DNA of 64,000 nt, taken from positions 5,415-69,414 of the forward strand of contig JABMPT010000008.1 in the NCBI GenBank assembly GCA_013202845.1. Reading direction: 5' to 3'. Source of the stretch: Candidatus Woesearchaeota archaeon (GTDB lineage: Archaea; Nanobdellota; Nanobdellia; Woesearchaeales; GCA-2686295). This document shows, in pieces, positions 1 to 64,000 of this stretch. Positions within the stretch are counted from its first letter, which is position 1, and each line of letters opens with the position of its first letter. The notes under the pieces were generated by a model. The model did no database searches, had not been told where the DNA came from, and worked only from the letters and a program-made list of their open reading frames with translations. The position numbers and the translations under genes were made by a program.

Positions 1-447
1 AGGAATAAAATACCTGTTATAACCGGGAAAACAACTCCTTTCCACATTGGAAGAGCAGAGGTTTTCAAGAAAGGAACAGATGTAACTATAATTGCTTGTG
101 GAATAATGGTTAACGAAGCATTGAAAGCATCGGAAGAATTGTATAGTCACGGAGTGAATGCTGAATTAATAAACTGCCACACAATAAAGCCCATTGACAA
201 AGCTAAGATAATAGCTTCCGCAAAGAAAACAGGTTGTGTCGTGACAGCAGAAGAACACCAGAAGCATGGTGGATTAGGAAGTGCAGTTGCAGAAGTGATT
301 GTTAAGCATCACCCAGTGCCGATGGAGTTTGTAGCAGTGAATGACAAGTTTGGAGAAAGCGGCAAACCAGACGAATTAATGAAGAAATATGGATTAACTT
401 CTAAAGACATAGTTCATGCAGTGAATAAAGTCGTTAAAAGGAAGTAA
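1..447 (+). CDS. transketolase C-terminal subunit, 5'-truncated by the window edge
   Basis: Frame 1 is open from position 1. The C-terminal sequence (GGLGSAVAEV..., ...PDELMKKYGLT) matches the transketolase C-terminal domain family. Stop TAA at 445-447. Confidence 0.75.
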   Translation, partial: RNKIPVITGKTTPFHIGRAEVFKKGTDVTIIACGIMVNEALKASEELYSHGVNAELINCHTIKPIDKAKIIASAKKTGCVVTAEEHQKHGGLGSAVAEVIVKHHPVPMEFVAVNDKFGESGKPDELMKKYGLTSKDIVHAVNKVVKRK

Positions 448-490
448 TGCTTGCTCGGGGCATAATAGAAGAGATAAGAATCAGATTTAA

Positions 491-1009
491 TTATTTCAAT
501 TTACTAAAATACTTTGAGAACTTCTGAACATATGAATTCTCAATTAAACCTTGTTCTGTTTCACTAGTTAGTCTAAAACCTGTAGCAAGAACAGCGGAAG
601 CAATTCCATTCAAAGGAATCTGCCAAGTAGAAGAAAGCAAAGGATCCTGAGAACCGCCAATAAGATGAGATAAATAAGTTGCACCAAAAGCAAAAGCAGT
701 AGTGCTAACAGTAGAAGTACCAATAGCTAAATTTCTATTAGGAATATTAGTTGCAATATACTGACAAATTCTCGTATTAAAACCGCCGATAAGTAAATTA
801 TAAAAAAACTGATTACGAAAAACAACCGCAGCTTCCAAAGCACCATAATCACTATTAATAAAAGCATTAATGCCGCCAATAAGAAAACCGCTCAAAGCAC
901 CAACCTTATAATTTATACCTTTGGAAGTGAAATCATAAATACGCCTAATAACACCAGGGTGGTTCTTAACAACAGAATCATATTCAGAATCAACTAAATT
1001 CTCATCCAT
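491..1009 (-). CDS. hypothetical protein (Gly-rich, possibly membrane-associated)
   Basis: 172-aa ORF with no recognisable motif. Confidence 0.35.
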   Translation of the reverse strand: MDENLVDSEYDSVVKNHPGVIRRIYDFTSKGINYKVGALSGFLIGGINAFINSDYGALEAAVVFRNQFFYNLLIGGFNTRICQYIATNIPNRNLAIGTSTVSTTAFAFGATYLSHLIGGSQDPLLSSTWQIPLNGIASAVLATGFRLTSETEQGLIENSYVQKFSKYFSKLK

Positions 1010-1141
1010 GCTTAAAGGAAATAAAAATAGTTTATATACTTTAAGAAAAAAGATGAGGGGAAAGAAGGGTTGATAAGTGTTTGGGAGGGGGAGGCGGAAG
1101 GATTTCGGGATGTTTTATACTAAAGTAAAGAATGTGAAACT

Positions 1142-1945
1142 CTATTCTGGGCTTTGGCTTTTCTTCGTTGTTAAAAGAATTGTCTTGTACGGAAGAGAAA
1201 GATTATCTGGCTCATCTTTCAACAACTCAGATAAATCATCTAAAAACTTTTTTGATTCTTCATCAGGTAAAGAACTAACCCATCCCCAAGTCCTTATTAA
1301 TTTAACGTACTTGTCCTTTGTTAATTCTAAATTCCAATAATGGGTGTTTACTTCAGTTGGTTCAAACAAACCACTTGTATCTAACTTATCAATATATCTT
1401 TTTGGTGAACCACAATCAGGAGGAAATATTGGACAATGTTTAAGATATAAATCTCTTACTTGTGCAACTAAACCTCTTTTATCATAATCCTCAAAATTCC
1501 AAAAAGCAGCAAGTGTTCCAGAATCTTTTAATAAATCAGAAATTTTTTTATAACCAACTTCTGGTATAATCCAATGAAGAGCTTGTCCGGAAATAATTAA
1601 ATCAAACGATTCTTTCGACAAATCCACAGTTTCAAATTCTCCAACAACATAACTAACATTTGGTAAAGTTGAAGATTTTTCCCTTGCAATATCAATTAAT
1701 TCTTCACTAAAATCTACTCCAATTACTTGATAACCTCTTTCACCAAATAAAATTGTAGCTCTTCCTGGACCACAACCAATATCTAAAACATCACCATTAT
1801 CTGGAACTCCTGAAATTTCAATAACATCATCAACCACCGAACTAGGATAAGTAGGTCTAGCTTCATCATACAAAGCACTATTTTTTCCAAATTCTTTCTT
1901 TATTTCGTTAGGTGGATCCATTATAATTTCCAAAATGAAGAACAA
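1142..1945 (-). CDS. class I SAM-dependent methyltransferase
   Basis: Motif I VLDIGCGPGRATI, followed by the acidic loop GVDFSEEL. Confidence 0.7.
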   Translation of the reverse strand: MFFILEIIMDPPNEIKKEFGKNSALYDEARPTYPSSVVDDVIEISGVPDNGDVLDIGCGPGRATILFGERGYQVIGVDFSEELIDIAREKSSTLPNVSYVVGEFETVDLSKESFDLIISGQALHWIIPEVGYKKISDLLKDSGTLAAFWNFEDYDKRGLVAQVRDLYLKHCPIFPPDCGSPKRYIDKLDTSGLFEPTEVNTHYWNLELTKDKYVKLIRTWGWVSSLPDEESKKFLDDLSELLKDEPDNLSLPYKTILLTTKKSQSPE

Positions 1946-2000
1946 GTTTTTAAGTCTTTACTTTGTTTTGGAAAAAAACTATATTTGAGAGAGAGTAAGA

Positions 2001-2047
2001 GATTGTTTGCTGGTGGCATTGGAAGAAGTGATGTCAGCTCGGGGCAC
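2001..2047. repeat. composite repeat copy (block 3 + GC hairpin block 4)
   Basis: gattgtttgctggtggcattggaagaagtgatgtcagctcggggcac. Confidence 0.65.
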
Positions 2048-2095
2048 TATTATTTAGGATAAGAAAAAGGGCATAACTATTTCTATATTGCAAGC

Positions 2096-3430
2096 TTATT
2101 TCTTCCTTTCTTTTCCATCAATATACGCATGCAGGTGATGATATCTCTTTGCGAGTTCTCCTTGATGTGCGATTACCGCTTTTTTGAACAATTTAGGTAT
2201 GTTTAGTTCTAGTCTTTCTTTGCTATAATCTGCTTTTACTAGTTGAGGTATAAATTGTAGTAATGCATCTCCAAATGATTTTGAAGCTTCTCTAGGTAGT
2301 TCTATGGGTAGTTTATCTTGTGCTAGTATTACTGGTCCAAATCCTTCTACTCCATCTTTTACTTTCTCTGTTAATGGTTCATATACATATACTGGGTTTT
2401 CGCTTGTCGTTGCTTTTGTCGTTAGTTCTATTGACCCTTCTATGTCGCATGATATGTCTGCTATTACTCTTAGTTTTGGATTTGGATTGAATTCGTAGAA
2501 TTGTTTCATATAACTTAGTGTTACTAGTCTTGGAAACTTCGGTTCCCAGTATATTCCGTTTACCATTATGCTTAGGTATGGTATAAACTTTTCAAATTTG
2601 CTTGTGAATCTTTCTGGATACTTTCTATATAGATAGCTGTCAAAGTTTCCTCCTTCTTTTTTCATAAGAATGTCTGATTTTTTAAATTCAACTATGTATA
2701 TTACTCCGTTTGAGAATTTTCCTTTTCTATAAAATGCTCCTAGTTCATCAGCAGATATGTTTATGGATGGTAGTAATCTGATGATTTCTTGTGATGCTTT
2801 TGAAACTCTTCCAAATCCTGTGAATCCAATAACAAGTGGTGTTAATTGGTTTGGCAGTCCTTCTTTTTTGATTTTTTTACCTATGTTCTTGATAACTTTT
2901 TTTATTTCAGCTAAACTATCATATGTACATGTTTGTTTTAATTCTTCAAATGGGTTTTCAACTCCATCCCATTTTAATCTTTTACCAAAAATCCATAAGG
3001 CATTAATCATTCCAACATAACCTGCATAATCACCAAAGAATACTACTCTTCTTCCATTATCTCGCTTTACTAGTTCATAATCAATTAAAGTAATTTTTTT
3101 CTTAAGAATTTGCTTGAGCATTCCCATATTGTATTTTTGACCTTTGATTGTATGAGAAAAAAACAAATAAGTTTTGCCTGCTATTAGCTCTTTAGCTGGA
3201 ACTTCTTTTACTCCTAGAATAACTTTACATGGTTTTAAGTCTCTTGAGATAGTTGCACCTGTCGCTCTATATTCTGCATCTTTAAAAATACGTAGTTTTG
3301 AAGGTTGAACTATTACTCCAATATCTTTATGTTCATGAATTAGTTTTTTAACATGCTCTGGTGTTAATACAACTCTTCTCTCATCAACATGGCCTGTTTC
3401 TTTTTTTATACCAATAAACACTTTCTCCAT
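2096..3430 (-). CDS. saccharopine dehydrogenase / LOR-SDH (alanine dehydrogenase/PNT-like) family protein
   Basis: 444 aa; architecture and length resemble lysine-ketoglutarate reductase / saccharopine dehydrogenase-like enzymes. ATG start at 3430. Confidence 0.5.
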   Translation of the reverse strand: MEKVFIGIKKETGHVDERRVVLTPEHVKKLIHEHKDIGVIVQPSKLRIFKDAEYRATGATISRDLKPCKVILGVKEVPAKELIAGKTYLFFSHTIKGQKYNMGMLKQILKKKITLIDYELVKRDNGRRVVFFGDYAGYVGMINALWIFGKRLKWDGVENPFEELKQTCTYDSLAEIKKVIKNIGKKIKKEGLPNQLTPLVIGFTGFGRVSKASQEIIRLLPSINISADELGAFYRKGKFSNGVIYIVEFKKSDILMKKEGGNFDSYLYRKYPERFTSKFEKFIPYLSIMVNGIYWEPKFPRLVTLSYMKQFYEFNPNPKLRVIADISCDIEGSIELTTKATTSENPVYVYEPLTEKVKDGVEGFGPVILAQDKLPIELPREASKSFGDALLQFIPQLVKADYSKERLELNIPKLFKKAVIAHQGELAKRYHHLHAYIDGKERKK

Positions 3431-3546
3431 AAAAGTAATAATTTCATGTCAGGCTTTAAACTTTCCTATTTCTCAAATAATCTTTTGAATCATAAAAGAA
3501 TATTTAAAGGTTTTACAAATATAGAGTAACATCAATATATTTGTTT

Positions 3547-3616
3547 TCGACATGAAGAAATGTTGAACAGAGTTGTTTAATAAGTGTTTGGGAGGGAAAA
3601 GCGGAAGATTTTGAAC
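3547..3616. repeat. composite intergenic repeat copy (blocks 1+2)
   Basis: Near-identical to 9590-9658. Confidence 0.7.
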
Positions 3617-4450
3617 TTATTCAACAGCTGCTGGAATTTTAGGAGCTCCATCAAACAATATTGTATTCTCAGGGATTTTTTCCTTCATTGTGCCAAACTT
3701 AATGTGACAATTAATACTATTCTTTTTACAGAATTCTATAACTTGTGTTGCACATTTTTCATAAAATTCCTCATTACCATTTCTAAACATACTGCTTTCC
3801 ACATTATAATTCAACTTTCCAAAAATGATGGTGTCTACAAAAGAAATTTTGTTTAATATTTCTAACAGGTTTTGCTTTTGTATACTCTCAGGAGGGTATG
3901 GCTCAACACTAACCCATGTTTTCAATCCTTGGTCATGAAGATATTTTAATGCTGCAATCCTTTTTTCATAAGGAGCGCTATAAGGTTCCCATTTTTTCTT
4001 ATAATTATTATCAAGAGAAACTAGAGTAATTCCATATTCATTATTAGCACCGAATTTTTCAATGTTCTTCAAAACTTTAGGATAAATTCCTTTTGTTAAA
4101 ACAGTGCATTTAATATTGTCCTTGTTAAGTCTTGCAATGATTCTCAGCGTTAAATGTTCAACTTCTTTATAACCACACATGAAAGGGTCTGTCATAAAGC
4201 ATAGATGAACAAATTTTATCTCATCTTTGTATTTTGGAATTTCCTTATCTAAGATTTCAATCGCATTTTCGACGATTTTAGGTTTTAGCCAGTCATGATA
4301 AGTTTTGACTCTCCCAAACCTTTTAGCCATATTGAAAGCATAGCAAGGAAAAGTACACCCATGAGAACAACCTTCAACATGATTGATACAGAAATCAGCG
4401 TATTCAACACCACTTTTATACAAAAGACTCTTCCTTTTAACACTCTCCAA
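3617..4450 (-). CDS. radical SAM / SplB (COG1533)-like protein with variant three-Cys motif C-x3-C-x3-C
   Basis: N-terminal GCSHGCTFPCYA resembles the GCSHxCxYCYA cluster of SplB-like radical SAM proteins but has one extra residue. Apparent TTG start. Immediately upstream of the TcmP-like gene. Confidence 0.5.
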   Translation of the reverse strand: MESVKRKSLLYKSGVEYADFCINHVEGCSHGCTFPCYAFNMAKRFGRVKTYHDWLKPKIVENAIEILDKEIPKYKDEIKFVHLCFMTDPFMCGYKEVEHLTLRIIARLNKDNIKCTVLTKGIYPKVLKNIEKFGANNEYGITLVSLDNNYKKKWEPYSAPYEKRIAALKYLHDQGLKTWVSVEPYPPESIQKQNLLEILNKISFVDTIIFGKLNYNVESSMFRNGNEEFYEKCATQVIEFCKKNSINCHIKFGTMKEKIPENTILFDGAPKIPAAVE

Positions 4451-4513
4451 GTCCTAACACCTCATACTTCACCCTTTTTACAATAAAATAATAATAGTAT
4501 ATAATAGTTTTGA

Positions 4514-5596
4514 TTATGAAAATATCACTGAATCTTCTTCATTTAAACCAGTTCTTGGCTTTCCGGTTTTAGTTTCTTTCTCAAATCGGTCTATTTTGGC
4601 TTTGCCTTCAATCTCAAGTTCTTTAATAACTTGACGAAAATGTTTTACAAGATAAACTGTTTCATCTAACTGATCACAAATGATTTCTTGAAAGGTTTTT
4701 GTTTTTTTCGAATATTCAGATAATAAATATTTTTTTAATTCTTTGAATTTTATATCATCATAGTCAAAAAAAGTCATTTGATTCTGATTCCTTCCTCTAT
4801 ATTCAACGCGTCCATGATTATATTTAGCGAAAGAACTCTTCATTATCTCACATCCTAGATAATAATTTGTTAAATGAAATAAATAATAATAAGTTCTTTT
4901 CATTAAAGGAAAACTTATTTTAAAAGGATATACAAATTCACAGAACTCTTTTAGTTTTAGACGATAAAGTTCTATTGTTTTATTTTCTTTATCTTGACCT
5001 GAGAACTTATTTAGAGATTTCCATTCATCAGAACCGAATAAGTCAGTCAAAACATTGCTAGCTTGTTCAACATTCAAATTTCTTATTATACCATCATACA
5101 TAAAATTTAAGAAAATCTCTGATTTCGGAATTTTCATCATTTTTTTTAAAGTTGTTAACTTGATTTTAAATCCGAAAGGATCAACAAAGAAAAAGGATGG
5201 GGCTAAATTTGTATGTTTGTCTAGAATTTTATTTATTGCTTTATCAAAATCTGAATTAATAAACTTAACTTCAACATCTAACTTTCTAAGTTCGAGAATT
5301 GTTTTAATATTATCAAGGTTTGATTGTTTGCTATCAATTATAATAAGACATGCGTCTCTTTTTAGACCTTCACTATTTTTTTTAATTATTTCCGCCGCAA
5401 GTATTGGAGAACCATAAAAAATTGATTCTTTATATTCATAGGCTCCAATTCCGCCAAACCCATCAAAATAATTTAAAGGACTAGATTTTCCAACAATTTT
5501 AATCCATTTATCAAAATAATCTGCAAATACCAAATGTTTTATTTTAGTGTGTTCTTGATATTTCCAAGTTTTAAAAGGGAGTTTTGTTTCTTTCAT
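4514..5596 (-). CDS. three-Cys-motif partner protein (TcmP-like)
   Basis: N-terminal HTKIKHLVFADYFDKW resembles the TcmP family signature. Gene pair with the 3-Cys protein, separated by a 63-nt spacer. First ATG at 5596 (the track's first M is GTG). Confidence 0.45.
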   Translation of the reverse strand: MKETKLPFKTWKYQEHTKIKHLVFADYFDKWIKIVGKSSPLNYFDGFGGIGAYEYKESIFYGSPILAAEIIKKNSEGLKRDACLIIIDSKQSNLDNIKTILELRKLDVEVKFINSDFDKAINKILDKHTNLAPSFFFVDPFGFKIKLTTLKKMMKIPKSEIFLNFMYDGIIRNLNVEQASNVLTDLFGSDEWKSLNKFSGQDKENKTIELYRLKLKEFCEFVYPFKISFPLMKRTYYYLFHLTNYYLGCEIMKSSFAKYNHGRVEYRGRNQNQMTFFDYDDIKFKELKKYLLSEYSKKTKTFQEIICDQLDETVYLVKHFRQVIKELEIEGKAKIDRFEKETKTGKPRTGLNEEDSVIFS

Positions 5597-5686
5597 CACA
5601 AAAAAGGTTGTTTATTATTATGGTAGTTTTGTATTTATATACTTTATGTGACCATGTCCAGTGCTGGAAACTTATTCATCAGAAGG

Positions 5687-5729
5687 ATTGTTTGTTGGTG
5701 GCATAAGAATTAATGTCCGCTCGGGGCAT
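5687..5729. repeat. composite repeat copy (block 3 + GC hairpin block 4), overlapping the 3' coding end of 5710-6267
   Basis: gattgtttgttggtggcataagaattaatgtccgctcggggcat. Confidence 0.65.
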
Positions 5730-6267
5730 ATTTATTCTTTTTTAAAAGAACCACTTTCCAAGTCACTTTTCCATCCTTATTCATTTTTACTTCAGGACGA
5801 ATATTGTAATTCGGCTCAATTTTACACTGTTCACAAGCAATCATATAGAGCACCGCAACTAATAATACACTATACACATGAAACTTTTGCCAATCATTAG
5901 AAGAACTAACTGCCTTAAGTAATTCTGCATTATCTGTATGAAACAATAACTCCATATTTTCAAGTTTCTTATTAACATCTTCAATAGTTACAGTAATTGA
6001 ATGAACGAGTTTATTTCTCAAATCAATAATTAATTTGATAAGATTGTAAGCACGTTTTTCTAAAACACCTTTACTCAAAAGAGCTTTACATCTTTCCTTA
6101 AGCGTTCCTTTAACACCCATCTTCTTACAAATAAAAAGTAAGTAATGCTCCATGTATAAATCAATATACAAAATAAGAACTCGAACGTCAAAAGTAGGTT
6201 TTTGACGTACTATTCCTTCAATGTCATTATAAAACGATATTAAATTAACAATTTTCTTCATAAACAT
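5710..6267 (-). CDS. HEPN-like protein (RN-x3-H motif)
   Basis: IDLRNKLVHS fits the HEPN R-x4-6-H consensus (RNxxxH). Helical, 185 aa. The C-terminal codons coincide with the repeated GC-rich hairpin motif. Confidence 0.4.
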   Translation of the reverse strand: MFMKKIVNLISFYNDIEGIVRQKPTFDVRVLILYIDLYMEHYLLFICKKMGVKGTLKERCKALLSKGVLEKRAYNLIKLIIDLRNKLVHSITVTIEDVNKKLENMELLFHTDNAELLKAVSSSNDWQKFHVYSVLLVAVLYMIACEQCKIEPNYNIRPEVKMNKDGKVTWKVVLLKKNKYAPSGH

Positions 6268-6581
6268 AAAAATACTTCTTGTATGTATTTAATTATTTTC
6301 TTTTTCTTAAATAACCACACAACAAAAACAACCTTTTCAAGAGTGAATCCGGAAAGAATCACAGGAACAAGCGAGGAAGGATAGTTTGTTGGTGGCATAG
6401 GAGGAAGTGATAAAGAAGAAGAATAATCATCGGGGTTATTATGGAAAGCAATAGATGTTGTATATGAGAATAAAATGTTTTCATCCTTCGAATATTGGAT
6501 ACGGGATGCAGACAAAAGCACACCAAGTGTGAAAACGGCAAAGAGAAAAATTACTAAAATTCTTGCTAATCCCGACAAATC

Positions 6582-6773
6582 TTATCTCACTCTGTACTCA
6601 TAAGCGTTTCTCCTACCGGCGTTCTTATACGTGAGGAGGTTTGTTTTCCTCAGCTTCTTCAGAGACATGGTCACTGAACCAATAGAAACTTTCAATCTTT
6701 TAGCAATATCTTTAGATGCAAACCATCTTCCTTTGTTCTTACACAGAAAATCATACACTTCTTGCTGCCCCAT
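6582..6773 (-). CDS. small winged-helix DNA-binding protein
   Basis: 63 aa, basic. SIGSVTMSLKKL.K..LL resembles a wHTH recognition helix. ATG at 6773. Confidence 0.45.
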   Translation of the reverse strand: MGQQEVYDFLCKNKGRWFASKDIAKRLKVSIGSVTMSLKKLRKTNLLTYKNAGRRNAYEYRVR

Positions 6774-6936
6774 CAAAAATCACCACTTATGATTTTTGTG
6801 AGTCTCAAAAAAGTCTTTTTTTGTTGCCCCATAATTACCGCTCTTTATGTATTTGAAACGTTGCAGTATATAAGCCTTTGTTTTTATATAGCAACATCCG
6901 TAAACAACCACAGAACAATCGAGAAAATTATTTTAT

Positions 6937-7668
6937 TCATATTTCAACTCCCTTCTTTTTTAAGTATATAAAAATAGGACCAGTGATCAAAGCAATAATC
7001 ATAACCAAGAGACTTCCATATAGAAATCTATCTAGTAAATACCAAACTGGTTTAAAATAAAAGAAGTACCTGATAGCAACTTTTAGCCCATGTATAATGA
7101 TGGAATATAAAACTCCTAGAACCAGCACATTTGAAATATTAAAATCCCCATAAGTTTTTATGAGTTTGATTAAAGAAAAAACAATCATTAAAGCCCATAA
7201 AGCCTGAGTTAAGTTTAGGAAATATGGTATGTTGTACTTTAAACCGATTACATATTGCGAAATGGCTATCAATATTGCTCCCAAAACATAATATCTTATT
7301 GGCCAAAGATATTCTTTTAGAGTTTTGCCAGCGATTCTAGTTTTAAAAACGAATAGCAACATCAATGTGATTACGACTGTTATCAATGGGATAAGAAAGA
7401 ACAGGTCATTGTATTTTTTTTGCAGGCTCAGAGGAAGGATTCTGCTTTGTTCTTCCCGCGGACATGGAACCAAATCATCCCCCGCATAACATTTTTCTGT
7501 TTGTTCAACAAGAGTGGTGGCTCTATCAAGTTTGTCTTCTTCAATACAATCCTCTGGACATAAATCATAATTTTCATTGCTTAAATCACAAAATCCATCT
7601 CCGCAAATCGCCTGGACTAAAGATATATTTATCAGAATAATAAGAATTAAAAAACAAATTCTTTTCAT
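6937..7668 (-). CDS. secreted/membrane protein with N-terminal Cys-rich domain (CGDGFC motif) and multiple transmembrane helices
   Basis: Signal-peptide-like N-terminus, Cys-rich CGDGFCDL...CPEDC, then hydrophobic helices. Confidence 0.45.
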   Translation of the reverse strand: MKRICFLILIILINISLVQAICGDGFCDLSNENYDLCPEDCIEEDKLDRATTLVEQTEKCYAGDDLVPCPREEQSRILPLSLQKKYNDLFFLIPLITVVITLMLLFVFKTRIAGKTLKEYLWPIRYYVLGAILIAISQYVIGLKYNIPYFLNLTQALWALMIVFSLIKLIKTYGDFNISNVLVLGVLYSIIIHGLKVAIRYFFYFKPVWYLLDRFLYGSLLVMIIALITGPIFIYLKKKGVEI

Positions 7669-7822
7669 TTTTTACCTCTTTTTAAATAATATTAACTAAT
7701 CCACTATTTAAATATACTTAAAAAATATCTTTTTTTGGTACAAAGAAATTGTCTTACTTTTATCGAATTTCTATGACTTCTCAAAATGCCCCTTTATCCT
7801 TGTTCTTGATGTCCCACATTTA

Positions 7823-8059
7823 TCAACCAATCCTTCCCATCATCTCCCCACAATACTCCTCAACATCATCATGTTCCAAAACAATTATGTCCTCTCTGTC
7901 ATAAAACAAATCATAGCACTCATGCTCATCCATCAGCTTCTCTTCCATCTCAGCAACCTCGTTCTTCAACTCCTGAACCTTGCTCATCGCTATCAACAAC
8001 GCAAATAACAGTATCAAAGCCAAAGTCCTCGGCTCAAATATCCTGCGTATGAATTTCAT
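7823..8059 (-). CDS. small secreted hypothetical protein
   Basis: 78 aa with a hydrophobic N-terminus. Confidence 0.3.
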   Translation of the reverse strand: MKFIRRIFEPRTLALILLFALLIAMSKVQELKNEVAEMEEKLMDEHECYDLFYDREDIIVLEHDDVEEYCGEMMGRIG

Positions 8060-8140
8060 TTTATTTTAACCTCTCCTTGATATCAACATCCTTCTTCTTG
8101 TACTCCTCCCATCCTTCAGGAGTACAAAAATCACTGTTTT

Positions 8141-8211
8141 CGCCATGAAGAATTGATGAGAGAGGTGTTTAACAAGTGTTTGGGAGAAAAAAGCGGAGGA
8201 AATGCGGGAAG
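8141..8211. repeat. composite intergenic repeat copy (diverged block 1 + block 2)
   Basis: cgccatgaagaattgatgag...aagtgtttgggagaaaaaagcggaggaaatgcggg. Confidence 0.6.
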
Positions 8212-8216
8212 AAAGA

Positions 8217-9491
8217 CTATTTTATTAGATGTATTTTCTCTTGTATCGGAACAAACAATTCAAATCCGTTTTTTGTAACAACACCATCTACTTCAATAGA
8301 AGCACCATTTGCCACTTGCATTCTTGGTTCTATTGTCATTACATAACCGGCTCTTAGCGGTAATTGAGAAGTTGGGTTAACATCATCTCTTCCTTCAGTT
8401 GATCCTTCATTAGTATAATCTAAAAACTTAGGACCAAAAGAAACGCCCGGAGCATGTGTTCCTCCAGCACCTAATTGATGTCCTGTGCTATGCATGTAAG
8501 GTGGATAGCCTGCATTAACAATTACATCTCTTGAAGCTTTATCAACCTCCCAACCTGCAACTCCAGGTTTTGCTGCTAACATCCCTGCTTTAATTGAATC
8601 ATTAAGCAATCCAAACATTTTTTGCACATGTTCAGGAGCTTCAGTTTCTCTATCTTTCAAGACATATCCAAAGTGTTGCAAGTCGCCATGGTAACCATTA
8701 ACACTCAATCCAAAATCAATATAAACTGTTGCTCCAGGATCAATAACCCTGTCTGATGGCTTCATATGCGGACTTCCTGCAATGCCTTCCCCAGTTAAAA
8801 CAATTGGATTACGTTCTTTCTCCCAGCTATAACCCAGTTTATTATTGCCTGAAATTCTCTCATCAGAAATTTTATGGAGAAGATCAGCAACATTTTTTTC
8901 TGTCATTCCAGATTTTATCAGCCCAAATCCTTCAATTAAAACATCATTTGTTACCTGAGCTGCTTCTCTCAGCAGATCTATCTCGTATGGGAGCTTTGTA
9001 CTTGCTATAGTGAATATTAATTGATCCGCAGATATAAATGCTTGTTCCTTTGGTTTATCGATTGAGAAATAACCTTCACGCCAGAGTTCTGTTGAAAGAT
9101 TTCTGAAACTTCCGTGACCTAAAGTGTCGACATTTGTGAATTCTTCAGAATAGTTTATTGCCATAGGAGCAACGCCATTTTCTCCTACAATAGAAGCTAA
9201 GTTTTTAGCTACTGTTGGAAAGACATTTCTTCCCTCCATCCTTATTGTCTCGAAACCATATTGCTTTTGAATTTCTAATTCGATATCATGAGAAACAGCA
9301 ACCGTTCGTGTTGGAGTTAGTATATAAGCACGAGGAGATGAACCAGATGGAGCCCCAATTAGTGGCAAATGCGCCTTCTCAGCCTTATTATCTGCAACAA
9401 GTGTAATCCACACAGGAATATCCAACTGCCCCATAATCTCTTGAGCTTGTTTTCTCTTGGCTAAACATTGCTCTAAGTTTGAATCCCCCAT
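8217..9491 (-). CDS. M24-family metallopeptidase (Xaa-Pro aminopeptidase/creatinase-like)
   Basis: Pita-bread fold signatures (..DFG..VNGYHGD.., HSTGHQLG, ..EPR..). Confidence 0.6.
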   Translation of the reverse strand: MGDSNLEQCLAKRKQAQEIMGQLDIPVWITLVADNKAEKAHLPLIGAPSGSSPRAYILTPTRTVAVSHDIELEIQKQYGFETIRMEGRNVFPTVAKNLASIVGENGVAPMAINYSEEFTNVDTLGHGSFRNLSTELWREGYFSIDKPKEQAFISADQLIFTIASTKLPYEIDLLREAAQVTNDVLIEGFGLIKSGMTEKNVADLLHKISDERISGNNKLGYSWEKERNPIVLTGEGIAGSPHMKPSDRVIDPGATVYIDFGLSVNGYHGDLQHFGYVLKDRETEAPEHVQKMFGLLNDSIKAGMLAAKPGVAGWEVDKASRDVIVNAGYPPYMHSTGHQLGAGGTHAPGVSFGPKFLDYTNEGSTEGRDDVNPTSQLPLRAGYVMTIEPRMQVANGASIEVDGVVTKNGFELFVPIQEKIHLIK

Positions 9492-9589
9492 ATTAAAAAC
9501 AGGTAATCTAAATTTATATATAAGTATTGTGGAATATCACTTCTTCCCACCCTTTTTATATAAAAAAGTAACCAAACTAATGGTCAATT

Positions 9590-9682
9590 TCGACATGAAG
9601 AAATGTTGATAGAAGTGTTTAATAAGTGTTTGGGAGAGGAAAGCGGAGGAATTGCGAGTTGTTTGTTGGTGGCATAAGAAGG
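9590..9682. repeat. composite intergenic repeat (blocks 1+2+3: tcgacatgaagaaatgttga...gtttaa | taagtgtttgggag-rr-aagcggagg-aattgcgag | ttgtttgttggtggcataagaagg)
   Basis: Blocks recur at 1071-1109 (block 2), 3547-3616 (1+2), 8141-8211 (1+2), 2001-2047 (3+4), 5687-5729 (3+4) and 6381-6407 (3). Confidence 0.7.
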
Positions 9683-9749
9683 TTTCTGAAACGAAAAATA
9701 GAAATATTTATATGCATTTGTGTATATTTGTAGTTACGGGGGATATAAA

Positions 9750-9896
9750 ATGGAATCGAAGAATATCACTTTAAGAGTCAATTCAAAATTGTATGATGGT
9801 TATAAGCAATTTTGCAAGAAGAAGGGATTATTGATATCGAGACAAGTTGAAATTATGATGGAAAAACAGTTTAAAGAGAGACAAAAAAATGACTGA
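9750..9896 (+). CDS. ribbon-helix-helix (CopG/Arc-like) small DNA-binding protein
   Basis: 48 aa, MESKNITLRVNSKLYDGYKQFCKKKG...; has the RHH beta-strand/helix pattern. Not in the ORF track (<60 aa). Its stop overlaps the ATPase start (8-nt overlap). GGGGGAT Shine-Dalgarno-like sequence upstream. Confidence 0.4.
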   Translation: MESKNITLRVNSKLYDGYKQFCKKKGLLISRQVEIMMEKQFKERQKND

Positions 9897-11580
9897 TGGA
9901 AGAATTATTGATGAAGGAAGATTGTCTTTTACTGTAGAATCAAGCGTAATTGGTCATTTGAGTATTGGATTGTATAGAAACTTCTCTAGAGCTATCAAAG
10001 AATTAGTCTCAAATGCCTATGATGCACTTGCAATTGAAGTAAAAATCAACTTAGATATAAAATCAAAAAGACTGATTATTAAAGATGATGGTAAAGGAAT
10101 GAATAAAGATGACATACAGAGGCAATTGCTTACAATAGGAAAAACTACACCAAGAACTCAGATGAGTATAGGTTTAGGCAGAAAAAGAATTGGTCAATTT
10201 GGAGTGGGATTCTTGGCAGTATTCCCTTACTGTAATAAAATCAGGTTAATTAGCAAGAAAAGAGGAGAAGAAAATGCTGTGGAGATAACAATTGATGTTA
10301 GTAAATACTATAAGAATAGCACATTTACTCTGGATAAAGACTTAGAGGATATTGAGTATAAGGTGGTTTCAAGTTTACTGCCTAAAGAGAAAGGAGAAAC
10401 GATTATACTTCTTGAAAGCATAAAGCCACACATTTTAAAAATATTCAATAAGAGCAAAGGAAAATCTCACAGTTCTATAGAACAGTTTAGTGAATTTGAA
10501 AAAACAAAATGGGAATTGCAACAATACTTACCGTTACAATTTTCAGAATCTTGCCCAGAATTAAGGGATTTTTTTAGTGTAGAAAGTAGGACCCCTTTAA
10601 GAGTATGGTTTGATGGAGAAGAATTATTTAGGAATGTTCCAGAGGGTTCAAATAACAAGAAATCTGAGATGATAGAGAAAGGTGAAGAATCTTTTGGGGA
10701 TATCAAAATAAAATATGTCATTCTTTCTCCAATTAAATCGATTCGACCACAGGAATCAAGAGGACTTCAAATTAGGATGAATGATGTGGGTATTGGTTTG
10801 CCAACAGATTTTGATGTTATTAAACTCAGAGGAAGACTCCTTGGTAAACTCAATTATCTAGCAGGAGAAGTTCATATTATAAAAGGATTAGATAATGACC
10901 TTATGTTAGATAGGGATGGATTTTATTTTACTGAAGAAGTTTCAGCTATGTATGAATTCTTTAGGGATAAACTCACAAAATGGGACCATAAATTTCAAAA
11001 CACTGCAAAGGAAGATAAAGCAGTATATGAAATTCTGTCAAGATTACCTAAGCAGGATAAAATAGTGCAGGAGTTTAAATCGGTAGGAATTTTAAAATTT
11101 GATAAAAACAACCTTCGCATACCTAAAGCGCCAATAACAAGGAAACATAAAACTAAATTGTCTTCAATCTCAAAACAAATTGATACTATAGTTAGCAAGA
11201 AAGGTTATAGCGTCAAGAGAAGGAAAAAGAGTGATACATGTGACCAATCTATCAAAGTTGACAAAAAGACAAAGAAGGTTATCATTTATGAAGACCATCC
11301 TGCACTCTCTGAACAGATTGAAATAGACGGTAAGAAAATATCAATAACATATGACGAACAGGATGAATTAAAAAAGGATGAATCAATATGTGAGTTAGAT
11401 TCAAAAAACAAAGTAGCTACTTTTAATAAAGACCATGAAATTTTTGATCTTAGCTTAGACAACAAGATAATTATGGAATTTGTTATCAGACTCCATCTTC
11501 TAGCAAAGACTGAAATGATTTCAAATTCTGCTTTAAAGAAAATTTTGAAGGCCTTCAAAAAGACTTTCTCCAAAGAATAA
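9889..11580 (+). CDS. GHKL (Bergerat-fold) ATPase, MORC/MutL/Hsp90-like (HATPase_c_3-type)
   Basis: N-box ELVSNAYDA, G1 DDGKGM and G2 GQFGVGFLAVF motifs in the N-terminal 110 aa. The 450-aa C-terminal region is unassigned. Confidence 0.8.
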   Translation: MTDGRIIDEGRLSFTVESSVIGHLSIGLYRNFSRAIKELVSNAYDALAIEVKINLDIKSKRLIIKDDGKGMNKDDIQRQLLTIGKTTPRTQMSIGLGRKRIGQFGVGFLAVFPYCNKIRLISKKRGEENAVEITIDVSKYYKNSTFTLDKDLEDIEYKVVSSLLPKEKGETIILLESIKPHILKIFNKSKGKSHSSIEQFSEFEKTKWELQQYLPLQFSESCPELRDFFSVESRTPLRVWFDGEELFRNVPEGSNNKKSEMIEKGEESFGDIKIKYVILSPIKSIRPQESRGLQIRMNDVGIGLPTDFDVIKLRGRLLGKLNYLAGEVHIIKGLDNDLMLDRDGFYFTEEVSAMYEFFRDKLTKWDHKFQNTAKEDKAVYEILSRLPKQDKIVQEFKSVGILKFDKNNLRIPKAPITRKHKTKLSSISKQIDTIVSKKGYSVKRRKKSDTCDQSIKVDKKTKKVIIYEDHPALSEQIEIDGKKISITYDEQDELKKDESICELDSKNKVATFNKDHEIFDLSLDNKIIMEFVIRLHLLAKTEMISNSALKKILKAFKKTFSKE

Positions 11581-11582
11581 AA

Positions 11583-12308
11583 ATGGAAGAGGCTTTGATT
11601 AGTTTAAAAACGGAAATTGTAAATAGTTTTTGGAAAAACAAATTTATTAAAATAGGTCAACTTGTTTTTCCTAGGAAAAAATATAAATCCCTAAAAGTAC
11701 TAAGTCTTACTAATTCTCGAAACATTGAAGAAGTAAAAATACTTATTAAGGATCATTTGACATCAAGGGCCTATCTGTTTGCATGGTGCAATGATTTCAT
11801 TGAAGCTTTAAGCTTAGATGCAGAGGCTAAGTTTAATGAAGTTCTTGATGCTGCCAAATTTGAGGAAACTTTTCTAAGCCGTACTGATCATAAGGTTTAT
11901 GCTTGTTTTCCATTTCATGTGCTTAATATAGATTTTACATCACAAGCAGTTGAATCAGAAGATGGTCGTTTGGAAAAGGAATTACACTCAATTGAAAAGG
12001 TTTTATTGAAACAAAAAGAGACAAATGGAAATAATGCTTGGTTGATGTTGTTTACTACCTTAATTGATAATACACCGGTCAATGTAGATGATATTAAAAT
12101 AAATTCTGACCAATATACAATAAGTTTATGGTCGGGAATGACTTTCTCTAAGCAAGGAAGTTTGAATGATTCTGATGATATCAAGAACATTCTCATGGAA
12201 TTTTTTCACAAAATGAAAGATAAATATGGGCTTCAGGTTGATATTGATTCATTTACAAAACCAATTAACTCTCATGAAGTAATGTCTATTTCGATTATAG
12301 TAAAATAA
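11583..12308 (+). CDS. hypothetical protein (operon partner of the GHKL ATPase)
   Basis: Start 2 nt after the ATPase stop. No recognisable motif. Confidence 0.45.
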   Translation: MEEALISLKTEIVNSFWKNKFIKIGQLVFPRKKYKSLKVLSLTNSRNIEEVKILIKDHLTSRAYLFAWCNDFIEALSLDAEAKFNEVLDAAKFEETFLSRTDHKVYACFPFHVLNIDFTSQAVESEDGRLEKELHSIEKVLLKQKETNGNNAWLMLFTTLIDNTPVNVDDIKINSDQYTISLWSGMTFSKQGSLNDSDDIKNILMEFFHKMKDKYGLQVDIDSFTKPINSHEVMSISIIVK

Positions 12309-12323
12309 CTTTAAGGTGATATT

Positions 12324-13103
12324 ATGGCAAGAATAAATGTTAGTACCTTTCCTCGGATGTTAAAAAGCGTTCACAATGCTCAAAAGAAATGGAGACAGCA
12401 GAACTATGAAAACTCTATTACCAAGTTTAAAGATGAAATCGAGAAAACTCTTGAAATATTGAATTTTTATGGAAAATGGAAGAGTAAGTTTTCTGGTCAA
12501 AAGATAACAGATAAAATGATACCTGAAATATTCATGGATGGATTATCAAGTCTCCATTTTGCTTTATGGGGACAATATAAATATGCGAATATGGGTTTAC
12601 GTTCACAATTAGAGACTGCTTTGAGACTTATTTATTTTATGGACCACCCACGAGAATATGAATGGTGGTTAAGTGGTAATGAATGGTATAAGGGACAAAA
12701 AGGAGCTTATGTTTGGGGTGATGATTTTAATTACTTTAAACAGATAGATAAGATAAACAAGTTTGATAAAAATTTAGCTGGTGAAAAAAAGATATATTCC
12801 TCATCTAGTTCGGGCAAGTCTGGAAATTTACTAAAGGAAATTTACGGAAAACTCTCCAAGTCTATACATACTAGTGCACAACATTTTCAAACCTCTATAG
12901 GTAGATTTTCTCCTAAGTATTCCATGTCTAAAATGGAGACTTGGTTAAAGTCCTGTAAGGATTTACAATGTTACATAATTGTATCTTTGATATTATCTTT
13001 TCCTAAAGAATTTAAGAAAATGTCATCTATAGAACGGAGTACAATATTAACAAAAGGAGTTGTTGATTCGGTATATATCAAAAAAATAAATGAAGTAATC
13101 TAA
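12324..13103 (+). CDS. hypothetical protein (operon partner; weak R-x6-H HEPN-like motif RLIYFMDH)
   Basis: AGGTGA Shine-Dalgarno-like sequence upstream; co-directional tight spacing. Confidence 0.4.
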   Translation: MARINVSTFPRMLKSVHNAQKKWRQQNYENSITKFKDEIEKTLEILNFYGKWKSKFSGQKITDKMIPEIFMDGLSSLHFALWGQYKYANMGLRSQLETALRLIYFMDHPREYEWWLSGNEWYKGQKGAYVWGDDFNYFKQIDKINKFDKNLAGEKKIYSSSSSGKSGNLLKEIYGKLSKSIHTSAQHFQTSIGRFSPKYSMSKMETWLKSCKDLQCYIIVSLILSFPKEFKKMSSIERSTILTKGVVDSVYIKKINEVI

Positions 13104-13104
13104 A

Positions 13105-14172
13105 ATGACTAAACAAGAGAAAATTATCTCACCATCCACAAGATATCAAGGTAGTAAGAGAAGAATACTGCCTTGGCTGAAATCAACATTTGATAATCTA
13201 GAATTTGAAACTGTTTTAGATGGCTTTGGAGGTACTGCAAGCGTTAGTTATTTGTTCAAGCTAATGGGAAAAGAAGTAACCTTCAACGATATTCTTTTAT
13301 CAAATTATCAAACAGGACTTGCTTTAATTGAAAACAAAAAAACATTATTAAATGAAGAAGATATTGAATTCATTCTTAACATAAATAGAAAAAGTAATTA
13401 TTCAAACTTAATTTCGAAGAATTATAAAAATATATATTTTCTTGATGAAGAAAATAAGTGGTTAGACAAAGTAATTAACAATATTAAAGATTTATCTTTA
13501 TTTTACAAAGGAAATAAGTTGAAATTAAAAAAGGCTTTAGCTCATCATATTCTTTTTCAATCTTGTCTCTCAAAAAGGCCTTTTAATTTATTTCATAGAA
13601 AGAATCTAAACATGAGAACTAACACTAATATTAAAAGAAGTTTTGGTAATAAAGTTACTTGGGATACTCCTTTCAGAGAACATTTTATTAAATTTAATAA
13701 AGAGTACTCAGATAGAGTATTCGATAACAAAAGAAGAAACAAAGCTATGAATAAAGACATCTTCAAGATAAATAAGACTTATGATTTAGTTTATCTTGAT
13801 CCTCCTTATATGCGAACTCATACAACCAAACCTCAGAAATACCAAGAAATGTATCACTTTTTAGAAGGAATTATGAACTATGAAACTTGGCTAAAGAATA
13901 TTGATTATATTCGAATACACAAACCGTTCATCATAGAAAATAATAACTGGAACGAAAAAGTGTTAGAGAATTTTGATGAACTATTTAAGAAATTTTCTGA
14001 CTCTGTATTGGTTGTTTCTTATGGAAATAAAGGTTCGCCAAGTATATCTTCTATTGTGCGTTTGATGAAAAAATACAAAAACAAAGTTAGAACAATTTCA
14101 AGACCTTATTCATACAGATTAAATAGAAATAATGGAAAAGGATATCGAGAAGTGATTATTATTGGAGAATAA
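13105..14172 (+). CDS. D12-class (Dam-like) N6-adenine DNA methyltransferase
   Basis: N-terminal Y-QGSKRR..P, motif I DGFGGTASV, motif IV YLDPPYM. Start 1 nt after the upstream stop. Confidence 0.65.
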   Translation: MTKQEKIISPSTRYQGSKRRILPWLKSTFDNLEFETVLDGFGGTASVSYLFKLMGKEVTFNDILLSNYQTGLALIENKKTLLNEEDIEFILNINRKSNYSNLISKNYKNIYFLDEENKWLDKVINNIKDLSLFYKGNKLKLKKALAHHILFQSCLSKRPFNLFHRKNLNMRTNTNIKRSFGNKVTWDTPFREHFIKFNKEYSDRVFDNKRRNKAMNKDIFKINKTYDLVYLDPPYMRTHTTKPQKYQEMYHFLEGIMNYETWLKNIDYIRIHKPFIIENNNWNEKVLENFDELFKKFSDSVLVVSYGNKGSPSISSIVRLMKKYKNKVRTISRPYSYRLNRNNGKGYREVIIIGE

Positions 14173-14173
14173 G

Positions 14174-14842
14174 CTAAGAATTATAGTTGTTTAAGTAGTC
14201 CATAGTTCTAATATAGGACTTATCAATTAGTCTATTAAATTTTGTTCTTAGTCTTTTAGTTTCTGTTGTTAAATACCCTTCATGTGTAGGTGAAGGGTAC
14301 TTCTTTAGTTTTATCTTAGTTTGTTTATCTTTCCTTCCAGCATTATGAACGTATTGGTTTCTAATAATATAAATATGTTCCATTATTTTCTTTTCATCTT
14401 GTGTTAAAAAAGGAATTCCAAACAATTCGAAGAAATCGTAAACATCAAATCTGTTTTTAATATTTAACTTATTTAAGATAATTTCATAAGTATTGCGTTT
14501 TCTTGAAGATACTAATTCGCCAATAATATTCTTATGTTTCGTTTCTTTGCTTGTGAAAAAAGTTGAAAATTTATTAAGAAGTTCTTGTATTAAATCTTTA
14601 TAATAGACCTCAAAATTTGTACTTAAAGATATGAGTGCATGTTCTGAACATGATACTTCGATTTTGATTAATTCTTTATCTTGTGATTTTTTTACTGCCT
14701 CGTGATGTTTTGGATGTATATCATAAGCTTTTTGTTGATATATCCAATTATATGTTTTAAGTTTACTCATCGCAGTTATTAACATCTCAGTTCTTTTTGC
14801 ATTAGTATGAAAATTTGATATTGAATTAATTTTTCTTATCAT
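14174..14842 (-). CDS. HEPN-like protein (RN-x3-H), convergent on the MTase
   Basis: IIRNQYVHNAG matches RNxxxH. Its stop abuts the MTase stop. Confidence 0.4.
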   Translation of the reverse strand: MIRKINSISNFHTNAKRTEMLITAMSKLKTYNWIYQQKAYDIHPKHHEAVKKSQDKELIKIEVSCSEHALISLSTNFEVYYKDLIQELLNKFSTFFTSKETKHKNIIGELVSSRKRNTYEIILNKLNIKNRFDVYDFFELFGIPFLTQDEKKIMEHIYIIRNQYVHNAGRKDKQTKIKLKKYPSPTHEGYLTTETKRLRTKFNRLIDKSYIRTMDYLNNYNS

Positions 14843-14963
14843 TATTGATTTATAGAATATTATTTATTATAAATCTTATTAAAATTATTGAACTTAGATT
14901 AAATTTTTTGACCCGGAACGATGTAAACTATTTTTTTGAACAAAGTTTTTTTACAGCAACTTT

Positions 14964-15026
14964 CGTAAATAACCACACAAAAACAACTTTGAGAGTGAAT
15001 CAAGAAAGAATCACAGGAACAAGCGA
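14964..15026. repeat. second intergenic repeat family (cgtaaataaccacacaaaaacaac tttgagagtgaatcaagaaagaatcacaggaacaagcgag)
   Basis: Copies at 6306-6377 (fused to block 3 of the first family), a shortened variant at 6888-6935, and the 5' part at 16221-16250. Confidence 0.6.
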
Positions 15027-15049
15027 GAAAAATAATTATTCTAGAACTT

Positions 15050-15337
15050 TTATAAGAAATTTCCTTTTTTGACTTGTTCAACAATATACATTATGTCTGC
15101 GACAACTATTGCAACACCTAAAAGATTGAAAGCAGCTTTGAAAACAGGTACAAGATTAAGAAAAGAATCAGTTGGAGTGGCTCCTGCTAAGGTATCAACA
15201 ATCATATAACCAATATTGGCTTGACTAGGTATTGCAAAATAAACTCCAATAAAGAAAACAATTATGGCTCCTATTACTCCTTGTTCATTTCTTTTCCTTG
15301 GCATTTTTTTCTTTGTTTTATCATCTTTTTTAATCAT
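15050..15337 (-). CDS. small membrane protein
   Basis: Lys-rich N-terminus followed by two hydrophobic helices. Confidence 0.3.
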   Translation of the reverse strand: MIKKDDKTKKKMPRKRNEQGVIGAIIVFFIGVYFAIPSQANIGYMIVDTLAGATPTDSFLNLVPVFKAAFNLLGVAIVVADIMYIVEQVKKGNFL

Positions 15338-15555
15338 TATTTTTTAAAAATATATATTCCTCTATCGTTATTTCCGGCCGGAATTGCAGTAACTAAAATC
15401 CAACCTTCTTTAGCGAGCTTATTAATTTCATCTGTTACTTGTTCAAAAATTCCTTCTTTATTTGTTTTCCAAGGATTAATTAATCCTGCATGCACAATTC
15501 CTTTCGCAATATATTCAACCATTATAAAACACCCCTCAATAATTTTTAAGAGCAA
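15337..15555 (-). CDS. hypothetical small protein
   Basis: 72-aa ORF whose stop overlaps the start codon of the downstream small membrane gene. Confidence 0.3.
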   Translation of the reverse strand: MLLKIIEGCFIMVEYIAKGIVHAGLINPWKTNKEGIFEQVTDEINKLAKEGWILVTAIPAGNNDRGIYIFKK

Positions 15556-16190
15556 TTACATAATTCTGTAATTCTATGTTTAATAACTTCTTTAATTCTA
15601 GTTTCTATATGTGGAAATATTGCAGTAAGGACTTCTACATCCTCACCAATATCTGTATCAAAAGTTGTTGTTAAATCTTTTGTTTCTCCGCCTGGAATAA
15701 AAACAGATACTTCTTTCACACCAGCTTTCTTTAGTGTCCTATAACTATGTTTAACAGCGAAAGTACCTCCCTCATCTTCAAAATTTTTTATTTTAGTTGT
15801 TTGTTCTGTTCCCCAATTATCTATCTCCAGAAGAGTTCCTAAAGTGGAGTCATCTATAATACCAAATTTAAAAGTATATTGATAAGATTCATTTTCGGTA
15901 TAAGGTTGTGTTATATTCACGCATTTTTTTGTTGGACATTCAGGACATATTTGTTCAGAACACAGTTCAATAGAGTCCACAACAACACCGTCTTGACATT
16001 GATATTTAATCACTGTTTCTATTAGACACTCAGGACATATTTGTTCGGAACATAAATTAACGGAATCAACCACTTGACCATTTTGACATTGGTATTTTAT
16101 AATTGTCTCTGGCTCACACCCAGACAGAACAAACATACATAAGAGTAAAAAAATTATTTTTCTCATAATGCCCCCAAAACAATCATACAT
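15546..16190 (-). CDS. secreted lipoprotein-like protein with duplicated Cys-rich repeat (IKYQCQ.G.VVDS..LCSEQICPEC x2)
   Basis: Signal peptide with lipobox-like LSGC; internal tandem protein repeat. Confidence 0.45.
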   Translation of the reverse strand: MYDCFGGIMRKIIFLLLCMFVLSGCEPETIIKYQCQNGQVVDSVNLCSEQICPECLIETVIKYQCQDGVVVDSIELCSEQICPECPTKKCVNITQPYTENESYQYTFKFGIIDDSTLGTLLEIDNWGTEQTTKIKNFEDEGGTFAVKHSYRTLKKAGVKEVSVFIPGGETKDLTTTFDTDIGEDVEVLTAIFPHIETRIKEVIKHRITELCNCS

Positions 16191-16281
16191 AGTAGAAACT
16201 TCTTTTTAAAGATTTAGATTTTTCGTAAATAATCACACAAAAACAATCTTTATATACAACATTTGTTTAACATTTGTTATA

Positions 16282-17112
16282 ATGAATGTTAAAATTCCCA
16301 GATTTGTCAAATGGGCAGGCGGAAAAACTCAATTAATCAACCAATTCAAACCTTTCTTCCCTAAACAAATAGAAAGATACTTTGAACCATTTGTAGGTGG
16401 AGGAGCTGTTTTGTTTTACATAATTCAGAAATTTTCTCCAAAAAAAGTATTTATTTCAGATACTAATGAAGAGCTTATTAATGCTTATGAAATAATAAAA
16501 AATGATGTTGAATCTTTAATTAAAGAACTTAAGAAGCATAAAAACAATTATGACAAAAATCCTAAAGAGTATTACTATAAAACAAGAGCTATAAATCCTG
16601 AAGATTTAACCGAAGTAGAAAAAGCAGCCAGATTCATATTTCTTAACAGAACATGCTTCAATGGATTATATAGAGTGAATTCTAAGAATAGATTCAATGT
16701 ACCTATTGGAAGATACACAAATCCTGCAATAGTAAGAGAAGATATTCTTAGAGAAATTAATAAATTGCTTCAAAAAGTCGAAATAGAAGTTATGTCTTTT
16801 GAGAAAATAGTTAAGATTGTCAAGAAAGGAGACTTTGTTTATTTCGATCCTCCTTATTGGCCAATAAAAAGCGATAATTTCACAAGTTACACAAAACTAG
16901 ATTTCAAGAAAGAAGATCAAGAAAAACTTGCAGAAGTTTTTCAAGAATTAGATAAAAAAGGAGTTAAAGTAATGTTAAGTAATAGCGATACAGAATTAAT
17001 TCAAAATTTATATTCTAAATACAAACCAAAGATTGTCAAAGCAACTAGAATGATTAATTCTAAAGCAGAAGGAAGAGGAGCAATTAATGAAGTTGTTGTT
17101 GTGAACTATTAG
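16282..17112 (+). CDS. Dam/DpnM-like (alpha-class) GATC-type N6-adenine DNA methyltransferase
   Basis: KWAGGK, FVGGGAV, NGLYRVN, FDPPYWP. Confidence 0.85.
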   Translation: MNVKIPRFVKWAGGKTQLINQFKPFFPKQIERYFEPFVGGGAVLFYIIQKFSPKKVFISDTNEELINAYEIIKNDVESLIKELKKHKNNYDKNPKEYYYKTRAINPEDLTEVEKAARFIFLNRTCFNGLYRVNSKNRFNVPIGRYTNPAIVREDILREINKLLQKVEIEVMSFEKIVKIVKKGDFVYFDPPYWPIKSDNFTSYTKLDFKKEDQEKLAEVFQELDKKGVKVMLSNSDTELIQNLYSKYKPKIVKATRMINSKAEGRGAINEVVVVNY

Positions 17113-17635
17113 CTCGTTTGGATATGTTCTTTACAAGTTTTACACCCTCAACTTCTTGCATTAATATCTTAATAGGAACCAATCGACCTACTGTGGTGTG
17201 TTTATAATTACCTTCAAGGTCTTTTGTAGTTGTTTTACTTTCTTTGAATCTATCAATGTTTTTCAAGAACCATTCTCTAACTTTATTTAATGGGAGAATG
17301 TACATATCATCCCATTCAGTGAAATAATAGAAAATAATTCTGGCTTTACTTTTAACAAAACATCCTTTTGTTCCCAAACTCTCATTGCTTAATGTTTCAA
17401 ACCAAAAATTCCCAGTAGTATACTTGTCCGTTTTTACTTCGATAGACACAAAGAATTTTAATTCGCCTTTTTTATAACTCCAAATTAAATCAATATCGTT
17501 TTTTTGATATTCAGGATCATTCTCAACATTCTTCAATTCAATTGTTTTTTTAAGATCACCTAAATATCTACAAACAACTTCTATTCCTTTCTTCGAGAAA
17601 TCATTTTTTTCATCAAAGGTATAAGACTTAACCAT
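17084..17635 (-). CDS. PD-(D/E)XK nuclease-fold protein, putative restriction endonuclease subunit
   Basis: D-x(12)-E-V-K core (NDIDLIW...FFVSIEVK). True ATG at 17635; the track's first M is TTG. The ATG lies inside AATGGTTAA, which overlaps the upstream ORF's stop. Confidence 0.45.
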   Translation of the reverse strand: MVKSYTFDEKNDFSKKGIEVVCRYLGDLKKTIELKNVENDPEYQKNDIDLIWSYKKGELKFFVSIEVKTDKYTTGNFWFETLSNESLGTKGCFVKSKARIIFYYFTEWDDMYILPLNKVREWFLKNIDRFKESKTTTKDLEGNYKHTTVGRLVPIKILMQEVEGVKLVKNISKRANSSQQQLH

Positions 17636-18152
17636 TTTGTGTGGCTTTACCAACAATAACAAAAATATCCTCTTCGTTTAGAATGGAGTCCATTAAATTC
17701 TTAAAAACAAAAGCTCTTGCTAAACCAGTTTTTTCCATTCTCATCATCAGCTCTATTAAATGACCAATAAACTCAATAGTATACTCCCCATACTTATTTA
17801 GCTCATCAAATTCTCTTAATTTCTTAGGTGTTGTCTGTTTTAACTGACACTTCTGCTGTTCTTCCTTTGTTCTAAAGGGTTCTACCTTTTCCCACATATC
17901 TCTTAAGTATCTAACAAAATCAAGACTTAATTCTCTGTTGTGCTCCTTTTTAATAAGAATGTCAATAACCCAATGAATGTGCTTTGGAGTTCTAACCCTC
18001 TTATTTGGTTCTTGATATTTAATTATAATATCTAAATCAGGATTTTCTCCTCTACTACCCTGAAATACACCCATAATAGTACCATCCAATAGATTGAATT
18101 CTTTAAAGGAGTGAGCTTTTGTTCCTTTTCCATCTCTCAAACTGTATTCCAT
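17628..18152 (-). CDS. hypothetical protein translationally coupled to the nuclease (possible specificity/partner subunit)
   Basis: 174 aa; its stop overlaps the nuclease ATG by 8 nt; sits between two DNA MTase genes. Confidence 0.35.
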   Translation of the reverse strand: MEYSLRDGKGTKAHSFKEFNLLDGTIMGVFQGSRGENPDLDIIIKYQEPNKRVRTPKHIHWVIDILIKKEHNRELSLDFVRYLRDMWEKVEPFRTKEEQQKCQLKQTTPKKLREFDELNKYGEYTIEFIGHLIELMMRMEKTGLARAFVFKNLMDSILNEEDIFVIVGKATQNG

Positions 18153-18279
18153 AACATAAATTATACTGAAGATGTTTTTATAAATCTTTTCGATTCTTCC
18201 GAAAACATCCTGTCAATAACAACGAAAACACTGGACATCGAGGAGAAAACTATATAAAAGAAAAAGTTCCAAGCATAGT

Positions 18280-19050
18280 ATGACTATTTTTGAAGATAAC
18301 AATATAACATTACTGAAAGGGGATTGTTTGAAACTCTTACCAACCATAAGAAAAGGCTCAGTAACAACTATATTTGCAGATCCTCCTTACAATCTTTCTA
18401 ATGGAGGAATTACGTGTAAAGCCGGAAAAATGGTTTCTGTGAACAAAGGAGACTGGGATAAATCCAAAGGATTTACTAAAGATTATGAATTTACATATAA
18501 CTGGTTGAAATTATGTAAAGATGTCTTAAAACCTAATGGAACTATATGGATATCAGGAACTCCTCATAATATTTATCAAGTAGGACATGCTTTACAATCT
18601 CTTGGTTTTAATATTCTAAATGAAATTTCTTGGTTTAAACCAAATGCTCCACCAAATCTTTCTTGTCGTTATTTTGCACATTCACACGAGACAATTTTAT
18701 GGGCTAAAAAAGATAAAAAAGCAAAACACACATTTAATTATAAAGAAATGAAAAAATGGGATGATAAAATTAGTCCTTCAAATAAACAAATGAGAAGTGT
18801 TTGGCACATTCCTTTAACAAGCCCGAAAGAAAAGAAGAATGGTAAGCATCCAACACAAAAACCAATTGAGTTATTAAAAAGAATAATCACTGCAAGTTCT
18901 AATAAAAAAGATTTAATTTTGGATCCTTTTAATGGTTCAGGCACTACTGGAATTGTAGCAAAAATGTTAGGAAGAAGATATATAGGAATTGATAAAGAAC
19001 AAAAGTTTCTAAATTTAACAAAAAAAAGATTTAATGAATTAAAGAAATAA
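18280..19050 (+). CDS. beta-class N4/N6 DNA methyltransferase (DpnA/ParB-MTase-like, PF01555-type)
   Basis: ADPPYN early, FNGSGTTG near the C-terminus (circularly permuted beta-class order). Confidence 0.8.
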   Translation: MTIFEDNNITLLKGDCLKLLPTIRKGSVTTIFADPPYNLSNGGITCKAGKMVSVNKGDWDKSKGFTKDYEFTYNWLKLCKDVLKPNGTIWISGTPHNIYQVGHALQSLGFNILNEISWFKPNAPPNLSCRYFAHSHETILWAKKDKKAKHTFNYKEMKKWDDKISPSNKQMRSVWHIPLTSPKEKKNGKHPTQKPIELLKRIITASSNKKDLILDPFNGSGTTGIVAKMLGRRYIGIDKEQKFLNLTKKRFNELKK

Positions 19051-19063
19051 ATATCTGTTAATC

Positions 19064-19243
19064 ACTTAAACGGACAAGTTCTACATTCAGGTCTATTTTC
19101 TAAATTCATATCTTCAGTATAATCTTTACAATCAGGATATGTTCCTATACATCCAGGGAACTTGCTTGTTATACTACTACCTTTTGCACTTTGTTTATAT
19201 GTGTGTCTCTTAGGTAACTTTCTTCCTGTTCCGCCCATTTTAA
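19064..19243 (-). CDS. small basic Cys-rich protein (possible zinc ribbon)
   Basis: 59 aa, MGGTGRKLPKRHTYKQ...C.G...C...C..C; TATA-like sequence about 30 nt upstream. Not in the ORF track. Confidence 0.25.
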
Positions 19244-19368
19244 TTTAATACTATCTTTCTTATTTAATTTTTTCTATCCCTTCCTTCTATAATCTTTAAC
19301 AACTTTCTCTTTTTATTATTTTAATCTTTCAAAAATCAATCTTTTTTAGAAAGGGAAGTGGAACCTTA

Positions 19369-19923
19369 CTACGAATTATTTGATATTGGAATAACTTTAG
19401 GTTCTTCATAACCATCTTTAAACATGTAAAGTAGTTTTTTCTCAGAATCCAAGAATAAATCTCTTCTCCTAACTTCTTCATTAGATTCAGGTTCTACTTG
19501 TTTATGTTGAATATTTTGAAAACCAAGATGATTAAGAGCTTCCTCAATTCTTGAGGGATGAGCTGCAAAATAATCTGGATCGTATATATTCATTATCTGT
19601 ATACTGTCCTTATCAACATACAATTGGTTAATATCAATTTCCTCCTTAAGTGACCTATTTGTTATATTTTCAATTCTGTGATCGTTAACAAACATATCCC
19701 ATGGAGATATTAATTCTGAAATATGTGCTAAAGTACTAGGACCACTATATTCTGGGACAAAAATGATGCCATTACATTTAGCGAATGTATCTGACCATAT
19801 ATATCTTTTTTCTCTGGAACTTCTTATTCCATTTGTGCCAACAAATTCTATTATTTCATCTAATTCGTTTTCTTTACACTTACCTGTAATTTCAAGTATC
19901 TTGTCAATATGATCATAATACAT
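19369..19923 (-). CDS. hypothetical protein
   Basis: Shared promoter block upstream. Confidence 0.4.
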   Translation of the reverse strand: MYYDHIDKILEITGKCKENELDEIIEFVGTNGIRSSREKRYIWSDTFAKCNGIIFVPEYSGPSTLAHISELISPWDMFVNDHRIENITNRSLKEEIDINQLYVDKDSIQIMNIYDPDYFAAHPSRIEEALNHLGFQNIQHKQVEPESNEEVRRRDLFLDSEKKLLYMFKDGYEEPKVIPISNNS

Positions 19924-19944
19924 AGTTAAAAGAAACTAGAACAA

Positions 19945-19995
19945 TTTTTTAAAGGTTTTACTAAATATCCCTTCCTCTACAACCTTTATATAATC
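19945..19995. promoter_or_regulatory. bidirectional promoter block: TTTTTTAAAGGTTTTA (for minus gene 19369-19923) plus TTTATATA box (for plus gene at 20016)
   Basis: AT-rich TATA-like elements about 25-30 nt upstream of both divergent starts. Near-identical blocks at 22168-22183, 31067-31083, 34533-34549 and 35044-35063, each about 20-30 nt upstream of minus-strand starts. Confidence 0.5.
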
Positions 19996-20015
19996 ATCTT
20001 CTTTTCTTTTTCGTT

Positions 20016-20486
20016 ATGAAGAGTTTTTCAAAAGATGAAATTGAGGGAACTAGAAACTTCTTTAGAAATAAAAACTTTCAAGAAGTGGATGTATCTTTAG
20101 GTGATAGAACCTTTAGTTATTTTGTAGTCCCTCAATCTCAAGAACCAAACTTAGTTAACTTTGTTGTTCGTTTAACAGGAAAACCTGAGGATGGTTATGT
20201 TCTGGGCATTTCAGACAGCGTTGATTCAAGATATAGGCAGTATGCTGTGGTTCATGAATTCATAGAGTTCGTTGAGATAGGTATCAACACTAAAGATAGA
20301 TGTGTAAAAGCTTTAGATGAAGAATTAAAATTGGTTCCTGAGGACTTAAAGCCTGATTACATTAGGATGAGAGCTGAATTCTTTAGAAATCTGATTCCTT
20401 TCTGTTCAAAACAGCCTGAGTTCTATACAAACGATGATTTGAATCAATTCAGAAAGAATCTTGCTAAATTAGAAGAGTTAGTATAA
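20016..20486 (+). CDS. hypothetical protein, paralog A (family duplicated at 32895-33365)
   Basis: About 85% amino-acid identity to the second copy; TTTATATA box about 25 nt upstream. Confidence 0.5.
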   Translation: MKSFSKDEIEGTRNFFRNKNFQEVDVSLGDRTFSYFVVPQSQEPNLVNFVVRLTGKPEDGYVLGISDSVDSRYRQYAVVHEFIEFVEIGINTKDRCVKALDEELKLVPEDLKPDYIRMRAEFFRNLIPFCSKQPEFYTNDDLNQFRKNLAKLEELV

Positions 20487-20521
20487 GGTCCCTCTATTGC
20501 TTTCTATAATAACCCTCACAA

Positions 20522-20890
20522 CTATTCTTCTTCAATAATCATCTTTGCGAAGGTTTCATAATCAGTTTCAATGATTATTATTTTATATCCAAAAGCCAGA
20601 CCTATATCCATTCCTTTTTTTACTTCACCATTATGAGTGTATTCTAATTCTACTCCTAATCCTGACCATATGCACTTTGCGCCTCTAGGACATGGCGAAT
20701 TATAGAATTCAAGGATTTTCACTTCAAAATCAACATCTTTAATTATTGCCGTTTGATTTAAGTGCAATATGAATTCTTCATTTAAGTTAACGTAAATATC
20801 TTCATAATGTTGAGTGTCAGGTGTTTTCTGGCTACAACCAGCTATTATAATAGAAACCATTATAACAACAATTATTAGCGACTTATTCAT
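20522..20890 (-). CDS. lipoprotein
   Basis: Signal peptide plus lipobox IAGCS. Its 3' terminal 43 bp is copied at 23111-23153. Confidence 0.45.
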   Translation of the reverse strand: MNKSLIIVVIMVSIIIAGCSQKTPDTQHYEDIYVNLNEEFILHLNQTAIIKDVDFEVKILEFYNSPCPRGAKCIWSGLGVELEYTHNGEVKKGMDIGLAFGYKIIIIETDYETFAKMIIEEE

Positions 20891-20950
20891 AGATCATAAC
20901 TTAAGATAGAAAATATATAAATATTGTCATAACTTCTAACTTGTTAAGAA

Positions 20951-22147
20951 TTAAAAACTTTCTTGCGCCTCTCTTTTGCATTGTCTGTACAACTCGTTAG
21001 ATGGGTCTAGTTCTATTGCTCTGTCATAGTTCGGTATTGCTTCTTCTAGTTTTCCTTGGTCGACTAGTGTTTCTGCTTTATTAATCCATGCGTTTGAAAA
21101 TGTTGGGTCTAGTTCTATTGCTCTGTTATAGCATTTTATTGCTTCTTCTAGTTTTCCTTGGTTGACTAGTGTTATTCCTTTGTTGCTCCATGCTGTTGCG
21201 TCTTTTGGTTTTATTTCTATTGCTTTATCAAAACATTCTATTGCTTCTTCTAGTTTTCCTTGGTCGTATAGTGCTGCTCCTTTGTTGTTCCAAGCAAGTC
21301 TATGTTTTGGCTTTAGGCTTATTGCTTTGTCATAGTTTTTTATTGCTTCTTCTAGTTTTCCTTGTTTTCTTAGTGTTAATCCTTTGTTGTTCCATGCCAA
21401 CGCGAGTTTTGGTTTTATGTTGATTGCTTTGTCATAGCATTCAATTGCTTCTTCAAATCTTTTTAAGTTTTTCAGCGCTACTCCTTTGTTGTTCCATGCT
21501 GTTGCGTATTTTGGTTTTATGTTGATAGCTTTATCATAGCATTCTATTGCTTCTTCTGGCTTTCTTTGGTCGGCTAGTGTTATTCCTTTGTTGTTCCATG
21601 CTCCTGTGTATTTTGGGTTTAGTTTTATTATTTTATCATAGCATTGTATTGCTTCTTCTAGTTTTCTTTGTTTTCTGAGTGCGTTTCCTTTGTTGTTCCA
21701 TGCAAATGCGTCTTTTGGGTTTAATTTTATTGCTCTGTCATAGCATTGTATTGCTTCTTCAAGTCTTTCCAAGTGATATAGTGTTACTCCTTTGTTGTGC
21801 CATGCGTCTGCGTATTTTGGGTTTATTCTTATTGCTTTGTCAAAACTTTCTATTGCGTCTTCTAGTTTTCCTTGGTTGTATAGTGCTACTCCTTTGTTGT
21901 ACCATGCGCCTCTGTCTTCTGGGTCTATCTTTATTGCTTTATCATAGCATCGTATTGCTTCTTCATATCTTTCCAAATTATGTAAGTTTGCTCCTTTGAT
22001 AATCCATGCGTCTGCGTCTCCCTGCCCCATTGCTAGCAAGAACCAATTTTTAAGTCTTTTTGTTATCTTTTCTTCTTTTATTTTAATTTCTATCTCTGCC
22101 AACTCTTCAAATTCTCTTTCCAGGTTTAAGTCTTCATCCAAAGTCAT
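20951..22147 (-). CDS. TPR-repeat protein (paralog 1)
   Basis: About ten 34-aa TPR units (AW.NKG..L......EA...Y..A....P). N-terminus shared with the other two copies. Confidence 0.8.
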   Translation of the reverse strand: MTLDEDLNLEREFEELAEIEIKIKEEKITKRLKNWFLLAMGQGDADAWIIKGANLHNLERYEEAIRCYDKAIKIDPEDRGAWYNKGVALYNQGKLEDAIESFDKAIRINPKYADAWHNKGVTLYHLERLEEAIQCYDRAIKLNPKDAFAWNNKGNALRKQRKLEEAIQCYDKIIKLNPKYTGAWNNKGITLADQRKPEEAIECYDKAINIKPKYATAWNNKGVALKNLKRFEEAIECYDKAINIKPKLALAWNNKGLTLRKQGKLEEAIKNYDKAISLKPKHRLAWNNKGAALYDQGKLEEAIECFDKAIEIKPKDATAWSNKGITLVNQGKLEEAIKCYNRAIELDPTFSNAWINKAETLVDQGKLEEAIPNYDRAIELDPSNELYRQCKREAQESF

Positions 22148-22167
22148 AATAATAGAAAGTAAAACAA

Positions 22168-22240
22168 TTTTTTAAAGGTTTTACTAAATATCCTTCCCTC
22201 TACAACCTTCAACAACTTTCTCTATTTATTATCTTTTTCA
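22168..22240. promoter_or_regulatory. copy of the shared promoter block upstream of the TPR paralog 1 start (22147)
   Basis: Same 45-bp block as at 19945-19990. Confidence 0.45.
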
Positions 22241-22344
22241 ACTCTTTTAAGAATTAACTTCTTATTTCTTCAACGAATCTACTTGCATCCTTTGGATTCT
22301 GAATAAGAATAACATCTCTATAGCTTTCTCCAAAAGTATTCCTT

Positions 22345-22923
22345 CTATTTCATTGAATCTTTAAAGTCTTGTTTTATTATTAAAATATATTTTGAGACTG
22401 TTTGTATAAGTTCGTTTGATGTCGAAAAGTTTGATCCCCTTTTTTTGTCAAAATATGTGAATAAAGTTGTTTTAATGCCTAGACTATTGAGATTCTCAAT
22501 TACTGGAACAAAATCACTATCGCAAGCTATAAGAATTATTTTTTTTATTTCTTTATGTTTTATTGGTACTGTCATTAAGTCCATTGTAAGAAATGTATCA
22601 ACCCCTTTTTGGTGATATTCTATTTTGTGGTTCTTTATTATTTTTTGGCATCTTCCTTCTCTGACAGTAATAATCTTATTATTTGATAATGTTCTTATAA
22701 AATTATCATAGTTCTCCTTTCTCTTGTTCTCATCTTTTGTTGGTTTTGATGATTGAAAAGGTGGTGCAGTGTAATAGAAAATATGTTTGCAGTATAAACC
22801 TTCTTTTTTTGAGAATATTTTTGATAAATTAAAGATGTTATTCTTCAGATATTTGCCTCTACCAAAATATTTTGATAATTTTGAGAGAAACCCTGCATCA
22901 ATAAAAACGATGGTATCTTTCAT
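22345..22923 (-). CDS. NYN/LabA-like (PIN-like) domain protein
   Basis: VFIDAGFL, GVDTFLTMDL, ILIACDSDFVPVIENL. Confidence 0.55.
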   Translation of the reverse strand: MKDTIVFIDAGFLSKLSKYFGRGKYLKNNIFNLSKIFSKKEGLYCKHIFYYTAPPFQSSKPTKDENKRKENYDNFIRTLSNNKIITVREGRCQKIIKNHKIEYHQKGVDTFLTMDLMTVPIKHKEIKKIILIACDSDFVPVIENLNSLGIKTTLFTYFDKKRGSNFSTSNELIQTVSKYILIIKQDFKDSMK

Positions 22924-23110
22924 AAGGACTCCTCCTGATTAGAAAAAAGTCATCCAGCAACCCAGAGGGATCACTGGGGATCATTTTAATAATATTAATA
23001 TTAATATCTTTATAAATATTGCTCTTTTTTAAGCTCACCATACTTTTTCTCATACATCACTTTTTTCCCTTATCCCTTCCTCTATAATCTTTCATAATCA
23101 ACTTTCCAGA

Positions 23111-23153
23111 ACTATTCTTCTTCAATAATCATCTTTGCGAAGGTTTCATAATC
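23111..23153. repeat. 43-bp exact copy of the 3' end (last 13 codons plus stop) of lipoprotein gene 20522-20890
   Basis: actattcttcttcaataatcatctttgcgaaggtttcataatc is identical at 20521-20563; flanked by a copy of the ccttcctctataatcttt promoter block. Confidence 0.7.
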
Positions 23154-23162
23154 TGTTAATAA

Positions 23163-24254
23163 TCAAATCTCCTTAACATTCAACTCAAAGAGCTCTTCAA
23201 TATTCTTAAACCTCAAGTCATCTTCAGAGCAAATAAAAGTTATGGCATGACCTTTTTTATCAATTCTCCCAGTTCTTCCAATTCTATGAATATAAAACTC
23301 TGTTCTTGTTGGAACATCATAGTTAACTACCAAGTCAACATTTTCAATATGGAGTCCTCTTGCAGCAACATCAGTCGCGACTAAAATTGGAACTTTGCCA
23401 TTCTTAAATAAATTAAGATGTTTTAGTCTTTCATTTTGAGTTAAGTTACTGCTAATAGCTCTGACAGATAGTTTATTATCATTTAGAAACTTAGCAACCT
23501 CGTGACACCTAGACCTAGTATTGCAAAAGATTAATATTTTCTCAAACTTTTTACCTGCAAGTAATTCAAGAAGAACTTCATTCTTATCTAGAATCTCAGA
23601 AAATAATTTTTCTTGAATAATATTTTTTGGAATTGGAGAGCCAATAGAAAGAAACTCATAAGGTGAGATCTCTTCATCCATAAAGGTTCTAACTTTCCCT
23701 GTGATTGTCGCAGAAGAAAGGATAAATTGAGCATCACTGCTGGCTCTTTTTTTCACATAAACACATTCATCAAAAAAGCCATCATCAAACATTTGATCGC
23801 TTTCATCAAAAACAATAAGTTTAGTTTCACCAATCTTAATTTTTTTACTATTAACATGTTGAATTAATCTTCCAGGAGTTCCAACCATTATATGATTATT
23901 CCTATCAGTTGTTTTGTAATCCTTTGAAGCTTCATGACCACCATAAAGCATTCCAACATTCAAATTAAGAGGTCTGCAAAGATTTTGAATCTCTTTTCCA
24001 ACCTGAATACAAAGCTCTCTAGTAGGAACAAGAACAATCATCTGAATACCAATCTTTTTGTTAATTTTGCTAAGAAAACCAATGGTGAAAGCCAGAGTCT
24101 TACCACTGCCAGTTCTGGAAGTAAAAACAATATTCTTGCCTTGAATAGCTAAAGGAATGACTTTTTCTTGAACTTCCAAAGCTTCTTTAAACTCCAAACT
24201 ATCAAGAGCATTAATTACTTCTTTTTTGAGACCAAGCTGTGAAAATGATTTCAT
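23163..24254 (-). CDS. DEAD-box ATP-dependent RNA helicase
   Basis: Q motif, SRTGSGKT, PTRELCIQ, DESD, SAT, HRIGRTGR. Start moved to ATG at 24254. Confidence 0.85.
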   Translation of the reverse strand: MKSFSQLGLKKEVINALDSLEFKEALEVQEKVIPLAIQGKNIVFTSRTGSGKTLAFTIGFLSKINKKIGIQMIVLVPTRELCIQVGKEIQNLCRPLNLNVGMLYGGHEASKDYKTTDRNNHIMVGTPGRLIQHVNSKKIKIGETKLIVFDESDQMFDDGFFDECVYVKKRASSDAQFILSSATITGKVRTFMDEEISPYEFLSIGSPIPKNIIQEKLFSEILDKNEVLLELLAGKKFEKILIFCNTRSRCHEVAKFLNDNKLSVRAISSNLTQNERLKHLNLFKNGKVPILVATDVAARGLHIENVDLVVNYDVPTRTEFYIHRIGRTGRIDKKGHAITFICSEDDLRFKNIEELFELNVKEI

Positions 24255-24303
24255 AGAAATAATGAGAGTAGAATATTTTAAAAGTGTTGTGGATAATAAT
24301 AAA

Positions 24304-24320
24304 GTGCCCCGAGCGGGCAT
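24304..24320. repeat. GC-rich hairpin motif GTGCCCCGAGCGGGCAT (stem TGCCC/GGGCA, loop CGAGC)
   Basis: The core 12-mer GTGCCCCGAGCG or its reverse complement also occurs at 447-463, 2031-2047, 5713-5729, 27664-27678, 32200-32213 and 32832-32845, in a genome of about 32% GC. Confidence 0.7.
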
Positions 24321-24435
24321 TAGTATCTAAACAACTTTTATTTCTTCCAATTCTGGAAAATTAATATTATTTTAAAAAGATATAGAACATCTCCCCTCAC
24401 AACATTTTTATACTCTCTCTTTAATATTCCTTCTT

Positions 24436-26367
24436 ATGAAGTTTAAATCTTTTGTTCTTGATAAGTTCCAAGAAGACTCCATAAATGCTATTCAAAATGG
24501 TTTTTCTGTTCTTGTTTCTGCACCTACTGGTTCTGGTAAGACCTTGATTGCTGATTTCATCATTGATAAATTTTTAAATGAGAATTCGAGAATTATTTAT
24601 ACTGCTCCTATTAAGGCTTTGTCTAATCAGAAATACAAGGAGTTCACTGACTCTTATGGTGAGGGGAATATTGGTTTGATTACTGGTGATTTGGTTATTA
24701 ATCCTGAGGCTCAGATTCTTATTATGACTACTGAGGTTTATCGTAACATGGCTATTGTTAAAGATCATACATTAGATTCGGTAGCATATGCTATCTTCGA
24801 CGAGATTCATTATATTAGTGATTTGGAGAGGGGTTATGTTTGGGAGGAGTCTATTATTTTTAGTCCTGATCATGTTAAGTTTTTATTTCTTTCAGCAACG
24901 ATTCCTAATTCTAAGGAGTTTGCTTCTTGGGTTGGCAGTATTAAGAGTACATCTGTTAAAATTATTGTTGATGATGTACGACCTGTTCCTTTGGAGCGTA
25001 AATTCTTTGATTCTGAGTTTGGTTTATGCTCTCTTGATGAGATTAAGAAGAAGAAAGAGCTTGATAACATTCCTGATTATAATAGTTTGATGAAGGGCAG
25101 GCATAGGACTGCTAGGGTTCGTAAACCTGATTTTAGAGATTTAATTGCAATCCTTGACAATAAACTTCCTTGTATTTACTTTGTTTTCTCTAGAGTTAAA
25201 ACTATGGAGTATGCGGCTACATTAGCATATAAAAACCAGTACTTATCAAGAGAAGAGCAAAAACAAGCTATTTCTATTGCAAGTTCTGAATTCAATAAAT
25301 TAAATAAAGAGATTCTTTCTTTAAAGACTACTTTAAAACTTAGGGAGTGTATTCCTAAAGGGGTTGCTTTTCATAATGCTGGTATTCTTCCTGAACTTAA
25401 GCATATCGTTGAAAAACTTTTTTCCAAGGGTTTAATCAAGGTTTTGTTTGCAACTGAAACTTTTGCTGTTGGTATTAATATGCCTGCAAAAACTGTTTGT
25501 TTTGATAGTTTAAGAAAATATTCTGATTCTGGTTTTAGATATCTAACTTCTAAAGAGTACTTCCAGATTTCAGGTAGAGCAGGTAGAAGAGGTATTGATA
25601 AGAAGGGTTTATCTGTTGCCATGATTTTTCGCCCTAGTGCCGAGCTTGGCAGAATTAAACAGTTCACTACTAAGGATGTTTTGCCTTTGCAATCACAGTT
25701 CAAGATTACTTACAACACAATTCTTAACATGATTAATCAGCATACTCCTGAGGAAAACAAAAAGATTCTTACTATGAACTTCTTTACTTATCAAAAACTT
25801 AAAGGTGCAACTTCTAATAGGTTGCTAGGTTCTATTAAGGCTCGCTTTACTAAAGCATCTAACCTTTTAACTGGTTTAGGTTATATTCAGGACAATAAAT
25901 TAACTGAATTAGGTTTGTTCACTACAAAGATCTTCGGAAATGAGTTGGAAGTCTCTCAGATGTTTAAGGGTGACTTGGAACTTGATGAGTATTCTATTTT
26001 GTTATTACTTGCATCTCTAGAATATGAGGGTAAAAAAGAAACTATTTTTCAGAAAACTTTTGAAAATGCAAATACAAGAAAGCTCTATAAGCAAATTCAA
26101 TCAAACTCAGTCCTTAGACGCGGTGATTGGCCTAGGAACATTGATAAGCTAACTGCAATCATTCACCCTTTATATCATGGTAAGAAGTTCACAGAGATTC
26201 TTAAGAATACAAACTTGCTTGAAGGTGACTTAATAAGAATCTTAATGCGATTAATGGATAAGCTAGAACAAATAGGTAAAGCTTCAAATGATAAAAAATA
26301 TTTGCTCATGGTTAAAAATTGCAAACAAATAATCAGAAATTCTCTTGAAGGAATACATTTGTTTTAG
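24436..26367 (+). CDS. Ski2/Hel308-like superfamily-2 helicase
   Basis: APTGSGKT, DEIH, SATIPN, QISGRAGRRG, with a C-terminal helical domain. Confidence 0.7.
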   Translation: MKFKSFVLDKFQEDSINAIQNGFSVLVSAPTGSGKTLIADFIIDKFLNENSRIIYTAPIKALSNQKYKEFTDSYGEGNIGLITGDLVINPEAQILIMTTEVYRNMAIVKDHTLDSVAYAIFDEIHYISDLERGYVWEESIIFSPDHVKFLFLSATIPNSKEFASWVGSIKSTSVKIIVDDVRPVPLERKFFDSEFGLCSLDEIKKKKELDNIPDYNSLMKGRHRTARVRKPDFRDLIAILDNKLPCIYFVFSRVKTMEYAATLAYKNQYLSREEQKQAISIASSEFNKLNKEILSLKTTLKLRECIPKGVAFHNAGILPELKHIVEKLFSKGLIKVLFATETFAVGINMPAKTVCFDSLRKYSDSGFRYLTSKEYFQISGRAGRRGIDKKGLSVAMIFRPSAELGRIKQFTTKDVLPLQSQFKITYNTILNMINQHTPEENKKILTMNFFTYQKLKGATSNRLLGSIKARFTKASNLLTGLGYIQDNKLTELGLFTTKIFGNELEVSQMFKGDLELDEYSILLLLASLEYEGKKETIFQKTFENANTRKLYKQIQSNSVLRRGDWPRNIDKLTAIIHPLYHGKKFTEILKNTNLLEGDLIRILMRLMDKLEQIGKASNDKKYLLMVKNCKQIIRNSLEGIHLF

Positions 26368-26445
26368 ATAAAGTCATCTGATTTCATAAAGAATAATAGG
26401 TAAGTATAATATAAAAAGTTTTTGAAAATAAAGTAAATCTGATTC

Positions 26446-27282
26446 TTAACCCATGACTTGTTCGGGAAAAGCATTTTGTGTAGAACCAATTCTTTTCATG
26501 ATGTTAACATAGTATTTATTATTTATATGAGGATATTTTTTAATTAAGGACACATATTCGGATTTTAAAGTTTTAATGTCAGTTGAAGTGTGACCTTTTA
26601 ATTGTTCAAAGATTGAAGGATTACAAACTGCTGCTCGTCCAATCATAACTCCTTTTACACCTAGTTTTTTCATATAATTTACTTTTTCAACAGAGTCTAT
26701 ATCACCATTTGCAATTATGGTTTTTCCCGTATCTACACATTCAGGATAGATTTTATCGTCCGCCTTTGACTCATAGTCTTCCTTACCATGTCTTGCATGA
26801 ATTATGAAAAAGTCAGCGTCAACATTTTTTAGTAAATTAAGATAAACAAATTTTTCTTTTTCATACTGGTTCAATCCTAAACGCATTTTTATAGAGCAAG
26901 AAAAGCCATTATTCTTTACTATTTGAACTAGTCGATTAACTTTTGATATTCTTTTCATCAAAGCACAACCTAAGCCAATTTTTATTAGGTGAGGACTTGG
27001 ACAACCAAGATTAAAATTTATTCCTTGAAAACCTTCTGTTGGTTTAAATTTTTTTAAGAAAAGTTTAAGATGATCTTCGTTCTTGGCAGCTAATTGTATC
27101 TGTGTAGGAACATTGTTTAGAATCTCAATTCTTCTCTCTGTACTCTTATTGTTTCTTATCAAACCAGTCAATCGAGTCATCTCAGTAAAAGTAAGATCAG
27201 CTCCATGATTAAAACAAAGCTCTCTAAAAGCATTATCAGTATAATCCTCCATAGGTGCAAGCATGAACTCAAAATCTTTCAT
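26446..27282 (-). CDS. tRNA-dihydrouridine synthase (Dus family)
   Basis: MLAPMEDYTD, NLGCPSP, TIM-barrel pattern. Confidence 0.75.
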   Translation of the reverse strand: MKDFEFMLAPMEDYTDNAFRELCFNHGADLTFTEMTRLTGLIRNNKSTERRIEILNNVPTQIQLAAKNEDHLKLFLKKFKPTEGFQGINFNLGCPSPHLIKIGLGCALMKRISKVNRLVQIVKNNGFSCSIKMRLGLNQYEKEKFVYLNLLKNVDADFFIIHARHGKEDYESKADDKIYPECVDTGKTIIANGDIDSVEKVNYMKKLGVKGVMIGRAAVCNPSIFEQLKGHTSTDIKTLKSEYVSLIKKYPHINNKYYVNIMKRIGSTQNAFPEQVMG

Positions 27283-27433
27283 AAATAAAAGTTTTGAGAA
27301 CTAGTTTAATAAAGGTATTGAATTAAAGCAAAAAATGAGCTTTATACCGAGTTGTTTATAAAGAGAGGATGTTATTTAATAGTTAGAAAGTATTATTTAG
27401 AAAATAAATAATATTAAACGAGGAAAAATTAAA

Positions 27434-27604
27434 ATGGAAGGACGAAATAGAAGCGGCGGAAGATTTAACGACTCCCCAAGAGAAATGCATAAAGCAACGT
27501 GTGCTGATTGCAAAAATGAATGTGAAGTACCATTCAAACCTACAGAAGGTAAACCTGTCTACTGTAAAGAATGTTTTTCAAAACGTAAACCACAAAGATT
27601 TTAA
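27434..27604 (+). CDS. small zinc-ribbon protein (C-x2-C ... C-x2-C)
   Basis: 56 aa, CADCKNEC...PVYCKECF. Not in the ORF track. Confidence 0.35.
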   Translation: MEGRNRSGGRFNDSPREMHKATCADCKNECEVPFKPTEGKPVYCKECFSKRKPQRF

Positions 27605-27700
27605 TTTCTAAGATTTTTGAATTACATAATTTTTTTATTCTAAGTTTTCTAACCAAAATAAGAGTGCCCCGAGCGCATCAAAAAGACTATTTTGTTTTGG

Positions 27701-28795
27701 TTATTGTTCAGGAAGTATTCCGTTTTCAAGATAGGTTTTGATTTCGAGAAGGCTTAGCCCTGCAAGCCCCAAGGTTTTAAGGCTGCGTTTTTTCTGGGCG
27801 AAATAATCAATATCTAATATTGCGGAACCAATAGCGACCATAGCCTGTGCTGTAGGTGTGGGAACATTAAGAAGCTCGCCCATTTCACAGTATAATACTA
27901 GCCCAAAGCCTATGTCTTCATGAAAATAGCGGTGATCTAATGTATTGGGACTGGTGAAACCAGCAAATCCCTTACCATTTTTATAACATTCTAGATAGTC
28001 CGTGCTTTCTGCATACCCTTGAGCCACGCAGGTCTCTGGATCAGGTCGAGCTGAATATCCAAAAGCCCTGAGAATGGCCATGCGTTCTTCATCAAGTTTT
28101 TTGATTAGCTTGGCTACCGAAGATGATAACCCTTGATTATAGAAAAGCATATCTTCATTTTCAAACCGTGCTCCATTTAAAAGGGCTATGGGTGGATGAA
28201 TCACGGGGTTAGCATTATTTAATCCTGCTTCAAGCACGCTTTTAGCACGCACAAGTCCCGGAAACAGTTTTTCAAGTGACGGTCCTACTTCATCGATTCT
28301 ATTGGCGGGAAAAGTACTGTATAAAACTCGTCCAACCTTCACTGCAATATTAATCTTGTTCCCTTTTGCTCGACATCCATAAGTAAGGGTATGAAATTCT
28401 CCAAGAAGCGGCAGTTCCTTCAAGCCCCTTTTACGAAATATATTGGCAAGATATAGTGATCCGCCGGTTGATCCTGGATTGAGTATAACACATTGCTCTG
28501 GTTTTACAAGAGAGGTAAGTTCCTGCCCTACTCTTTCGTGCGTGAGAGCCTGAGTACAGATCATAATCATGTCTGCACCGTTAACTGCTTTGGCCAAATC
28601 AGATGTAATAAACTCTAATTGGGCTGTTCCCTGTACTGCTCCTTGCAAAGTAATTTGAGGTTTTTCTTTGAGCATGTCAATATTAGCTGCATACTCAGGA
28701 AACTCGAAGAGCCGTACTTTTTTCCCCTGTAGAGCCAGGTCTCCAGCTGCAGCTTTACCACCATTACCAGCCCCAATTATTGCTATAGTTTCCAT
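27701..28795 (-). CDS. NAD(P)-dependent opine dehydrogenase-like oxidoreductase
   Basis: Rossmann motif IAIIGAGNGG; length and helical C-terminus as in octopine/nopaline dehydrogenase. Start moved to ATG at 28795. GC-richer than the flanks. Confidence 0.5.
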   Translation of the reverse strand: METIAIIGAGNGGKAAAGDLALQGKKVRLFEFPEYAANIDMLKEKPQITLQGAVQGTAQLEFITSDLAKAVNGADMIMICTQALTHERVGQELTSLVKPEQCVILNPGSTGGSLYLANIFRKRGLKELPLLGEFHTLTYGCRAKGNKINIAVKVGRVLYSTFPANRIDEVGPSLEKLFPGLVRAKSVLEAGLNNANPVIHPPIALLNGARFENEDMLFYNQGLSSSVAKLIKKLDEERMAILRAFGYSARPDPETCVAQGYAESTDYLECYKNGKGFAGFTSPNTLDHRYFHEDIGFGLVLYCEMGELLNVPTPTAQAMVAIGSAILDIDYFAQKKRSLKTLGLAGLSLLEIKTYLENGILPEQ

Positions 28796-28894
28796 TGTAA
28801 GAAGGAAAACAAATATGACGATATATAAAATCATTGTTTTAATTTATTTTCATCAGAGAATTAATCTTCTGGAATGTAGCCATGACCTGTTGAT

Positions 28895-30181
28895 TCAAAT
28901 ATTGCATCTTGCCTGGCTCAACACAGGAGCTATTGTTCGTTCAACAGCTTGATCAATTAGTGCTTCTGTCATGGCACCTGGAGGCGGTGCAATTCTGGTA
29001 TATGCTCTTCTTGTTTTAGGATTATAATGCCCGTGTTTCATGAATATTCTGGGATCTCTTCCTTGACCTAACAACATTTCCAGGCATGAATGCTTTGCTG
29101 TATCTACTCCCTCCAATTCCACTCTGATTAATAAACCTCTATGATCAACTGTGACTCCTTCTATTCCTTCTAATTGTCTAACAAAGTAATCTCCGAGTTC
29201 CTTAGCTCTTTTGGGAATTCCTTCTCTGTCTATATATTCAAGTGAAGCGCACGCAGCTGCACAAGCTAATGAATAACCACCAAAAGTGCTTCCATCACTG
29301 CCGGGTGTGTAGATTCTCATAAACTGCTCAGTTCCAACAACTGCTGAAACAGGAATAATGCCTCCTCCTAAGGCCTTACCCAAAGTTACAAAATCAGGTC
29401 TAGCTTCATCTCCATACTCTTGCCAAGCCATCATATAACCACATCTACCTAATCCTGTTTGAATCTCGTCTGCACCAAAGAATATATCCCTTTCTGTTGC
29501 AAGTCGTCTTATTGCCATATAATGGTCTTTTGTAGAGAATAATGGTCCTCCTTCTCCCTTGTGTGTCTCAACAAATATTCCAACTGTATTTTCGTTGATT
29601 GCAGCTTCAATAGCTTCAACATCATCATCAGCAACAACCACGCCCGGTGCTCTTGGCACTCTTCTGTTTGACTGGTCAGGATCAAACAGTGCATTTGATG
29701 CAAATATCCAGGTTCTTCCATGAAAATAATCCTTAGTAAGGATTACTTCAGGATTTTCAATGCCTCTTTCATGGCCATGCATTAATAACCCACTAATAGC
29801 AGAATCTGTTGCAGAACCCCCATCACTTTTTGAGAGAACTCTGTCATAACCAGTCAACTGCGCAACCAATTCGACAAAATCGGCATATCTTACAGAGAAA
29901 AGAGCTCTGCTTACCAAGTCACAACCATGCTCCATTTCTCTCTTTACAGCTTCTATAACCCCTTCATGCCCATGTGATAAGACTGCTGAGTAAGCAGATA
30001 GAAAGTCTAGTGCTTTGTTTCCATCTGGATCAAATAACCATGGTCCTTGTGCTCTATATACAACAAAAGGATAAGGTTCATAATTTCTTGCACTGTGACC
30101 CTCTATTCTTCTAATAAGCTCTGCACTTTGCGGTCCTAACGGACCATAGTTTCTATCTCTAAAAGGTATAAATTTTGCCAT
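28895..30181 (-). CDS. class III pyridoxal-phosphate aminotransferase (ornithine/acetylornithine AT-like)
   Basis: ADEIQTGLGRCG, TLGKALGGG. Start moved to ATG at 30181. GC-richer. Confidence 0.75.
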   Translation of the reverse strand: MAKFIPFRDRNYGPLGPQSAELIRRIEGHSARNYEPYPFVVYRAQGPWLFDPDGNKALDFLSAYSAVLSHGHEGVIEAVKREMEHGCDLVSRALFSVRYADFVELVAQLTGYDRVLSKSDGGSATDSAISGLLMHGHERGIENPEVILTKDYFHGRTWIFASNALFDPDQSNRRVPRAPGVVVADDDVEAIEAAINENTVGIFVETHKGEGGPLFSTKDHYMAIRRLATERDIFFGADEIQTGLGRCGYMMAWQEYGDEARPDFVTLGKALGGGIIPVSAVVGTEQFMRIYTPGSDGSTFGGYSLACAAACASLEYIDREGIPKRAKELGDYFVRQLEGIEGVTVDHRGLLIRVELEGVDTAKHSCLEMLLGQGRDPRIFMKHGHYNPKTRRAYTRIAPPPGAMTEALIDQAVERTIAPVLSQARCNI

Positions 30182-30261
30182 AATGAACACTCAATCTTAT
30201 TAATTTAAAAAAAACGGATTATATAAAGATATCTAAATAAGAATTAACTTTTTAGAAATCT

Positions 30262-31047
30262 TCAAAGGCTCTCTTGCGCCTCTCTTTTGCTTTGTCTGTA
30301 TAGCTCGTTAGAAGGGTTTAGTTCTATTGCTCTGTCAAAGTTTGGTATTGCTTCTTCTAGTTTTCCTTGGTCTGCTAGTACTTCTGCTTTGTTAATCCAT
30401 GCGTTTGAAAGTGTTGGGTCTATTTCTATTGCTTTATCATAGCATTTTATCGCTTCTTCTGACTTTTCTTGTTTGTCTAGTGCTGTTCCTTTGTTGTTCC
30501 ATGCCTTTGCGTATTCTGGGTCTAGTTCTATTGCTTTGTCATAGTGTTGTATTGCTTCTTCTAGCTTTTCTTGTTTGTCTAGTGCTAGTCCTTTGTTGTT
30601 CCATGCGTTTGGGTCTTTTGGGTTTAGTTCTATTGCTCTGTCTAAGTTTTGTATTGCTTCTTCTAGCTTTCCTTGTTTGTATAGTGTTGCTCCTTTGTTA
30701 CACCATGCATTTGCGTGTTTTGGGTCTAGTTCTATTGCTTTATCATAGCATTTTATTGCTTCTTCATATCTCCCCAAGTCATTTAGTGCTAGTCCTTTGT
30801 TGTTCCATACTGTTGCGTGTTTTGGTTTTAATTCTATTACTTTATCATAATTTCGTATTGCTTCTTCTAGCTTTCCTTGTTTGTATAGTGCTAGTCCTTT
30901 GTTGAACCATGTCGTTGCTTCTCCCTTCCCTATTACTAGCAAGAACAAATTTTGAAGTCTTCTTGTTATAGTTTGTTTTATCTTAATCTCTATCTCTGCC
31001 AACTCTTCAAACTCACGTTCCAGATCTAGTCTTTTATCCAAAGTCAT
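30262..31047 (-). CDS. TPR-repeat protein (paralog 2)
   Basis: Same N-terminus (MTLDKRLDLEREFEELAEIEIKIK) and TPR units as 20951-22147. Confidence 0.8.
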   Translation of the reverse strand: MTLDKRLDLEREFEELAEIEIKIKQTITRRLQNLFLLVIGKGEATTWFNKGLALYKQGKLEEAIRNYDKVIELKPKHATVWNNKGLALNDLGRYEEAIKCYDKAIELDPKHANAWCNKGATLYKQGKLEEAIQNLDRAIELNPKDPNAWNNKGLALDKQEKLEEAIQHYDKAIELDPEYAKAWNNKGTALDKQEKSEEAIKCYDKAIEIDPTLSNAWINKAEVLADQGKLEEAIPNFDRAIELNPSNELYRQSKREAQESL

Positions 31048-31066
31048 AATAATGGAAAGTAAATGA

Positions 31067-31083
31067 TTTTTTTAAAGGTTTTA
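31067..31083 (-). promoter_or_regulatory. TTTTTTTAAAGGTTTTA TATA-like promoter element of TPR paralog 2
   Basis: 20 nt upstream of the start at 31047. Confidence 0.45.
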
Positions 31084-31195
31084 CCAAAAACACATTAAGA
31101 ATTAATTTTTTCTTATGCCTTGAGCAAACTCAAAAACAGTTTCGTGACTACAAAAAACAACAAAATTTAAATATGTGGTCACCTTATAAGTTTAT

Positions 31196-32104
31196 ATGTT
31201 TCTTGAAAAGAGAAAAGCAGGAAAGAACATAAAATATTATTTGGTTCATTCATACAGAGATAAAGACAATAAAGTTGTAAAAATAAGACGATTTCTAGGA
31301 AGCAATTTATCAGAAAAAGAACTTAAAAAACTTAAAAAAAGAGCAGAAGAAATCATCAGCCAACAAATAGAAGATATGAAAACAAGTGTTTTTGACTTTT
31401 CTTTAACAGATAAAGAGATTCAATCGCTCAATAGATTCAGTGAAAAAATTGAAATTGTTCATTTTGATGATAAACAATGGCAACAATTTACAGAAGAATT
31501 CGTATATAATACTAATGCAATAGAAGGCTCAAAAGTATTAGAAGAAGAAGTCCCATACATACTAAGGAGAAAAGAAACAACAAACACTGATGAAATAGAA
31601 ACAAAAGGAGTTGCAAAAGCAGTTAAATTCATAAGAACTACAAAAGAAGATTTATCTTTAAAGTTGATGCTCAGATTACATGAGTTTTGTTTTAAAGGCT
31701 CAAGACCTTTTGCAGGTAAATTTCGAGATATTGAAGTAGGAATAAGAAATGGTTATGGAGAAATAATTCACCAAGGAACACTTGTTAAAGACCTAAATAA
31801 AGAATTAAATGAATTTATTTCATGGTATAAAAAAAATAAAAATAAGTTTAGACCATTGGTCTTAGCAGCAATCATACACAATCAATTCGAAGATATACAC
31901 CCATTCCAAGATGGAAATGGACGAGTGGGAAGATTGTTGTTAAATTTTGTTTTGTTAAAAAACAATTATCCGCCAGTAAACATCTTATTAGAAGATAGAA
32001 TAGAATATTACCACACATTACAAGAATATCAAAAAAACGATAAATTAAAACCAACACTTAAATTCTTAATAAAACAATACAAGAAAACACTGAAAAATAG
32101 GTGA
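31196..32104 (+). CDS. Fic/Doc family protein (AMPylation-type)
   Basis: HPFQDGNGRVGR Fic motif. Confidence 0.8.
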   Translation: MFLEKRKAGKNIKYYLVHSYRDKDNKVVKIRRFLGSNLSEKELKKLKKRAEEIISQQIEDMKTSVFDFSLTDKEIQSLNRFSEKIEIVHFDDKQWQQFTEEFVYNTNAIEGSKVLEEEVPYILRRKETTNTDEIETKGVAKAVKFIRTTKEDLSLKLMLRLHEFCFKGSRPFAGKFRDIEVGIRNGYGEIIHQGTLVKDLNKELNEFISWYKKNKNKFRPLVLAAIIHNQFEDIHPFQDGNGRVGRLLLNFVLLKNNYPPVNILLEDRIEYYHTLQEYQKNDKLKPTLKFLIKQYKKTLKNR

Positions 32105-32245
32105 CCACAAATAAAGAATATTAAATTATGGTAGACACCTTATAGACGAGAAGTTACCATTACAAATATATAATTAGTGTGTTTTTAGAGAAAAAGAAAG
32201 TGCCCCGAGCGAGAAAAAAAGGAATAAATAAAAAAATTAAATTAT

Positions 32246-32752
32246 TTATTCAGCAGAAGAATCTGCGTATAGGAATCTATACCAAGGGGCTTTCTCAGTT
32301 AATTTACCTTCATTATCTAAGTTAAACCTTTTAGTTGCTTTTCCTTTAATAAATCCAAAGTACTTTACTTGTTCTTTAGCTTTTATCTTAACTTCGCCAG
32401 TTTCTTCATCAACTTCTTCCACTTCAACATCTTCAAGAGTTCTATTAGCGACTCTTGCTTCAAAAGCTTCCATGTTTGTTTGTAGTCTTGCTCTTGCGTT
32501 CTCATTAGTGACTTTTGTCAAAGCCATTTCTAAACCAGTAACTTTAGGTTTACCAGCTTTTTCAGGTTTACCAACATCATCAGGTTTACCAGCATCTTCT
32601 GGCATATTAATAAGTTCTGGCTGACCAGTTTCATCAGGCATACCAGTAGTTTCCGGTCTGCCAACATCATCAGGTGCATTTCCCTGTCCTTGAGCCATAA
32701 CAATAGAACTCATCAAAAACAAAGCAATTAATAAAACTATAACTTTTCTCAT
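32246..32752 (-). CDS. secreted protein with Pro/Asp/Glu-rich short repeats
   Basis: Signal peptide; G.P(D/E)..G.P repeats. Confidence 0.4.
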   Translation of the reverse strand: MRKVIVLLIALFLMSSIVMAQGQGNAPDDVGRPETTGMPDETGQPELINMPEDAGKPDDVGKPEKAGKPKVTGLEMALTKVTNENARARLQTNMEAFEARVANRTLEDVEVEEVDEETGEVKIKAKEQVKYFGFIKGKATKRFNLDNEGKLTEKAPWYRFLYADSSAE

Positions 32753-32894
32753 AATATCACCGAATTTATGTATTATTATTCATATATAAAAAAGTTATTA
32801 TTTTACCCTAAAAGATTGAACGAATAATAAAGTGCCCCGAGCGAGCTTATCCCCTCTACAACCTTTATATATAAATCTTCTTTCCTGTTTTTTT

Positions 32895-33365
32895 ATGAAG
32901 GCTTTTTCAAGTGCTGAAATTGAAGGAACTAGAAACTTCTTTAGGAATAAAGACTTTCAAGAAGTGGAAGTATCTTTAGGTGATAGAACCTTTTCTTATT
33001 TCGTTATTCCTCAATATATGGAACCAAACTTAGCTGATTTTGTAGTTCGTTTAACAGGAGATCCTGAAGATGGTTATGTTCTAGGTGTTTCTGACAGCGT
33101 TGATTCAAGATATAGGCAATATGCTGTGGTTCATGAATTCATAGAGTTCATTGAGATAGGAATCAACACTAAAGACAGATGTGTAAAAGCCTTGGATGAA
33201 GAGTTAAAATTGGTTCCTGAAGACTTAAAGCCAGGTTACATTAGGATGAGAACTGAATTCTTTAGAAATCTGATTCCTTACTGCTCAAAACAGCTTGCGT
33301 TGTATACAAGTGATGATTTGAATCAATTTAGAAAGAATCTTGCTAAATTAGAAGAATTAGTATAA
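32895..33365 (+). CDS. hypothetical protein, paralog B of 20016-20486
   Basis: Start set at MKAFSSAEIEG by alignment with paralog A; TTTATATA about 25 nt upstream. Confidence 0.5.
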   Translation: MKAFSSAEIEGTRNFFRNKDFQEVEVSLGDRTFSYFVIPQYMEPNLADFVVRLTGDPEDGYVLGVSDSVDSRYRQYAVVHEFIEFIEIGINTKDRCVKALDEELKLVPEDLKPGYIRMRTEFFRNLIPYCSKQLALYTSDDLNQFRKNLAKLEELV

Positions 33366-33422
33366 TAAATATCTTATCCCTTCCCATAATAACCCTTTAC
33401 CAATAAACACTCTAGAATTTAT

Positions 33423-34103
33423 CTATTTCTTTTTCTTTCTCTCTTCATATCTCTTCTTTGATCTTTCTAGGATTTTATCCCAATCTCTGGTCACACTAGC
33501 TGTGCCATCTTTGTTAATGACGACTTTGCTATCTCTATGGCCACGACAGGCCATCGTCCTTCTAGGTCCTTTGTCTTTTCTAATCTCTTCAAATATGTCA
33601 TCAAGTTCTTTATCAGTGTAAGGTATTGCTGATCTTAAACTTTTAGTATCAACTGTTTCTATATCACCTACTGCTATTACCATTGCTTTGAATATGTCAA
33701 CGAGTCCATATTTTTCTTTTTTAAAATCCGCTAATATTTTATGAGCTTTTGCCTCGTCTTCGTCTGGTAAGGTTACGCAAGCTGCAGCACGTTTTAATTG
33801 AACGCTTGCTTCATTAAGATTAAATCTCCATTCAAGAACATTTTCTAATTCTTTTTTCTCATATCCACATTTTATACATCCTAAAAGCTTGTAAGTTCCA
33901 TCAGATCCATGGTGTAATCCTTTCTTCTTGCATTTTGGACACGTTCCATCTCCTGCTAGGAGCATAATAGGCGGACCGGTATATTTATAGTTTTTATTCT
34001 CAGCATATAGTTTATCAGTCCATATTAGTCCACATTCTCTACAGATATTCTCATCTCCTTCTACATCAACTTTAGAACTCTTACATACAACACATTTAAT
34101 CAT
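33423..34103 (-). CDS. zinc-ribbon protein (two C-x2-C...C-x2-C ribbons, TFIIB-like N-terminal ribbon)
   Basis: CVVCKS...CRECG and CPKCKK...CIKCG. Confidence 0.4.
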   Translation of the reverse strand: MIKCVVCKSSKVDVEGDENICRECGLIWTDKLYAENKNYKYTGPPIMLLAGDGTCPKCKKKGLHHGSDGTYKLLGCIKCGYEKKELENVLEWRFNLNEASVQLKRAAACVTLPDEDEAKAHKILADFKKEKYGLVDIFKAMVIAVGDIETVDTKSLRSAIPYTDKELDDIFEEIRKDKGPRRTMACRGHRDSKVVINKDGTASVTRDWDKILERSKKRYEERKKKK

Positions 34104-34226
34104 TTTATGGTAAAGTATTGATATTATTTAACTTTTTCCCCTATCCCTTTCCTCTATAATCTTTAACAACTTTCTCTATTTATTATTTTTATTTTCAACA
34201 AGGGTCATTTTTCCAGCTAATTAGCT

Positions 34227-34529
34227 CTAATCACAATATCCTATTGCTTGGCCTGTACTACTATTATTTTCATACCATTCTTCTCGCTCTGACGGCCCTG
34301 TTATTTCTTCGTATACGTTCTTTATTATTGAATGTCTTCCTTCGAATGCTATATTATCAATTGTTTCGTATGCTGAGAATATTGTTAGCCCTGCTGCCAG
34401 CCAGAACCACTTAGGGATTATTCTGCGTTCTTTTTTTATCTTTATTTTTGTACTCTTCAACTCTTTAAACTCTCTCTCAGGATCAACTACTTTCTCATCG
34501 ATAGCCATCAGAACTAAAAGAAAGCTCAT
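34227..34529 (-). CDS. small membrane hypothetical protein
   Basis: Single transmembrane helix; promoter block directly upstream. Confidence 0.3.
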   Translation of the reverse strand: MSFLLVLMAIDEKVVDPEREFKELKSTKIKIKKERRIIPKWFWLAAGLTIFSAYETIDNIAFEGRHSIIKNVYEEITGPSEREEWYENNSSTGQAIGYCD

Positions 34530-34557
34530 TGTTTTTTTAAAGGTTTATTAGAAATCT

Positions 34558-35034
34558 TCAAAGGTTCTCTTGTGCTTTCTTCTTGTTTTGCCTGTATACT
34601 TTTTTAGATGGGTCTAGTTCTATTGCTCTTTCATATGCTTTTATTGCTTCTTCTGGCTTTCCTAGTTCGTTTAGTGCTATTCCTTTGTTGTTCCATGCGG
34701 TTGTGTATTCAGGGTTTATTTCTGTTGCTCTGTCATAGCTTTCTATTGCTTCTTCTAGTTTTCCTTGTTCGCCTAGTGTTGTTCCTTTGTTGTTCCATGT
34801 GTCTGCGTCTTTTGGGTTTATTTCTATTGCCCTGTAAAAACATTCTACTGCTTCTTCTAGTTTTCTTTGGTTGTATAGTTCTACTCCTTTGTTGCTCCAT
34901 TTGTATCCCTTCCCTGTTACTAGTCGGAACCAATTTTGAAGTCTTCTTGTTATCTTTTGTTTTTTTATCTCAATCTCTACATTCTCCGACCCTGTTTTAA
35001 GATTTACTTCTTTCTCCAAAGGCATTTTAAACAA
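34558..35034 (-). CDS. TPR-repeat protein (paralog 3, short)
   Basis: Three TPR units; N-terminus shared with the other two copies. Confidence 0.7.
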   Translation of the reverse strand: MFKMPLEKEVNLKTGSENVEIEIKKQKITRRLQNWFRLVTGKGYKWSNKGVELYNQRKLEEAVECFYRAIEINPKDADTWNNKGTTLGEQGKLEEAIESYDRATEINPEYTTAWNNKGIALNELGKPEEAIKAYERAIELDPSKKVYRQNKKKAQENL

Positions 35035-35043
35035 AAGAAAGCT

Positions 35044-35063
35044 TATTATTTTTTAAAGGTTTA
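35044..35063 (-). promoter_or_regulatory. TTTTTTAAAGGTTTAA TATA-like element of TPR paralog 3
   Basis: About 10-28 nt upstream of the start at 35034; another copy at 34533-34549 upstream of 34529. Confidence 0.45.
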
Positions 35064-35072
35064 ACTAAAAAC

Positions 35073-35813
35073 TTATCCTTCTGCAATAACTAAATGTTCT
35101 TCAACATCTTCTCTGTGTGTTTCTCTATTAGAATCTAAGGAACTGGCATGACCATATTCAGCAGTTAGGATTTCTGTCATAAGACTCAATTTATCCTCGA
35201 ATGGAATGTGACCTAAACTTGCAGCTTCTTCAGGAGTCATAGAATATACTTTTACACCAGTCATTTTAGCTGTTTCTGGATCAATTCCCTCAAACCATAA
35301 AGAACTCGTTAAGTGAGCTTCATCAACTTTTCTTGAAAGATCATCAACTTCGTCCGAAGTAAATTTCCTAAAACCATTTCTTTGATACATCTCGCTTAAC
35401 TGTTCGGTTGTCAAGGGGTATTCTTGAATACGAGATTCCTCAACAATTATTTCTCCAGGTCTTTGTGGTCTCATAATTAAAGTCTTATCTCTTTCTCTAG
35501 ATAATGTCTTTGAATGATCTAATAACAGTTTTCCTATTCCATTTCTAAAGTAGGCTGGATCAACTTTTAGCATTCTTAATTCTAAAAATGTTGGTTCAAC
35601 ATCAAGCAAAGAAGATTGTCTTGTAACAAATCCTGAATAACCTAACAATTCTCCTTTATAATCAGGACTTGTTGCCAATAAAGCAAATGGAAAATCTCCA
35701 TTTTTTAATTCTGCTTCTCTAATATTTACTGATGTTGAAGAACCATTTAATTGAAGTTTAGTAGTTCCTCTATCTCTTGAAGATTTTATATGTTTTTTTT
35801 TAATCATGTCCAT
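35073..35813 (-). CDS. hypothetical protein
   Basis: 246-aa ORF. Confidence 0.35.
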   Translation of the reverse strand: MDMIKKKHIKSSRDRGTTKLQLNGSSTSVNIREAELKNGDFPFALLATSPDYKGELLGYSGFVTRQSSLLDVEPTFLELRMLKVDPAYFRNGIGKLLLDHSKTLSRERDKTLIMRPQRPGEIIVEESRIQEYPLTTEQLSEMYQRNGFRKFTSDEVDDLSRKVDEAHLTSSLWFEGIDPETAKMTGVKVYSMTPEEAASLGHIPFEDKLSLMTEILTAEYGHASSLDSNRETHREDVEEHLVIAEG

Positions 35814-35877
35814 TCAAGCAGGAAATCAAGAGAATTATAAAAAGGTATAGCTCAAAATAACAACCCTTAAAGATTAT

Positions 35878-36480
35878 CTATTTTTTAATATTAGAAAGCA
35901 TTCTATTATGTAAATCTTCATATCTGCGAGGATTATTCGTAACTCTTTTTATTAATTCAAGAGTGTCTTTTGATGAAAAATCCGGATCATATGGTTCCTT
36001 TCCTCCCGGAGCAGACACTTTTGAGACTGTTCCATTCCTAAAAATCCGAAACTTAGGAAAATCAAATCTTCCTTTTTCATTTATCGCTAAGATAGGAAAT
36101 TTAATCTCTCTAGACAATTCTATAGATAATTTATTCACAATCTCATAATCAATTACAGGAAGATAGAAATAAGAACTTAAATCAGGAGCATAAAGATAAG
36201 CAGCATCAAAATCCATTGTGCCAATCTTATAAAAAAAGTACATCATTGGTTCTTTTGGCAAACTAAAATCATACTTCAATAAAGAATCTTTCAACTCTTC
36301 AGCAAGCGTGTCTATACTATGAATTCCAATGTCTATAGCACTAGCATCTAATTGATCTTCTGGAGTCTTGAAATGTGCTTCAACGCCATTGGATTTAAGT
36401 ATTCTAATGATTTTCTCAAGATCAACATAGAACTCAGGAGAAGTCTCTTCTCGAACAATTAAGCTATCATTATTGCTCAT
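35878..36480 (-). CDS. hypothetical protein
   Basis: 200-aa ORF. Confidence 0.35.
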   Translation of the reverse strand: MSNNDSLIVREETSPEFYVDLEKIIRILKSNGVEAHFKTPEDQLDASAIDIGIHSIDTLAEELKDSLLKYDFSLPKEPMMYFFYKIGTMDFDAAYLYAPDLSSYFYLPVIDYEIVNKLSIELSREIKFPILAINEKGRFDFPKFRIFRNGTVSKVSAPGGKEPYDPDFSSKDTLELIKRVTNNPRRYEDLHNRMLSNIKK

Positions 36481-36522
36481 TATAAAATAGAAAAGGCATT
36501 TATTATTTAATCCTTTCTATCT

Positions 36523-36969
36523 CTATTTAGAATACTTCTTTTCAATATCTCTTATCTTATTTATTCTTCTTTCATGCCTGCCGTCTTCAAACTCTGTTGT
36601 GAAGAAGGTTTCTATTATTTCTTTTAAATCCTCAGCTCTTGTGTTCCATCCTGACAATACCAATATATTGGCATCGTTGTGCTCTCTGCTTATCTTTGCT
36701 TCTTTTTTTGTGTGACAGAGAGCTGCTCTTATTCCAGGAACCTTATTAGCGACAATACTCATGCCTACTCCTGTGCCGCATATCAATATTCCTTTAGCAT
36801 TCTCTTCAACAACTCTTTTAGCAACAATCAGTGCATGATCCGGATAGTCATCATTTTCATCAAAGAAAGGAGAGATATCTTCCAAATCCCAACCCATAGA
36901 ACTCAATAATCTTTTAATCTCTTCTTTCAACTTAAAACCTGCATGGTCAGAGCCGATGTAGATTGTCAT
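36523..36969 (-). CDS. rpiB: ribose-5-phosphate isomerase B
   Basis: IYIGSDHAGF, ICGTGVGMSIVANK. Confidence 0.85.
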   Translation of the reverse strand: MTIYIGSDHAGFKLKEEIKRLLSSMGWDLEDISPFFDENDDYPDHALIVAKRVVEENAKGILICGTGVGMSIVANKVPGIRAALCHTKKEAKISREHNDANILVLSGWNTRAEDLKEIIETFFTTEFEDGRHERRINKIRDIEKKYSK

Positions 36970-37057
36970 AATGATTTAATTAGTAGAGTAACTATAAAAA
37001 GTTTATGATAGGTTTTTATTAAAAAATTTTATATAAGAATTTTAATTCCCTGTCTGA

Positions 37058-38059
37058 ATGGGAAACACTGTCTTGCAATCAACTCGTTTTTTAGTTGAGA
37101 ATCCTTCTTATGTTAGGATAAATCATGAAAGACTTGAGGAGTTTGCTGAAATGTTTTCTAAGTATGATTTGACATTGCCAGCCTATGATTACTTTGGTCT
37201 GCCTGAGGGAACTGATAACACAGTGATTGATTTCTTTGTGTTGATTAATACAATCAATTTTGCATATGTAGACTTGGAGACTAAAAAACTATTCAAAACA
37301 TTCCACAATGGAAAAGAGATTAATGATTATGCTGCTCTATGCGTTTGTTTTAAGAGATCTCTTGAAGAAGGAATGTCTGTTCTGGAGGGTGAATTCTTAA
37401 AGGATATTTCTGAGGATGATTTGGACAGTATACTTAGCAGGGATTCAAAGATTCATATGTTTGAGGAGAGGTTAGATATTTTGAGGGAAGTTGGTCAGGT
37501 GCTATGTGAAAAGTATGATGGACACTTTCATAATATCCTTGCTGAGTCTAATAACCGGCTTTTCAACAATGGAACTGGTTTTGTCGAACGTTTAATAAAT
37601 GACTTTCCTTCGTTTGATGATTCTGTTCAATATCAAGGTAAATTGGCGAGGTTTGATAAGCGAGCACAGCTGGCAGGTGGTATGTTGTATGGGAGGTTCA
37701 AGAACGCGGGCATAGATTTGTTTGAGGATGTCGATGAGTTAACTGTGTTTGCAGATTACATTCTTCCGAGGGAGTTTAGAGACTTAGGTGTATTTGTGTA
37801 TGAAGATAGATTAGCTGAGAGAATAGATCTCAGAATGCCAGTATTGTCTGAATCTGATGAAGAATTGGAGATGAGAGCTGGCACTGTTCACACAGGTAAG
37901 GGATTCGTTGACGGAATTAATAAATATAGGAATGATAAAGAAAAAATAAATTCTATACATGCTGATAGCTTTTTTTGGTCTTTCTCTAGGAATGGTGAGA
38001 AAGAAAGACTCAGCATTGAATCAACCCCTCATCACCTAACCAAAACGATTGCTTATTAA
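37058..38059 (+). CDS. hypothetical protein (possibly DUF2419/queuosine-salvage-like)
   Basis: Weak recollection of the KRAQ-containing family; not secure. Confidence 0.3.
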   Translation: MGNTVLQSTRFLVENPSYVRINHERLEEFAEMFSKYDLTLPAYDYFGLPEGTDNTVIDFFVLINTINFAYVDLETKKLFKTFHNGKEINDYAALCVCFKRSLEEGMSVLEGEFLKDISEDDLDSILSRDSKIHMFEERLDILREVGQVLCEKYDGHFHNILAESNNRLFNNGTGFVERLINDFPSFDDSVQYQGKLARFDKRAQLAGGMLYGRFKNAGIDLFEDVDELTVFADYILPREFRDLGVFVYEDRLAERIDLRMPVLSESDEELEMRAGTVHTGKGFVDGINKYRNDKEKINSIHADSFFWSFSRNGEKERLSIESTPHHLTKTIAY

Positions 38060-38094
38060 AAAATTTTATAAACATTAATAATATTAGTTTCTTC

Positions 38095-38709
38095 ATGGCA
38101 AAAGTATCAGTTTCTATTTTGAATGAAAACTTCACTCAGGAAGCAGTTGATAGTGTAAAATCTGCTGATATGATTCATTTCGACATAATAGATGGCCGGT
38201 TTGTTCCTGATAAGACTGTGTGGGCTGATGTTGTCGACTTGTTGAGAACTGATCTGCCAAAGGATGTTCATCTGATGACTGTCAATCCTGAAGAGCATGT
38301 TGATGAATTCTTAGACGCTGGAGCAGATAGAATTTCTTTTCATATTGAAGCAACTGATTGTCCTGAGTCAATAATTGGTCTCATACATGCAAAAGGTGTC
38401 AAGGCAGGTATTGCCATCAAGCCAAGCACTGATTTGGAAGCTATTTCTCGTTTTCTAAAGGATGTTGAGTTTGTTTTGGTAATGTCTGTAGAGCCTGGAG
38501 CAAGCGGCCAAGGTTTCATAGAATCTATTATAGACAAGATAAAGGACATAAAAAAGAGATTCCCTAACCTAGAGATAGAGGTTGATGGCGGTATAGACGA
38601 CAAAACAGGTAAACAAGTTATAGAAGCAGGTGCAAATATCCTTGTCTCAGATTCTTATATACATGAAGGTAATTCTAAAGAGAAAATAGATGTTTTGAAG
38701 AAAATATAG
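38095..38709 (+). CDS. rpe: ribulose-phosphate 3-epimerase
   Basis: HFDIIDGRFVP, MSVEPG..GQ.F. Confidence 0.85.
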   Translation: MAKVSVSILNENFTQEAVDSVKSADMIHFDIIDGRFVPDKTVWADVVDLLRTDLPKDVHLMTVNPEEHVDEFLDAGADRISFHIEATDCPESIIGLIHAKGVKAGIAIKPSTDLEAISRFLKDVEFVLVMSVEPGASGQGFIESIIDKIKDIKKRFPNLEIEVDGGIDDKTGKQVIEAGANILVSDSYIHEGNSKEKIDVLKKI

Positions 38710-38755
38710 AGGAATTAATTACAATTGGAGTAAAATTCTATAAGTGCGAGGAAAA

Positions 38756-40060
38756 TTATTGTTGAGTTGGATTAGTAACTCTTCCCATAAATAATATATT
38801 TCCAGTTCCTTTTTCTTGGATTATAAATATAAATGGATGGTCTGCTCTGAACACATTTCTTGGCATTGCAGCCATAGCTTCCATTACAACAGCGGTTGCT
38901 GCAGCAGCTTCTGTTCCTTTTTCATCAACTTTAACATAAGCTTGATGAATTACACTACTAATATATAGATTATTTGTTCTATCCATTCCAGAAAAATCAG
39001 CAGAGCTAGAAAATGCAGTTGGCATTCCCAAAGTACTCAGAGTATCTGCCATGAAATATTTTGTGTCAAATTCAAATTTAGGTAAATAGATAGAATCTAA
39101 TTTTGTTTCTGTCATTTGTGCTTTATATTCTTCAAGTTTTTCAGATGATAATTCAATATCTTCAAGTGTATAATCAGAAGTAATTACCTCGCCAGTTTCA
39201 CGATCGTAATCTTGTCCTTGTTTTGGCAATAAAATTAACATTGAAATCTTTTCGCCCTTGTATGGAAGTTCCAATATTTGCAGATCTTCTAAATCTGCGT
39301 AATTAAATCTTGCTTTGTCAGGATCCATATACATCATTGGCGTTTTTACGACATTTGTAGGCGTTATCTTGAAATCCTGTTCACGAGTATCGGATTTATC
39401 AAATTCCCATTCCCATGTTCCTTTAAAATAAATTGCATTTGTAAGAACCAACCTTGTCATTGAATTAAGAACTCCTGCTGGAATTAAATCTTTAATTTTA
39501 TTATTGGTTTGTTCTTCAATGAAGCTATTGATGGTTTGCCTTGATTTTTCTGTTTCTTGCTTAAAATCAAGATTAGCTACTTTACCACCATAGTATTTTT
39601 CTACTCTGCTTGTATAATCTTCAAGAAACTGATAATCATATTGAGCCCATAAAGCATTCCCAGTTCTTAATTCATAAGCTTTATTTCCCTGATTGATGTC
39701 ATTGTAAATTGCAGCAAAATTAGGTCTTAATATATTATTTTCAGGAAAATGAAAAACTGATTGCATTTCATCTGCTGTTTGTCCTTTTGCACCTTCATAG
39801 GTCATTGCTAAAGCAGCAGAGATGCTGTAAGGAGAATAGAAAATATTGCTATCTTCAGCTTTATTTAATTCTGAATAGAGTTCAAAAGCAAATTGATTAT
39901 TAGCGTTTACTACTTCCTGAATTCCTTGTTGTGTTGAACCAGTATCATCTGTTTGTGGAGGCTGGTCTGGTTGATAGGGGAAAAGAAACAATACTGCTGT
40001 AGCAGTTACAATAGTTACCATTAGAAGTGCTATTCCAATTGTTAAAATTTTTTTGTTCAT
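38756..40060 (-). CDS. serpin (serine protease inhibitor), secreted
   Basis: Signal peptide; C-terminal F.ADHPF.F.I....G..LF.GRV..P serpin signature. Confidence 0.8.
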   Translation of the reverse strand: MNKKILTIGIALLMVTIVTATAVLFLFPYQPDQPPQTDDTGSTQQGIQEVVNANNQFAFELYSELNKAEDSNIFYSPYSISAALAMTYEGAKGQTADEMQSVFHFPENNILRPNFAAIYNDINQGNKAYELRTGNALWAQYDYQFLEDYTSRVEKYYGGKVANLDFKQETEKSRQTINSFIEEQTNNKIKDLIPAGVLNSMTRLVLTNAIYFKGTWEWEFDKSDTREQDFKITPTNVVKTPMMYMDPDKARFNYADLEDLQILELPYKGEKISMLILLPKQGQDYDRETGEVITSDYTLEDIELSSEKLEEYKAQMTETKLDSIYLPKFEFDTKYFMADTLSTLGMPTAFSSSADFSGMDRTNNLYISSVIHQAYVKVDEKGTEAAAATAVVMEAMAAMPRNVFRADHPFIFIIQEKGTGNILFMGRVTNPTQQ

Positions 40061-40348
40061 ATAATAAAGTAATAAGTTAGATAGTATATAAATGTTTTTT
40101 TAGCTTCTATTTGATTTGAAGTTAGGGTGGGAAAAAATATTATTTTTATTAATCTCAAAAACGAAGTTTTTGACTATCTATCCCGAAGGGATGGCGACGA
40201 CAACCTCCTTTTAATAAATCTACACGACGATTGAATATGACATGGGGATTAATAGAATCTTCAACTGAAAGAATATTTCTGAAGATAAAATGTTCTTTAG
40301 ATTAAAATAATGAGTTAAGGTTGCCTTCCCTAACTCTTGAGAATAAAC

Positions 40349-40891
40349 TTATTTGTTTCCGTAATAGAAGATGTCTTCAATTCTTACATCATCAGAAGTG
40401 AAATGGCCCTGCTTTTCATAGTAGGGCTTTTCTTCTTTTCTTTCTTGGCTTTCGTGTTTTGCGGGTTTTTCTTCTTGGCCTTCTGGTTTTGCAGATGGTA
40501 GATCTTCTTGTTTTACAGATTCTTGGCTTTGCGGCTCTTCTTGAGGGGAAATAGTCGGACTAGGGCTTTCGGGCGGGGAGGGTTCGTTCCGGGACTGAAG
40601 TGCAGCTATGTTCGAGTTTAGCTCGTCTATCTGACCGTGAAGATTCACTATGTTTCTGGTCATCTCTTGCATTTTTGCGGTAGTCATCTCTTTAAATCGT
40701 TTGAAGCTGTTAGAAAGCTCGACAACAACTTCTTCTTCGCTAGTAAACACTCTACTCTCTTGTTGATCTTCTTCAGTCATAAGAATTTCTTTAGCTCCTT
40801 CTATTGCGTCCATGGTATTGTCAGAAAAACCGAACTTTTTTAGTTCTTGGGACATGGCGTTTATTTTTTCTACTCTTTGGACATCATCCAT
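40349..40891 (-). CDS. coiled-coil hypothetical protein
   Basis: Heptad-like central region; Pro/Glu-rich C-terminus. Confidence 0.35.
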   Translation of the reverse strand: MDDVQRVEKINAMSQELKKFGFSDNTMDAIEGAKEILMTEEDQQESRVFTSEEEVVVELSNSFKRFKEMTTAKMQEMTRNIVNLHGQIDELNSNIAALQSRNEPSPPESPSPTISPQEEPQSQESVKQEDLPSAKPEGQEEKPAKHESQERKEEKPYYEKQGHFTSDDVRIEDIFYYGNK

Positions 40892-40971
40892 CGGGAACTC
40901 AAGAGAATATTAACACTACACCTTTATAAACTTTTCTATACTAGACTACATATTTCATATACTAGTATGTC

Positions 40972-41679
40972 TTAATTTTTAATTTTATAGTATACTCTCC
41001 TGTTATTCTTTCCCTTGTTATCAGCCTTCAAGAACTCCAGTTCACCAATCTCAGAAGTGTTCTTGACATGGGTTCCACCGTCGGCCTGAGTATCGAAATC
41101 GCCAATCTCTACAATTCTCAAAGTATCAATGGCGGGAGGCAATGCGCCAGCCAGTTTTACAACAGAAGGGATACTTAAAGCTTCTTCACGAGGAAGAAAA
41201 TACCATTTCACCTCTAAATTCTTCTTTATTACGTCGTTAGCCTGCTTGATATACTCAACCATTTTCTCACGATCATAATCCTCCAAGCTAAAATCAATCC
41301 TCGTCTTGTCCAGACCTAATTGATTACCAGATATCAAAGCACCAGTTTCATTATGAATCAAAGTGCTCACAATATGCGCAGAAGTATGCATCCTCATCAA
41401 TTTATAGCGTCTCTCCCAGTCAATAACGCAGTGAACCTTGTCACCATCCTTCAAACCTTCTTTATCCACTTCATGGCTTATATCATCACCAAACTTGCCA
41501 ACAAAAACCACCTTGAACTCGTCATTATCTGTCTTCATAACACCTTCATCCCAAGGCTGACCCCCGGAATTAGGATAGAAACCAGTATTATCCAAAACAA
41601 TGAACTTGCCATTAGCCTTTTTTACAGAAGCATCAAACTCTTTCAAATAAGAATCATCCAAATACAAAGCATCTGCCAT
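40972..41679 (-). CDS. alaX: alanyl-tRNA editing protein AlaX (AlaRS editing-domain homolog)
   Basis: HTSAHIV...H and GGTHV zinc/editing motifs. Confidence 0.8.
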   Translation of the reverse strand: MADALYLDDSYLKEFDASVKKANGKFIVLDNTGFYPNSGGQPWDEGVMKTDNDEFKVVFVGKFGDDISHEVDKEGLKDGDKVHCVIDWERRYKLMRMHTSAHIVSTLIHNETGALISGNQLGLDKTRIDFSLEDYDREKMVEYIKQANDVIKKNLEVKWYFLPREEALSIPSVVKLAGALPPAIDTLRIVEIGDFDTQADGGTHVKNTSEIGELEFLKADNKGKNNRRVYYKIKN

Positions 41680-41734
41680 ATGATCACCCCAAAGAAAGTG
41701 TAAACATAGTATTATATAAGGATTCCCATTTCAT

Positions 41735-42655
41735 TCACTCGAATAAACCAGTGCTTAAATACCTTTCTCCAGTGTCGGGCAGTATCACTACAAGATTCTT
41801 ATCCTCCCCCTTGTTCTTAGCTACTTGCAGAGCTGCGTATACTGCTGCTCCTGAAGATATTCCTACTAGAATACCTTCTTCTTTAGCTATTCTCTGGGCA
41901 GTGTTTTTTGCATCCTCATCACTCACCTGGATGATTTTATCGTAAATGCTTGTATCAAGAATGCTAGGAACGAATCCTGCTCCTATACCCTGAATTTTAT
42001 GCTTGCCAGCTTTGCCTGCAGAAAGCATTGGAGATCCTTCAGGCTCAACAGCGTAGATCTTTATCCCAGGAAAAGCTTCTCGAAGAACTTTTCCAGCTCC
42101 AGTAATTGTACCACCAGTACCTATGCCTGCAACAAAATAATCTAGTCCAATATATTTGAACTCTTCAACTATTTCAGGACCAGTTGTTTTTTCATGAATC
42201 TCTGGGTTTGCAAGATTCTGAAATTGCTGAGGCATGAAATAATTATTTTCCTTTGCTAGTTTCTCAGCTCTTTTTATCGCGCCTGTCATTCCAGGACCTT
42301 CTTCTGGCTTCACCAAAACAAGTTCAGCGCCATAAGCTTTTAACATATCCCTTCTTTCTTTAGACATTGTTTCGGGCATAGTTAATATAAGCTTGTATCC
42401 TCTCTGTGCAGAAACGAATGCGAGTGCGATTCCTGTGTTACCAGATGTTGGTTCTATAATCGCATCTCCAGGTTTTAGAAGACCTTTTTTTTCCGCATCC
42501 AGTATCATGTTTAATCCTATGCGGTCCTTCACGCTACCGGCAGGGTTATAGTGTTCTAGCTTTCCCCATGTAGTTGCAGAGTCCTTGTCTGCCAACTTGT
42601 TCAACTTAATTATTGGTGTGTTTCCTACTAGTTCTGTTATGTTGTTTACTTTCAT
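41735..42655 (-). CDS. cysK: cysteine synthase / O-acetylserine sulfhydrylase
   Basis: SVKDRIG PLP-lysine motif, [11 protein letters not shown]. Confidence 0.85.
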
Positions 42656-43539
42656 TTTTTTCCTCCGTTTTGTTTTTTTTCTAATTGAGGGTGTTCTGAT
42701 ATGAATACTGTGGTGTTGTCAGGGATATCTTCTTGGACCCAAGAGTTCGCACCGATGCTTACATGGTTACCTATATTAACAGGTCCTAGAATTTTAGCAC
42801 CTACGCCTATCACTACATGATTTCCGATAGTTGGATGTCTTTTGTAATTCTTCCTCAGCTCTTGCTCTCCTTCTTTCTCGAAATGTAATGCTCCTAGAGT
42901 CACACTTTGATAAATTCTCACCCAATCTCCTATTTTGGTTGTTTCGCCTATCACTACTCCTGTACCATGGTCTATGAAGAAGTATTCTCCAATCTTCGCT
43001 CCAGGATGAATATCAATTCCAGTCATTGAGTGGATTTGCTCAGCAAGCTCTCTAGGATAAGATGGAACATTAAGCTCATATAGTTTATGCGCAATTCTGT
43101 GGATCATTATAGCACTAAAAGAAGGATATGACCTTATTATCTCAGTATAATTCCTGGCTGCAGGGTCTCCTTTATAGGAAGCCTCTATGTTTTTCTTCAA
43201 ACTCTCTCTGATAGAAGGTATTTGTCTTATAATCTTATCAACGGTTAATTTATTTTGTTCATTTTTCTCAAGATAAGAGCTTGTTCCCTCAAACAATACC
43301 TGCCCAAGCTCATTTATTTTTGCTTCAAGACCTTTCTTATTATCCTGCTTTGTTATTGAGCCATTATTCCAATAATTTGGAAACATCACTTCCCTTAATA
43401 ATCCCAGTTCTTCAAATACCTGATCCCTCTCCAGAAAATTTATATTTGTCCTTGTTATAAAAGGATTTTTGTCTTGTTTATATGATTCAAATAACCTATT
43501 GATTGCGTCTCCTTTGTATTCATACATTTTAACCCTCAT
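42652..43539 (-). CDS. cysE: serine O-acetyltransferase
   Basis: Left-handed beta-helix hexapeptide repeats (IHPGAKIG...[11 protein letters not shown]). 4-nt overlap with cysK. Confidence 0.8.
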
Positions 43540-43812
43540 GTTTTTTTTTAAATAGTAGAAAAATTATTATTCCAATCAACAAGTATGAGATTGGAAAAAA
43601 GACTGGTGAGTTGCCTAACAGCAACAACAGCAACAGCTACAGAAATTCTTACTTTTTATTCTTTGTTGCTTAAACATAGTTAATCTGGGTGATAGAAGAC
43701 ATATTTAAATTTTTCGATGTTAATATTTGTATCCAAAAACTTTATAAATAGTCTATATTTCCAACGACATGGTTTAGAGGTTCTGTAAACAACTTAAGTA
43801 TTAGGTGAAAAT

Positions 43813-44754
43813 ATGTTATTCGAAGTACCACAGAACGAATTGATTAAGAAAACAGCAGAAGAGCTGAAAAAGCTCATAGACATGCCTAGCTGGGGGCTTT
43901 TTGTAAAAACAGGCGCCCACAAGGAGAGACCGCCAGTGGAACGTGATTGGTGGTATATTAGAGCAGCAGCAGTTCTAAGAAAAGTATACTTACTAGGACC
44001 AATAGGTGTTTCTAAGTTAAGAACCAAGTATGGTGGAAAAAAGAACAGAGGAGTAAGGCCAGAGAAATTCTACAAAGGATCTGGAGCTATACTAAGGAAA
44101 GTACTCCAGCAACTAGAAGAAGCCCAACTAGTAAAACAAGCTGTAATCAAGAAGCACAAAGGAAGAGTCATAACCCCAAAAGGGATATCAGTTTTATTCT
44201 CAGCAGCAAAAAGCATAAGAGGCACTGTTGCAAAGAAAGCACCAAAGCCAGAAGTGAGAACACCAAATCCAAAAAAAGAGGAAAAGAAAGAACATCCTTT
44301 AGGAACAAAGAATTTGGCAGATTATAAAGAGAAAGCTCCAGAAGAAACTAAAAAAGAAACTGTGTCTGAGGAGAAGAAGCCAGAAGAGACAACAGAAACA
44401 AAAGTTTCAGACAAACCTAAGGAAGAAGTCAAAGAAGAAGCGAAGCATGAGGATAAGAAAGACAAAGCTGAAGCTATCTCAGAAACAAAAGTTTCTGAAC
44501 TGTCAGAAACGAAGTCTTCTGAGCATGATCAGAAATCTGAAAAACAAAGTTTTTCAGGTGCACAAAATTCACAAAATTTTGAGCAACCAAAGGTTTCAGA
44601 CAAACCTAAAAAAGAAGAGAAAAAGCCTGAAACCAGACCAAAAGAGAAACCAAAGGTTTCAGACAAACCTAAAGCTCCAAAAAAAGAAGAAACAACAACA
44701 GAATCAAAAAAAGATTCTGAGCCTCAGGCAAAGCCTGAGAAACCTAAAAAATAA
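43813..44754 (+). CDS. 30S ribosomal protein S19e with about 160-aa Lys/Glu-rich C-terminal extension
   Basis: The N-terminal 150 aa match the S19e family (LIDMPSWGLFVKTGAHKERPP...DWWYIRAA). The tail has KPK.EEKK repeats. Confidence 0.8.
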   Translation: MLFEVPQNELIKKTAEELKKLIDMPSWGLFVKTGAHKERPPVERDWWYIRAAAVLRKVYLLGPIGVSKLRTKYGGKKNRGVRPEKFYKGSGAILRKVLQQLEEAQLVKQAVIKKHKGRVITPKGISVLFSAAKSIRGTVAKKAPKPEVRTPNPKKEEKKEHPLGTKNLADYKEKAPEETKKETVSEEKKPEETTETKVSDKPKEEVKEEAKHEDKKDKAEAISETKVSELSETKSSEHDQKSEKQSFSGAQNSQNFEQPKVSDKPKKEEKKPETRPKEKPKVSDKPKAPKKEETTTESKKDSEPQAKPEKPKK

Positions 44755-44755
44755 A

Positions 44756-44929
44756 ATGGCAAGATTCATACATTTAAGCAGGAAATTGAGATTGGCTAAG
44801 AAGGGAAGAAGAGTCAGATGGGCTCCTTTCTGGACAGTGCCAAAGATATATGGGCGGGGAAGAAGAATCCACCCAGGTAGACACACAGCTGTCAAGAGGC
44901 ACTGGAGAAGAACCAAGACCAAGGCATAA
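44756..44929 (+). CDS. 50S ribosomal protein L39e
   Basis: 57 aa, ...RRIHPGRHTAVKRHWRRTKTKA (HWRRTK signature). The track's longer ORF 44447-44929 is an upstream frame extension. Confidence 0.8.
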   Translation: MARFIHLSRKLRLAKKGRRVRWAPFWTVPKIYGRGRRIHPGRHTAVKRHWRRTKTKA

Positions 44930-44934
44930 GGAAG

Positions 44935-45480
44935 ATGGCAGAAGAGAAAAAAAAAGAAAAAGAAGCTAAAGTAACTCTGGAAAGAGCATACAATGTTCCT
45001 TTGAGAAAGAAATGGCTAAAAGCGCCAAGGCACAAGAGATCCAAGAAAGCTGTAAAAGCATTGAAAGAATTTCTACAAAAACATATGAAATCAGATGATG
45101 TAAGACTAGGAATGTATGTTAATGAGTTTATCTGGAAGCACGGGATAAAGAACCCGCCGCACCATGTCAAGGTCAAAGCAGTCAAATATGACGACGGAGT
45201 CGTAAAAGCAGAGTTGGAAGGAAAAGACTTCAAGGGAGCAATCAAGATAAAGGCAAAAGAGGAGAAACCTACAGGGTTGAAGGGCAAGCTACAAGACGCT
45301 TTAGGAAAAAAAGAAGAAGAAACTCCTAAGGAAGAGGAGAAAAAAGAAGAAGCGCCTAAGGAAGAGAAAAAAGAAGAAAAGAAACCAACAAAGAAACCTG
45401 CAAAAAAGCCTGCTGCAAAGAAAAAACCAAAGACTAAGACTACTTCTAAATCAACAGCCAAGAAAAAGGCTAAAAAATAA
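44935..45480 (+). CDS. 50S ribosomal protein L31e with Lys-rich C-terminal extension
   Basis: The N-terminal 90 aa match L31e; the tail has EEKKE/KKPAKK repeats. Confidence 0.8.
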   Translation: MAEEKKKEKEAKVTLERAYNVPLRKKWLKAPRHKRSKKAVKALKEFLQKHMKSDDVRLGMYVNEFIWKHGIKNPPHHVKVKAVKYDDGVVKAELEGKDFKGAIKIKAKEEKPTGLKGKLQDALGKKEEETPKEEEKKEEAPKEEKKEEKKPTKKPAKKPAAKKKPKTKTTSKSTAKKKAKK

Positions 45481-45483
45481 TTT

Positions 45484-45795
45484 CTACTTAATTTCAGCAA
45501 GTATTTTCTTCAAACAGGTATCAAGAGCCACAAACAAGTTTCTGTCGACAACTTCAGAGGTTTTTGGCTTGCCTCCGGCAGTTAGCTTTCCATGTATCTC
45601 ATACTTCTGACTCTTGGGAGTCTTGTGAACACTTTTCATAGTCACTGTTAAGTTTTCAAAGTCCTTCAGAGAATCACTCATCTTTCTAGCGTATCTGCCA
45701 ACAAGCTTCTTAACTACAATCAATTCAGCGTGGTCTAAGTCCTTAAAACCTGCAAGGGTTATATTACCGCCTAGTTCTATTTCTTCGTCCCCCAT
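45484..45795 (-). CDS. hypothetical protein, possibly ribosome-associated (RaiA/S30Ae-like fold)
   Basis: Pattern I.I.G...(x)...V.L....H..E..L..GG....EV...NLFVALD resembles hibernation-factor topology. Start set to ATG at 45795. Confidence 0.3.
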   Translation of the reverse strand: MGDEEIELGGNITLAGFKDLDHAELIVVKKLVGRYARKMSDSLKDFENLTVTMKSVHKTPKSQKYEIHGKLTAGGKPKTSEVVDRNLFVALDTCLKKILAEIK

Positions 45796-45957
45796 GCTAA
45801 TTCTATGGATTGCTAGATTTATAAATCTTTTGTAAAGACTTTTCTCGACGAGAAAGAGAAAATATTGTAGACGACACAAATTCTTTTATTCTGATAGGAA
45901 TATTTTTGTCAAGAGGATTTATATATTAACATTGTAACCTCACTTTCTAGGGAAAAA

Positions 45958-46488
45958 ATGGTTATTGAATATATATTGTTAAGAAAAGATAAAAGGGATA
46001 ATTTGAGTAATTTCTTTGACTGGTATAGTGGTCTTGATACTGAAAATGTTGATGTACAGCAAGCTCTTGAAGGCAATCAAGACTTAAAAGAGATACTTCC
46101 TCATTATTTTCTTGTTCAGGATCTATTAGTTAAATTTGATATTAACCATAAAGATTTTGATACAAGACCTGTGTTAAGTTATCTAATATCTAAACAAATT
46201 GAATCTTTGCCAGATGTTAAATATGATGATGGTTCTGTTTTTGTAAGAGGAACTATACATTATGGATTGAGACTTTTGTCACAACAGATAGGGCTGCGTA
46301 ACATTGAAGAGTTGAATGGGGCCGAATTAGAACCTTCACATTTTCTTAATGACCAATTAGTTTCTTTAGTAGTTCAATATGATAATAAGGTTAATAGAAG
46401 TAGTGCAATATCTGATCTGCACCCCACTATTATGAATGGTACTGGTACAGAACAATTTAATGTGGATTTGTGTGATCTCTATGACTAA
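45958..46488 (+). CDS. hypothetical protein
   Basis: 176-aa ORF. Confidence 0.35.
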   Translation: MVIEYILLRKDKRDNLSNFFDWYSGLDTENVDVQQALEGNQDLKEILPHYFLVQDLLVKFDINHKDFDTRPVLSYLISKQIESLPDVKYDDGSVFVRGTIHYGLRLLSQQIGLRNIEELNGAELEPSHFLNDQLVSLVVQYDNKVNRSSAISDLHPTIMNGTGTEQFNVDLCDLYD

Positions 46489-46530
46489 AATGTTTACTAT
46501 TTCTTTAATGGAGAATGGAGGTAAGAAAGA

Positions 46531-47748
46531 ATGAAAAATGGAAGATACTTGTTTACAAGTGAAAGTGTAGGTGCAGGTCATCCGGATAAGATGTGTGATC
46601 AGATAAGCGACGCAATCTTAGATGCTGCATTGAAAGACGATCCTAATTCAAGGGTCGCTATAGAAACATTGACAAAAACCGGCTTTGTAGTGGTTGCCGG
46701 TGAATTGACAACAAAGACATATATCGACGTCCAGAAAGTTGTCAGGGATACAATCAGAGAGATTGGATATGATAATCCTGATTATGGATTCGATTGTGAT
46801 GGATGCGGAGTTTTGAATGCCATCTCAGAACAAAGTCCTGATATATCACAAGGAGTCACAACTGGAAAAGGTTTGCATAAAGAACAAGGTGCAGGAGATC
46901 AGGGATTGATGTTTGGGTATGCTTCTAATGAGACTCCTGAACTAATGCCTTTACCAATAGTTCTTGCTCATAAATTAGTAAAGAAATTAGAGATTGTCAG
47001 GAAATCTGGTAAGTTGAAATACTTAAGACCTGATACCAAGAGTCAGGTGACAGTTGAATATTATAATGGTCAGCCAAAAAAGGTTGATACAGTGGTAATT
47101 GCAACACAGCATTCACCAAAAGTCAAGCACAAGACAATATACAAGGATGTAATAAAGCATATCATTAAACCAGTATGTGGAAAATGGCTTGACAAAAAGA
47201 CAAATTACCATGTAAATTCAACTGGAGCATTTATTGTTGGAGGACCAGTAGCTGATGCAGGAGTTACAGGAAGAAAGATAATAGTCGATACCTATGGAGG
47301 ACACGGAAGCCATGGTGGAGGTTGTTTCTCAGGAAAGGACCCTTCAAAAGTTGACAGAAGTGCCAGTTATGCTGCCAGATACGTTGCAAAGAACGTTGTT
47401 GCGGCTGGATTGGCAGATAAATGCGAGGTTCAGCTAGCTTATGCAATTGGAGTTGCAAATCCAGTCTCTGTGTTGATACACACTTTCGGCACAAACAGAA
47501 TTCCTGAAGAGGAAATAAGCAAATTAGTTGTTAAGCATTTTCCATTGAAACCTGCTGAAATCATAAGCCATTTAAGACTGAAGAGACCTATCTTCAAGAA
47601 AACAGCTGCTTACGGACATTTTGGAAGGAATGACCCTGACTTTACATGGGAGAAACTGGACAAGGTGGAAATACTAAAGAAAGAAGCTGCAGGACACTTG
47701 GTTGAGTCAGAATTAAACGGAACAAAAGTTCCCTTGGATGGATACTAA
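46531..47748 (+). CDS. metK: S-adenosylmethionine synthetase, bacterial/eukaryotic-type (MetK)
   Basis: GHPDK, full-length MAT motifs; GGAGGT Shine-Dalgarno-like sequence upstream. Confidence 0.9.
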
Positions 47749-47781
47749 ATCTTTTTATAATTCTTTTATTTTCTTTTTCCA

Positions 47782-48153
47782 ATGAACAATATTGTTGAAA
47801 AGAATCTTGAATTAATGACTACTCGAGGAGATGGTTCTATGGTAGACCTGATGATAGATGAGAGTCTGGGTGGAAATGCTCATATATGGAAAGATTATCC
47901 TTGTGGAGGAGCGAATTTTCGTTATGATCCAGAAACTGGAGAGATAAAATGTTTCGAAAATCTTCAGAATGTTCCTGAAGAATTTAAGGGATTTCCAGCT
48001 CATATACTTCGAATTGCTGTTAATCTAAAAGGCACTGATAATATAGGGTTCTATATAGTTAACTATTATCCTGAAGAGTTACCTATAACTGCTAGAGTGA
48101 ATTTGGAAAAAACAGTTAAACTTTACAATAAGAATCACGCTTTTAAACCATAA
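47782..48153 (+). CDS. hypothetical protein
   Basis: 123-aa ORF. Confidence 0.35.
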   Translation: MNNIVEKNLELMTTRGDGSMVDLMIDESLGGNAHIWKDYPCGGANFRYDPETGEIKCFENLQNVPEEFKGFPAHILRIAVNLKGTDNIGFYIVNYYPEELPITARVNLEKTVKLYNKNHAFKP

Positions 48154-48820
48154 CTTTATACTTCAATACTTCTCCTGCTTCTAAAATCTTATAATTTATT
48201 TTTTCTTGCTCGAATCTTCTCTTAACTTCATCAAAATCCACAGGATGTAATGGACTGTCTGCGTGCATTGGAATAGTTATTTTTGCCTCTACATCTTTTG
48301 CAAACTCTGCTGCCTCCCAAGGGCTCATTGTGACGCAGTGGTTTGAAACTGGCACTAACAAGACATCACATTTGTAGTTATGCTCAAAAGCTATGGAATC
48401 GCTTGTGTGGTATGCTCTTGTTTCACCATCGTCAACAATGTAACCAACGTTTTCATAGATAATTGCTCCTTTGCCTTTCATCCAAGGACCAACGCCGTGC
48501 ACTGCTTTTACTACCTCTACTTTTATGTCATCAAACTCTAAAACATCTCCTTCCTTGACAATCTCTGGAGAAAGTTCAGGATGCGCTTCTGCAGTTTCTT
48601 TTGTAGTGTAGAATTTTGTCTTTGGATTCTTAATAATCTCTTTTACAGCGTCATCATGGCAATGATCTGAATGTTTATGTGTGACTAGCAGGACATCTAT
48701 GTCTGCCCAGTCCTTTTCAAGCAACGAATCTTCATATTTTATTTTTCCAGGATCAACTAATATCCTTTTTCCTTTTGTTTCTATCAAAAAACAAGATTGC
48801 ACATACTTAGTTATCTTCAT
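48143..48820 (-). CDS. MBL-fold metallo-hydrolase
   Basis: LLVTHKHSDHCHD (H-x-H-x-D-H). Confidence 0.7.
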   Translation of the reverse strand: MKITKYVQSCFLIETKGKRILVDPGKIKYEDSLLEKDWADIDVLLVTHKHSDHCHDDAVKEIIKNPKTKFYTTKETAEAHPELSPEIVKEGDVLEFDDIKVEVVKAVHGVGPWMKGKGAIIYENVGYIVDDGETRAYHTSDSIAFEHNYKCDVLLVPVSNHCVTMSPWEAAEFAKDVEAKITIPMHADSPLHPVDFDEVKRRFEQEKINYKILEAGEVLKYKVMV

Positions 48821-48822
48821 TT

Positions 48823-50628
48823 TTACAACCCCAAATTTTTTACAACTATTTTTTTCTCGAACTTAGTTAAATCATCATATGTCTGGCCTGTTCCCAAGTA
48901 TATGATTGGTTTCTTTGTGATGTATGAAACAGAGATTGCTGCTCCTCCTTTCTCATCGACGTCTGCCTTTGCAAGAATTATAGCGTCGATACCAACTTCA
49001 GCATCATACACTCTTGCTTGCTCCACACAATCGTTGCCTGTTATGCTTTCCCCAACAAAGATTTTCATATCAGGATTATTAACTCTCACTATTTTTTTGA
49101 GTTCTTCCATCAAGTTTGCGTTGCTATGAAGCCTTCCGGCAGTATCTATCATTACAACATCTATTCCTTTGGCTTTTGCATGCTCTACAGCGTCGAACGC
49201 AACTGCCGCAGGGTCTGCATTGTAATCATGCTTTATCATCTTCACACCTAATTTGTTAGCGTGCTCTTCCAACTGCTGGATAGCTGCTGCTCTAAAGGTA
49301 TCTGAAGCAGCGAAAACAACGCTTAACTTGTTTTTTATCATCATGTGAGCAACTTTTGCCATCGTGGTTGTTTTTCCAGAACCATTGACACCTATGAATG
49401 CTATAATATATGGTTTTTTCTTCTTGACTCTTTTTACCAAATCAAATGTTTGAACATCCAGAACTTCCTCAATTGATTTCTTAAGAGTGCCTGTTATGAC
49501 TTCTTCAACCCCTTTCCTTGAAATCTTTCCTGTTGTAAGCTCTTCTTTCAAATCACCTTTTATCTTTTCGATGACCTCAACAGCAACATTATTTTCCAGC
49601 AATGTAACTTCCAGTTGCCAGAACAACTCTTCAAACTTCTCTTCAGAAAGATTAAACTTTGTAACTCTCTCAGTTATTTTCTTGAAAAAACCTTTTTCTT
49701 CTTTTTCTTCCTTTGGTTCAGGTTCCGGCTCTGGTTCTTCTTCAACAATCTCTTCTTCAGGCTCTTCCTTGACTACTTCCTCAACCTTTTCTTCTTCAGG
49801 CTCTTCTTTCTTTTTGAATATCTTTTTAAAGAATGATTCTTTTTTTATTTCAGGAACTTCCACTTCTTCTTCTATATCATAGTTCCAACCTGGTTGCCAA
49901 GCTTTTTTTGGTCTCCAATCATCTTTGAAAGCTTGTTCCCAAGTTTTTCCAAGTAATACCTCAATTGCTAATTGTGGAATGTGATGACACATCAGTGCAA
50001 CATGTTTTCCTTCGTAATTTTCATACAAATAATTCAAGAATTCTGCAACTCTTTTTTCAACATCTTTTAGGCTTTCACCTTTTGGCATTGGTTCTTCTAA
50101 GTAATTTAGAATATCTTTCTTAAATTCGCTAGATTTCTTTAACGTGAATTCTCCATAATCCATTTCTCGAAGTCTTTTATCTTTCTTCAATGGACATATA
50201 TTTTTGAATGAGTTTGCAGAATCAACAGCTCTTTTCAGATCAGAGCTAAACATTACATCGAACTTTTTATCTTTAATTTTCTCAGGCAATTCTTTGGCTT
50301 GTGTTATTCCAAGTTCAGAAAGTTCACCAGGTTTTTGGCCTGTTGCTAATCCTTCTTCATTATCAGTTGTGGTTCCGTGAACAAAATAAGTTATTTTGAC
50401 GCCTTCAATCTTTTCCTTCTTAACTTCAGGCTTTTTCTCTTTTACTTCTTTTTTCTCTACTTTCTTTTTCTCAACCTTTTTTTCTTTTACTTCCTTCTTA
50501 ACTTCTTTCTTTGGTTTCTTCTCTACTTTCTTCTTTACCTCAACCTCTTCTGTAGTCACTACTTCCTCTACCTTTTTCTTTATAGTATCTACAGCTTCCT
50601 TAAGCTTGTCTTTTAGGAATTTAAACAT
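48823..50628 (-). CDS. ftsY: signal recognition particle receptor FtsY with N-terminal Lys/Glu-rich region and an inserted histidine-phosphatase (PGAM-like) domain
   Basis: C-terminal NG domain (GVNGSGKTTT, DTAGR). Residues about 65-250 (YFVHGTTTDNE...G..PG.LSELG) resemble the histidine phosphatase superfamily. Confidence 0.8.
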   Translation of the reverse strand: MFKFLKDKLKEAVDTIKKKVEEVVTTEEVEVKKKVEKKPKKEVKKEVKEKKVEKKKVEKKEVKEKKPEVKKEKIEGVKITYFVHGTTTDNEEGLATGQKPGELSELGITQAKELPEKIKDKKFDVMFSSDLKRAVDSANSFKNICPLKKDKRLREMDYGEFTLKKSSEFKKDILNYLEEPMPKGESLKDVEKRVAEFLNYLYENYEGKHVALMCHHIPQLAIEVLLGKTWEQAFKDDWRPKKAWQPGWNYDIEEEVEVPEIKKESFFKKIFKKKEEPEEEKVEEVVKEEPEEEIVEEEPEPEPEPKEEKEEKGFFKKITERVTKFNLSEEKFEELFWQLEVTLLENNVAVEVIEKIKGDLKEELTTGKISRKGVEEVITGTLKKSIEEVLDVQTFDLVKRVKKKKPYIIAFIGVNGSGKTTTMAKVAHMMIKNKLSVVFAASDTFRAAAIQQLEEHANKLGVKMIKHDYNADPAAVAFDAVEHAKAKGIDVVMIDTAGRLHSNANLMEELKKIVRVNNPDMKIFVGESITGNDCVEQARVYDAEVGIDAIILAKADVDEKGGAAISVSYITKKPIIYLGTGQTYDDLTKFEKKIVVKNLGL

Positions 50629-50661
50629 GGTAAAAATAGAACAATAAAGTGTTTATAAAAG

Positions 50662-51063
50662 TTATGACTTCTCCTGTTGTGTTTGCATCATCTCTTGCTG
50701 TAATGCTTGCAACTTCATATACATCTGTTCGTAGTACTGCATTGTCTCTTCTTTGTATTTCTCCAGGTCTTTTATCTGCTCTTCCATCATCTTCTTTGCA
50801 TCTTCAGGGCTTTTGTCAACAATTACATTGCTTCCTACATTAACTTTCAATTTATCAGAATTGTCAAGTGTTGCTTCAGCAAATATGCCATTAGCAACAG
50901 GTACTTGTATTGTGTCACCTTTCTTTAATTTCTTGAACTCATCAAGAGTGTTCATTATTGCTTTGATATCTGCGATGTTCTGGTCTATGTTCTGTATGTT
51001 TGTATTTAACTGCTGGAACTGTTGCTCCAATAACTGGTATTCCATTATCTTTTCCTGGTTCAT
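50662..51063 (-). CDS. pfdB: prefoldin beta subunit
   Basis: Coiled coil - beta hairpin - coiled coil arrangement of about 130 aa; 4-nt overlap with prs. Confidence 0.65.
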   Translation of the reverse strand: MNQEKIMEYQLLEQQFQQLNTNIQNIDQNIADIKAIMNTLDEFKKLKKGDTIQVPVANGIFAEATLDNSDKLKVNVGSNVIVDKSPEDAKKMMEEQIKDLEKYKEETMQYYEQMYMKLQALQQEMMQTQQEKS

Positions 51064-52001
51064 TTTTTCCTCTTTTCATCTCTTAATATTTGTCTGTCCA
51101 ATGTGCTTATGGATCTGCTCTCGTGGATGTTTCTGATGGCCATTGCCAAAACATACCCTACATCTAGTACTTTTATCTTATCACTGTTCTTTGTAGGAAC
51201 AGTGTTTGTGACTATGACTTGTTTTGCTTTTGAGGCTTTAATCTTTTTGAGTGCATCGCCTGAAAACAATGAATGAGTTGCGCATAGATAGACATCTTTT
51301 GCACCTTCTTTCTTTACATAGTTGGCTGCTTCACAAATTGTTCCGCCGGTATCTATTATATCATCGTATATTATGACATTTTTTCCTTTCACATCTCCAA
51401 CTAAAGTCATCTCTCCAACCTTGTTGTGGTCTTCTCTTCTCTTGTGAATCATCGCTATAGTAGCATTAAGCCTTTTGGTTAGATGCAGAGCTCTTTTTAC
51501 GCCTCCTGCATCAGGTGAGAGTATTACAAGATTTTTCAGGTTCTTTTTCTTGAAATATCTCACGAATATTGGGAATGCCCATGTATCATCCAATGGTATA
51601 TCAAAGAATCCCTGTATCTGAGGTGAATGCAAGTCAATCGTTAAAACCCTATCAGCGCCTGCAGTTGTTATCAAATTAGCAACGAGTTTTGCAGTTATCG
51701 GTTCTCTAGCTTCTGCTTTTCTGTCCTGCCTTCCATAACCATAGTATGGTATTACAGCAGTAATCCTTTTTGCAGAGGCTCTTTTCGCAGCGTCTATCAA
51801 GATCAATAATTCCATCAGGTTGTCATTGGAATTCGTGGATTGGACAATGAATACATCCTCTCCTCTGATATCTTCCTTAATCCTTACATATATTTCCCCG
51901 TCTGCAAACTGTTTTACCAACACATTGGTATCTTTAACCTTCAGAAATTTGATTATCTCCTTAGAGAGATTCGGGTTTGATGTTCCGCATATTACCTTCA
52001 T
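51060..52001 (-). CDS. prs: ribose-phosphate pyrophosphokinase (PRPP synthetase)
   Basis: PRPP-binding DDIIDTGGT and the remaining motifs. Confidence 0.85.
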   Translation of the reverse strand: MKVICGTSNPNLSKEIIKFLKVKDTNVLVKQFADGEIYVRIKEDIRGEDVFIVQSTNSNDNLMELLILIDAAKRASAKRITAVIPYYGYGRQDRKAEAREPITAKLVANLITTAGADRVLTIDLHSPQIQGFFDIPLDDTWAFPIFVRYFKKKNLKNLVILSPDAGGVKRALHLTKRLNATIAMIHKRREDHNKVGEMTLVGDVKGKNVIIYDDIIDTGGTICEAANYVKKEGAKDVYLCATHSLFSGDALKKIKASKAKQVIVTNTVPTKNSDKIKVLDVGYVLAMAIRNIHESRSISTLDRQILRDEKRKK

Positions 52002-52002
52002 T

Positions 52003-52674
52003 TTAACCGTCGATAAATCCTAATCCTTCTTCAGCATTCATCACTTCGGCAGGACCTGATATCTCGCCAATCACCAAGCCGTTCTTATTGCATATGATGC
52101 CTGACTTGAGGTATGGCACCCCCATGTTGATAGTGCTTGGAATGGTCTTAACTTTTAAAATCTTTTCAATGGTCTTTGTCTCTGTGGTTGTAGCATCTCT
52201 GTGGATAAGCGCTTTTCCTTTGTTCATGGCAATGCATGCTCCTGGAGTCTCTGTATCTGCAATACTTATCTTTTTTACAGGCACTTTGAAAATATCTTTC
52301 AATCTCTTTATTTCATTATCTGAGAAATCTGAATTGACAAGCATTCCATTTTTGTTCAGTGCAATATTATTTCCTAGGCATGTTAAGTCTGTCTGAAAAA
52401 CCTCATATTTTATCTTTAGCTTGGTAAGCTCTTTTAACTCGCTTTCAAAAGTGATGCTCGGAACTAGTATTAAATCTTCATTTCCTACTATGAATACTCC
52501 TATAAATGAAGTTCCAGCTATATTGATCTTATGAACAGGCACTTCAAATATCCTTTTTAGTTCTTTAACTGTGTTACTCGCTACTTCTCTTCCAACAAGG
52601 ACGTATTTGTCTGTTGCAAAAGCATATAATCCTATGTTTGGATTCTTGTTGAAGGTCATTAGGCTTGTCGTCAT
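52003..52674 (-). CDS. eif6: translation initiation factor 6 (aIF6)
   Basis: Pentameric repeat pattern (..N....G.......V...); the length matches. Confidence 0.8.
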   Translation of the reverse strand: MTTSLMTFNKNPNIGLYAFATDKYVLVGREVASNTVKELKRIFEVPVHKINIAGTSFIGVFIVGNEDLILVPSITFESELKELTKLKIKYEVFQTDLTCLGNNIALNKNGMLVNSDFSDNEIKRLKDIFKVPVKKISIADTETPGACIAMNKGKALIHRDATTTETKTIEKILKVKTIPSTINMGVPYLKSGIICNKNGLVIGEISGPAEVMNAEEGLGFIDG

Positions 52675-52752
52675 GTTCTCGAAGAATAATAGTTGTTTTA
52701 AAAAGCTATTGAATTGAAAAATTTTTTATATCAGTAGTATTAAAATAATTAG

Positions 52753-53394
52753 ATGATTGCAGAGGTGAGTGGTTTTATTTGGAAACAGCTGTTGCCGGAT
52801 TTATTTGGCAAGTTCTTTGAAATCCTCGGCGCTCCTTTCACTCATCCTGAAATGTTCTGGATTCTCACACCTCTTTTAATCGTTTGGATACTTGTTGAGC
52901 TGTATTTTGCCCGCTATGTGCGCGAGCAGCTGGAGTATGTTAGCGCTTTAGACAATTCCCTGTTCTTGTTGTTTGTAGGTGTTGATCTTGTCAGGAGACT
53001 TGTTCATAAAGAATTATTGTTCTCAGACTTCCTAAGAAGCTCTATAGCTGCTGTTTTAGTGCTTTTAGGACTTGTTTTGGCATATTTGGACTTCTTCCAT
53101 GTCATTAAGAAGAAACTCATGTCAAGGGTTAATTCAAAGTTTGTGATAAGCTTCATTTCTTATGTGGGCATAATACTTGTGTATTCTGATATAGTAGCTG
53201 AGAAGAATTTCTATAACTATGCAATTGCTTTTGTTGCTGTCCTATTGTTTTACTTAGTACTTAAATTCATAGTCAATTCTATCAAGTTATTCGAGCCTAA
53301 GAAAGTTGACGATGTAGAAGATGTTCTCCAGAGTGTGGAAGAAGATTTACAGCAAGCAGTTCATAAGATGAAGGAAAAAGAGAAAAAGAAATAA
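52753..53394 (+). CDS. membrane protein
   Basis: Four or five hydrophobic helices. Confidence 0.4.
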   Translation: MIAEVSGFIWKQLLPDLFGKFFEILGAPFTHPEMFWILTPLLIVWILVELYFARYVREQLEYVSALDNSLFLLFVGVDLVRRLVHKELLFSDFLRSSIAAVLVLLGLVLAYLDFFHVIKKKLMSRVNSKFVISFISYVGIILVYSDIVAEKNFYNYAIAFVAVLLFYLVLKFIVNSIKLFEPKKVDDVEDVLQSVEEDLQQAVHKMKEKEKKK

Positions 53395-54132
53395 TCACTT
53401 TATTTTTTTCTTGTTGAGATGTATTGAAATCTCTCCAAAGTGCTCTTTCTGCATCAAATCAATCTTTCTCTGAAAATCCAAGTGTAGAAGCGGTATGAAT
53501 GTGAATACCTTGTCTTCTTTTGAGTCAGAAGGTATCAGCTCTTCGAAAGTTAGTTTCATAGTTGACTTCGTGAAGTAAGAGACTATCTTGTCGTATACGT
53601 CTTTTATTATTGTAGATATCTCTTTTGTTTTCTTTGGCGGCTCAATTTTTTCACTTGAGTCGACATATACTTTTCTTCTGCTATTGACTTCCAAGGCCTT
53701 TTCTAAAGCCTCTACAAGATCGAATACAGATACTTTCCTCTTTCTTGGCTGTGGTATTTTTGGATGAATCTTTGGCAATTCTTGTCCATCAACCTGCACC
53801 CCTCCTTCACCTAATTCCTCAAGCAGATCCATTGCATCTTCTTCTGATGATAATAAACTGTCGAACTCTGTCAAGTCCTTGTCTAGCAACCTTGTTGATT
53901 TCATCTTTAGCAACATTGCAGATGCTAGAACTACTTTTCCAGAAATCCTGAAATCCATGTCTTTCAGATCTTTTAGTTTTCCCAAGAACTTTTGTGCTAT
54001 CATAGAAATATCTATGTTCCAAGGATTCATCTCTTCTTCTTTTACAAGATCATAGATTATGTTCTGCCAGGTAAGTTCATCTTCCTGAAATAGAATATTA
54101 AATATTCTCTCGTGTGGTTGCTCTTGCGTCAC
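53395..54132 (-). CDS. scpA: segregation and condensation protein A (ScpA kleisin)-like
   Basis: N-terminal F.GPLDLLL-like region and winged-helix C-terminus. Confidence 0.55.
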   Translation of the reverse strand: MTQEQPHERIFNILFQEDELTWQNIIYDLVKEEEMNPWNIDISMIAQKFLGKLKDLKDMDFRISGKVVLASAMLLKMKSTRLLDKDLTEFDSLLSSEEDAMDLLEELGEGGVQVDGQELPKIHPKIPQPRKRKVSVFDLVEALEKALEVNSRRKVYVDSSEKIEPPKKTKEISTIIKDVYDKIVSYFTKSTMKLTFEELIPSDSKEDKVFTFIPLLHLDFQRKIDLMQKEHFGEISIHLNKKKIK

Positions 54133-54282
54133 TTGTTATCACTACTGAATAAATTTAGGGGTTAATAGTATATAAATGTTTTGAAATAAAAATATTTATG
54201 CTCAAAAATTTTTAATTTTTGTTTGTATAAATTTTATGATTATTATGTAAGTTTTATATAGTAGTTTTAATTACAGATTATA

Positions 54283-54831
54283 ATGTATGACTTGTTATTG
54301 GCTGCAATGCTTTCTTTGAACCCTGAGACAGATATTAATGCTTATCAAGTAAAGCCTGTGGATGTAAATATTCAATACTGGTCAATTGATCTTTTGGTCA
54401 ATCATCTTGAAGGACTTTTAGATGATTCAAACATAAACACAGTTATGGCTGAAACTTGGGATGGTTCGATTGGAAGAGTTGCGCTTTTTTACTTTCATCA
54501 ACCCTCCTTTTTAGATCCTAAAGAGGGTTTTATTCCAGAAGGGACTTATATCCAGACTACTTTGTCTATCCCTGAGTCTTCTGGATTAAGTAGTTTATAT
54601 CCTAAAGCCACTCATGTGACAATACTTGACGGTGGACCTGAAGGTCCAAATAGTAAAGCAAACGCTGCGTACGTAACTAACGCAACTGTTGAGGATGATG
54701 TTTTACACCTGAATGATATGACTTTCGTCCCTTATGGAAAAGATCAGGAGATAACTTCTTTGATTGATGAGTTATACCCTGCAGTGTTGCAAAAATTCCA
54801 ACCAGAAGAGTTTCAACAATCTATATATTAG
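54283..54831 (+). CDS. hypothetical protein
   Basis: 182-aa ORF. Confidence 0.35.
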   Translation: MYDLLLAAMLSLNPETDINAYQVKPVDVNIQYWSIDLLVNHLEGLLDDSNINTVMAETWDGSIGRVALFYFHQPSFLDPKEGFIPEGTYIQTTLSIPESSGLSSLYPKATHVTILDGGPEGPNSKANAAYVTNATVEDDVLHLNDMTFVPYGKDQEITSLIDELYPAVLQKFQPEEFQQSIY

Positions 54832-54833
54832 AA

Positions 54834-56090
54834 TTATTTGAGCTTCTTAATAGCTTCTTTTACAGAAATAAGTCTCTCTTTTCCTGACTTCATATCTCTT
54901 AGTTTGACTTTTTTCTTTGCCAGCTCTTTCTGGCCAACGAAAAGAATGTATGGTATTCCCTGGCTGTTTGCAAAGTCCAGGTTTTTGCTGATTCCTTTGC
55001 CTACAATGTCTAAATCAGTCTTTATGCCTGCTTTTCTAAGCTCTTGAGCTATTTTCAGGCTTTCATTAGGGGTTTTGATAGGTATTACATAAACCTTGGT
55101 AACTGACTTCTTTTTTGCAGAAGATTTCATAACATCTGTTATCAGTTCTAAACCGAATGATATGCCTGTTGCAGGGTATTTTCCTTTACCCAAGAATTCA
55201 CCTATCATATTATCGTATCTTCCGCCAGCTGTGATAGCTGAACCTATTCCTTTTGTGAAAACCTCGTAAACAGGTCCTGTGTAATAAGCTAATCCTCTGG
55301 CCAGAGAAGGGTCGAACTCAACGTTCTTAACGTATTTTAGTAATTCTTCAATTTCTTCTAAACCTTCTTTACCTATTCCTTTTTTCAAGAATAGTTTCAG
55401 ATTGCTGATTGTTTTTTTGTTGGTTTTCTTTTTTTGAATCATGCCAAATATCTTTGCGATTGAGTCATTAGATATTCCTTTTTGTTTCAATTCCTTCATG
55501 ACTTCGTTCTTTCCCTGTTTTTCGAGTTTGTCCATTGAGAGAATGGCATTATTCCATTTGCTCTTACTAACGCCTGCAGACTCCATTATTCCGTCGAGAA
55601 TCTTTCGGTTATTTATCTTGATAACAACTTTCAAACCAAGTTTTTTGAAAACATCAGAAGTGATTAATAGTAATTCTGCGTCTGCCATCATGTTTTTAGA
55701 ACCTACAACATCAACATCGCATTGCCAGAACTCTCTGTAACGTCCTAGTTTGATAGGCCCGTCCCTGTAAACCCTTCCAATCTGGTAGCGTTTGAAAGGC
55801 ATCTTCATGTTGGGGTTCATGCCAACAAATCTAGCGAAAGGAACTGTTAAATCATAGCGTAGACCAAGCTCTCTCTTACCCTGGTCTTTGAACTTGAATG
55901 TTTCTTTTAATATTTCATCCCCTCCAGCGTATTTTGACGATAGAAGATCATATCTCTCGATAACTGGAGTTTCCAAAGGGTTGAAACCGTACTCTTCGAA
56001 AGTCTCTCTTAGAGTGTCAACTATTTCTTGCCTGATTATTTTTTCTTCAGGTGGAAAATCCCTGACTCCTTTAGCATTCATTAGCTTCAT
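54834..56090 (-). CDS. hisS: histidyl-tRNA synthetase
   Basis: Class II motifs and HisRS signature (GGRYD); anticodon-binding C-terminus. Confidence 0.9.
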   Translation of the reverse strand: MKLMNAKGVRDFPPEEKIIRQEIVDTLRETFEEYGFNPLETPVIERYDLLSSKYAGGDEILKETFKFKDQGKRELGLRYDLTVPFARFVGMNPNMKMPFKRYQIGRVYRDGPIKLGRYREFWQCDVDVVGSKNMMADAELLLITSDVFKKLGLKVVIKINNRKILDGIMESAGVSKSKWNNAILSMDKLEKQGKNEVMKELKQKGISNDSIAKIFGMIQKKKTNKKTISNLKLFLKKGIGKEGLEEIEELLKYVKNVEFDPSLARGLAYYTGPVYEVFTKGIGSAITAGGRYDNMIGEFLGKGKYPATGISFGLELITDVMKSSAKKKSVTKVYVIPIKTPNESLKIAQELRKAGIKTDLDIVGKGISKNLDFANSQGIPYILFVGQKELAKKKVKLRDMKSGKERLISVKEAIKKLK

Positions 56091-56197
56091 AATTTCACCT
56101 CCATAAAATTATGAGCATCGAAATTTTTCAAATTTCTCAGTTTCATATTAGTTCACCTGAATTTTATTACTTAAATATTTGTCGAAATAGAAAAGAG

Positions 56198-56271
56198 GGC
56201 GGTACCTGGGATTTGAACCCAGACCAAGAGAGCCACAGTCTCGTATGCTACCAGATTACACCAATACCGCC
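56198..56271 (-). tRNA. tRNA-His (anticodon GUG) with genomically encoded G-1
   Basis: Reverse complement G|GCGGTAT...CTGTGGC (anticodon loop: U33, GTG)...GGTTCAAATCCCAG GTACCGC C73. G-1 can pair with C73. No encoded CCA. Confidence 0.85.
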
Positions 56272-56522
56272 ATGGTTTATTGAAGTATGAATAAGTTGTT
56301 TTTAATGTTTTCGCATCGAAAAGAGAGTTTAAACTAGAAAAAGGTTGACTAACAATGAATACAATCAGCTCTTTTCATTTTGTATCAAGTTTTGATATAT
56401 TATTTATAAATTTTATTATTCTTTTAGTTAAATTTATAAAACAACACTTTTTCCAGCAGAGTAGCATAGATGTGGGCTTGACTCGCCTGAATATGCGTAG
56501 TAAATAACAATGGAGGTCCAAA

Positions 56523-57095
56523 ATGGGATTATACAAACATATTCGAGAGGCTTGGAAAAGACCCAAGCAGACCCTAAAAGAGATAAATAGGGCAAGACTT
56601 ATTTCTTGGAGACGAGAAGACTCCACAGTAAGAATTAAAAGACCTACAAGACTTGATAGAGCAAGATCTTTAGGTTATAGAGCAAAACAAGGTATTCTAG
56701 TCGTTAGACAGCGTGTCAAGAGAGGCGGTAGACAGAGAGAACAGTTCAAAGGCGGCAGAAGGCCTAAGCATATGCGAAGAAAGAAGATCGTTGCCAAGAA
56801 CTATCAGCAAGTAGCTGAAGAAAGAGCTAACAAGAAATTCGTGAACTGCGAAGTGTTGAACAGTTATAAGGTTGGTGAAGATGGTATGTATTACTGGTTT
56901 GAAATCATTCTTGTCGACAGGGATCATCCTCAAATATTAAAGGATAAACAGCTTGGCTGGATGATTTTAAAGAGAGGAAGAGCTCAGAGAGGTTTGACAA
57001 GCGCTGGTAGAAAAGGCCGTGGCCTAAGAGGCAACAAAGGTTTAGGTGCTGAGAAGTTAAGGCCGAGCTTGAGAGCAAAAGGCAGAAGGCATTAA
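56523..57095 (+). CDS. 50S ribosomal protein L15e
   Basis: [16 protein letters not shown]... is the canonical L15e N-terminus. Confidence 0.9.
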
Positions 57096-57134
57096 TAATT
57101 AATTTTTTATACTTCCTTTTTATACTTTTTTTCT

Positions 57135-58178
57135 ATGCCTTGGGTTAAAATGTTTTTTAGAAAGGATTATCTCTACATGTTATATTATCCTTTCACTGCT
57201 TATAGACTTTGGTGGAAAGAGTTTTTAGGCATAAACCTGAAACATGTTATGTTTTATTGGAATGGTGAGTATTATGAGTCTTGGCGTGACGATGTTGAAA
57301 TAGATAAGTTCTATAATTATTTGAAAAAACTCTGTGATGATGATAAAAACTTACTTGATTCCTGGATTGATCAGGTTGCAAAGAATAACACTATTCTCGA
57401 CGAGCAGATAAACACTGTTTTATCTCTTGATTTAGAGAGTTTTTCAGATCAGGAGTTGATTCATCTTTTGAAAAAAACTAATGATGTGGTTAAGAGTTAT
57501 TGGATTGTTTACACTCTTCCTTTGTTTGCTTCTGAAAAAGTCGAGTTTAGCTCTTCCCAAAAGGAAAAGTTTCTTCCCCTTAGAAAAAAGACTTTGTACG
57601 TTGACTTTCAAGTTAAGTTGTTGCCAAAGCTTTTCTCTGAAATCTCTAAAAGAACAGGTGTTGATGAAAATCTTTTGTATTTTGCTTTTCCTGATGAAGT
57701 TATTGATGCTTTTGAGAAAAAAATCTCTGTTGATGAACTGAGAAAAAGAAAAGAAAATTGGTTCTGGAAGAATGAAGATGGAAAACTAGAATTTTTATCA
57801 GGAAAGAAAGCTCAAAGGAAATACGATGAAATGTTTTCATCTAAACAGTTATCTGATAAAACTCTTAAAGGTGTTGGCGTAAGCAAAGGAAAAGCAAAGG
57901 GCAAAGCAAAAGTCATTGTGACTGAACAATCTTTTGAGAAACTTGGAGATAATGATATATTAGTAACTTTAATGGTGCGACCAACTTTCTACTCTAAAAT
58001 AAAAGCTTGCAGAGCAATAATCACAGAGGAAGGTGGGATTAACTCACACGCTGCGATATTAGCAAGAGAGCTAAATATTCCTTGCATTGTTCAAGTTGAA
58101 AACGCAACAAAGAACATTGTAAACGGTGAAAGTTTAGAAGTAGATGCAAATGAAGGTGTAGTTAGAAGAAGGCATTAA
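57135..58178 (+). CDS. PEP-utilising-enzyme mobile-domain protein
   Basis: C-terminal RAIITEEGGINSHAAILARELNIPCIV (phospho-His swivel domain). Confidence 0.55.
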   Translation: MPWVKMFFRKDYLYMLYYPFTAYRLWWKEFLGINLKHVMFYWNGEYYESWRDDVEIDKFYNYLKKLCDDDKNLLDSWIDQVAKNNTILDEQINTVLSLDLESFSDQELIHLLKKTNDVVKSYWIVYTLPLFASEKVEFSSSQKEKFLPLRKKTLYVDFQVKLLPKLFSEISKRTGVDENLLYFAFPDEVIDAFEKKISVDELRKRKENWFWKNEDGKLEFLSGKKAQRKYDEMFSSKQLSDKTLKGVGVSKGKAKGKAKVIVTEQSFEKLGDNDILVTLMVRPTFYSKIKACRAIITEEGGINSHAAILARELNIPCIVQVENATKNIVNGESLEVDANEGVVRRRH

Positions 58179-58555
58179 TTTTTTTTATAAAATTCTTTAT
58201 ATTCTTTAATCAAATCTTCTATTTTTTTCAATGGTTGACCAAAATAGTTTGCAGCATTTTTTATGGCTGTACTCTCAATTTCTTTTATGTTTAATCTGTT
58301 AACAAGAGGTGTAATAGTGGAGAGATATGCATATGATAACATTTCTTCGATAATTGCTGCTAATCCTGCTATTTGTTTTGGCTCGTTAATATCTATGAAT
58401 CTTTCATCAATGGTTTCTATCAGGTAATAAGTTTCTCTTATTCCGAAATGTTTTCGATGACCCCCAAACAACCAATACTTCAACGCATGATATTTTGCTT
58501 TTTTTCTAGCTTGTCTAAGTGATTCATAATTTGGTTCTTGAGAATTTTGGTTCAT
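58175..58555 (-). CDS. hypothetical protein
   Basis: 126-aa ORF. Confidence 0.3.
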   Translation of the reverse strand: MNQNSQEPNYESLRQARKKAKYHALKYWLFGGHRKHFGIRETYYLIETIDERFIDINEPKQIAGLAAIIEEMLSYAYLSTITPLVNRLNIKEIESTAIKNAANYFGQPLKKIEDLIKEYKEFYKKN

Positions 58556-59310
58556 TTTCTAGCCAAGTATGCTTTGTATAATTGTTCTGTTTCTAGATTT
58601 ACTGGTTCGATATTTCTAAAACCTGTTTCTTCTAGCATTCCAGTCAGGCTTTCTCCAGTTATATTGTATGAGTTATTCATAATCTGTCTTTCTTTATCAT
58701 GGCTTCTTAGTATTATTGTCCATTCGCTTCTTTCCTCTTCTGGAAAGCTTTTTCTCTCCCATTCCAGTTCACAGGTTTTTCCTTCCAAAGTCATTGTTCC
58801 AAATTCATAAAAGTGTTCTTCATCTCCTTTCTTGACGCAATCCTGTATTAGGAATCCTTCTGGTTGCAATAGCTTGTAGAAATTGTTCAGTGCGTTCATT
58901 ACTTGAGTGTATGATTCTCTCGCATCAAATCCTTCTTTTCTCCATGTGGCAGCGTAACCTAGAGAGTTTCCTCTGTTTATTATCAGTTTCGGTTGTTTGT
59001 TGTATTTTTCAAGGAGATATTCCCAATGAATTAGTTTAGATTCAGCTTCTAGACCTATTCTTTCTGCTTCTTGAGCAAATTGTTTAATCATATCTGAATC
59101 TCCATCTGAAAATATAACGTTATACCCTCTTTCTAGCAAATCTAATGATAGAAATCCTGTTCCTGCTGAAACGTCCCATATCAAGTCATTTTTTGTGATA
59201 TTGTTGGGTGTTAAGATTGAACTGATAAATTCTTCTGTGTACTTTTCTCGATTATACGCTAAGTTTACCGTTTCCCTCCAAAAATCATTTATATTGAACA
59301 TATTAATCAC
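58552..59310 (-). CDS. class I SAM-dependent methyltransferase
   Basis: DVSAGTGFLS...FSDGD. Confidence 0.6.
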   Translation of the reverse strand: MINMFNINDFWRETVNLAYNREKYTEEFISSILTPNNITKNDLIWDVSAGTGFLSLDLLERGYNVIFSDGDSDMIKQFAQEAERIGLEAESKLIHWEYLLEKYNKQPKLIINRGNSLGYAATWRKEGFDARESYTQVMNALNNFYKLLQPEGFLIQDCVKKGDEEHFYEFGTMTLEGKTCELEWERKSFPEEERSEWTIILRSHDKERQIMNNSYNITGESLTGMLEETGFRNIEPVNLETEQLYKAYLARK

Positions 59311-59404
59311 TCAACAGTGGTTTGTAGATGGATATATTAAATTTCTCATCATTTTTTTGTACAAAACACAAAATATTTAAATTAAAATACTCTTTCGTAC
59401 AAAT

Positions 59405-60364
59405 ATGAGCATCAAACTAGATACAAAAGATAAAAAGATACTGTACGAGTTAGACTTAAACAGCAGACAATCGCTCAACCAGATAGGAAAAAAAGTCGGA
59501 TTGCCAAAGAATGTAGTGGCATATAGAATAAACAGGTTGGAAGAACAAGGAGTGATCCAGAACTATCACACTGTTGTAGATGCCTCAAAACTAGGATATA
59601 ATAGTTTGAGATTCTATCTGAAGTTTCAATACACAGACGAAAAGAAAGAGGCAGAGATAAAAGAGTATTTCATAAAAAGCAAGCTGACATGGTGGATTGG
59701 AAGAGGAGAACCTTTGTATGACTTGGGAATGGTATTCTGGCTGAAAGACTACAATGCGTTCCATGAGTTCTGGAAACAGACACTGGAGAAATATGGGCTC
59801 TATTTCAAGGAACAGACAATATATCCTTACATGAAATTGCAGCACTACAACTATTCTTTTCTAACAAATAAAAAACATCAAATGAAACTAGTTACAGGAG
59901 GAAATAAGCAAGTGAATTATGATGACAAGGATTTTGAAATACTGAAGATGCTTGCTGCAAATGCTAGAATTAACATAACTGAGATAGCAAAGAAAACATC
60001 GCTCACAGTCAACACGGTGAAGCAGAGAATGAAGAGAATGACTGATAAAGGGATTATTGTGGGGTACAGGACAAACTTTGACCTGAATAAATTAGGATTG
60101 ATATTTGTAAAGATAAACATCAATCTAAAAGAATACAAGCAAGCAAGTAAAATAATATCTTATATAGAGCAAGACCCAAAGCTCATCTACATAGATTTCA
60201 CAATAGGATATGCAGACCTGGAGATAGAATACCTAATAGAAGATTTAGAGGAAATAAAAAAAATAATGGAAGATATAAGACAGAAGTTCCCAGGAGAAGT
60301 TACTGATTACAGCTACTTCATATACAAAGAACTATACAAGGTACAATTGATGCCAGAAGAATAA
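59405..60364 (+). CDS. tandem Lrp/AsnC-family transcriptional regulator
   Basis: Two HTH_AsnC-like modules (DKKILYELDLNSRQS..IGK and DFEILKMLAANARINITEIAK). Confidence 0.65.
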   Translation: MSIKLDTKDKKILYELDLNSRQSLNQIGKKVGLPKNVVAYRINRLEEQGVIQNYHTVVDASKLGYNSLRFYLKFQYTDEKKEAEIKEYFIKSKLTWWIGRGEPLYDLGMVFWLKDYNAFHEFWKQTLEKYGLYFKEQTIYPYMKLQHYNYSFLTNKKHQMKLVTGGNKQVNYDDKDFEILKMLAANARINITEIAKKTSLTVNTVKQRMKRMTDKGIIVGYRTNFDLNKLGLIFVKININLKEYKQASKIISYIEQDPKLIYIDFTIGYADLEIEYLIEDLEEIKKIMEDIRQKFPGEVTDYSYFIYKELYKVQLMPEE

Positions 60365-60925
60365 TTACCTATCAACAAACAATAAATGCTTCTCTACTCC
60401 AGTCAATTCCTGCATGATTCTCTTCTGTATAACTGTCTCTGGATCAGGCATTAGCTTTACTCTCTTCTTTATGTCATCGAAGTCTTTGAAAGGTTCTCCT
60501 TTTCTTTCCTCAACTATCTCCCACATATGCTTTTTTCCTACACCTGGCAGTAATTCGATTATATGCATCCTTGTACTCAATGGCTGTGCCTTGTTGAAGA
60601 ATTCTACAAATCTTTTTTGATGATTATGAACTAATTGTTTTACTGCATGCGCTAACTCTGACTTTGCTGTATGTGTCAATTTGTCAGGTGTTATCTTTCC
60701 GTTTATGTGGTGTATCTTCTCTCTTTTAGCCTCACCAATATACACTTCTTCATAAGGTTGCAAGAATATTCCTTTCTTTGGAACAAGTTCTAGAAGTGTG
60801 AAGTTCTCTTTGCCTATGGCTTGCACTATAGGAGTTTTCATATGACTAGGCCGAGAATCAAAGGGGTAGCCGTTCGGCAAGAAGTCTAGCACTATAGCTT
60901 CCTCTTCCTTTCTCCTAGGTAACAT
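60365..60925 (-). CDS. DUF655/COG1491-like archaeal nucleic-acid-binding protein
   Basis: LLPGVGKK HhH-like motif; archaeal-specific family resemblance. Confidence 0.5.
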   Translation of the reverse strand: MLPRRKEEEAIVLDFLPNGYPFDSRPSHMKTPIVQAIGKENFTLLELVPKKGIFLQPYEEVYIGEAKREKIHHINGKITPDKLTHTAKSELAHAVKQLVHNHQKRFVEFFNKAQPLSTRMHIIELLPGVGKKHMWEIVEERKGEPFKDFDDIKKRVKLMPDPETVIQKRIMQELTGVEKHLLFVDR

Positions 60926-61043
60926 TTTGCTTCCCCCGAGTCTTTCTTAATTTAATTGTTTATAAATCTTTTGTTGAAAATCGCTTAGAAATCTAAAAAC
61001 TTTAAAGTTTTTAGGTCCTTAAAAAGCGATGCTTTTTCAGAAG

Positions 61044-61391
61044 TCACTTAAGATATTCCTGGACAACTTTGATTATTTTTGTCATGTCTTCGTTCTTGAC
61101 AGACAAGGTGTATCCCTGTAATATCACTTTCAATTCAGCGACTGAAGCAGGCATCAAGTCAACGATTTTTTGAATGAACTCTTCCTTCAACCTGGTGATG
61201 TTCAGCTTTCTAAGTTTATTAACCATTTCATCAGCGTCTTTCTTTGACATCTTTGCAAAGTCATTCAAATATTCTTCAGTCTTATTCCCTCTGAATGTGA
61301 GCTCTTCATCCCTTTTTTTTATTGCTTTAAGTTCTTGTCTTAATTCAACTACGTTGATTGGAACTTTTCCTACTATTTCTGGTTTCGACAT
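61044..61391 (-). CDS. rpoF: DNA-directed RNA polymerase subunit Rpo4/F
   Basis: Alignable with archaeal RpoF (I..KIVDLMP...L..I.....ED..KIIKVV.EY). Confidence 0.55.
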   Translation of the reverse strand: MSKPEIVGKVPINVVELRQELKAIKKRDEELTFRGNKTEEYLNDFAKMSKKDADEMVNKLRKLNITRLKEEFIQKIVDLMPASVAELKVILQGYTLSVKNEDMTKIIKVVQEYLK

Positions 61392-61685
61392 TTAACTCAC
61401 CCTTTTCAGATGTACGGGATGTACAACCACTGTTTTTTCCTTGGTGAAGTCTTTTATCTTGACTTCGTAGCATTCTCCTCTCTGCTTGGTCACTGTTCCT
61501 GTTTTTCCATGGAATCTTAGGAAGTATTGTCCTTTCTGGTATGCAGGTTCTGCTTTCAATGCGACTCGGTCTCCTTGTTTGAATTTTTGTAAGAAATCGC
61601 TAATCTTAATTTTACCTCTTTGTCTAATATTTTTCGAGAGCTTCTGCCTGCTCTTTCTCATCCTGCCTCCTATTCTCTTTACCAT
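61392..61685 (-). CDS. 50S ribosomal protein L21e
   Basis: Canonical L21e sequence (G.R.G.R..F.....KG....Y......F..G..V....D.....G.PH..YHG.TG.V). Confidence 0.85.
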   Translation of the reverse strand: MVKRIGGRMRKSRQKLSKNIRQRGKIKISDFLQKFKQGDRVALKAEPAYQKGQYFLRFHGKTGTVTKQRGECYEVKIKDFTKEKTVVVHPVHLKRVS

Positions 61686-61846
61686 GGCTTCTGAGGAAAA
61701 GTAAAGGGTTTATAAAGATTACTAATGGAATAAATGAAAAAATTTAAATATTTCTTCATCCTAGTAACTTATTGTTGTGATGATCAACGTTTTTCTTTCA
61801 AAAAACCCTTTAGAATCTAGTTTAAGCTTTAAACAAAAGATGCCAG

Positions 61847-61948
61847 ATGGATGAAGCATTACTTGAATTGGTAGAAAACTGCCCTGCATGCGGAGAAAGA
61901 TTGTTTCCTGAAGATGTAGTATGCTCGAAGTGTGGATCAGATATCTAA
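61847..61948 (+). CDS. tiny zinc-ribbon ORF (CPxCG...CxxCG)
   Basis: 33 aa, MDEALLELVENCPACGERLFPEDVVCSKCGSDI. Convergent 4-nt overlap with the L11 gene. Unverified. Confidence 0.2.
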   Translation: MDEALLELVENCPACGERLFPEDVVCSKCGSDI

Positions 61949-62721
61949 GATTCAGAATCTTCCTTAGGTTCTGCTTCTTTAGGAGCTTCCTTAGCTTCGC
62001 CTTCAGCAGCTTCTGCAACTTCAGCAGTCTCTACAGGTAGAAGTCTGTTAATTGTATCGTCGTGGATCTCTGCTTCGTGGAGTTTTGCAACTATTGCAGA
62101 TCTCTCTTTGCCTTCCATGGAGCCAATTATCTCTTTAGCTTTGGCATCTTCCTCTGCGTGTTTCTCTGCCAGCTCAGCCTGTAGAGCTTTTCTTTCTTCT
62201 TCAAGTTTCTTTTTCTCTTCTTCTGAAAGCTCTGTCTTTTCCGCTGTAATCTCTTTGTCAAATTTTCCTTCTTCAATTAATTTTATGGCTTCTGAAGCTT
62301 TCACTCCTTCAACTTTTATACCCATGGAATTGCATGTTCCTACGATCTCTTTGACCTTGTTCTTCATGTCTTTTCCTAGAAGTGCTGTTTCTTTCATCTT
62401 TGCAATCTTTATTATTTGCTCGATGACAAGGTCTGCCACAAATTCTTCCTGTGCTCTTCCTGATCCTTTATCAACACCTGCTTCTTTTTTTATCAATGCT
62501 GAAGCTGGCGGGGTTCCGACGCTTATTGAGAATGCTTTTGTTTCATCGTTAACTTCGACTTTTACAGGTACTTGCATGCCTTTGAATGCTTGAGTCTTAT
62601 TGTTAATCTCTGCAACTACTTCTCCTATGTTGACTCCTAATGGTCCTAGAGCTGGACCTAGAGGTGGAGCTGCTGTAGCTTTTCCTCCTTCAATTAATGA
62701 TTCAACTGTTTGCGTTCCCAT
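61945..62721 (-). CDS. rpl11: 50S ribosomal protein L11 with about 110-aa acidic Glu/Lys/Ala-rich C-terminal extension
   Basis: N-terminal PPLGPALGPLGVNI and GTPPASALIKKEAG L11 signatures. The tail (AEVAEAAEGEAKEAPKEAEPKEDSES) resembles a stalk P-protein. Confidence 0.85.
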   Translation of the reverse strand: MGTQTVESLIEGGKATAAPPLGPALGPLGVNIGEVVAEINNKTQAFKGMQVPVKVEVNDETKAFSISVGTPPASALIKKEAGVDKGSGRAQEEFVADLVIEQIIKIAKMKETALLGKDMKNKVKEIVGTCNSMGIKVEGVKASEAIKLIEEGKFDKEITAEKTELSEEEKKKLEEERKALQAELAEKHAEEDAKAKEIIGSMEGKERSAIVAKLHEAEIHDDTINRLLPVETAEVAEAAEGEAKEAPKEAEPKEDSES

Positions 62722-62767
62722 GGTCGTGAAGAAAAAGATGACTGTTTATAAAGATTACTATTAACCT

Positions 62768-63391
62768 TCATAGTGATTCATCAGTAACTTTCTCTGGTTC
62801 TAAGTCTGATGTGTATGCTGCGTGTTCTGAGAAGAGCCATTCTCTTAGTTGCTTGAAATTCTTTATTCTTTCCTTTGTTTCTTCAAATTGTTTCAAGCTT
62901 TCTTTTTCCTTTTCTTTTTTTGCAGCCATAAGGTTCTCATCAATGCCTTCGTCATCAACTGTTAAGAATGTGAGTTTATGTTTCACTGGTAATGGTTTTA
63001 ACGAGTATACCCATTCAAATATTGCTTTTGTCCTGGGCATGTGGAATTCTGATGTTATTATGCACACTTTTTTCAATTTTTTTGGCTCTGTGAAGAATGC
63101 TCTTGCAAAATATGCATTGCCTATGGTGTCCATTGATTCTTCTTCTCTAAATATATTCTCCTTAGGGATTCTTCTTCTTATGAGATAATTAGCTGCTGCA
63201 ACTGATTCCATGATCGGATTTCCTCTGTAATCAAGAACTGGTGGTTTGTGGGTTGTTCCCTTGCTTAAGCAGATTACTATCTCTTCGTCATATATATCTA
63301 TTGCCTTGTCTAATCTCCTTTTTGTCCACTCAGGAACCTCTCCTATTGGCCTTACGCCTCCCCCAGGAATCAAGATTGCATCGTATCCCAT
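62768..63391 (-). CDS. DUF218 (YdcF/ElyC/SanA-like) domain protein
   Basis: GYDAILIPGGGV and the SEFHM..R region. Confidence 0.55.
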   Translation of the reverse strand: MGYDAILIPGGGVRPIGEVPEWTKRRLDKAIDIYDEEIVICLSKGTTHKPPVLDYRGNPIMESVAAANYLIRRRIPKENIFREEESMDTIGNAYFARAFFTEPKKLKKVCIITSEFHMPRTKAIFEWVYSLKPLPVKHKLTFLTVDDEGIDENLMAAKKEKEKESLKQFEETKERIKNFKQLREWLFSEHAAYTSDLEPEKVTDESL

Positions 63392-63461
63392 GAAAAAGGT
63401 GAAGATGGTCTTTGTTTTAAATATTTCTAAAAGAGTATGAGTAGAAACGAACTAAGGATTA

Positions 63462-63842
63462 TTAATGCTTCTTTCTGTGAAGGAAAATTGTTAGGAAAGC
63501 CAGAACTATCACTAAACCGCCAACATAACCTATTACTCTAGAGCTCTTTACGCGGGCAGGGCTTTCAACCAAGGGCATGTTTTCAATATCAATGTTTGCA
63601 TCTATTTTAGGTATTAATTTGTATGCCTTATCACATGAGTCTTCGCATATGCCGTATCCTCCTACATCACAGCACACACCTGTAAAGCAATCAACATCAG
63701 AATCACAGAGTTCTTTGCATTCTCCATCTCCGCAGTACATTGACTGCACAACATGACCTGTTATAGATGCTCCTAAGAAATAAATTAAACCTGTCAGTCC
63801 GACGATGAAAACGAACAAAAAAGCAATCTCTCTTTCTTTCAT
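63462..63842 (-). CDS. membrane-anchored Cys-rich protein (CGDGEC motif)
   Basis: Signal/TM N-terminus, Cys-rich core (YCGDGECKELCDSDVDCFTGVCC...), C-terminal TM helix. Same Cys-rich module as 6937-7668. Confidence 0.45.
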   Translation of the reverse strand: MKEREIAFLFVFIVGLTGLIYFLGASITGHVVQSMYCGDGECKELCDSDVDCFTGVCCDVGGYGICEDSCDKAYKLIPKIDANIDIENMPLVESPARVKSSRVIGYVGGLVIVLAFLTIFLHRKKH

Positions 63843-63889
63843 AGCATTGTCTGTGGAAGGTATAATATATAAATATTACTAAAAAAGAA

Positions 63890-64000
63890 TTATTCTTCTT
63901 CCTCTTCCCTTCTGATGACTTTCACAGAGTCTATCTTTACGGTTATAGGGATTGGAACTGCGGCTTCGAGAAGCTCGACAACGACTTCTCCTTTCTGCTT
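63890..64000 (-). CDS. partial CDS (C-terminal end ...ITVKIDSVKVIRREEEEE), N-terminal part beyond the window
   Basis: Open frame to the window edge; stop at 63890-63892. Confidence 0.3.
   Translation of the reverse strand, partial: KQKGEVVVELLEAAVPIPITVKIDSVKVIRREEEEE

What the first reader, a model, noticed from the sequence alone, without database searches (positions are those of the whole stretch)
447..32845. GC-rich hairpin 12-mer GTGCCCCGAGCG recurring at seven loci, once embedded in a coding C-terminus
The core, or its reverse complement GCTCGGGGCA(Y), occurs at 447-463, 2031-2047, 5713-5729, 24304-24320, 27664-27678, 32200-32213 and 32832-32845. At 24304 it can form a perfect 5-6 bp stem (TGCCC/GGGCA) with loop CGAGC. 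The copies lie at gene 3' ends, between convergent genes and next to A/T runs. At 5713-5729 the copy encodes the last residues (APSGH) of the HEPN-like protein. A 12-nt GC motif recurring seven times in 64 kb of AT-rich DNA is far beyond chance expectation. It could be a terminator or processing hairpin, a recombination site, or part of the mosaic repeat (block 4).
Basis: seen in the sequence. Interest (0 to 1): 0.6.

Follow-up and report, generated by a model that had tools for sequence, protein, structure and literature searches.

The report
Scattered tRNA-Glu 3′-end integration scars
The recurring GC-rich 12-mer is the last 11-15 bases of the tRNA-Glu gene, left as repeated "attachment-site" scars at the borders of small accessory-gene modules inside a 36-kb island of a DPANN archaeon; this is a known kind of feature, not a terminator hairpin.

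Summary
The core GCCCCGAGC occurs 7 times in the window against 0.02 expected. Six copies are intergenic and one forms the last six codons of an ORF.

The hairpin reading fails. Only one copy has the full 5-bp stem, and 19 copies from this and related genomes average 2.6 of 5 pairs.

The reverse complement, (CC)CGCTCGGGGCA plus a T-rich tail, is the 3′ end of tRNA-Glu in related AT-rich DPANN archaea: T-stem 3′ strand, acceptor 3′ strand and discriminator A. In five related contigs, solo copies form co-oriented arrays that start at an intact tRNA-Glu gene, always on its 3′ side (13 of 13). They bound modules that carry Fic, HEPN-MNT, PIN-MazE, Bro-N or HNH genes. In another relative, an SSV-type ("suicidal") integrase C-terminal fragment (PF16795) abuts the tRNA-Glu gene.

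A syntenic relative lacks window 448-36522 altogether. All seven copies lie in this 36-kb island, and copy 1 sits at its left junction.

Best explanation: these are att-core duplicates from repeated site-specific insertion at tRNA-Glu. In the window the tRNA body is gone and part of the array is inverted. No recombinase is present in the window, so the mechanism is inferred. This is a new member of a known kind.

The parts
453..463 (+). Copy 1, GCTCGGGGCAT: tRNA-Glu positions 64-73 plus one trailer base. It lies 5 nt after the stop of the transketolase C-terminal subunit, at the left junction of the island.
2037..2047 (+). Copy 2, GCTCGGGGCAC. It lies 49 nt downstream of the AlaDH/PNT-like gene 2096-3430(-), with the D15 block on its tRNA-body side (1997-2023).
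5717..5729 (+). Copy 3, CCGCTCGGGGCAT. It overlaps the last six codons of the DUF4145/HEPN-like ORF 5710-6267(-), with the D15 block at 5682-5708.
24304..24317 (-). Copy 4, CCCGCTCGGGGCAC: 14 nt identical to tRNA-Glu(UUC) positions 61-73 plus one base. It lies in the divergent spacer between the DEAD helicase and the Ski2-like helicase, and is the only copy with a perfect 5-bp hairpin.
27664..27675 (-). Copy 5, CGCTCGGGGCAC. It lies between the 56-aa zinc-finger gene (27434-27604, +) and the octopine-DH-like gene (27701-28834, -). Its trailer-side flank AACCAAAATAAGAGT resembles the trailer of the tRNA-Glu in L120.
32200..32214 (-). Copy 6, TCTCGCTCGGGGCAC: 15 nt identical to the tRNA-Glu 3' end of L046 type. 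Its trailer-side flank is 81% identical over 74 nt to the trailer of the intact tRNA-Glu in L002.
32832..32845 (-). Copy 7, CTCGCTCGGGGCAC (14 nt). It lies between two divergent TATA-like promoters. This is where the tRNA body would be expected, but a D5-type promoter block follows instead.
31116..31126 (-). Possible decayed copy, TGCCTTGAGCA: 3 mismatches, same orientation as copies 5-7. It lies just upstream of the Fic gene, so Fic would be bounded by copies on both sides, as in L019 and L039. Not significant on its own.
448..36522 (.). A 36-kb island absent from the syntenic relative L278, where transketolase is followed directly by rpiB and rpe. It holds all seven copies plus Fic, HEPN-like, NYN, DNA methyltransferase, MORC-like ATPase, TPR and helicase genes.
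24436..26367 (+). Ski2-like helicase gene. In L002, L039 and L014 this gene is followed by the co-oriented array and then by an intact tRNA-Glu on the opposite strand. The window keeps the helicase and the array (copies 5-7) but has lost the tRNA body.

Best explanation
Each copy is a duplicate of the 3'-terminal 10-15 nt of the lineage's tRNA-Glu gene: the last 1-5 bases of the T-stem 3' strand (positions 61-65), the acceptor 3' strand TCGGGGC, and discriminator A73. It is usually followed by a T-rich, trailer-like sequence.

These copies are the 'core' (overlap) sequences of attachment sites. A mobile module that carries the same core recombines with the 3' end of tRNA-Glu. This rebuilds the tRNA and pushes the old 3' end away as a solo direct repeat. 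Repeated events build a co-oriented array of solo cores, each bounding a small module of accessory genes (toxin-antitoxin, Fic, restriction-modification and similar).

The most likely enzyme is an SSV-type ('suicidal') tyrosine integrase, whose attP lies inside its own gene.

In the window the array sits downstream of the Ski2-like helicase, as in relatives. However, the tRNA body has been lost, a second group of copies (1-3) is inverted, and the whole assemblage forms a 36-kb island between transketolase and rpiB.

Shown: the identity with the tRNA-Glu 3' end, the arrays anchored at tRNA-Glu in relatives, one clean insertion with core duplication, an integrase fragment abutting tRNA-Glu in a relative, and the absence of the island from a syntenic relative.

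Inferred: that a recombinase made the window's copies, which recombinase it was, and how the tRNA was lost and part of the array inverted.
For: 1. A metagenome scan for GTTCRAATCNCGCTCGGGGCA returned at least 120 loci. In 7 of the 12 lowest-GC contigs ARAGORN called the match tRNA-Glu(UUC/CUC). In the other five it called none, because the genes contain introns or are cut by a contig end. BLAST of these tRNAs against the window matches only their last 10-15 nt, at all seven copies.

2. Solo copies lie on the 3' side of an intact tRNA-Glu and share its orientation in every case (13 of 13):
- L039: 6 solos.
- L127: 2 solos.
- L105: 2 solos.
- L002: 2 solos. Its tRNA has two introns.
- L014: 1 solo, carrying that genome's own variant core.

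3. L127 compared with L120 gives an occupied site and an empty site. L127 has 455 bp inserted at the tRNA 3' end with the 11-12-nt core duplicated, and the displaced solo keeps the original trailer (95% identity over 40 nt).

4. The modules between cores are typical island cargo:
- MNT+HEPN, Bro-N and Fic (twice) in L039.
- Schlafen/AlbA_2, MazE+PIN and Fic in L105.
- An HNH endonuclease in L127.
- Fic next to copy 6 in the window.

5. In L284-L287, a PF16795 integrase ORF (E 2.6e-34) starts inside the 3' end of tRNA-Glu, and its frame stays open across the core. This is what is expected of an Int(C) fragment. The mechanism is described in PMC3293823 and PMC8371274.

6. L278 is collinear with the window on both sides but lacks 448-36522. 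Copy 1 lies 5 nt from the left junction.

7. The same modules occur with different neighbours in different genomes. The AlaDH-like gene is 88.6% identical at the nucleotide level to its L019 counterpart, and blocks made of a core plus its flank are shared with L039 and L019.

8. The order helicase, array, tRNA-Glu is conserved in L002, L039 and L014. The trailer flank of window copy 6 is homologous to the tRNA-Glu trailer in L002.
Against: - No integrase or integrase fragment is found in the window or in any of the arrays (Pfam; tblastn).
- No tRNA-Glu gene lies in the window or in the 9.5 kb to its left. The source genome's own tRNA-Glu was not retrieved.
- The shared core is short (11-15 nt, against 44 bp for SSV1).
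- Copies 1-3 are inverted relative to copies 4-7. Copies 4 and 5 lie beyond the ancestral-looking trailer of copy 6. A simple tandem-insertion model does not predict either.
- The island sits at a site that carries neither a tRNA nor a core-like sequence in L278.
- Three copies that share trailer-like flanks are not predicted by simple integration.
- All seven window copies keep the 10-mer intact, with no intermediate decay. This could mean they are recent, or that some function selects for them.
Confidence: 0.65

Rival explanations
1. An integron-like system that is still active. The tRNA-Glu-derived core would be the recombination site of integrase-less cassettes that a recombinase encoded elsewhere moves in trans. 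Such a system would assemble defence and toxin-antitoxin islands, including at non-tRNA sites, and invert segments between cores in opposite orientation.
For: - No array contains an integrase.
- Modules are very small (0.45-2.4 kb) and often hold a single gene.
- The same module appears with different neighbours in different genomes.
- The island is not next to a tRNA.
- All seven window cores are intact.
- The zinc-finger gene has the core in opposite orientation in L127 and in the window.
Against: - No circular junctions or excision products have been observed.
- No trans-acting recombinase has been identified.
- Genes within modules point both ways, and decayed cores exist (L039 2857 and 5995, L019 5233, L002 7184). 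This fits fossil scars as well as it fits an active system.
- Canonical attC features are absent.
Confidence: 0.15
2. Homing-endonuclease-driven insertion. Free-standing HNH endonuclease genes would cut the conserved tRNA-Glu 3' end, and repair would copy in the endonuclease module, with neighbouring DNA hitch-hiking. The module would carry a copy of the tRNA end, so the tRNA stays intact.
For: The smallest clean insertion (L127, 455 bp) consists essentially of one 114-aa HNH endonuclease gene (PHROG HNH families, E 1e-5 to 7e-3). An HNH_3 gene also lies in the L284 element.
Against: - Only one array module carries an HNH gene.
- No HNH gene is found in the window's island.
- Homing does not normally create target duplications or long co-oriented arrays.
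- The PF16795 integrase abutting tRNA-Glu gives a more direct mechanism.
Confidence: 0.07
3. A functional RNA or DNA signal unrelated to recombination. This could be a terminator or processing hairpin, a REP-like palindromic element, or a binding site for a regulator. The match to tRNA-Glu would then reflect co-option or coincidence.
For: - Five of 7 copies lie just downstream of a gene, followed (in the tRNA-sense direction) by T-rich sequence.
- Copies 1, 3 and 4 can form modest hairpins (-5 to -10 kcal/mol), and the consensus scan flags 5713-5729 as terminator-like.
- The 10-mer is perfectly kept in all 7 copies.
Against: - The stem is not conserved (mean 2.6 of 5 pairs).
- Copies 4 and 7 lie between divergent promoters.
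- Orientation relative to the adjacent genes varies (L002 against L019; zinc-finger gene in L127 against the window).
- There is no Rfam match.
- The backbone regions have none: 27.5 kb in the window and 9.5 kb to its left.
- The exact match to the tRNA-Glu 3' end and the tRNA-anchored arrays would be unexplained.
Confidence: 0.08

Closest known systems
attL/attR direct repeats of elements integrated in archaeal tRNA genes by SSV-type ('suicidal', Pfam PF16795) integrases, such as SSV1 in tRNA-Arg, pTN3 and pT26-2 (PMC3293823, PMC8371274, PMC7253208)
   Same: - The repeat equals the 3' terminus of a tRNA gene.
- The tRNA is rebuilt at one end and a solo copy is left at the other.
- Tandem, co-oriented arrays form.
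- The cargo is accessory genes.
- In the relative L284, an Int(C) reading frame runs across the tRNA end.
   Different: - The core is only 11-15 nt, against 44 bp for SSV1.
- Modules are tiny and lack int(N)/int(C) pseudogenes.
- The window has neither the tRNA nor an integrase.
- The host is an AT-rich DPANN (Woesearchaeota/Nanoarchaeota-like) archaeon from a metagenome. The review read here (PMC8371274) lists the characterised enzymes of this type only from Sulfolobales, Thermococcales and Archaeoglobales/Methanosarcinales, and does not mention DPANN.
Bacterial and archaeal genomic islands at tRNA or tmRNA genes, flanked by a displaced tRNA fragment (Reiter, Palm & Yeats 1989, cited in PMC3293823; island finders that use tRNA fragments, from my own knowledge)
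   Same: There is a variable island absent from a syntenic relative, it is bounded by a tRNA-derived repeat, and it is rich in toxin-antitoxin, restriction-modification and defence genes.
   Different: The island is not adjacent to the tRNA gene. It holds seven repeats in two orientations, where one pair would be usual.
Integron cassette arrays and CALINs, including the archaeal integrons reported in Nanoarchaeota (PMC9668308)
   Same: These are arrays of small, often single-gene modules, each bounded by a recombination site. Arrays frequently lack the integrase.
   Different: The site is a non-palindromic 11-nt tRNA-derived core, not a 50-150-nt attC with R''/R' (RYYYAAC/GTTRRRY) boxes. Genes point both ways. 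No IntI is present.
REP/BIME elements and intrinsic terminator hairpins
   Same: These are short, GC-rich, intergenic repeats, often found after genes.
   Different: There is no conserved dyad symmetry and no RAYT transposase. The sequence is a tRNA end.

Membership tests
tRNA-derived att direct repeats of integrated elements | The repeat is identical to a terminus of a tRNA gene of the lineage. | tested here: met
   10-15 nt of every window copy equal the 3' end of tRNA-Glu genes in related AT-rich contigs. The source genome's own tRNA-Glu was not retrieved.
tRNA-derived att direct repeats of integrated elements | An intact (reconstituted) tRNA gene lies at one end, with solo repeats co-oriented on its 3' side. 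| tested here: inconclusive
   Met in the relatives L039, L127, L105, L002 and L014 (13 of 13 solos). Not met in the window: there is no tRNA-Glu in 64 kb plus 9.5 kb, although the helicase-array synteny is kept.
tRNA-derived att direct repeats of integrated elements | The segment between repeats is absent from an otherwise collinear relative (an empty site). | tested here: met
   L278 lacks window 448-36522. L120 lacks the 455-bp module of L127.
SSV-type (suicidal) integrase elements | An int(C) pseudogene overlaps the reconstituted tRNA, and an int(N) pseudogene overlaps the distal repeat. | tested here: inconclusive
   Int(C) (PF16795) overlaps the 3' end of tRNA-Glu in L284-L287. None is found in the window. 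The D7-D8-D15-core blocks read as one frame, in the same phase as the L284 integrase frame across the core. However, they have no homologues.
Intrinsic terminator or processing hairpin | A stem is maintained across copies (by conservation or covariation), followed by a T/U run, co-oriented with the upstream gene. | tested here: not met
   The full stem forms only in copy 4, and the mean is 2.6 of 5 pairs over 19 copies. Two copies lie in divergent promoter regions, and orientation is inconsistent.
Integron attC sites | A 50-150-nt imperfect inverted repeat with R''/R' core boxes (GTTRRRY), and IntI nearby or a CALIN arrangement. | tested here: not met
   The conserved part is an 11-nt non-palindromic core, and the flanks are not conserved. 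There is no integrase domain in the island. No attC covariance model was available, so this was judged by inspection only.
REP elements / RAYT | Imperfect palindromes, plus an IS200/IS605-like RAYT gene in the genome. | tested here: not met
   No dyad is conserved. No Y1 transposase is found among the window ORFs scanned. The rest of the genome was not available.

The most novel reading that the evidence does not exclude
DPANN archaea may carry a tRNA-Glu-anchored, integron-like cassette platform. An 11-nt core copied from the tRNA 3' end would serve as the recombination site for integrase-less mini-modules (Fic, toxin-antitoxin, HNH, restriction-modification). A recombinase encoded elsewhere, possibly a mesophilic relative of the 'suicidal' SSV-type integrases, would move these modules in trans. 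The same recombination would drive inversions and the relocation of whole arrays away from the tRNA.
Probability: 0.18. Interest if true: 0.65.

Novelty: new member of a known kind. Interest (0 to 1): 0.4.

Why it matters
The result turns an anonymous repeat into a usable marker. In this DPANN lineage, the 11-mer CGCTCGGGGCA outside a tRNA flags the borders of acquired modules and delimits a 36-kb accessory and defence island.

Mobile elements and their integration systems are poorly documented in DPANN archaea. The review of archaeal tyrosine recombinases read here (PMC8371274) does not mention the group. The PF16795 Int(C) fragment abutting tRNA-Glu in a relative therefore places this integrase family in an AT-rich DPANN contig, outside the archaeal orders that review lists for the characterised enzymes.

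If the mini-modules are still mobile, this would be a cassette-capture system distinct from integrons.

For annotation, the result warns against calling these motifs terminators. It also shows that ORF ends or starts running through them are by-products of the inserted sequence. Two examples are the APSGH tail of the HEPN-like ORF and the false ATG start of the DEAD helicase ORF at 24320.

Tried and rejected
- **Hairpin or terminator.** I folded 19 copies on both strands and counted the proposed stem pairs. The stem is not conserved.
- **Rfam.** Searches at gathering threshold and at permissive E-values found nothing at the copies.
- **Motif as the 5' end of a tRNA.** Rejected: position 8 would be G rather than U, and no D-arm follows.
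- **Hidden or intron-split tRNA-Glu bodies in the window.** ARAGORN with introns and BLAST of seven tRNA-Glu sequences found only the 3' ends.
- **A viral or plasmid attP carrying the motif.** Three scans of viral contigs gave only phage tRNA-Leu clusters and chance coding hits.
- **Integrase remnants.** tblastn of two DPANN integrases against the window and the arrays found none.
- **The D7-D8-D15 blocks as an Int(N) coding remnant.** They form one reading frame in phase with the integrase frame across the core. However, the word-based search found no candidate, the exhaustive phmmer search of 1.84 billion proteins gave 0 hits, and there is no Pfam hit. This is left as unexplained.
- **The source genome's own tRNA-Glu locus.** I tried to reach it through the syntenic inositol monophosphatase neighbour, but no protein from the source contig was returned.
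- **Integron attC reading.** Rejected by inspection; no attC model was available.
- **L002 8223.** I first counted this as a solo copy. It turned out to be the 3' exon of a tRNA-Glu with two introns.


Full report
**The observation**

The core GCCCCGAGC occurs seven times in the window, against 0.02 expected from dinucleotide shuffles. The positions are 453, 2037 and 5719 on the minus strand, and 24306, 27666, 32202 and 32834 on the plus strand. Two more copies have one mismatch, and copy 1 has two.

When the copies are aligned in one orientation, three things are conserved: an A-rich stretch, then R-T, then GCCCCGAGC, usually followed by G. Similarity drops on both sides of this.

The window is 34% G+C. 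It comes from a DPANN archaeon. The nearest genome records are Nanoarchaeota/Woesearchaeota MAGs with about 80% amino-acid identity on the Ski2-like helicase. The source contig is JGI Ga0335114_10915424, 339 kb.

With a coding fraction of 0.88, six copies are intergenic and one overlaps the last six codons of an ORF.

**The hairpin reading**

The stem TGCCC/GGGCA is complete only in copy 4. Over 19 solo copies from the window and four related contigs, the mean is 2.6 of 5 possible pairs, and most copies have no stable fold on either strand. What is conserved is one arm plus the 'loop', which is not how a structural element behaves.

Copies 4 and 7 sit between divergently transcribed genes, next to their TATA-like boxes. 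No transcript should end there. Rfam gives nothing at any copy.

**What the sequence is**

A search allowing two mismatches in related loci hit the reverse complement of real tRNA-Glu 3' ends. This suggested that CGCTCGGGGCA consists of T-stem positions 63-65, the acceptor 3' strand 66-72 and discriminator A73.

I tested the prediction by scanning metagenome contigs for GTTCRAATCNCGCTCGGGGCA. The scan returned at least 120 loci. In 7 of the 12 lowest-GC contigs ARAGORN called the match tRNA-Glu(UUC) or tRNA-Glu(CUC). In the other five it called none, because the genes contain introns or are cut by a contig end.

BLAST of seven such tRNAs against the window matches only their last 10-15 nt, at exactly the seven copies. 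Copy 4 matches 14 nt of the GTGGG/CCCGC T-stem type. Copies 6 and 7 match 15 and 14 nt of the GCGAG/CTCGC type. No tRNA-Glu body exists in the window or in the 9.5 kb to its left.

**Arrays anchored at tRNA-Glu in relatives**

- L039 has six solo copies, two of them with one mismatch, followed by an intron-containing tRNA-Glu.
- L127 has two solos and the tRNA.
- L105 has two solos and the tRNA.
- L002 has two solos and a tRNA-Glu with two introns. I had first mistaken its 3' exon for a solo copy.
- L014 has one solo, which carries that genome's own variant end, TGCTCCGACCG.

All 13 solos are co-oriented with the tRNA and lie on its 3' side.

L120 and L127 give an empty site and an occupied site. 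L127 has 455 bp inserted at the tRNA 3' end with the core duplicated, and the displaced solo keeps the original trailer (95% identity over 40 nt).

The modules between cores encode typical island cargo:
- MNT+HEPN, Bro-N, two Fic proteins and a DnaJ-like protein in L039.
- Schlafen/AlbA_2, MazE+PIN and Fic in L105.
- A 114-aa HNH endonuclease in the 455-bp module of L127.

**A candidate enzyme**

None of these arrays, and no window ORF, carries an integrase.

In L284-L287, another AT-rich DPANN contig set, the picture is different. A PF16795 ('archaeal phage integrase', SSV-type) ORF begins inside the 3' end of tRNA-Glu. Its frame stays open across the core (...NPARGT...), and its catalytic domain occupies residues 130-287.

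This is the arrangement described for 'suicidal' integrases. Their attP lies within the int gene, so integration leaves int(C) overlapping the rebuilt tRNA and int(N) overlapping the distal repeat (PMC3293823; PMC8371274).

**The window's own context**

The relative L278 (transketolase 80% identical) is collinear with the window on both sides. The type-II-secretion-like genes and transketolase N/C match window -5953 to 444. The genes from rpiB and rpe through eIF6 match 36526 to 52674. In L278 only 68 nt separate transketolase from rpiB, and that spacer has no core-like sequence.

Window 448-36522 is therefore a 36-kb island relative to L278. All seven copies lie in it, and copy 1 is 5 nt from its left edge. 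There are none in the 27.5 kb of backbone to the right or the 9.5 kb to the left.

The island carries:
- Fic, a DUF4145/HEPN-like protein, a second HEPN-like protein and a NYN protein.
- Three DNA methyltransferases and a MORC-like ATPase.
- TPR paralogues.
- The DEAD and Ski2-like helicases.

In L002, L039 and L014 the Ski2-like helicase is followed by the array and then by tRNA-Glu on the opposite strand. The window has the same helicase followed by copies 5, 6 and 7 in that orientation. The trailer-side flank of copy 6 is 81% identical over 74 nt to the tRNA-Glu trailer in L002. Where the tRNA body should follow copy 7, a promoter block of a duplicated gene family begins instead.

Modules are shared with other genomes but sit next to different neighbours:
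- The AlaDH-like gene is 88.6% identical at the nucleotide level to its L019 counterpart, and a core lies downstream of it in both.
- A block made of the core plus 45-70 nt is shared with L039 and L019.
- The zinc-finger gene has the core in opposite orientation in L127 and in the window.

**Interpretation**

The copies are attachment-core duplicates of the tRNA-Glu 3' end. The most economical mechanism is repeated site-specific insertion at tRNA-Glu, followed by decay of the recombinase genes, loss of the tRNA body at this locus, and inversion or relocation of parts of the array.

Several features do not fit a simple tandem model. The core is short. No int fragments remain. Copies 1-3 are inverted. 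Copies 4 and 5 lie beyond the ancestral trailer. The island sits at a site that is not a tRNA in L278. These features leave room for two alternatives: an integron-like system working in trans that is still active (about 0.15-0.2), or a contribution from homing endonucleases (under 0.1).

The terminator or regulator reading is unlikely (under 0.1).

**Novelty**

tRNA-derived att repeats that bound integrated elements have been known since 1989. This case is a new member of that kind, in a lineage where integration systems are little described. The module density is unusual, and the array is orphaned from its tRNA.

Noticed in passing
window 1070-1115, 3546-3622, 8138-8214, 9588-9664 (D7/D8); 1997-2023, 5682-5708, 6376-6402, 9653-9679 (D15): These mosaic intergenic repeats are specific to this genome. 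Joined as D7-D8-D15-core, they read as one frame (...FRHEEMLIEVFNKCLGEESGGIASCLLVALEEVMSARGT) with synonymous-type differences between copies. The frame is in the same phase as the L284 integrase frame across the core. They may be Int(N) remnants, but no protein homologue exists in 1.84 billion representatives or in Pfam. The D15 core ATGCCACCARCA also resembles the tRNA-derived core with 3 mismatches.
   Followed up: partly
L002 8222-8425 (-); L127 10046-10184 (-); L092 2184-2293 (-): The tRNA-Glu(UUC) genes of these DPANN relatives carry extra introns. L002 has one at 37/38 and a second of about 80 nt in the T-loop (59/60). L127 has one in the D-loop region plus the canonical one. ARAGORN missed these genes or mis-called them (as tRNA-Lys or tRNA-Arg).
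   Followed up: partly
L284 6588-7537 (also L285-L287, L101): An SSV-type (PF16795) integrase C-terminal fragment abuts tRNA-Glu in an AT-rich DPANN contig. Type I restriction-modification genes, a TPR gene and an HNH_3 gene follow it. The distal att copy was not within the DNA retrieved.
   Followed up: partly
L127 9592-10047: A 455-bp insertion at the tRNA-Glu 3' end consists essentially of a single 114-aa HNH endonuclease gene. Pfam does not detect it; PHROG HNH families do, at E of about 1e-5.
   Followed up: partly
window 20951-22147, 30262-31047, 34558-35034: Three TPR-repeat genes are built of 102-nt (34-aa) units. They share upstream and downstream blocks (families D5, D6, D10, D13), which points to recent duplication within the island.
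   Followed up: no
window 19974-20486 and 32853-33365: A paralogous pair of 156-aa genes of unknown function (87% nucleotide identity) has similar promoter blocks. One copy starts right after tRNA-Glu copy 7.
   Followed up: no
window 9889-19050: This is a cluster that looks like defence or restriction-modification genes. It holds a MORC-like HATPase_c_3 protein plus two unknown genes and a D12-class methyltransferase, a HEPN (RiboL-PSP/Apea-like) protein, a second D12 methyltransferase and an N6/N4 methyltransferase.
   Followed up: no
window 31196-32104; L039 1728-2732 and 3614-4774; L105 3777-4715; L019 4217-5224; L002 7284-8165: A Fic/DOC-domain gene lies next to a tRNA-Glu-derived core in five independent contigs. 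The L105 protein is 47% identical to the window's. The reason for this recurrent association is unknown.
   Followed up: partly
window 2096-3430 vs L019 5309-6643: The AlaDH/PNT-like gene is 91% identical at the amino-acid level (88.6% nucleotide) between the two genomes, while the Ski2-like helicase is only 81% identical. The gene sits in different neighbourhoods in the two genomes, which suggests recent exchange of this module.
   Followed up: partly
window 23163-24320 (-): The mechanical ORF for the DEAD helicase starts at an ATG inside copy 4 (MPARGT...). Comparison with L002 places the true start at about 24254 (MKSF...).
   Followed up: yes
window 37058-38059, 38756-40060, 41735-43539: These genes (a queuosine-salvage protein and others) are present in the window backbone but have no counterpart in the collinear L278 segment. 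They are smaller indels outside the main island.
   Followed up: no

Follow-up and report, generated by a model that had tools for sequence, protein, structure and literature searches.

The closest described systems to the repeats analysed here are integron cassette arrays and their remnants (CALINs), the att repeats of tandemly accreted integrative elements and islets, the pdif modules of plasmids, and REP sequences. The attC sites of integrons are imperfect inverted repeats (R''-L'' / L'-R') that form a single-strand hairpin of ~55-140 nt, and IntI, a tyrosine recombinase, is absent in CALINs. In Acinetobacter plasmids, pdif (Xer-site-flanked) modules have 28-bp sites with inverted arms and alternating orientation. 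REPs are palindromic, occur in >100 dispersed copies and alternate in orientation within BIMEs (PMC2817692, PMC3333891). Here we describe a repeat of one Woesearchaeota lineage, in a stretch of 64,000 nucleotides (the window) whose first-pass annotation had noted four sequence blocks recurring in different combinations at seven or more intergenic sites.

Tblastx comparison with the closest long relative, L064 (tkt 80% identical), revealed that every repeat copy lies in a lineage-specific variable island in the convergent spacer between tkt and rpiB. In L064 these genes are 68 nt apart with no island, and the alignment is collinear on both sides of 448-36522, with the tkt end at window position 447 and rpiB at 36523-36969. 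Since tkt is joined directly to rpiB in L064, 448-36522 is a 36-kb lineage-specific island; in a second relative, L065, synteny also breaks straight after tkt. GC content is 32.1% in the island versus 36.2% in the core. The copies are confined to this island: we found neither unit copies nor copies of block 4 (B4) in the 27.5 kb of core within the window or in the flanks of 9.5 kb and 9.8 kb (~47 kb of core), and none outside the island within 83 kb of contiguous sequence. Relatives contained no repeat copies; GTDB species genomes scanned for the B3 pattern, a JGI metagenome set scanned for B2, a pattern scan of IMG/VR and blastn of the unit against plasmids and phages all gave no match. Blocks 1-3 span only ~9 kb of the window and B4 spans 33 kb, with 7-8 copies in all, so that what had been taken for a scattered repeat family is, for blocks 1-3, a local cluster absent from all other sequence searched rather than a dispersed family. 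The four contigs compared represent a single strain and differ from each other by no more than 2 bases; neither an empty site nor an alternative cassette was seen for any individual module.

All seven sites of the first-pass annotation exist where it placed them, all on the + strand and with counts far over chance (4 matches versus 0.00 expected for the B2 pattern and 4 versus 0.17 for B3), and a find-repeats search of the window groups them into families D1-D4. The four blocks do recur, but not as separate blocks: they are fragments of a single ~120-nt non-coding, lineage-specific module, ordered on the + strand as a 35-nt extension followed by B1, B2, B3 and B4. Copies match each other with blastn E-values of 1e-5 to 1e-17 and have diverged by 12-30%, which points to old events or loosely constrained sites. 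Different copies retain different segments, and the combinations include B1B2, B3B4, B1B2B3, B0B3B5 and B4 alone. Most breakpoints fall at the purine-rich joint of B2 and B3; those of copies A, C, F and E and of a B0 copy at 14961 all lie at the GCG(G)AGGAA tail.

Following the + strand, copy A (1050-1115), recovered by repeat search and unit alignment, holds the tail of B1 and B2 (unit positions ~21-77). Copy B (1928-2054; unit 1-119) is a degenerate full unit, 72% identical to the composite; it is the only copy with all four blocks and also the most degenerate, and the methyltransferase promoter region overlaps its 5' part. Copy C (3511-3611) combines a 35-nt upstream extension with B1 and B2 (unit 1-66), is 79% identical to copy G over 104 nt, and ends 5 nt before the stop codon of a radical SAM (rSAM) gene. 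Its complementary half, copy D (5686-5736), consists of B3 and B4 (unit 72-119), and a minus-strand ORF of 185 aa terminates within it. Copy E (6303-6455; unit 74-98) is a composite of B0 (6303-6378), B3 (6380-6411) and B5 (6415-6455), copy F (8138-8206; unit 1-69) has B1 and B2, and copy G (9554-9682; unit 1-94), which carries the upstream extension with a TATA element (9555-9562), B1, B2 and B3, ranks as the most complete copy and the closest to the consensus, though it has no B4. Six of the seven copies sit between tandem minus-strand genes and copy G in a divergent spacer; with none of the seven in a convergent spacer, the statement that copies occur regardless of gene orientation was too strong.

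Two extra blocks belong to the mosaic, B0 at three sites and B5 at two, one of them inverted. Apart from those in copy E, we detected a + strand B0 copy at 14961-15030 (85% identical to 6303-6378), a partial + strand B0 copy at 16221-16251 directly upstream of a Dam methylase gene's TATA box, and the inverted B5 copy on the minus strand at 20493-20533, which spans the 3' end of gene 20522-20890 together with its 3' flank.

B4 is an invariant 10-mer, GCTCGGGGCA, with variable flanks, and its 7 matches (0.38 expected by chance) reach to 32.8 kb. The 10-mer is identical in 7/7 copies while the flanks are only 20-60% identical; this invariance and the 5' boundary of B1 shared by copies C, F and G (TTTCGMCATG) would fit a functional site or a transcript as well as they fit a junction repeat. 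Beyond the seven sites, one more B4 lies at 453 and four on the minus strand at 24305, 27665, 32201 and 32833, giving three + copies followed along the island by four minus copies, with no paired inverted copies. The copy at the left island junction (442-470, +; core 453-462) begins its core 5 bases past the tkt stop. On the minus strand, 24295-24324 lies in a divergent spacer upstream of a DEAD-box helicase promoter, 27654-27681 lies 19 nt past the stop codon of gene 27701-28834, and 32192-32215 and 32822-32850 lie downstream and upstream, respectively, of gene 32246-32752; the last two share an identical 17-nt stretch, CTCGCTCGGGGCACTTT, a direct repeat around this single-gene module. Block 4, described earlier as a GC hairpin, is not a conserved one, with one of the seven copies clearly beating shuffles (-5.3 kcal/mol, z -2.8) and the other six within ~1.6 sd.

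The array at 491-9491 contains ten minus-strand genes with the repeat in seven of their spacers. Its modules, a methyltransferase, an AlaDH-like gene, a PDC-M30 rSAM/TcmP pair, a HEPN-like gene, a group of a winged helix-turn-helix (wHTH) gene with membrane-protein genes, and an M24 peptidase, carry their own TATA promoters and are heterogeneous, with unrelated Pfam families and GC3 from 0.15 to 0.56. Because the genes flanking the copies are unrelated, the copies are not UTRs of paralogous genes, the alternative that the first-pass annotation had named against itself.

Copies abut module edges. At the M24 module, DNA homology between the window and relative L060 (M24 75% identical) ends at 8203 and at ~9553-9557; copy F abuts 8203 at the 3' edge of the module and the extended copy G starts at 9554, so that the module is bracketed by 69-nt direct repeats that are 87% identical. 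An inverted repeat also flanks the M24 gene, with its left arm GCGGGAAGAAAG at 8203-8214 (+), conserved in L060, and its right arm GGGTGGGAAGAAG at 9541-9552 (-). The complementary halves C and D bracket the PDC-M30 rSAM/TcmP pair, whose inner edges hold a 14-nt direct repeat: the left copy, AACTTATTCAACAG, at 3614-3627 (+) includes the rSAM stop codon and the right copy, AACTTATTCATCAG, at 5669-5682 (+) immediately precedes copy D. These are 13/14 identical (p ~0.003 uncorrected; marginal after correction for 18 tests), and a significant inner-edge repeat was found in only 1/9 modules.

We put at about 0.4 the probability that the copies mark junctions, or act as recombination substrates, in a cassette-like island. 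Of the four origins offered in the first-pass annotation, scars or att-like remnants of cassette insertion are the best supported, by the F/G pair at the M24 edges, the C and D halves around the PDC-M30 pair, and B4 at the left island edge. Under this reading, the copies would be junctions between gene modules acquired independently, each with its own promoters, and would act as landing pads or recombination substrates for the island. Insertion of a new module into a copy would split it, as in C / PDC-M30 / D, and insertion between copies would leave direct repeats, as in F / M24 / G. Entry of the modules could have relied on homologous recombination among the copies or on a recombinase whose gene lies elsewhere and which would recognise the invariant GCTCGGGGCA or the purine-rich B2/B3 joint. 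Copies would later decay or, as suggested by copy B, be co-opted as local promoter sequence. Counting against this reading are the lack of a recombinase domain among the ORFs scanned, the failure to see an empty site or alternative cassette for any one module in the single strain, the significant inner-edge repeat at just one of nine modules, and the divergence of the copies.

This layout resembles the att repeats of tandemly accreted integrative elements and islets: at the island edge, B4 lies directly at the 3' end of the conserved tkt, modules are separated by further direct copies of matching orientation (F/G and 32201/32833), and the island is missing at the equivalent site in L064. It differs from them in that we found no integrase, transposase or other recombinase domain in the scanned island ORFs or the called genes of the flanks, that the repeats are diverged and variably truncated, that the modules are single genes or pairs without an element backbone, and that most borders have no common core repeat. 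As with pdif modules, short conserved sites mark off separate gene modules that themselves lack a recombinase gene, but B4 is a non-palindromic 10-mer in direct orientation.

An unlikely alternative is that the repeat itself was mobile, a small non-autonomous element (REP/BIME-like or a PATE-like IS200/IS605 derivative) that spread into existing island spacers and was later truncated. The discrete 5' boundary in C, F and G would fit such an element, as would the location of every copy of the unit on one strand, and the mosaic of blocks resembles the way in which REP/BIME sequences, short extragenic repeats found mostly just downstream of genes, combine a few conserved motifs (PMC2817692, PMC3333891); REPs are also known as insertion targets of IS elements, which gives a further likeness (PMC1525189). 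We observed no inverted repeats inside or at the ends of copies and no target-site duplication flanking them (the left flanks of B1 differ: GTTT, AATT, GTTT), and the absence of both is typical for IS200/IS605-type elements. Together with the lack of dispersed copies in 83 kb, the same absences speak against the MITE-like element that had also been proposed. Unlike REPs, however, B4 and B1 have no conserved hairpin or stable palindrome, blocks 1-3 keep a single orientation, and the few copies occupy one island with none in the flanking core. Over 83 kb of sequence, neither a Y1/HUH nor a RAYT transposase was detected. The complementary halves and the exact abutment to module edges better fit genes inserting into repeats than repeats inserting between genes. 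Box, fold, repeat-end and Rfam searches supported none of attC, MITE, REP, an Rfam family or a stable fold.

It is quite unlikely that the blocks are instead cis-acting sites selected in each spacer, whether candidate binding sites for an island regulator (the wHTH protein encoded at 6582-6776 or the RHH protein at 9750-9896) or for a nucleoid or insulator protein, or a G-poor 3'-UTR element separating tightly packed minus-strand transcription units. The invariance of the B4 10-mer amid divergent flanks points this way, as does a heptad-like motif, AGTKGTTT, that occurs three times per unit. Each transcription unit of the 491-9491 array has a copy 5-126 nt beyond its stop codon, and copies contain 3-13% C on the + strand and are thus G-poor in the mRNA sense. 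Yet the next start codon lies anywhere from 6 to 89 nt away, equivalent positions carry different block sets, and the mRNA-sense strand shows no consistent T-runs. The spacers with B4 include convergent, tandem and divergent ones, with B4 in either orientation relative to the genes, and nothing ties the sites to a particular protein.

We regard as improbable a reading of the unit as a small + strand gene, encoding an sRNA or a micro-ORF, with a TATA promoter, a start at B1, a purine-rich B2 (GGAGG) and an end at B4 with a T-rich tail, whose truncated copies would run antisense into neighbouring minus-strand 3' ends. In copy G a consensus TTTATATA precedes B1 by 33 nt, and TATA-to-start spacing in this genome peaks at 30-31 nt; the 35 nt upstream of B1 are common to C and G, and TTTATT-type runs follow B4. 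One frame is open through B1-B3 in F and G (MLIEVFNKCLGEESGG...), and the one indel that separates the B3 subtypes has a length of 3 nt. Against this, a 1-nt indel in C breaks the frame, C, F and B have no consensus TATA, all four blocks occur together only in the most degenerate copy, and a search of 1.84 billion representative proteins returned no homologue of the 106-aa ORF that was called across copy E. The sole Rfam match in the window at the gathering threshold was a tRNA-His at 56 kb, with none on the repeats, and an E-value search (up to 5) of 400-9800 returned only four chance snoRNA matches (E 0.99-3.9), none on the repeat core. RNA folding at five sites on both strands gave z from +1.2 to -1.96, within the range of shuffles, and gene-sense (minus-strand) energies of -3 to -9 kcal/mol. 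In the B1 stem, both changes in copy F are non-compensatory, and the copies are few and too similar for a covariation test. With no Rfam match, shuffle-range folds, a frame-breaking indel and a consensus TATA before only one copy, the suggestion of a structured ncRNA family found no support.

An archaeal integron remnant with the blocks as attC sites is extremely improbable: although same-strand ORFs of 0.5-2 kb interspersed with similar repeats, a series of short gene modules in one orientation, each with a related, genome-specific repeat after it, and the lack of an adjacent integrase recall integrons and CALINs, including archaeal ones (PMC9668308), this reading is contradicted by negative structure tests, with no single-strand hairpin on either strand and no RYYYAAC...GTTRRRY pair (R'' RYYYAAC and R' GTTRRRY, 45-160 nt apart) in 11 array spacers on either strand, and further by modular copies truncated to different blocks, cassettes with their own TATA promoters, and no Phage_integrase-type Pfam match (IntI) in island ORFs or called genes of the flanks.

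If the copies are junction or recombination-substrate repeats, they would raise the prospect, at long odds, that DPANN archaea may build gene-cassette islands by a non-integron route. Modules with their own promoters, candidate defence systems among them, would be inserted and exchanged at a modular ~120-nt site, whose GCTCGGGGCA core and purine-rich joint may be recognised by a recombinase supplied from elsewhere in the genome, by a mobile element or by the host.

All seven intergenic sites proposed in the first-pass annotation were present in a repeat search of the window, which resolved four families: D1 (blocks B1 and B2; at 3546, 8138, and 9588), D2 (B2; at 1070, 3577, 8169, and 9619), D3 (B3; at 2001, 5686, 6380, and 9657), and D4 (B4; at 439, 2023, and 5705). 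Dinucleotide-preserving shuffles served as the chance control, and against them the B2 pattern matched four times (0.00 expected), the B3 pattern four times (0.17 expected), and the B4 core seven times (0.38 expected). The four blocks described as a mosaic do recur in combinations, though alignment of the window to a composite made from B1-B2-B3 of copy G plus B4 places them in a single unit of ~120 nt with a fixed order. Relative to this composite, copy A (1060-1115) covers unit positions 21-77 at 79% identity, B (1928-2054) positions 1-119 at 72%, C (3545-3611) positions 1-66 at 88%, D (5688-5736) positions 72-119 at 92%, E (6384-6411) positions 74-98 at 86%, and F (8138-8206) positions 1-69 at 87%; copy G (9588-9681) spans positions 1-94 and is the source of that part of the composite. 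Every copy lies on the + strand, antisense to the ten minus-strand genes of 491-9491, and the C content of the copies on that strand is only 3-13%.

Further sequence is joined to some copies. The 35 nt located 5' of B1 are common to copies C and G (79% over 104 nt), and around copy E we detected two extra blocks: B0 (6303-6378), joined to B3 and recurring at 14961-15030 (85%) and 16221-16251, and B5 (6415-6455), found inverted at 20493-20533, where it covers a gene's 3' end and flank. A GCG(G)AGGAA tail forms the right end of copies A, C, and F, of the copy E B0, and of the B0 at 14961, so breakpoints cluster at the purine-rich B2/B3 joint. Positions 1051-1080 and 7816-7845 form a 30-nt inverted match (83%), in which sequence just 5' of B2 in copy A resembles the opposite strand of the last codons and double stop of a 78-aa ORF (7823-8059); this match hints that the unit may derive in part from the 3' end of a gene. 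The interval between copy F and the start of that ORF also contains, at 8100-8130, a near-perfect hairpin (GTACTCCT...AGGAGTAC) that has no relation to the repeats.

B4 behaved as a separate, wider motif than B1-B3. Its 10-mer core, GCTCGGGGCA, occurred seven times with zero mismatches, at 453, 2037, and 5719 on the + strand and at 24305, 27665, 32201, and 32833 on the minus strand; the same pattern search found no one-mismatch variants, and just 6-18 of 30 flanking positions were identical between copies. Block 4 had been described as a GC hairpin, but DNA folding gave no conserved hairpin: five copies reached 0 to -2.2 kcal/mol, and just one of the seven, at 24305, folded better than its shuffles (-5.3 kcal/mol, z -2.8). 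With an invariant core and folds close to those of shuffles, B4 is therefore conserved in sequence and not in structure. Its copies occupy convergent (453, 32201), tandem (2037, 5719, 27665), and divergent (24305, 32833) spacers, a distribution that fits neither a terminator nor a promoter element; a terminator is ruled out by the missing conserved hairpin together with the copies in divergent spacers. The repeat also supplies the present C-terminus (...APSGH*) and the stop codon of a HEPN-like ORF of 185 aa (minus strand, 5710-6267), whose reading frame passes through B4 in reverse complement.

Comparison with relatives placed the repeats within a discrete island. In the closest long relative (L064), tkt is 80% identical to that of the window and has the same genes upstream; downstream follow rpiB, rpe, an AlaX-like gene, S19e, L31e, MetK, FtsY, prefoldin, PRPP synthetase, and eIF6, collinear with window positions 36523-52700. 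Since tkt and rpiB are neighbors in that relative, 68 nt apart, window positions 448-36522 form a 36-kb island that is specific to this lineage and occupies the convergent spacer of tkt and rpiB. Synteny with a second relative (L065, tkt 74% identical) is lost directly after tkt. The GC content is 32.1% in the island versus 36.2% in the core, and GC3 of island genes ranges from 0.15 to 0.56. The window corresponds, in reverse complement, to a segment of JGI metagenome contig Ga0335114_10915424 (339,489 nt), and within the 83.4 kb of contiguous sequence examined (the window plus 9.5 kb on the left and 9.8 kb on the right), every unit copy and every B4 copy falls inside the island. A B4 copy stands 5 nt 3' of the tkt stop at the left junction, and none was found at the right junction. 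The same region appears on four contigs, drawn from four samples and differing at no more than two positions, so the comparison covers one strain. Besides restriction-modification and defense genes, the island contains genes of a housekeeping-like kind, namely two helicases of the DEAD/Ski2 type, Dus, an aminotransferase, and an octopine-DH-like enzyme. Beyond it the window has smaller insertions that L064 lacks: queuosine salvage at ~37.0-38.1 kb, a serpin at ~38.8-40.1 kb, and a PALP enzyme with one further gene at ~41.7-43.5 kb.

Of the ~33 genes in the window that match a TTTATATA-type box, 16 have the first base of the box 30-31 nt ahead of the start codon, a pattern that points to archaeal mRNAs mostly lacking leaders. 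An exception is the RHH gene at 9750, whose leader, GGGGGAT, is Shine-Dalgarno-like. We detected a second, unrelated intergenic repeat family (40-100 nt, 75-90% identical) at 19236-19347, 19927-20020, 22138-22267, 23062-23122, 31038-31091, 32853-32889, 34101-34201, and 35030-35081. Most of its copies are directly upstream of paralogous TPR-repeat genes and their neighbors, and the family probably represents promoter or 5' sequence that the paralogues have in common. The three TPR-protein genes are at 20951-22147, 30262-31047, and 34558-35034, the largest with about ten tandem units of 102 nt (34 aa) that are 73-80% identical in DNA.

The segments between successive unit copies are 0.6-2.1 kb long and carry unrelated genes, each segment with its own promoter: a 172-aa membrane protein, a SAM methyltransferase, an AlaDH/LOR-like enzyme, a radical-SAM and TcmP (GMT-wHTH) pair at 3617-5599 (a match to the PADLOC candidate defense system PDC-M30, A subunit 6.7e-24), a HEPN-like protein, a wHTH with two small membrane proteins, and an M24 aminopeptidase. 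The M24 gene has a relative with 75% protein identity in L060, and DNA homology between the two starts ~65 nt ahead of the start codon and continues for 16 nt beyond the stop codon. In the window it ends at 8203, where copy F abuts, and at ~9553-9557, where extended copy G begins (9554), so that two direct copies of 69 nt, 87% identical, enclose M24 exactly. Included in this homology, a 12-nt inverted repeat, GGCGGGAAGAA / TTCTTCCCGCC, flanks the gene and its promoter at both ends in both genomes (8203-8214 and 9541-9552 in the window; ~110-125 and ~1443-1460 in L060), and outside it the two genomes differ completely. This inverted repeat could mark the termini of a small mobile gene module or could serve as a paired operator.

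The PDC-M30 pair has complementary unit halves, C and D, on either side, and just inside them a 14-nt direct repeat, AACTTATTCAACAG (3614-3627) and AACTTATTCATCAG (5669-5682), identical at 13 of 14 positions (p about 0.003 versus random island windows, uncorrected). The same test gave no significant inner-edge direct or inverted repeat for the other modules; with this feature limited to PDC-M30, a uniform duplication-generating insertion mechanism is unsupported. A gene at 32246-32752 lies between B4 copies sharing 17 identical bases, with a 5' variant unique to that pair. The motif GCGGRRGRAW / GGYGGGAAGAA was enriched at junctions and was set aside as a common signal because the sites were too few. 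Of the earlier suggestions, scars or att-like remnants bracketing modules are the best supported, copies being tied to module edges at M24, PDC-M30, and 32246-32752. Domain scans of the island ORFs and of genes called in the flanks detected neither an integrase nor a transposase.

Outside the window, we found neither the unit nor B4 in relatives L059-L067, which were retrieved by way of M24, tkt, and proteins of the window, nhmmer profiles included. Exact patterns gave single chance matches without extended similarity in JGI metagenome contigs (B2), GTDB species genomes (B3), and IMG/VR (four patterns), sets that do not include the source contig itself, and blastn of the unit against plasmids and phages returned nothing relevant. 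The sequence family turned up in none of the collections searched. Full-length TcmP homologues were at most 65% identical (best 63-65%), with a partial match of 277 aa at 70% over 77% of the query; at such distances no recent transfer is traceable.

As the most economical reading, we tentatively suggest, with a probability of about 0.4, that the unit is non-coding, specific to this lineage, and a junction sequence within a cassette-like island, its copies acting as recombination substrate or landing pad. The geometry of copies and modules is observed directly; from here we infer mobility, the direction of events, and an enzyme. Modules would be added or replaced at unit copies, leaving split halves, direct duplicates, and truncated copies in one orientation, and some copies, such as B, may later have been reused as promoter sequence. 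The att-type repeats of accreted islets are closest in working mode.

That the repeat is itself the mobile part is unlikely. The MITE-like element proposed earlier is not supported: the copies lack terminal inverted repeats and target duplications, and none is dispersed outside the island in the 83.4 kb examined. Unlike REP/BIME, B4 is neither a stable palindrome nor abundant. A cis-acting binding or insulator site is backed mainly by the invariance of the B4 core and seems improbable. We consider a small + strand gene about equally improbable: a frame is open in F and G but broken by a 1-nt indel in C, and a consensus TATA stands at the right distance in copy G alone. Short frames, read as MFGR..., MPPTNN..., MFVGGI..., and MLIEVFNKCLGE..., lacked conserved continuation. 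A JGI-called 106-aa gene (6258-6578, minus strand) spanning B0-B3-B5 of copy E had no homologue among 1.84 billion representative proteins and is probably spurious, and for the proposed ncRNA gene family, no Rfam model matched the repeats, even when E values as high as 5 were admitted. The purine-restricted variation led us to consider DGR-type repeats, which we ruled out because the copies lie outside any target gene, all changes are between A and G, and a reverse transcriptase is lacking. The layout resembles an integron cassette array, but attC sites (or a CALIN) are scarcely credible, as the gene-sense strand of the copies barely folds (-3 to -9 kcal/mol), neither strand gives a notable z-score, and no array spacer holds an R''...R' pair.

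The copies trace the borders inside a variable island, defensive in part, of a genome of the Woesearchaeota, for which almost nothing is known about accessory gene gain. The weight of this finding would rise only if cassette exchange at the sites or a cognate recombinase were demonstrated. If the copies are mere decaying scars, they would still be a marker for delimiting modules such as PDC-M30, with no wider significance. If they are true recombination sites, they would define a cassette system that is invisible to standard integron tools because it has neither attC structure nor IntI.

What the first reader, a model, noticed from the sequence alone, without database searches (positions are those of the whole stretch)
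9750..14842. Candidate new R-M/defense module: RHH - MORC/MutL-type GHKL ATPase - two unknowns - Dam-like D12 methyltransferase, capped by a convergent HEPN-like gene
Five co-directional genes are tightly packed (8-nt overlap, 2-nt, 15-nt and 1-nt spacers), which suggests one translationally coupled operon. The large protein has unambiguous Bergerat-fold motifs (ExxxNAYDA, DDGKGM, GQFGVGFLAVF) but a 450-aa C-terminal region of unknown fold. The last gene is a D12 N6-adenine MTase (DGFGG, DPPY). GHKL/MORC-like ATPases linked to methylases have been described as components of prokaryotic restriction-modification-like systems (paraMORC family). However, the two middle proteins (241 and 259 aa; one with a weak R-x6-H motif) and the RHH regulator do not match any arrangement I recognise. 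A convergent HEPN-like (IIRNQYVHNAG) gene abuts the MTase stop. I read this as an ATP-dependent restriction or abortive-infection effector complex, with the MTase providing self-protection and the RHH providing autoregulation.
Basis: partly seen in the sequence, partly recalled or inferred. Interest (0 to 1): 0.85.

Follow-up and report, generated by a model that had tools for sequence, protein, structure and literature searches.

The report
Methylase-linked GHKL ATPase defence cassette
A tightly packed gene cluster in a Woesearchaeota genome is one copy of a widespread, horizontally mobile four-gene cassette (GHKL ATPase, methyltransferase-like protein without cofactor motifs, HEPN-like helical protein, adenine DNA methylase) that looks like an undescribed restriction-modification-type immune system with no recognisable DNA-cutting enzyme.

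Summary
The conserved unit is four genes, not six. A is a GHKL ATPase (563 aa), B a 241-aa protein, C a 259-aa protein and D a D12 N6-adenine methyltransferase. A-B-C are contiguous in all 23 genome loci seeded on A, each with an adjacent DNA methylase. In 55 metagenome loci seeded on C, the neighbours were present wherever the contig reached: B 46/46, A 40/40, D 41/41. Hosts span DPANN, Bathy-, Thor- and Nitrososphaerota archaea and at least six bacterial phyla.

The RHH gene occurs only in the closest relatives. The convergent HEPN-like gene is never conserved with the cassette.

It is best read as a new variant of GHKL-associated restriction-modification-like defence. The mechanism is inferred only.

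The parts
9750..9896 (+). Small RHH-like protein (48 aa from the ATG at 9750). Probable lineage-specific transcriptional regulator, not a core part of the cassette.
   Evidence: Weak profile matches to RHH families: RepB-RCR_reg 0.016 and RelB/DinJ 0.063. A homolog is found only in the Aenigmarchaeota loci L001/L002/L018 (E=2e-17). Other loci have an HTH-type small gene (HTH_17 by Pfam in L004; others judged by eye) or none. GGGGG lies 8 nt upstream of the ATG. An AT-rich palindrome at 9698-9713 overlaps a TATA-like box.
9889..11580 (+). Protein A: GHKL (Bergerat-fold) ATPase, 563 aa, with a conserved middle region and C-terminal region of unassigned fold.
   Evidence: HATPase_c_3 6.9e-21. Residues 13-181 match the BbrUII/HgiDII restriction-enzyme model at 94 bits, against a cutoff of 550. 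hhalign gives 99% to the NmeAI-type GHKL domain. Full-length homologs of about 560 aa were found: 362 hits. Invariant residues include E38, N42, D45, D66, G68, G70 and G102-G107. Across both GHKL groups the C-terminal domain keeps only K462, C501, N513 and F519.
11583..12308 (+). Protein B: 241-aa class-I methyltransferase-fold protein without canonical SAM-binding motifs. Proposed pseudo-methyltransferase acting as sensor or adaptor.
12324..13103 (+). Protein C: 259-aa all-helical, HEPN-like protein and distant DUF5677 relative. Candidate effector.
13105..14172 (+). Protein D: D12-class (alpha-type) N6-adenine DNA methyltransferase, 355 aa. Proposed to mark self DNA.
   Evidence: MethyltransfD12 2.4e-14, 54 bits against a cutoff of 22. 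It matches PADLOC Type II MTase models PDLC03261 (3.3e-45) and PDLC03385 (1.1e-32). The DGFGG and DPPY motifs are present. It is adjacent to A-B-C in 21 of 23 genome loci and 41 of 41 metagenome loci.

Best explanation
This is a mobile four-gene immune cassette that tells self from non-self DNA by methylation, in the manner of a restriction-modification system. D methylates adenines in a sequence motif on host DNA. This role is inferred from its family. A, B and C form the restricting or effector side.

- A is a dimerising GHKL ATPase. Its domain type is otherwise found at the N-terminus of putative restriction enzymes. It probably supplies ATP-driven clamping or conformational switching on DNA.
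- B has a methyltransferase fold. It has lost the SAM-binding loop but keeps a strongly conserved pocket at the catalytic-loop position (N-x-D-F-x-S-Q). It probably acts as a non-catalytic reader of the target site or its methylation state, or as an adaptor to C.
- C is a HEPN-like helical protein with an invariant R/E/H/E/H constellation and is the most likely nuclease. By analogy with HEPN enzymes it would cut RNA. The outcome would then be growth arrest or abortive infection, rather than clean DNA restriction.

What is shown: the gene linkage, the folds of B and C, the GHKL and D12 family assignments, and the co-evolution of A, B and C. What is inferred: complex formation, what B binds, what C cuts, and the defence phenotype.
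For: Linkage:
- A-B-C are contiguous in all 23 A-seeded loci, each with an adjacent DNA methylase. The D12 methylase is co-directional in 17, convergent in 3 and divergent upstream in 1. It is replaced by a PF01555 methylase in 2.
- In the independent C-seeded sample the counts are B 46/46, A 40/40 and D 41/41.
- Methylase inversion and replacement next to a constant A-B-C block is typical of R-M modularity.

Distribution and context:
- Hosts include DPANN, Bathy-, Thor-, Hel- and Nitrososphaerota archaea. Bacterial hosts include Planctomycetota, Omnitrophica, Pseudomonadota, Desulfobacteraceae, Dehalococcoidia and Gemmatimonadota.
- Flanks differ between loci. By eye, from their sequences (no family scan), they appear to include an integrase, Type I/III-like restriction helicases and a Mod-like methylase; toxin-antitoxin pairs (PIN/MazE, HepT/NTP_transf_2) are shown by Pfam.
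- In the window the cassette lies in a 9-kb stretch holding three DNA methylases.

Co-evolution:
- Mantel r is 0.84 for A-B, 0.84 for A-C and 0.90 for B-C. The partial correlation of B-C given A is 0.64 (p=0.0005). Every pairing with D gives only 0.59.

Folds and family relations:
- B has a methyltransferase fold.
- A's GHKL domain is closest to an NmeAI-type GHKL-Ymh(HEPN) putative restriction enzyme.
- GHKL-HEPN fusions in R-M neighbourhoods are on record (PMC3710099; PMC2441816).
Against: - No experiment of any kind bears on this.
- No DNase fold was detected in A, B or C by Pfam, NCBIfam, PADLOC or PDB profile searches.
- R101 of the R-x6-H motif is replaced by Q or N in L019 and L020 and in one ParA-linked subgroup. 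It is followed by Leu rather than a polar residue.
- B could still bind SAM in a non-canonical way.
- The cassette was not found on viral contigs or plasmids. That is neutral evidence, but it gives no direct link to phage conflict.
Confidence: 0.5

Rival explanations
1. It is a conventional DNA-cleaving restriction-modification system whose endonuclease site is simply unrecognised. Candidate sites are the conserved acidic cluster of B (D117, E131, E133, E138, K214), a His/Glu metal site in C (E68, D72, E97, H108, E111, H182), or the unmodelled middle and C-terminal part of A. A would act like the GHKL domain of HgiDII-type enzymes.
Against: No PD-(D/E)xK, HNH, GIY-YIG, PLD or Toprim signal appears in any search. 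A's C-terminal domain keeps no conserved His, Asp or Glu across the two GHKL groups. The methyltransferase fold of B has no known nuclease members (my own knowledge).
Confidence: 0.25
2. It is a nuclease-free exclusion system. The GHKL protein clamps and compacts or blocks unmethylated DNA, as MORC or BREX do, and B and C act as loader and regulator.
For: No nuclease was detected (same calls as above). The sister cassette (methylase, GHKL, ABC ATPase of AriA/AbiLi type) also lacks any nuclease domain. Eukaryotic MORC GHKL ATPases entrap and compact DNA (abstract of PMC8277788).
Against: C has a strongly conserved polar constellation that looks catalytic. A is not specifically MORC-like. There is no evidence that A binds DNA.
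Confidence: 0.1
3. It is not a defence system. It could be an epigenetic, repair or chaperone module, for example methyl-directed repair with a MutL/Hsp90-like ATPase, or merely a selfish addiction module.
For: GHKL ATPases include MutL and Hsp90. In PDB sequence searches, Hsp90 family members are the best hits. Dam-type methylases serve repair and regulation in some bacteria (my own knowledge).
Against: The cassette has a patchy cross-domain distribution, variable flanks and defence-island neighbours. The methylase is swapped or inverted while A-B-C stay fixed. The closest GHKL relatives are R-M-associated. No MutS/MutH-like partner is present.
Confidence: 0.1

Closest known systems
paraMORC-type GHKL ATPases of restriction-modification systems (Iyer, Abhiman & Aravind 2008, PMC2292703)
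   Same: An N-terminal GHKL ATPase with intact motifs is encoded in a conserved operon with a DNA methylase. The operon is laterally mobile across bacteria and archaea.
   Different: The described paraMORC operons centre on SFII helicases and recognisable nucleases (REase fold, HNH, Vsr, TIR), mostly with cytosine methylases. This cassette has no helicase and no recognisable nuclease, and it uses an adenine D12 methylase. Its partners are a methyltransferase-fold protein and a HEPN-like protein that the parts of the paper I read do not mention. The S5 domain that defines the group was not tested here.
R.NmeAIP-type putative restriction enzymes: GHKL fused to a Ymh-family HEPN domain, next to an m5C methylase and Vsr (PMC2441816; PMC3710099; locus L168)
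   Same: This is the closest GHKL domain found (hhalign 99%, E 6e-18, 122 columns including the N-terminal strap). It combines GHKL, a HEPN-type module and a methylase in the same way.
   Different: There the HEPN is fused to the ATPase and carries a canonical RNxxxH motif. Here C is a separate protein with no detectable sequence similarity to Ymh and a non-canonical motif. The extra protein B is present. The methylase is m6A rather than m5C, and there is no Vsr.
BbrUII/HgiDII family restriction enzymes (NCBIfam NF050001)
   Same: The N-terminal roughly 170 residues of A match this model (6.4e-27).
   Different: The score is 94 bits against a cutoff of 550. The remaining roughly 390 residues do not match, so A is not a member.
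PrrC / RloC anticodon nucleases linked to Type I R-M (as discussed in PMC3710099)
   Same: The concept is shared: an NTPase-coupled HEPN effector is genetically tied to a methylation-based system.
   Different: Those use ABC ATPases fused to HEPN and accompany a complete Type I R-M system with its own DNase. Here no separate restriction enzyme is present.
Sacsin (eukaryotic Hsp90-like repeats plus a C-terminal HEPN domain)
   Different: Sacsin is a giant eukaryotic chaperone in a single polypeptide, with no methylase. The similarity is limited to domain types.
Sister cassette found here: D12 methylase, GHKL (about 521 aa), AriA/AbiLi-like ABC ATPase (loci L025-L035)
   Same: The methylase belongs to the same lineage (E about 1e-90). 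The GHKL shares its whole length with A at about 30% identity.
   Different: The gene order is M-A-ABC. B and C are replaced by a single ABC ATPase (AAA_15/AAA_21; PADLOC AriA 5e-23). I also found no description of this cassette.

Membership tests
GHKL (Bergerat-fold) ATPase superfamily | Motif I (ExxxNxxD), motif II (DxGxG) and motif III (GxxGxG), with a profile match above threshold. | tested here: met
   HATPase_c_3 scores 75 bits against a cutoff of 25. E38, N42, D45, D66, G68, G70 and G102/G105/G107 are invariant in 28 homologs.
paraMORC / MORC (Iyer 2008) | An S5-fold domain directly after the GHKL domain. | not tested
The middle region is conserved (W208, N249, R296, G303, E327, R342), but its fold is unknown.
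paraMORC / MORC (Iyer 2008) | A conserved operon with R-M components, namely a DNA methylase. | tested here: met
   A methylase is adjacent in 23 of 23 A-seeded loci and 41 of 41 C-seeded loci.
paraMORC / MORC (Iyer 2008) | Association with an SFII helicase and/or a recognisable nuclease. | tested here: not met
   The cassette is A-B-C-D only. Neither B nor C is a helicase or a known nuclease fold.
BbrUII/HgiDII family restriction enzyme (NF050001) | A whole-protein score of at least 550 bits. | tested here: not met
   The score is 94.4 bits and covers residues 13-181 only.
D12-class N6-adenine DNA methyltransferase (protein D) | PF02086 above threshold, plus an AdoMet motif (FGG) and the catalytic DPPY motif. 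| tested here: met
   The score is 54.1 bits against a cutoff of 22. DGFGG and DPPY are present in the sequence. Enzymatic activity and target motif were not tested.
Class-I SAM-dependent methyltransferase (protein B) | A seven-stranded Rossmann-like methyltransferase fold. | tested here: met
Class-I SAM-dependent methyltransferase (protein B) | A Gly-rich SAM-binding loop after strand 1 and an acidic residue at the end of strand 2. | tested here: not met
   The loop consensus is L-T-L-T-x-x-x-N with no glycine. The end of strand 2 carries invariant W68 and no conserved acid (mapped on the secondary structure). This mapping is by secondary structure, not by superposition.
HEPN superfamily (protein C) | A four-helix up-down bundle similar to solved HEPN domains. 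| tested here: inconclusive
HEPN superfamily (protein C) | A conserved Rx4-6H motif at the end of helix 3, with a polar residue after the R. | tested here: inconclusive
   R101-x6-H108 lies at the end of helix 85-107 in the window protein and in most homologs. However, R101 is Q or N in L019 and L020 and Q in one ParA-linked subgroup. It is followed by Leu in the cassette family. R93 and H108 are the invariant pair.
DUF5677 (PF18928) (protein C) | A score of at least 27.1 bits. | tested here: not met
   The window protein scores 15.2 bits. The best family member scores 23.6 bits. 13 of 28 members give weak hits.
Type II restriction-modification system | A cognate endonuclease of a known nuclease fold next to the methylase. 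| tested here: not met
   No nuclease family is hit by A, B or C in Pfam, NCBIfam, PADLOC or PDB profile searches.
Defence systems and candidates catalogued in PADLOC-DB v2.0.0 | Profile hits to all components of one system. | tested here: not met
   A hits only the N-terminus of REase_II models. D hits MTase_II models. B has no hit. C has one marginal hit (AriAB 8e-4). Homologs of B and C from L003 and L013 have none. DefenseFinder could not be run.

The most novel reading that the evidence does not exclude
It is a restriction-modification-like immune system that contains no DNase. A catalytically dead methyltransferase-fold protein (B) reads the mark written by the D12 methylase. A restriction-type GHKL ATPase converts that reading into activation of a HEPN-like RNase (C), or into MORC-like silencing of the foreign DNA. 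Methylation-based self/non-self recognition would then be coupled to an RNA-level or abortive output. The cassette would have been exchanged between archaea and bacteria as a unit.
Probability: 0.25. Interest if true: 0.8.

Novelty: new variant of a known kind. Interest (0 to 1): 0.62.

Why it matters
GHKL ATPases have been predicted since 2008 to work in restriction systems. Little in the papers read here shows what they do there; one tested case is the Shedu-type VcSduA (PMC12137116). R.HgiDII still has no assigned nuclease domain (PMC2441816).

This cassette is compact: four small genes. It is strictly conserved and is present in many uncultured archaea and bacteria, so it could serve as a tractable model. 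If B is a methylation reader built on a dead methyltransferase fold, it would link the writer and the sensor of an epigenetic mark in a new way. If C is the effector, it would define a new catalytic variant of the HEPN/DUF5677 group. That variant is also used in a separate cassette with a ParA-type ATPase. The cassette would also add a defence system to DPANN and other archaea, where few systems beyond CRISPR and R-M are known (PMC12988326).

Tried and rejected
- **Nuclease domain in A.** Pfam scans of 28 homologs hit only HATPase_c_3, HATPase_c and SACS. PDB profile searches matched only residues 20-150. The candidate His residues H470 and H516 are not conserved in the sister group. The idea was rejected as unsupported. 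It is not excluded, because A was not modelled.
- **B as a degenerate paralog of D.** hhalign gives probability 0.4%. Rejected.
- **B as a PD-(D/E)xK nuclease, suggested by the D...ExE pattern.** The predicted fold is a methyltransferase fold. Rejected.
- **C related to HepT, to Ymh, or to the neighbouring HEPN-like gene.** hhalign found nothing.
- **PP_RS20740 family (NCBIfam hit of B, 6e-7, 29 bits against a cutoff of 200).** The only paper that mentions it concerns furfural tolerance. This gave no functional lead.
- **Carriage on viruses or plasmids.** None was found.
- **Structure submission and libraries.** It succeeded with hits from the exhaustive search. The afdb50 fold library was unavailable.
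- **Literature searches.** Searches for GHKL, HEPN, methylase and DUF5677 found no description of this cassette. Absence from an open-access library is not proof of novelty.
- **Specificity coupling of B and D.** The partial Mantel correlation is only 0.21 (p=0.02). This is too weak to argue that B shares D's target.

Full report
**1. What is in the sequence**

An RHH-like ORF ends at 9896 and overlaps the start of a 563-aa ORF (A, 9889..11580) by 8 nt. Next come a 241-aa ORF (B, 11583..12308; 2-nt spacer), a 259-aa ORF (C, 12324..13103; 15-nt spacer) and a 355-aa ORF (D, 13105..14172; 1-nt spacer). A convergent 222-aa ORF (14174..14842, minus strand) ends 1 nt after D. All quoted motifs are present.

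Profile searches gave these assignments:
- A matches HATPase_c_3 (6.9e-21), over residues 32-142 only.
- D matches MethyltransfD12 (2.4e-14). It also matches PADLOC Type II methylase models, including the C-terminal half of a 643-aa double methylase.
- The RHH assignment and the HEPN assignment of the convergent gene both rest on sub-threshold matches.
- B has no Pfam or PADLOC family. C has only a marginal DUF5677 match.

The window comes from a Candidatus Woesearchaeota contig of 339 kb, shown by an exact match to P0001.

**2. The conserved unit**

A belongs to a large family of full-length proteins of about 560 aa: 362 hits, 39-79% identical among those listed. Three context look-ups showed the same A-B-C-D block with unrelated flanks. 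The hosts were an Aenigmarchaeote, a Bathyarchaeote and the anammox planctomycete Candidatus Wujingus (taxonomy).

A scan of one genome per species gave 80 loci. I searched their ORFs with the six window proteins. Counting the five context loci as well, this made 85 comparison loci.
- All 23 loci whose GHKL is at least 40% identical carry B and C directly downstream. Stop-to-stop spans show tight packing throughout.
- The D12 methylase follows on the same strand in 17 loci. It is convergent in 3 (L003, L011, L019) and divergent upstream in 1 (L043).
- In the two Nitrososphaerota loci (L020, L033) a PF01555 N6_N4 methylase takes its place.

A second, independent sample was seeded on C in metagenomes. 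It gave 55 loci. Every neighbour that the contig could reach was present: B 46/46, A 40/40 and D 41/41, with D convergent in 2.

The RHH gene was found only in the three Aenigmarchaeota loci. Elsewhere there is what looks by eye like an XRE-type small gene, an HTH_17-type one (Pfam weak hit in L004), or none. The convergent HEPN-like gene was found in none of the loci. The unit is therefore A-B-C plus a DNA methylase. It is horizontally mobile between archaea and at least six bacterial phyla.

**3. Protein A**

The Bergerat motifs are invariant. Among solved structures, only residues 20-150 find relatives, and Hsp90/HtpG are the best of these. By hhalign, the match to E. coli HtpG covers 101 columns (97%) and the match to MutL covers 46 columns.

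A much better match is the GHKL domain of a gonococcal NmeAI-type gene (99%, E 6e-18, 122 columns). That gene lies between an m5C methylase and a Ymh-type HEPN ORF followed by what I read, from their sequences alone, as an m5C methylase and a Vsr gene. A's ATPase therefore belongs to the restriction-associated GHKL radiation. It is not a member of the BbrUII/HgiDII family (94 bits against a cutoff of 550).

The roughly 400 residues after the ATPase are conserved across the family and match nothing. The C-terminal domain keeps only K462, C501, N513 and F519 when the 30%-identical sister group is included. That set does not look like a nuclease site.

**4. Protein B**

The usual SAM signatures are nevertheless absent:
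- The loop after strand 1 reads L-T-L-T-x-x-x-N.
- The end of strand 2 carries invariant W68 rather than an acid.

The strongest conservation sits where amino-methyltransferases have their (D/N)PP(Y/F) loop. Here it reads N115-x-D117-F118-x-S120-Q121, followed by R129, E131, E133 and E138. I read B as a pseudo-methyltransferase that still has a functional pocket. This mapping is based on secondary structure, not on a superposition. B shows no sequence relation to D.

**5. Protein C**

The C-seeded scan also recovered 25 loci with a distant C-like protein in a different conserved cassette. That cassette reads ParA/Soj-type ATPase, then a protein of about 160 aa, then the C-like protein. The HEPN survey lists a HEPN family (MAE_18760) in operons with ParA/Soj. 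I could not test whether it is the same family.

Across both groups the invariant residues are R93, E97, F105, H108, E111, S178 and H182. R101 of the R-x6-H motif is not invariant. C is therefore HEPN-like in fold, and its motif sits in the expected position. Its active site, if there is one, is non-canonical.

**6. Co-evolution**

Pairwise distance matrices over 18 cassettes gave these results.

| Pair | Mantel r |
|---|---|
| A-B | 0.84 |
| A-C | 0.84 |
| B-C | 0.90 |
| any pairing with D | 0.59 |
| B-C given A (partial) | 0.64 (p=0.0005) |

B is the most divergent protein (32% mean identity) and D the most conserved (52%). This fits a scheme in which A, B and C form a functional complex and the methylase is a more loosely attached module.

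**7. Sister system**

GHKL proteins about 30% identical to A (L025-L035) sit in a cassette of three genes. The genes are a methylase of the same D12 lineage, the GHKL protein, and an ABC ATPase of the AriA/AbiLi/GajA type. B and C thus appear to be exchangeable for an ABC ATPase. This cassette also has no recognisable nuclease.

**8. Interpretation**

These features argue for a methylation-based self/non-self system:
- strict methylase linkage;
- methylase inversion and replacement;
- cross-domain mobility;
- a defence-island setting. The window has three DNA methylases within 9 kb. Other loci are flanked by toxin-antitoxin pairs (Pfam). By eye, without a family scan, some also show an integrase and Type I/III-like genes;
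- a GHKL domain of restriction type.

Precedents exist. GHKL ATPases in R-M operons were described as paraMORCs (PMC2292703). GHKL-Ymh(HEPN) fusions are listed as putative restriction enzymes (PMC2441816). They were interpreted as PrrC/RloC analogues (PMC3710099).

What differs here is threefold. The architecture is split. A methyltransferase-fold protein without SAM motifs is present. No DNase is recognisable. I therefore favour a model in which D marks self DNA, A-B-C senses unmarked DNA, and C is the effector, possibly acting on RNA. All mechanistic steps are inferred. The rival readings are a cryptic DNase, nuclease-free exclusion, and a non-defence function. They are listed with the results that would separate them.

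**9. Novelty**

B and C have no family in the local Pfam copy, in NCBIfam or in PADLOC-DB v2. NCBI names them 'hypothetical protein' and names A 'ATP-binding protein'. Two B homologs carry a precomputed PF28273 label that is not in the Pfam copy I could search, so a recent DUF entry may exist. Seven literature searches found no description of the cassette. I rate it a new variant of a known kind (GHKL-associated R-M-like systems). I do not rate it categorically new.

Noticed in passing
loci L025-L035 (e.g. L025:5857-9744): A sister three-gene cassette occurs in Planctomycetota, Bacteroidetes, Acidobacteria and Verrucomicrobia. It holds a D12 methylase of the same lineage as D, a 521-aa GHKL about 30% identical to A over its full length, and an ABC ATPase of about 390 aa (AAA_15/AAA_21; PADLOC AriA 5e-23). 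No nuclease domain was detected.
   Followed up: partly
loci L143-L167 (e.g. L145:304-2313): Distant C-like proteins of about 240 aa occur in another conserved three-gene cassette. It reads ParA/Soj-type ATPase (NMKGGVGKTT, DxDPQ), then a helical protein of about 160 aa, then the C-like protein. They share invariant R93, E97, H108, E111, S178 and H182 with C. It may correspond to the ParA-linked MAE_18760 HEPN family of PMC3710099, but this was not tested.
   Followed up: partly
window 16282-19050: A second probable R-M unit lies here. It holds a Dam-family methylase (16282..17112, TIGR00571 3.4e-91) and two overlapping convergent ORFs with no family (17084..17662 and 17628..18152, minus strand). 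It also holds an N6_N4 methylase (18280..19050, PF01555 1.2e-64). The two-methylase layout recalls DpnII-type systems (my own knowledge). The two unknown ORFs could be the endonuclease.
   Followed up: partly
window 14174-14842 (-): A stand-alone 222-aa protein carries a canonical RNxxxH HEPN motif (IIRNQYVHNAG). It gives weak matches to the RiboL-PSP and Apea HEPN models (0.0014 and 0.0034). It abuts D but is absent from every related locus, so it is probably an independent toxin or defence gene in the same island.
   Followed up: partly
L020:5302-6606 and 10435-11439 (also L033): In the Nitrososphaerota versions the D12 methylase is replaced by a PF01555 N6_N4 methylase downstream. A 434-aa Methyltransf_24 protein lies just upstream of the cassette.
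   Followed up: no
proteins P0124, P0126 (homologs of window 11583-12308): The precomputed annotation lists Pfam PF28273.1 for two B homologs. This accession is not in the Pfam copy available here, and scanning those proteins returned nothing. A recent Pfam entry may already cover family B.
   Followed up: partly
L168:3116-6081 (Neisseria gonorrhoeae chromosome record): This locus reads, in order and judged from the translations only: an m5C-type methylase, a GHKL gene, a Ymh-type HEPN ORF (RNPVQH) and a Vsr-like gene. The methylase and the GHKL gene are each split into separate ORFs in this strain, apparently by frameshifts. It looks like a decayed NmeAI-type system.
   Followed up: no
window 9696-9735: An AT-rich palindrome (ATAGAAATAT/ATATTTATAT) overlaps a TATA-like box about 40 nt upstream of the RHH start codon. 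An imperfect 12-nt inverted repeat flanks it. This may be an operator for the RHH protein.
   Followed up: no
window 12354-12536 (residues 11-71 of C): The N-terminal long helix of C gives a marginal PADLOC hit to the C-terminal part of an AriAB fusion model (PDLC02981, 8e-4). It was not seen in two C homologs and is unexplained.
   Followed up: no
protein P0232: A 798-aa protein matches the B profile four times, over profile positions 76-128 (E 3.6e-4). It is the only B hit that is not about 240 aa.
   Followed up: no
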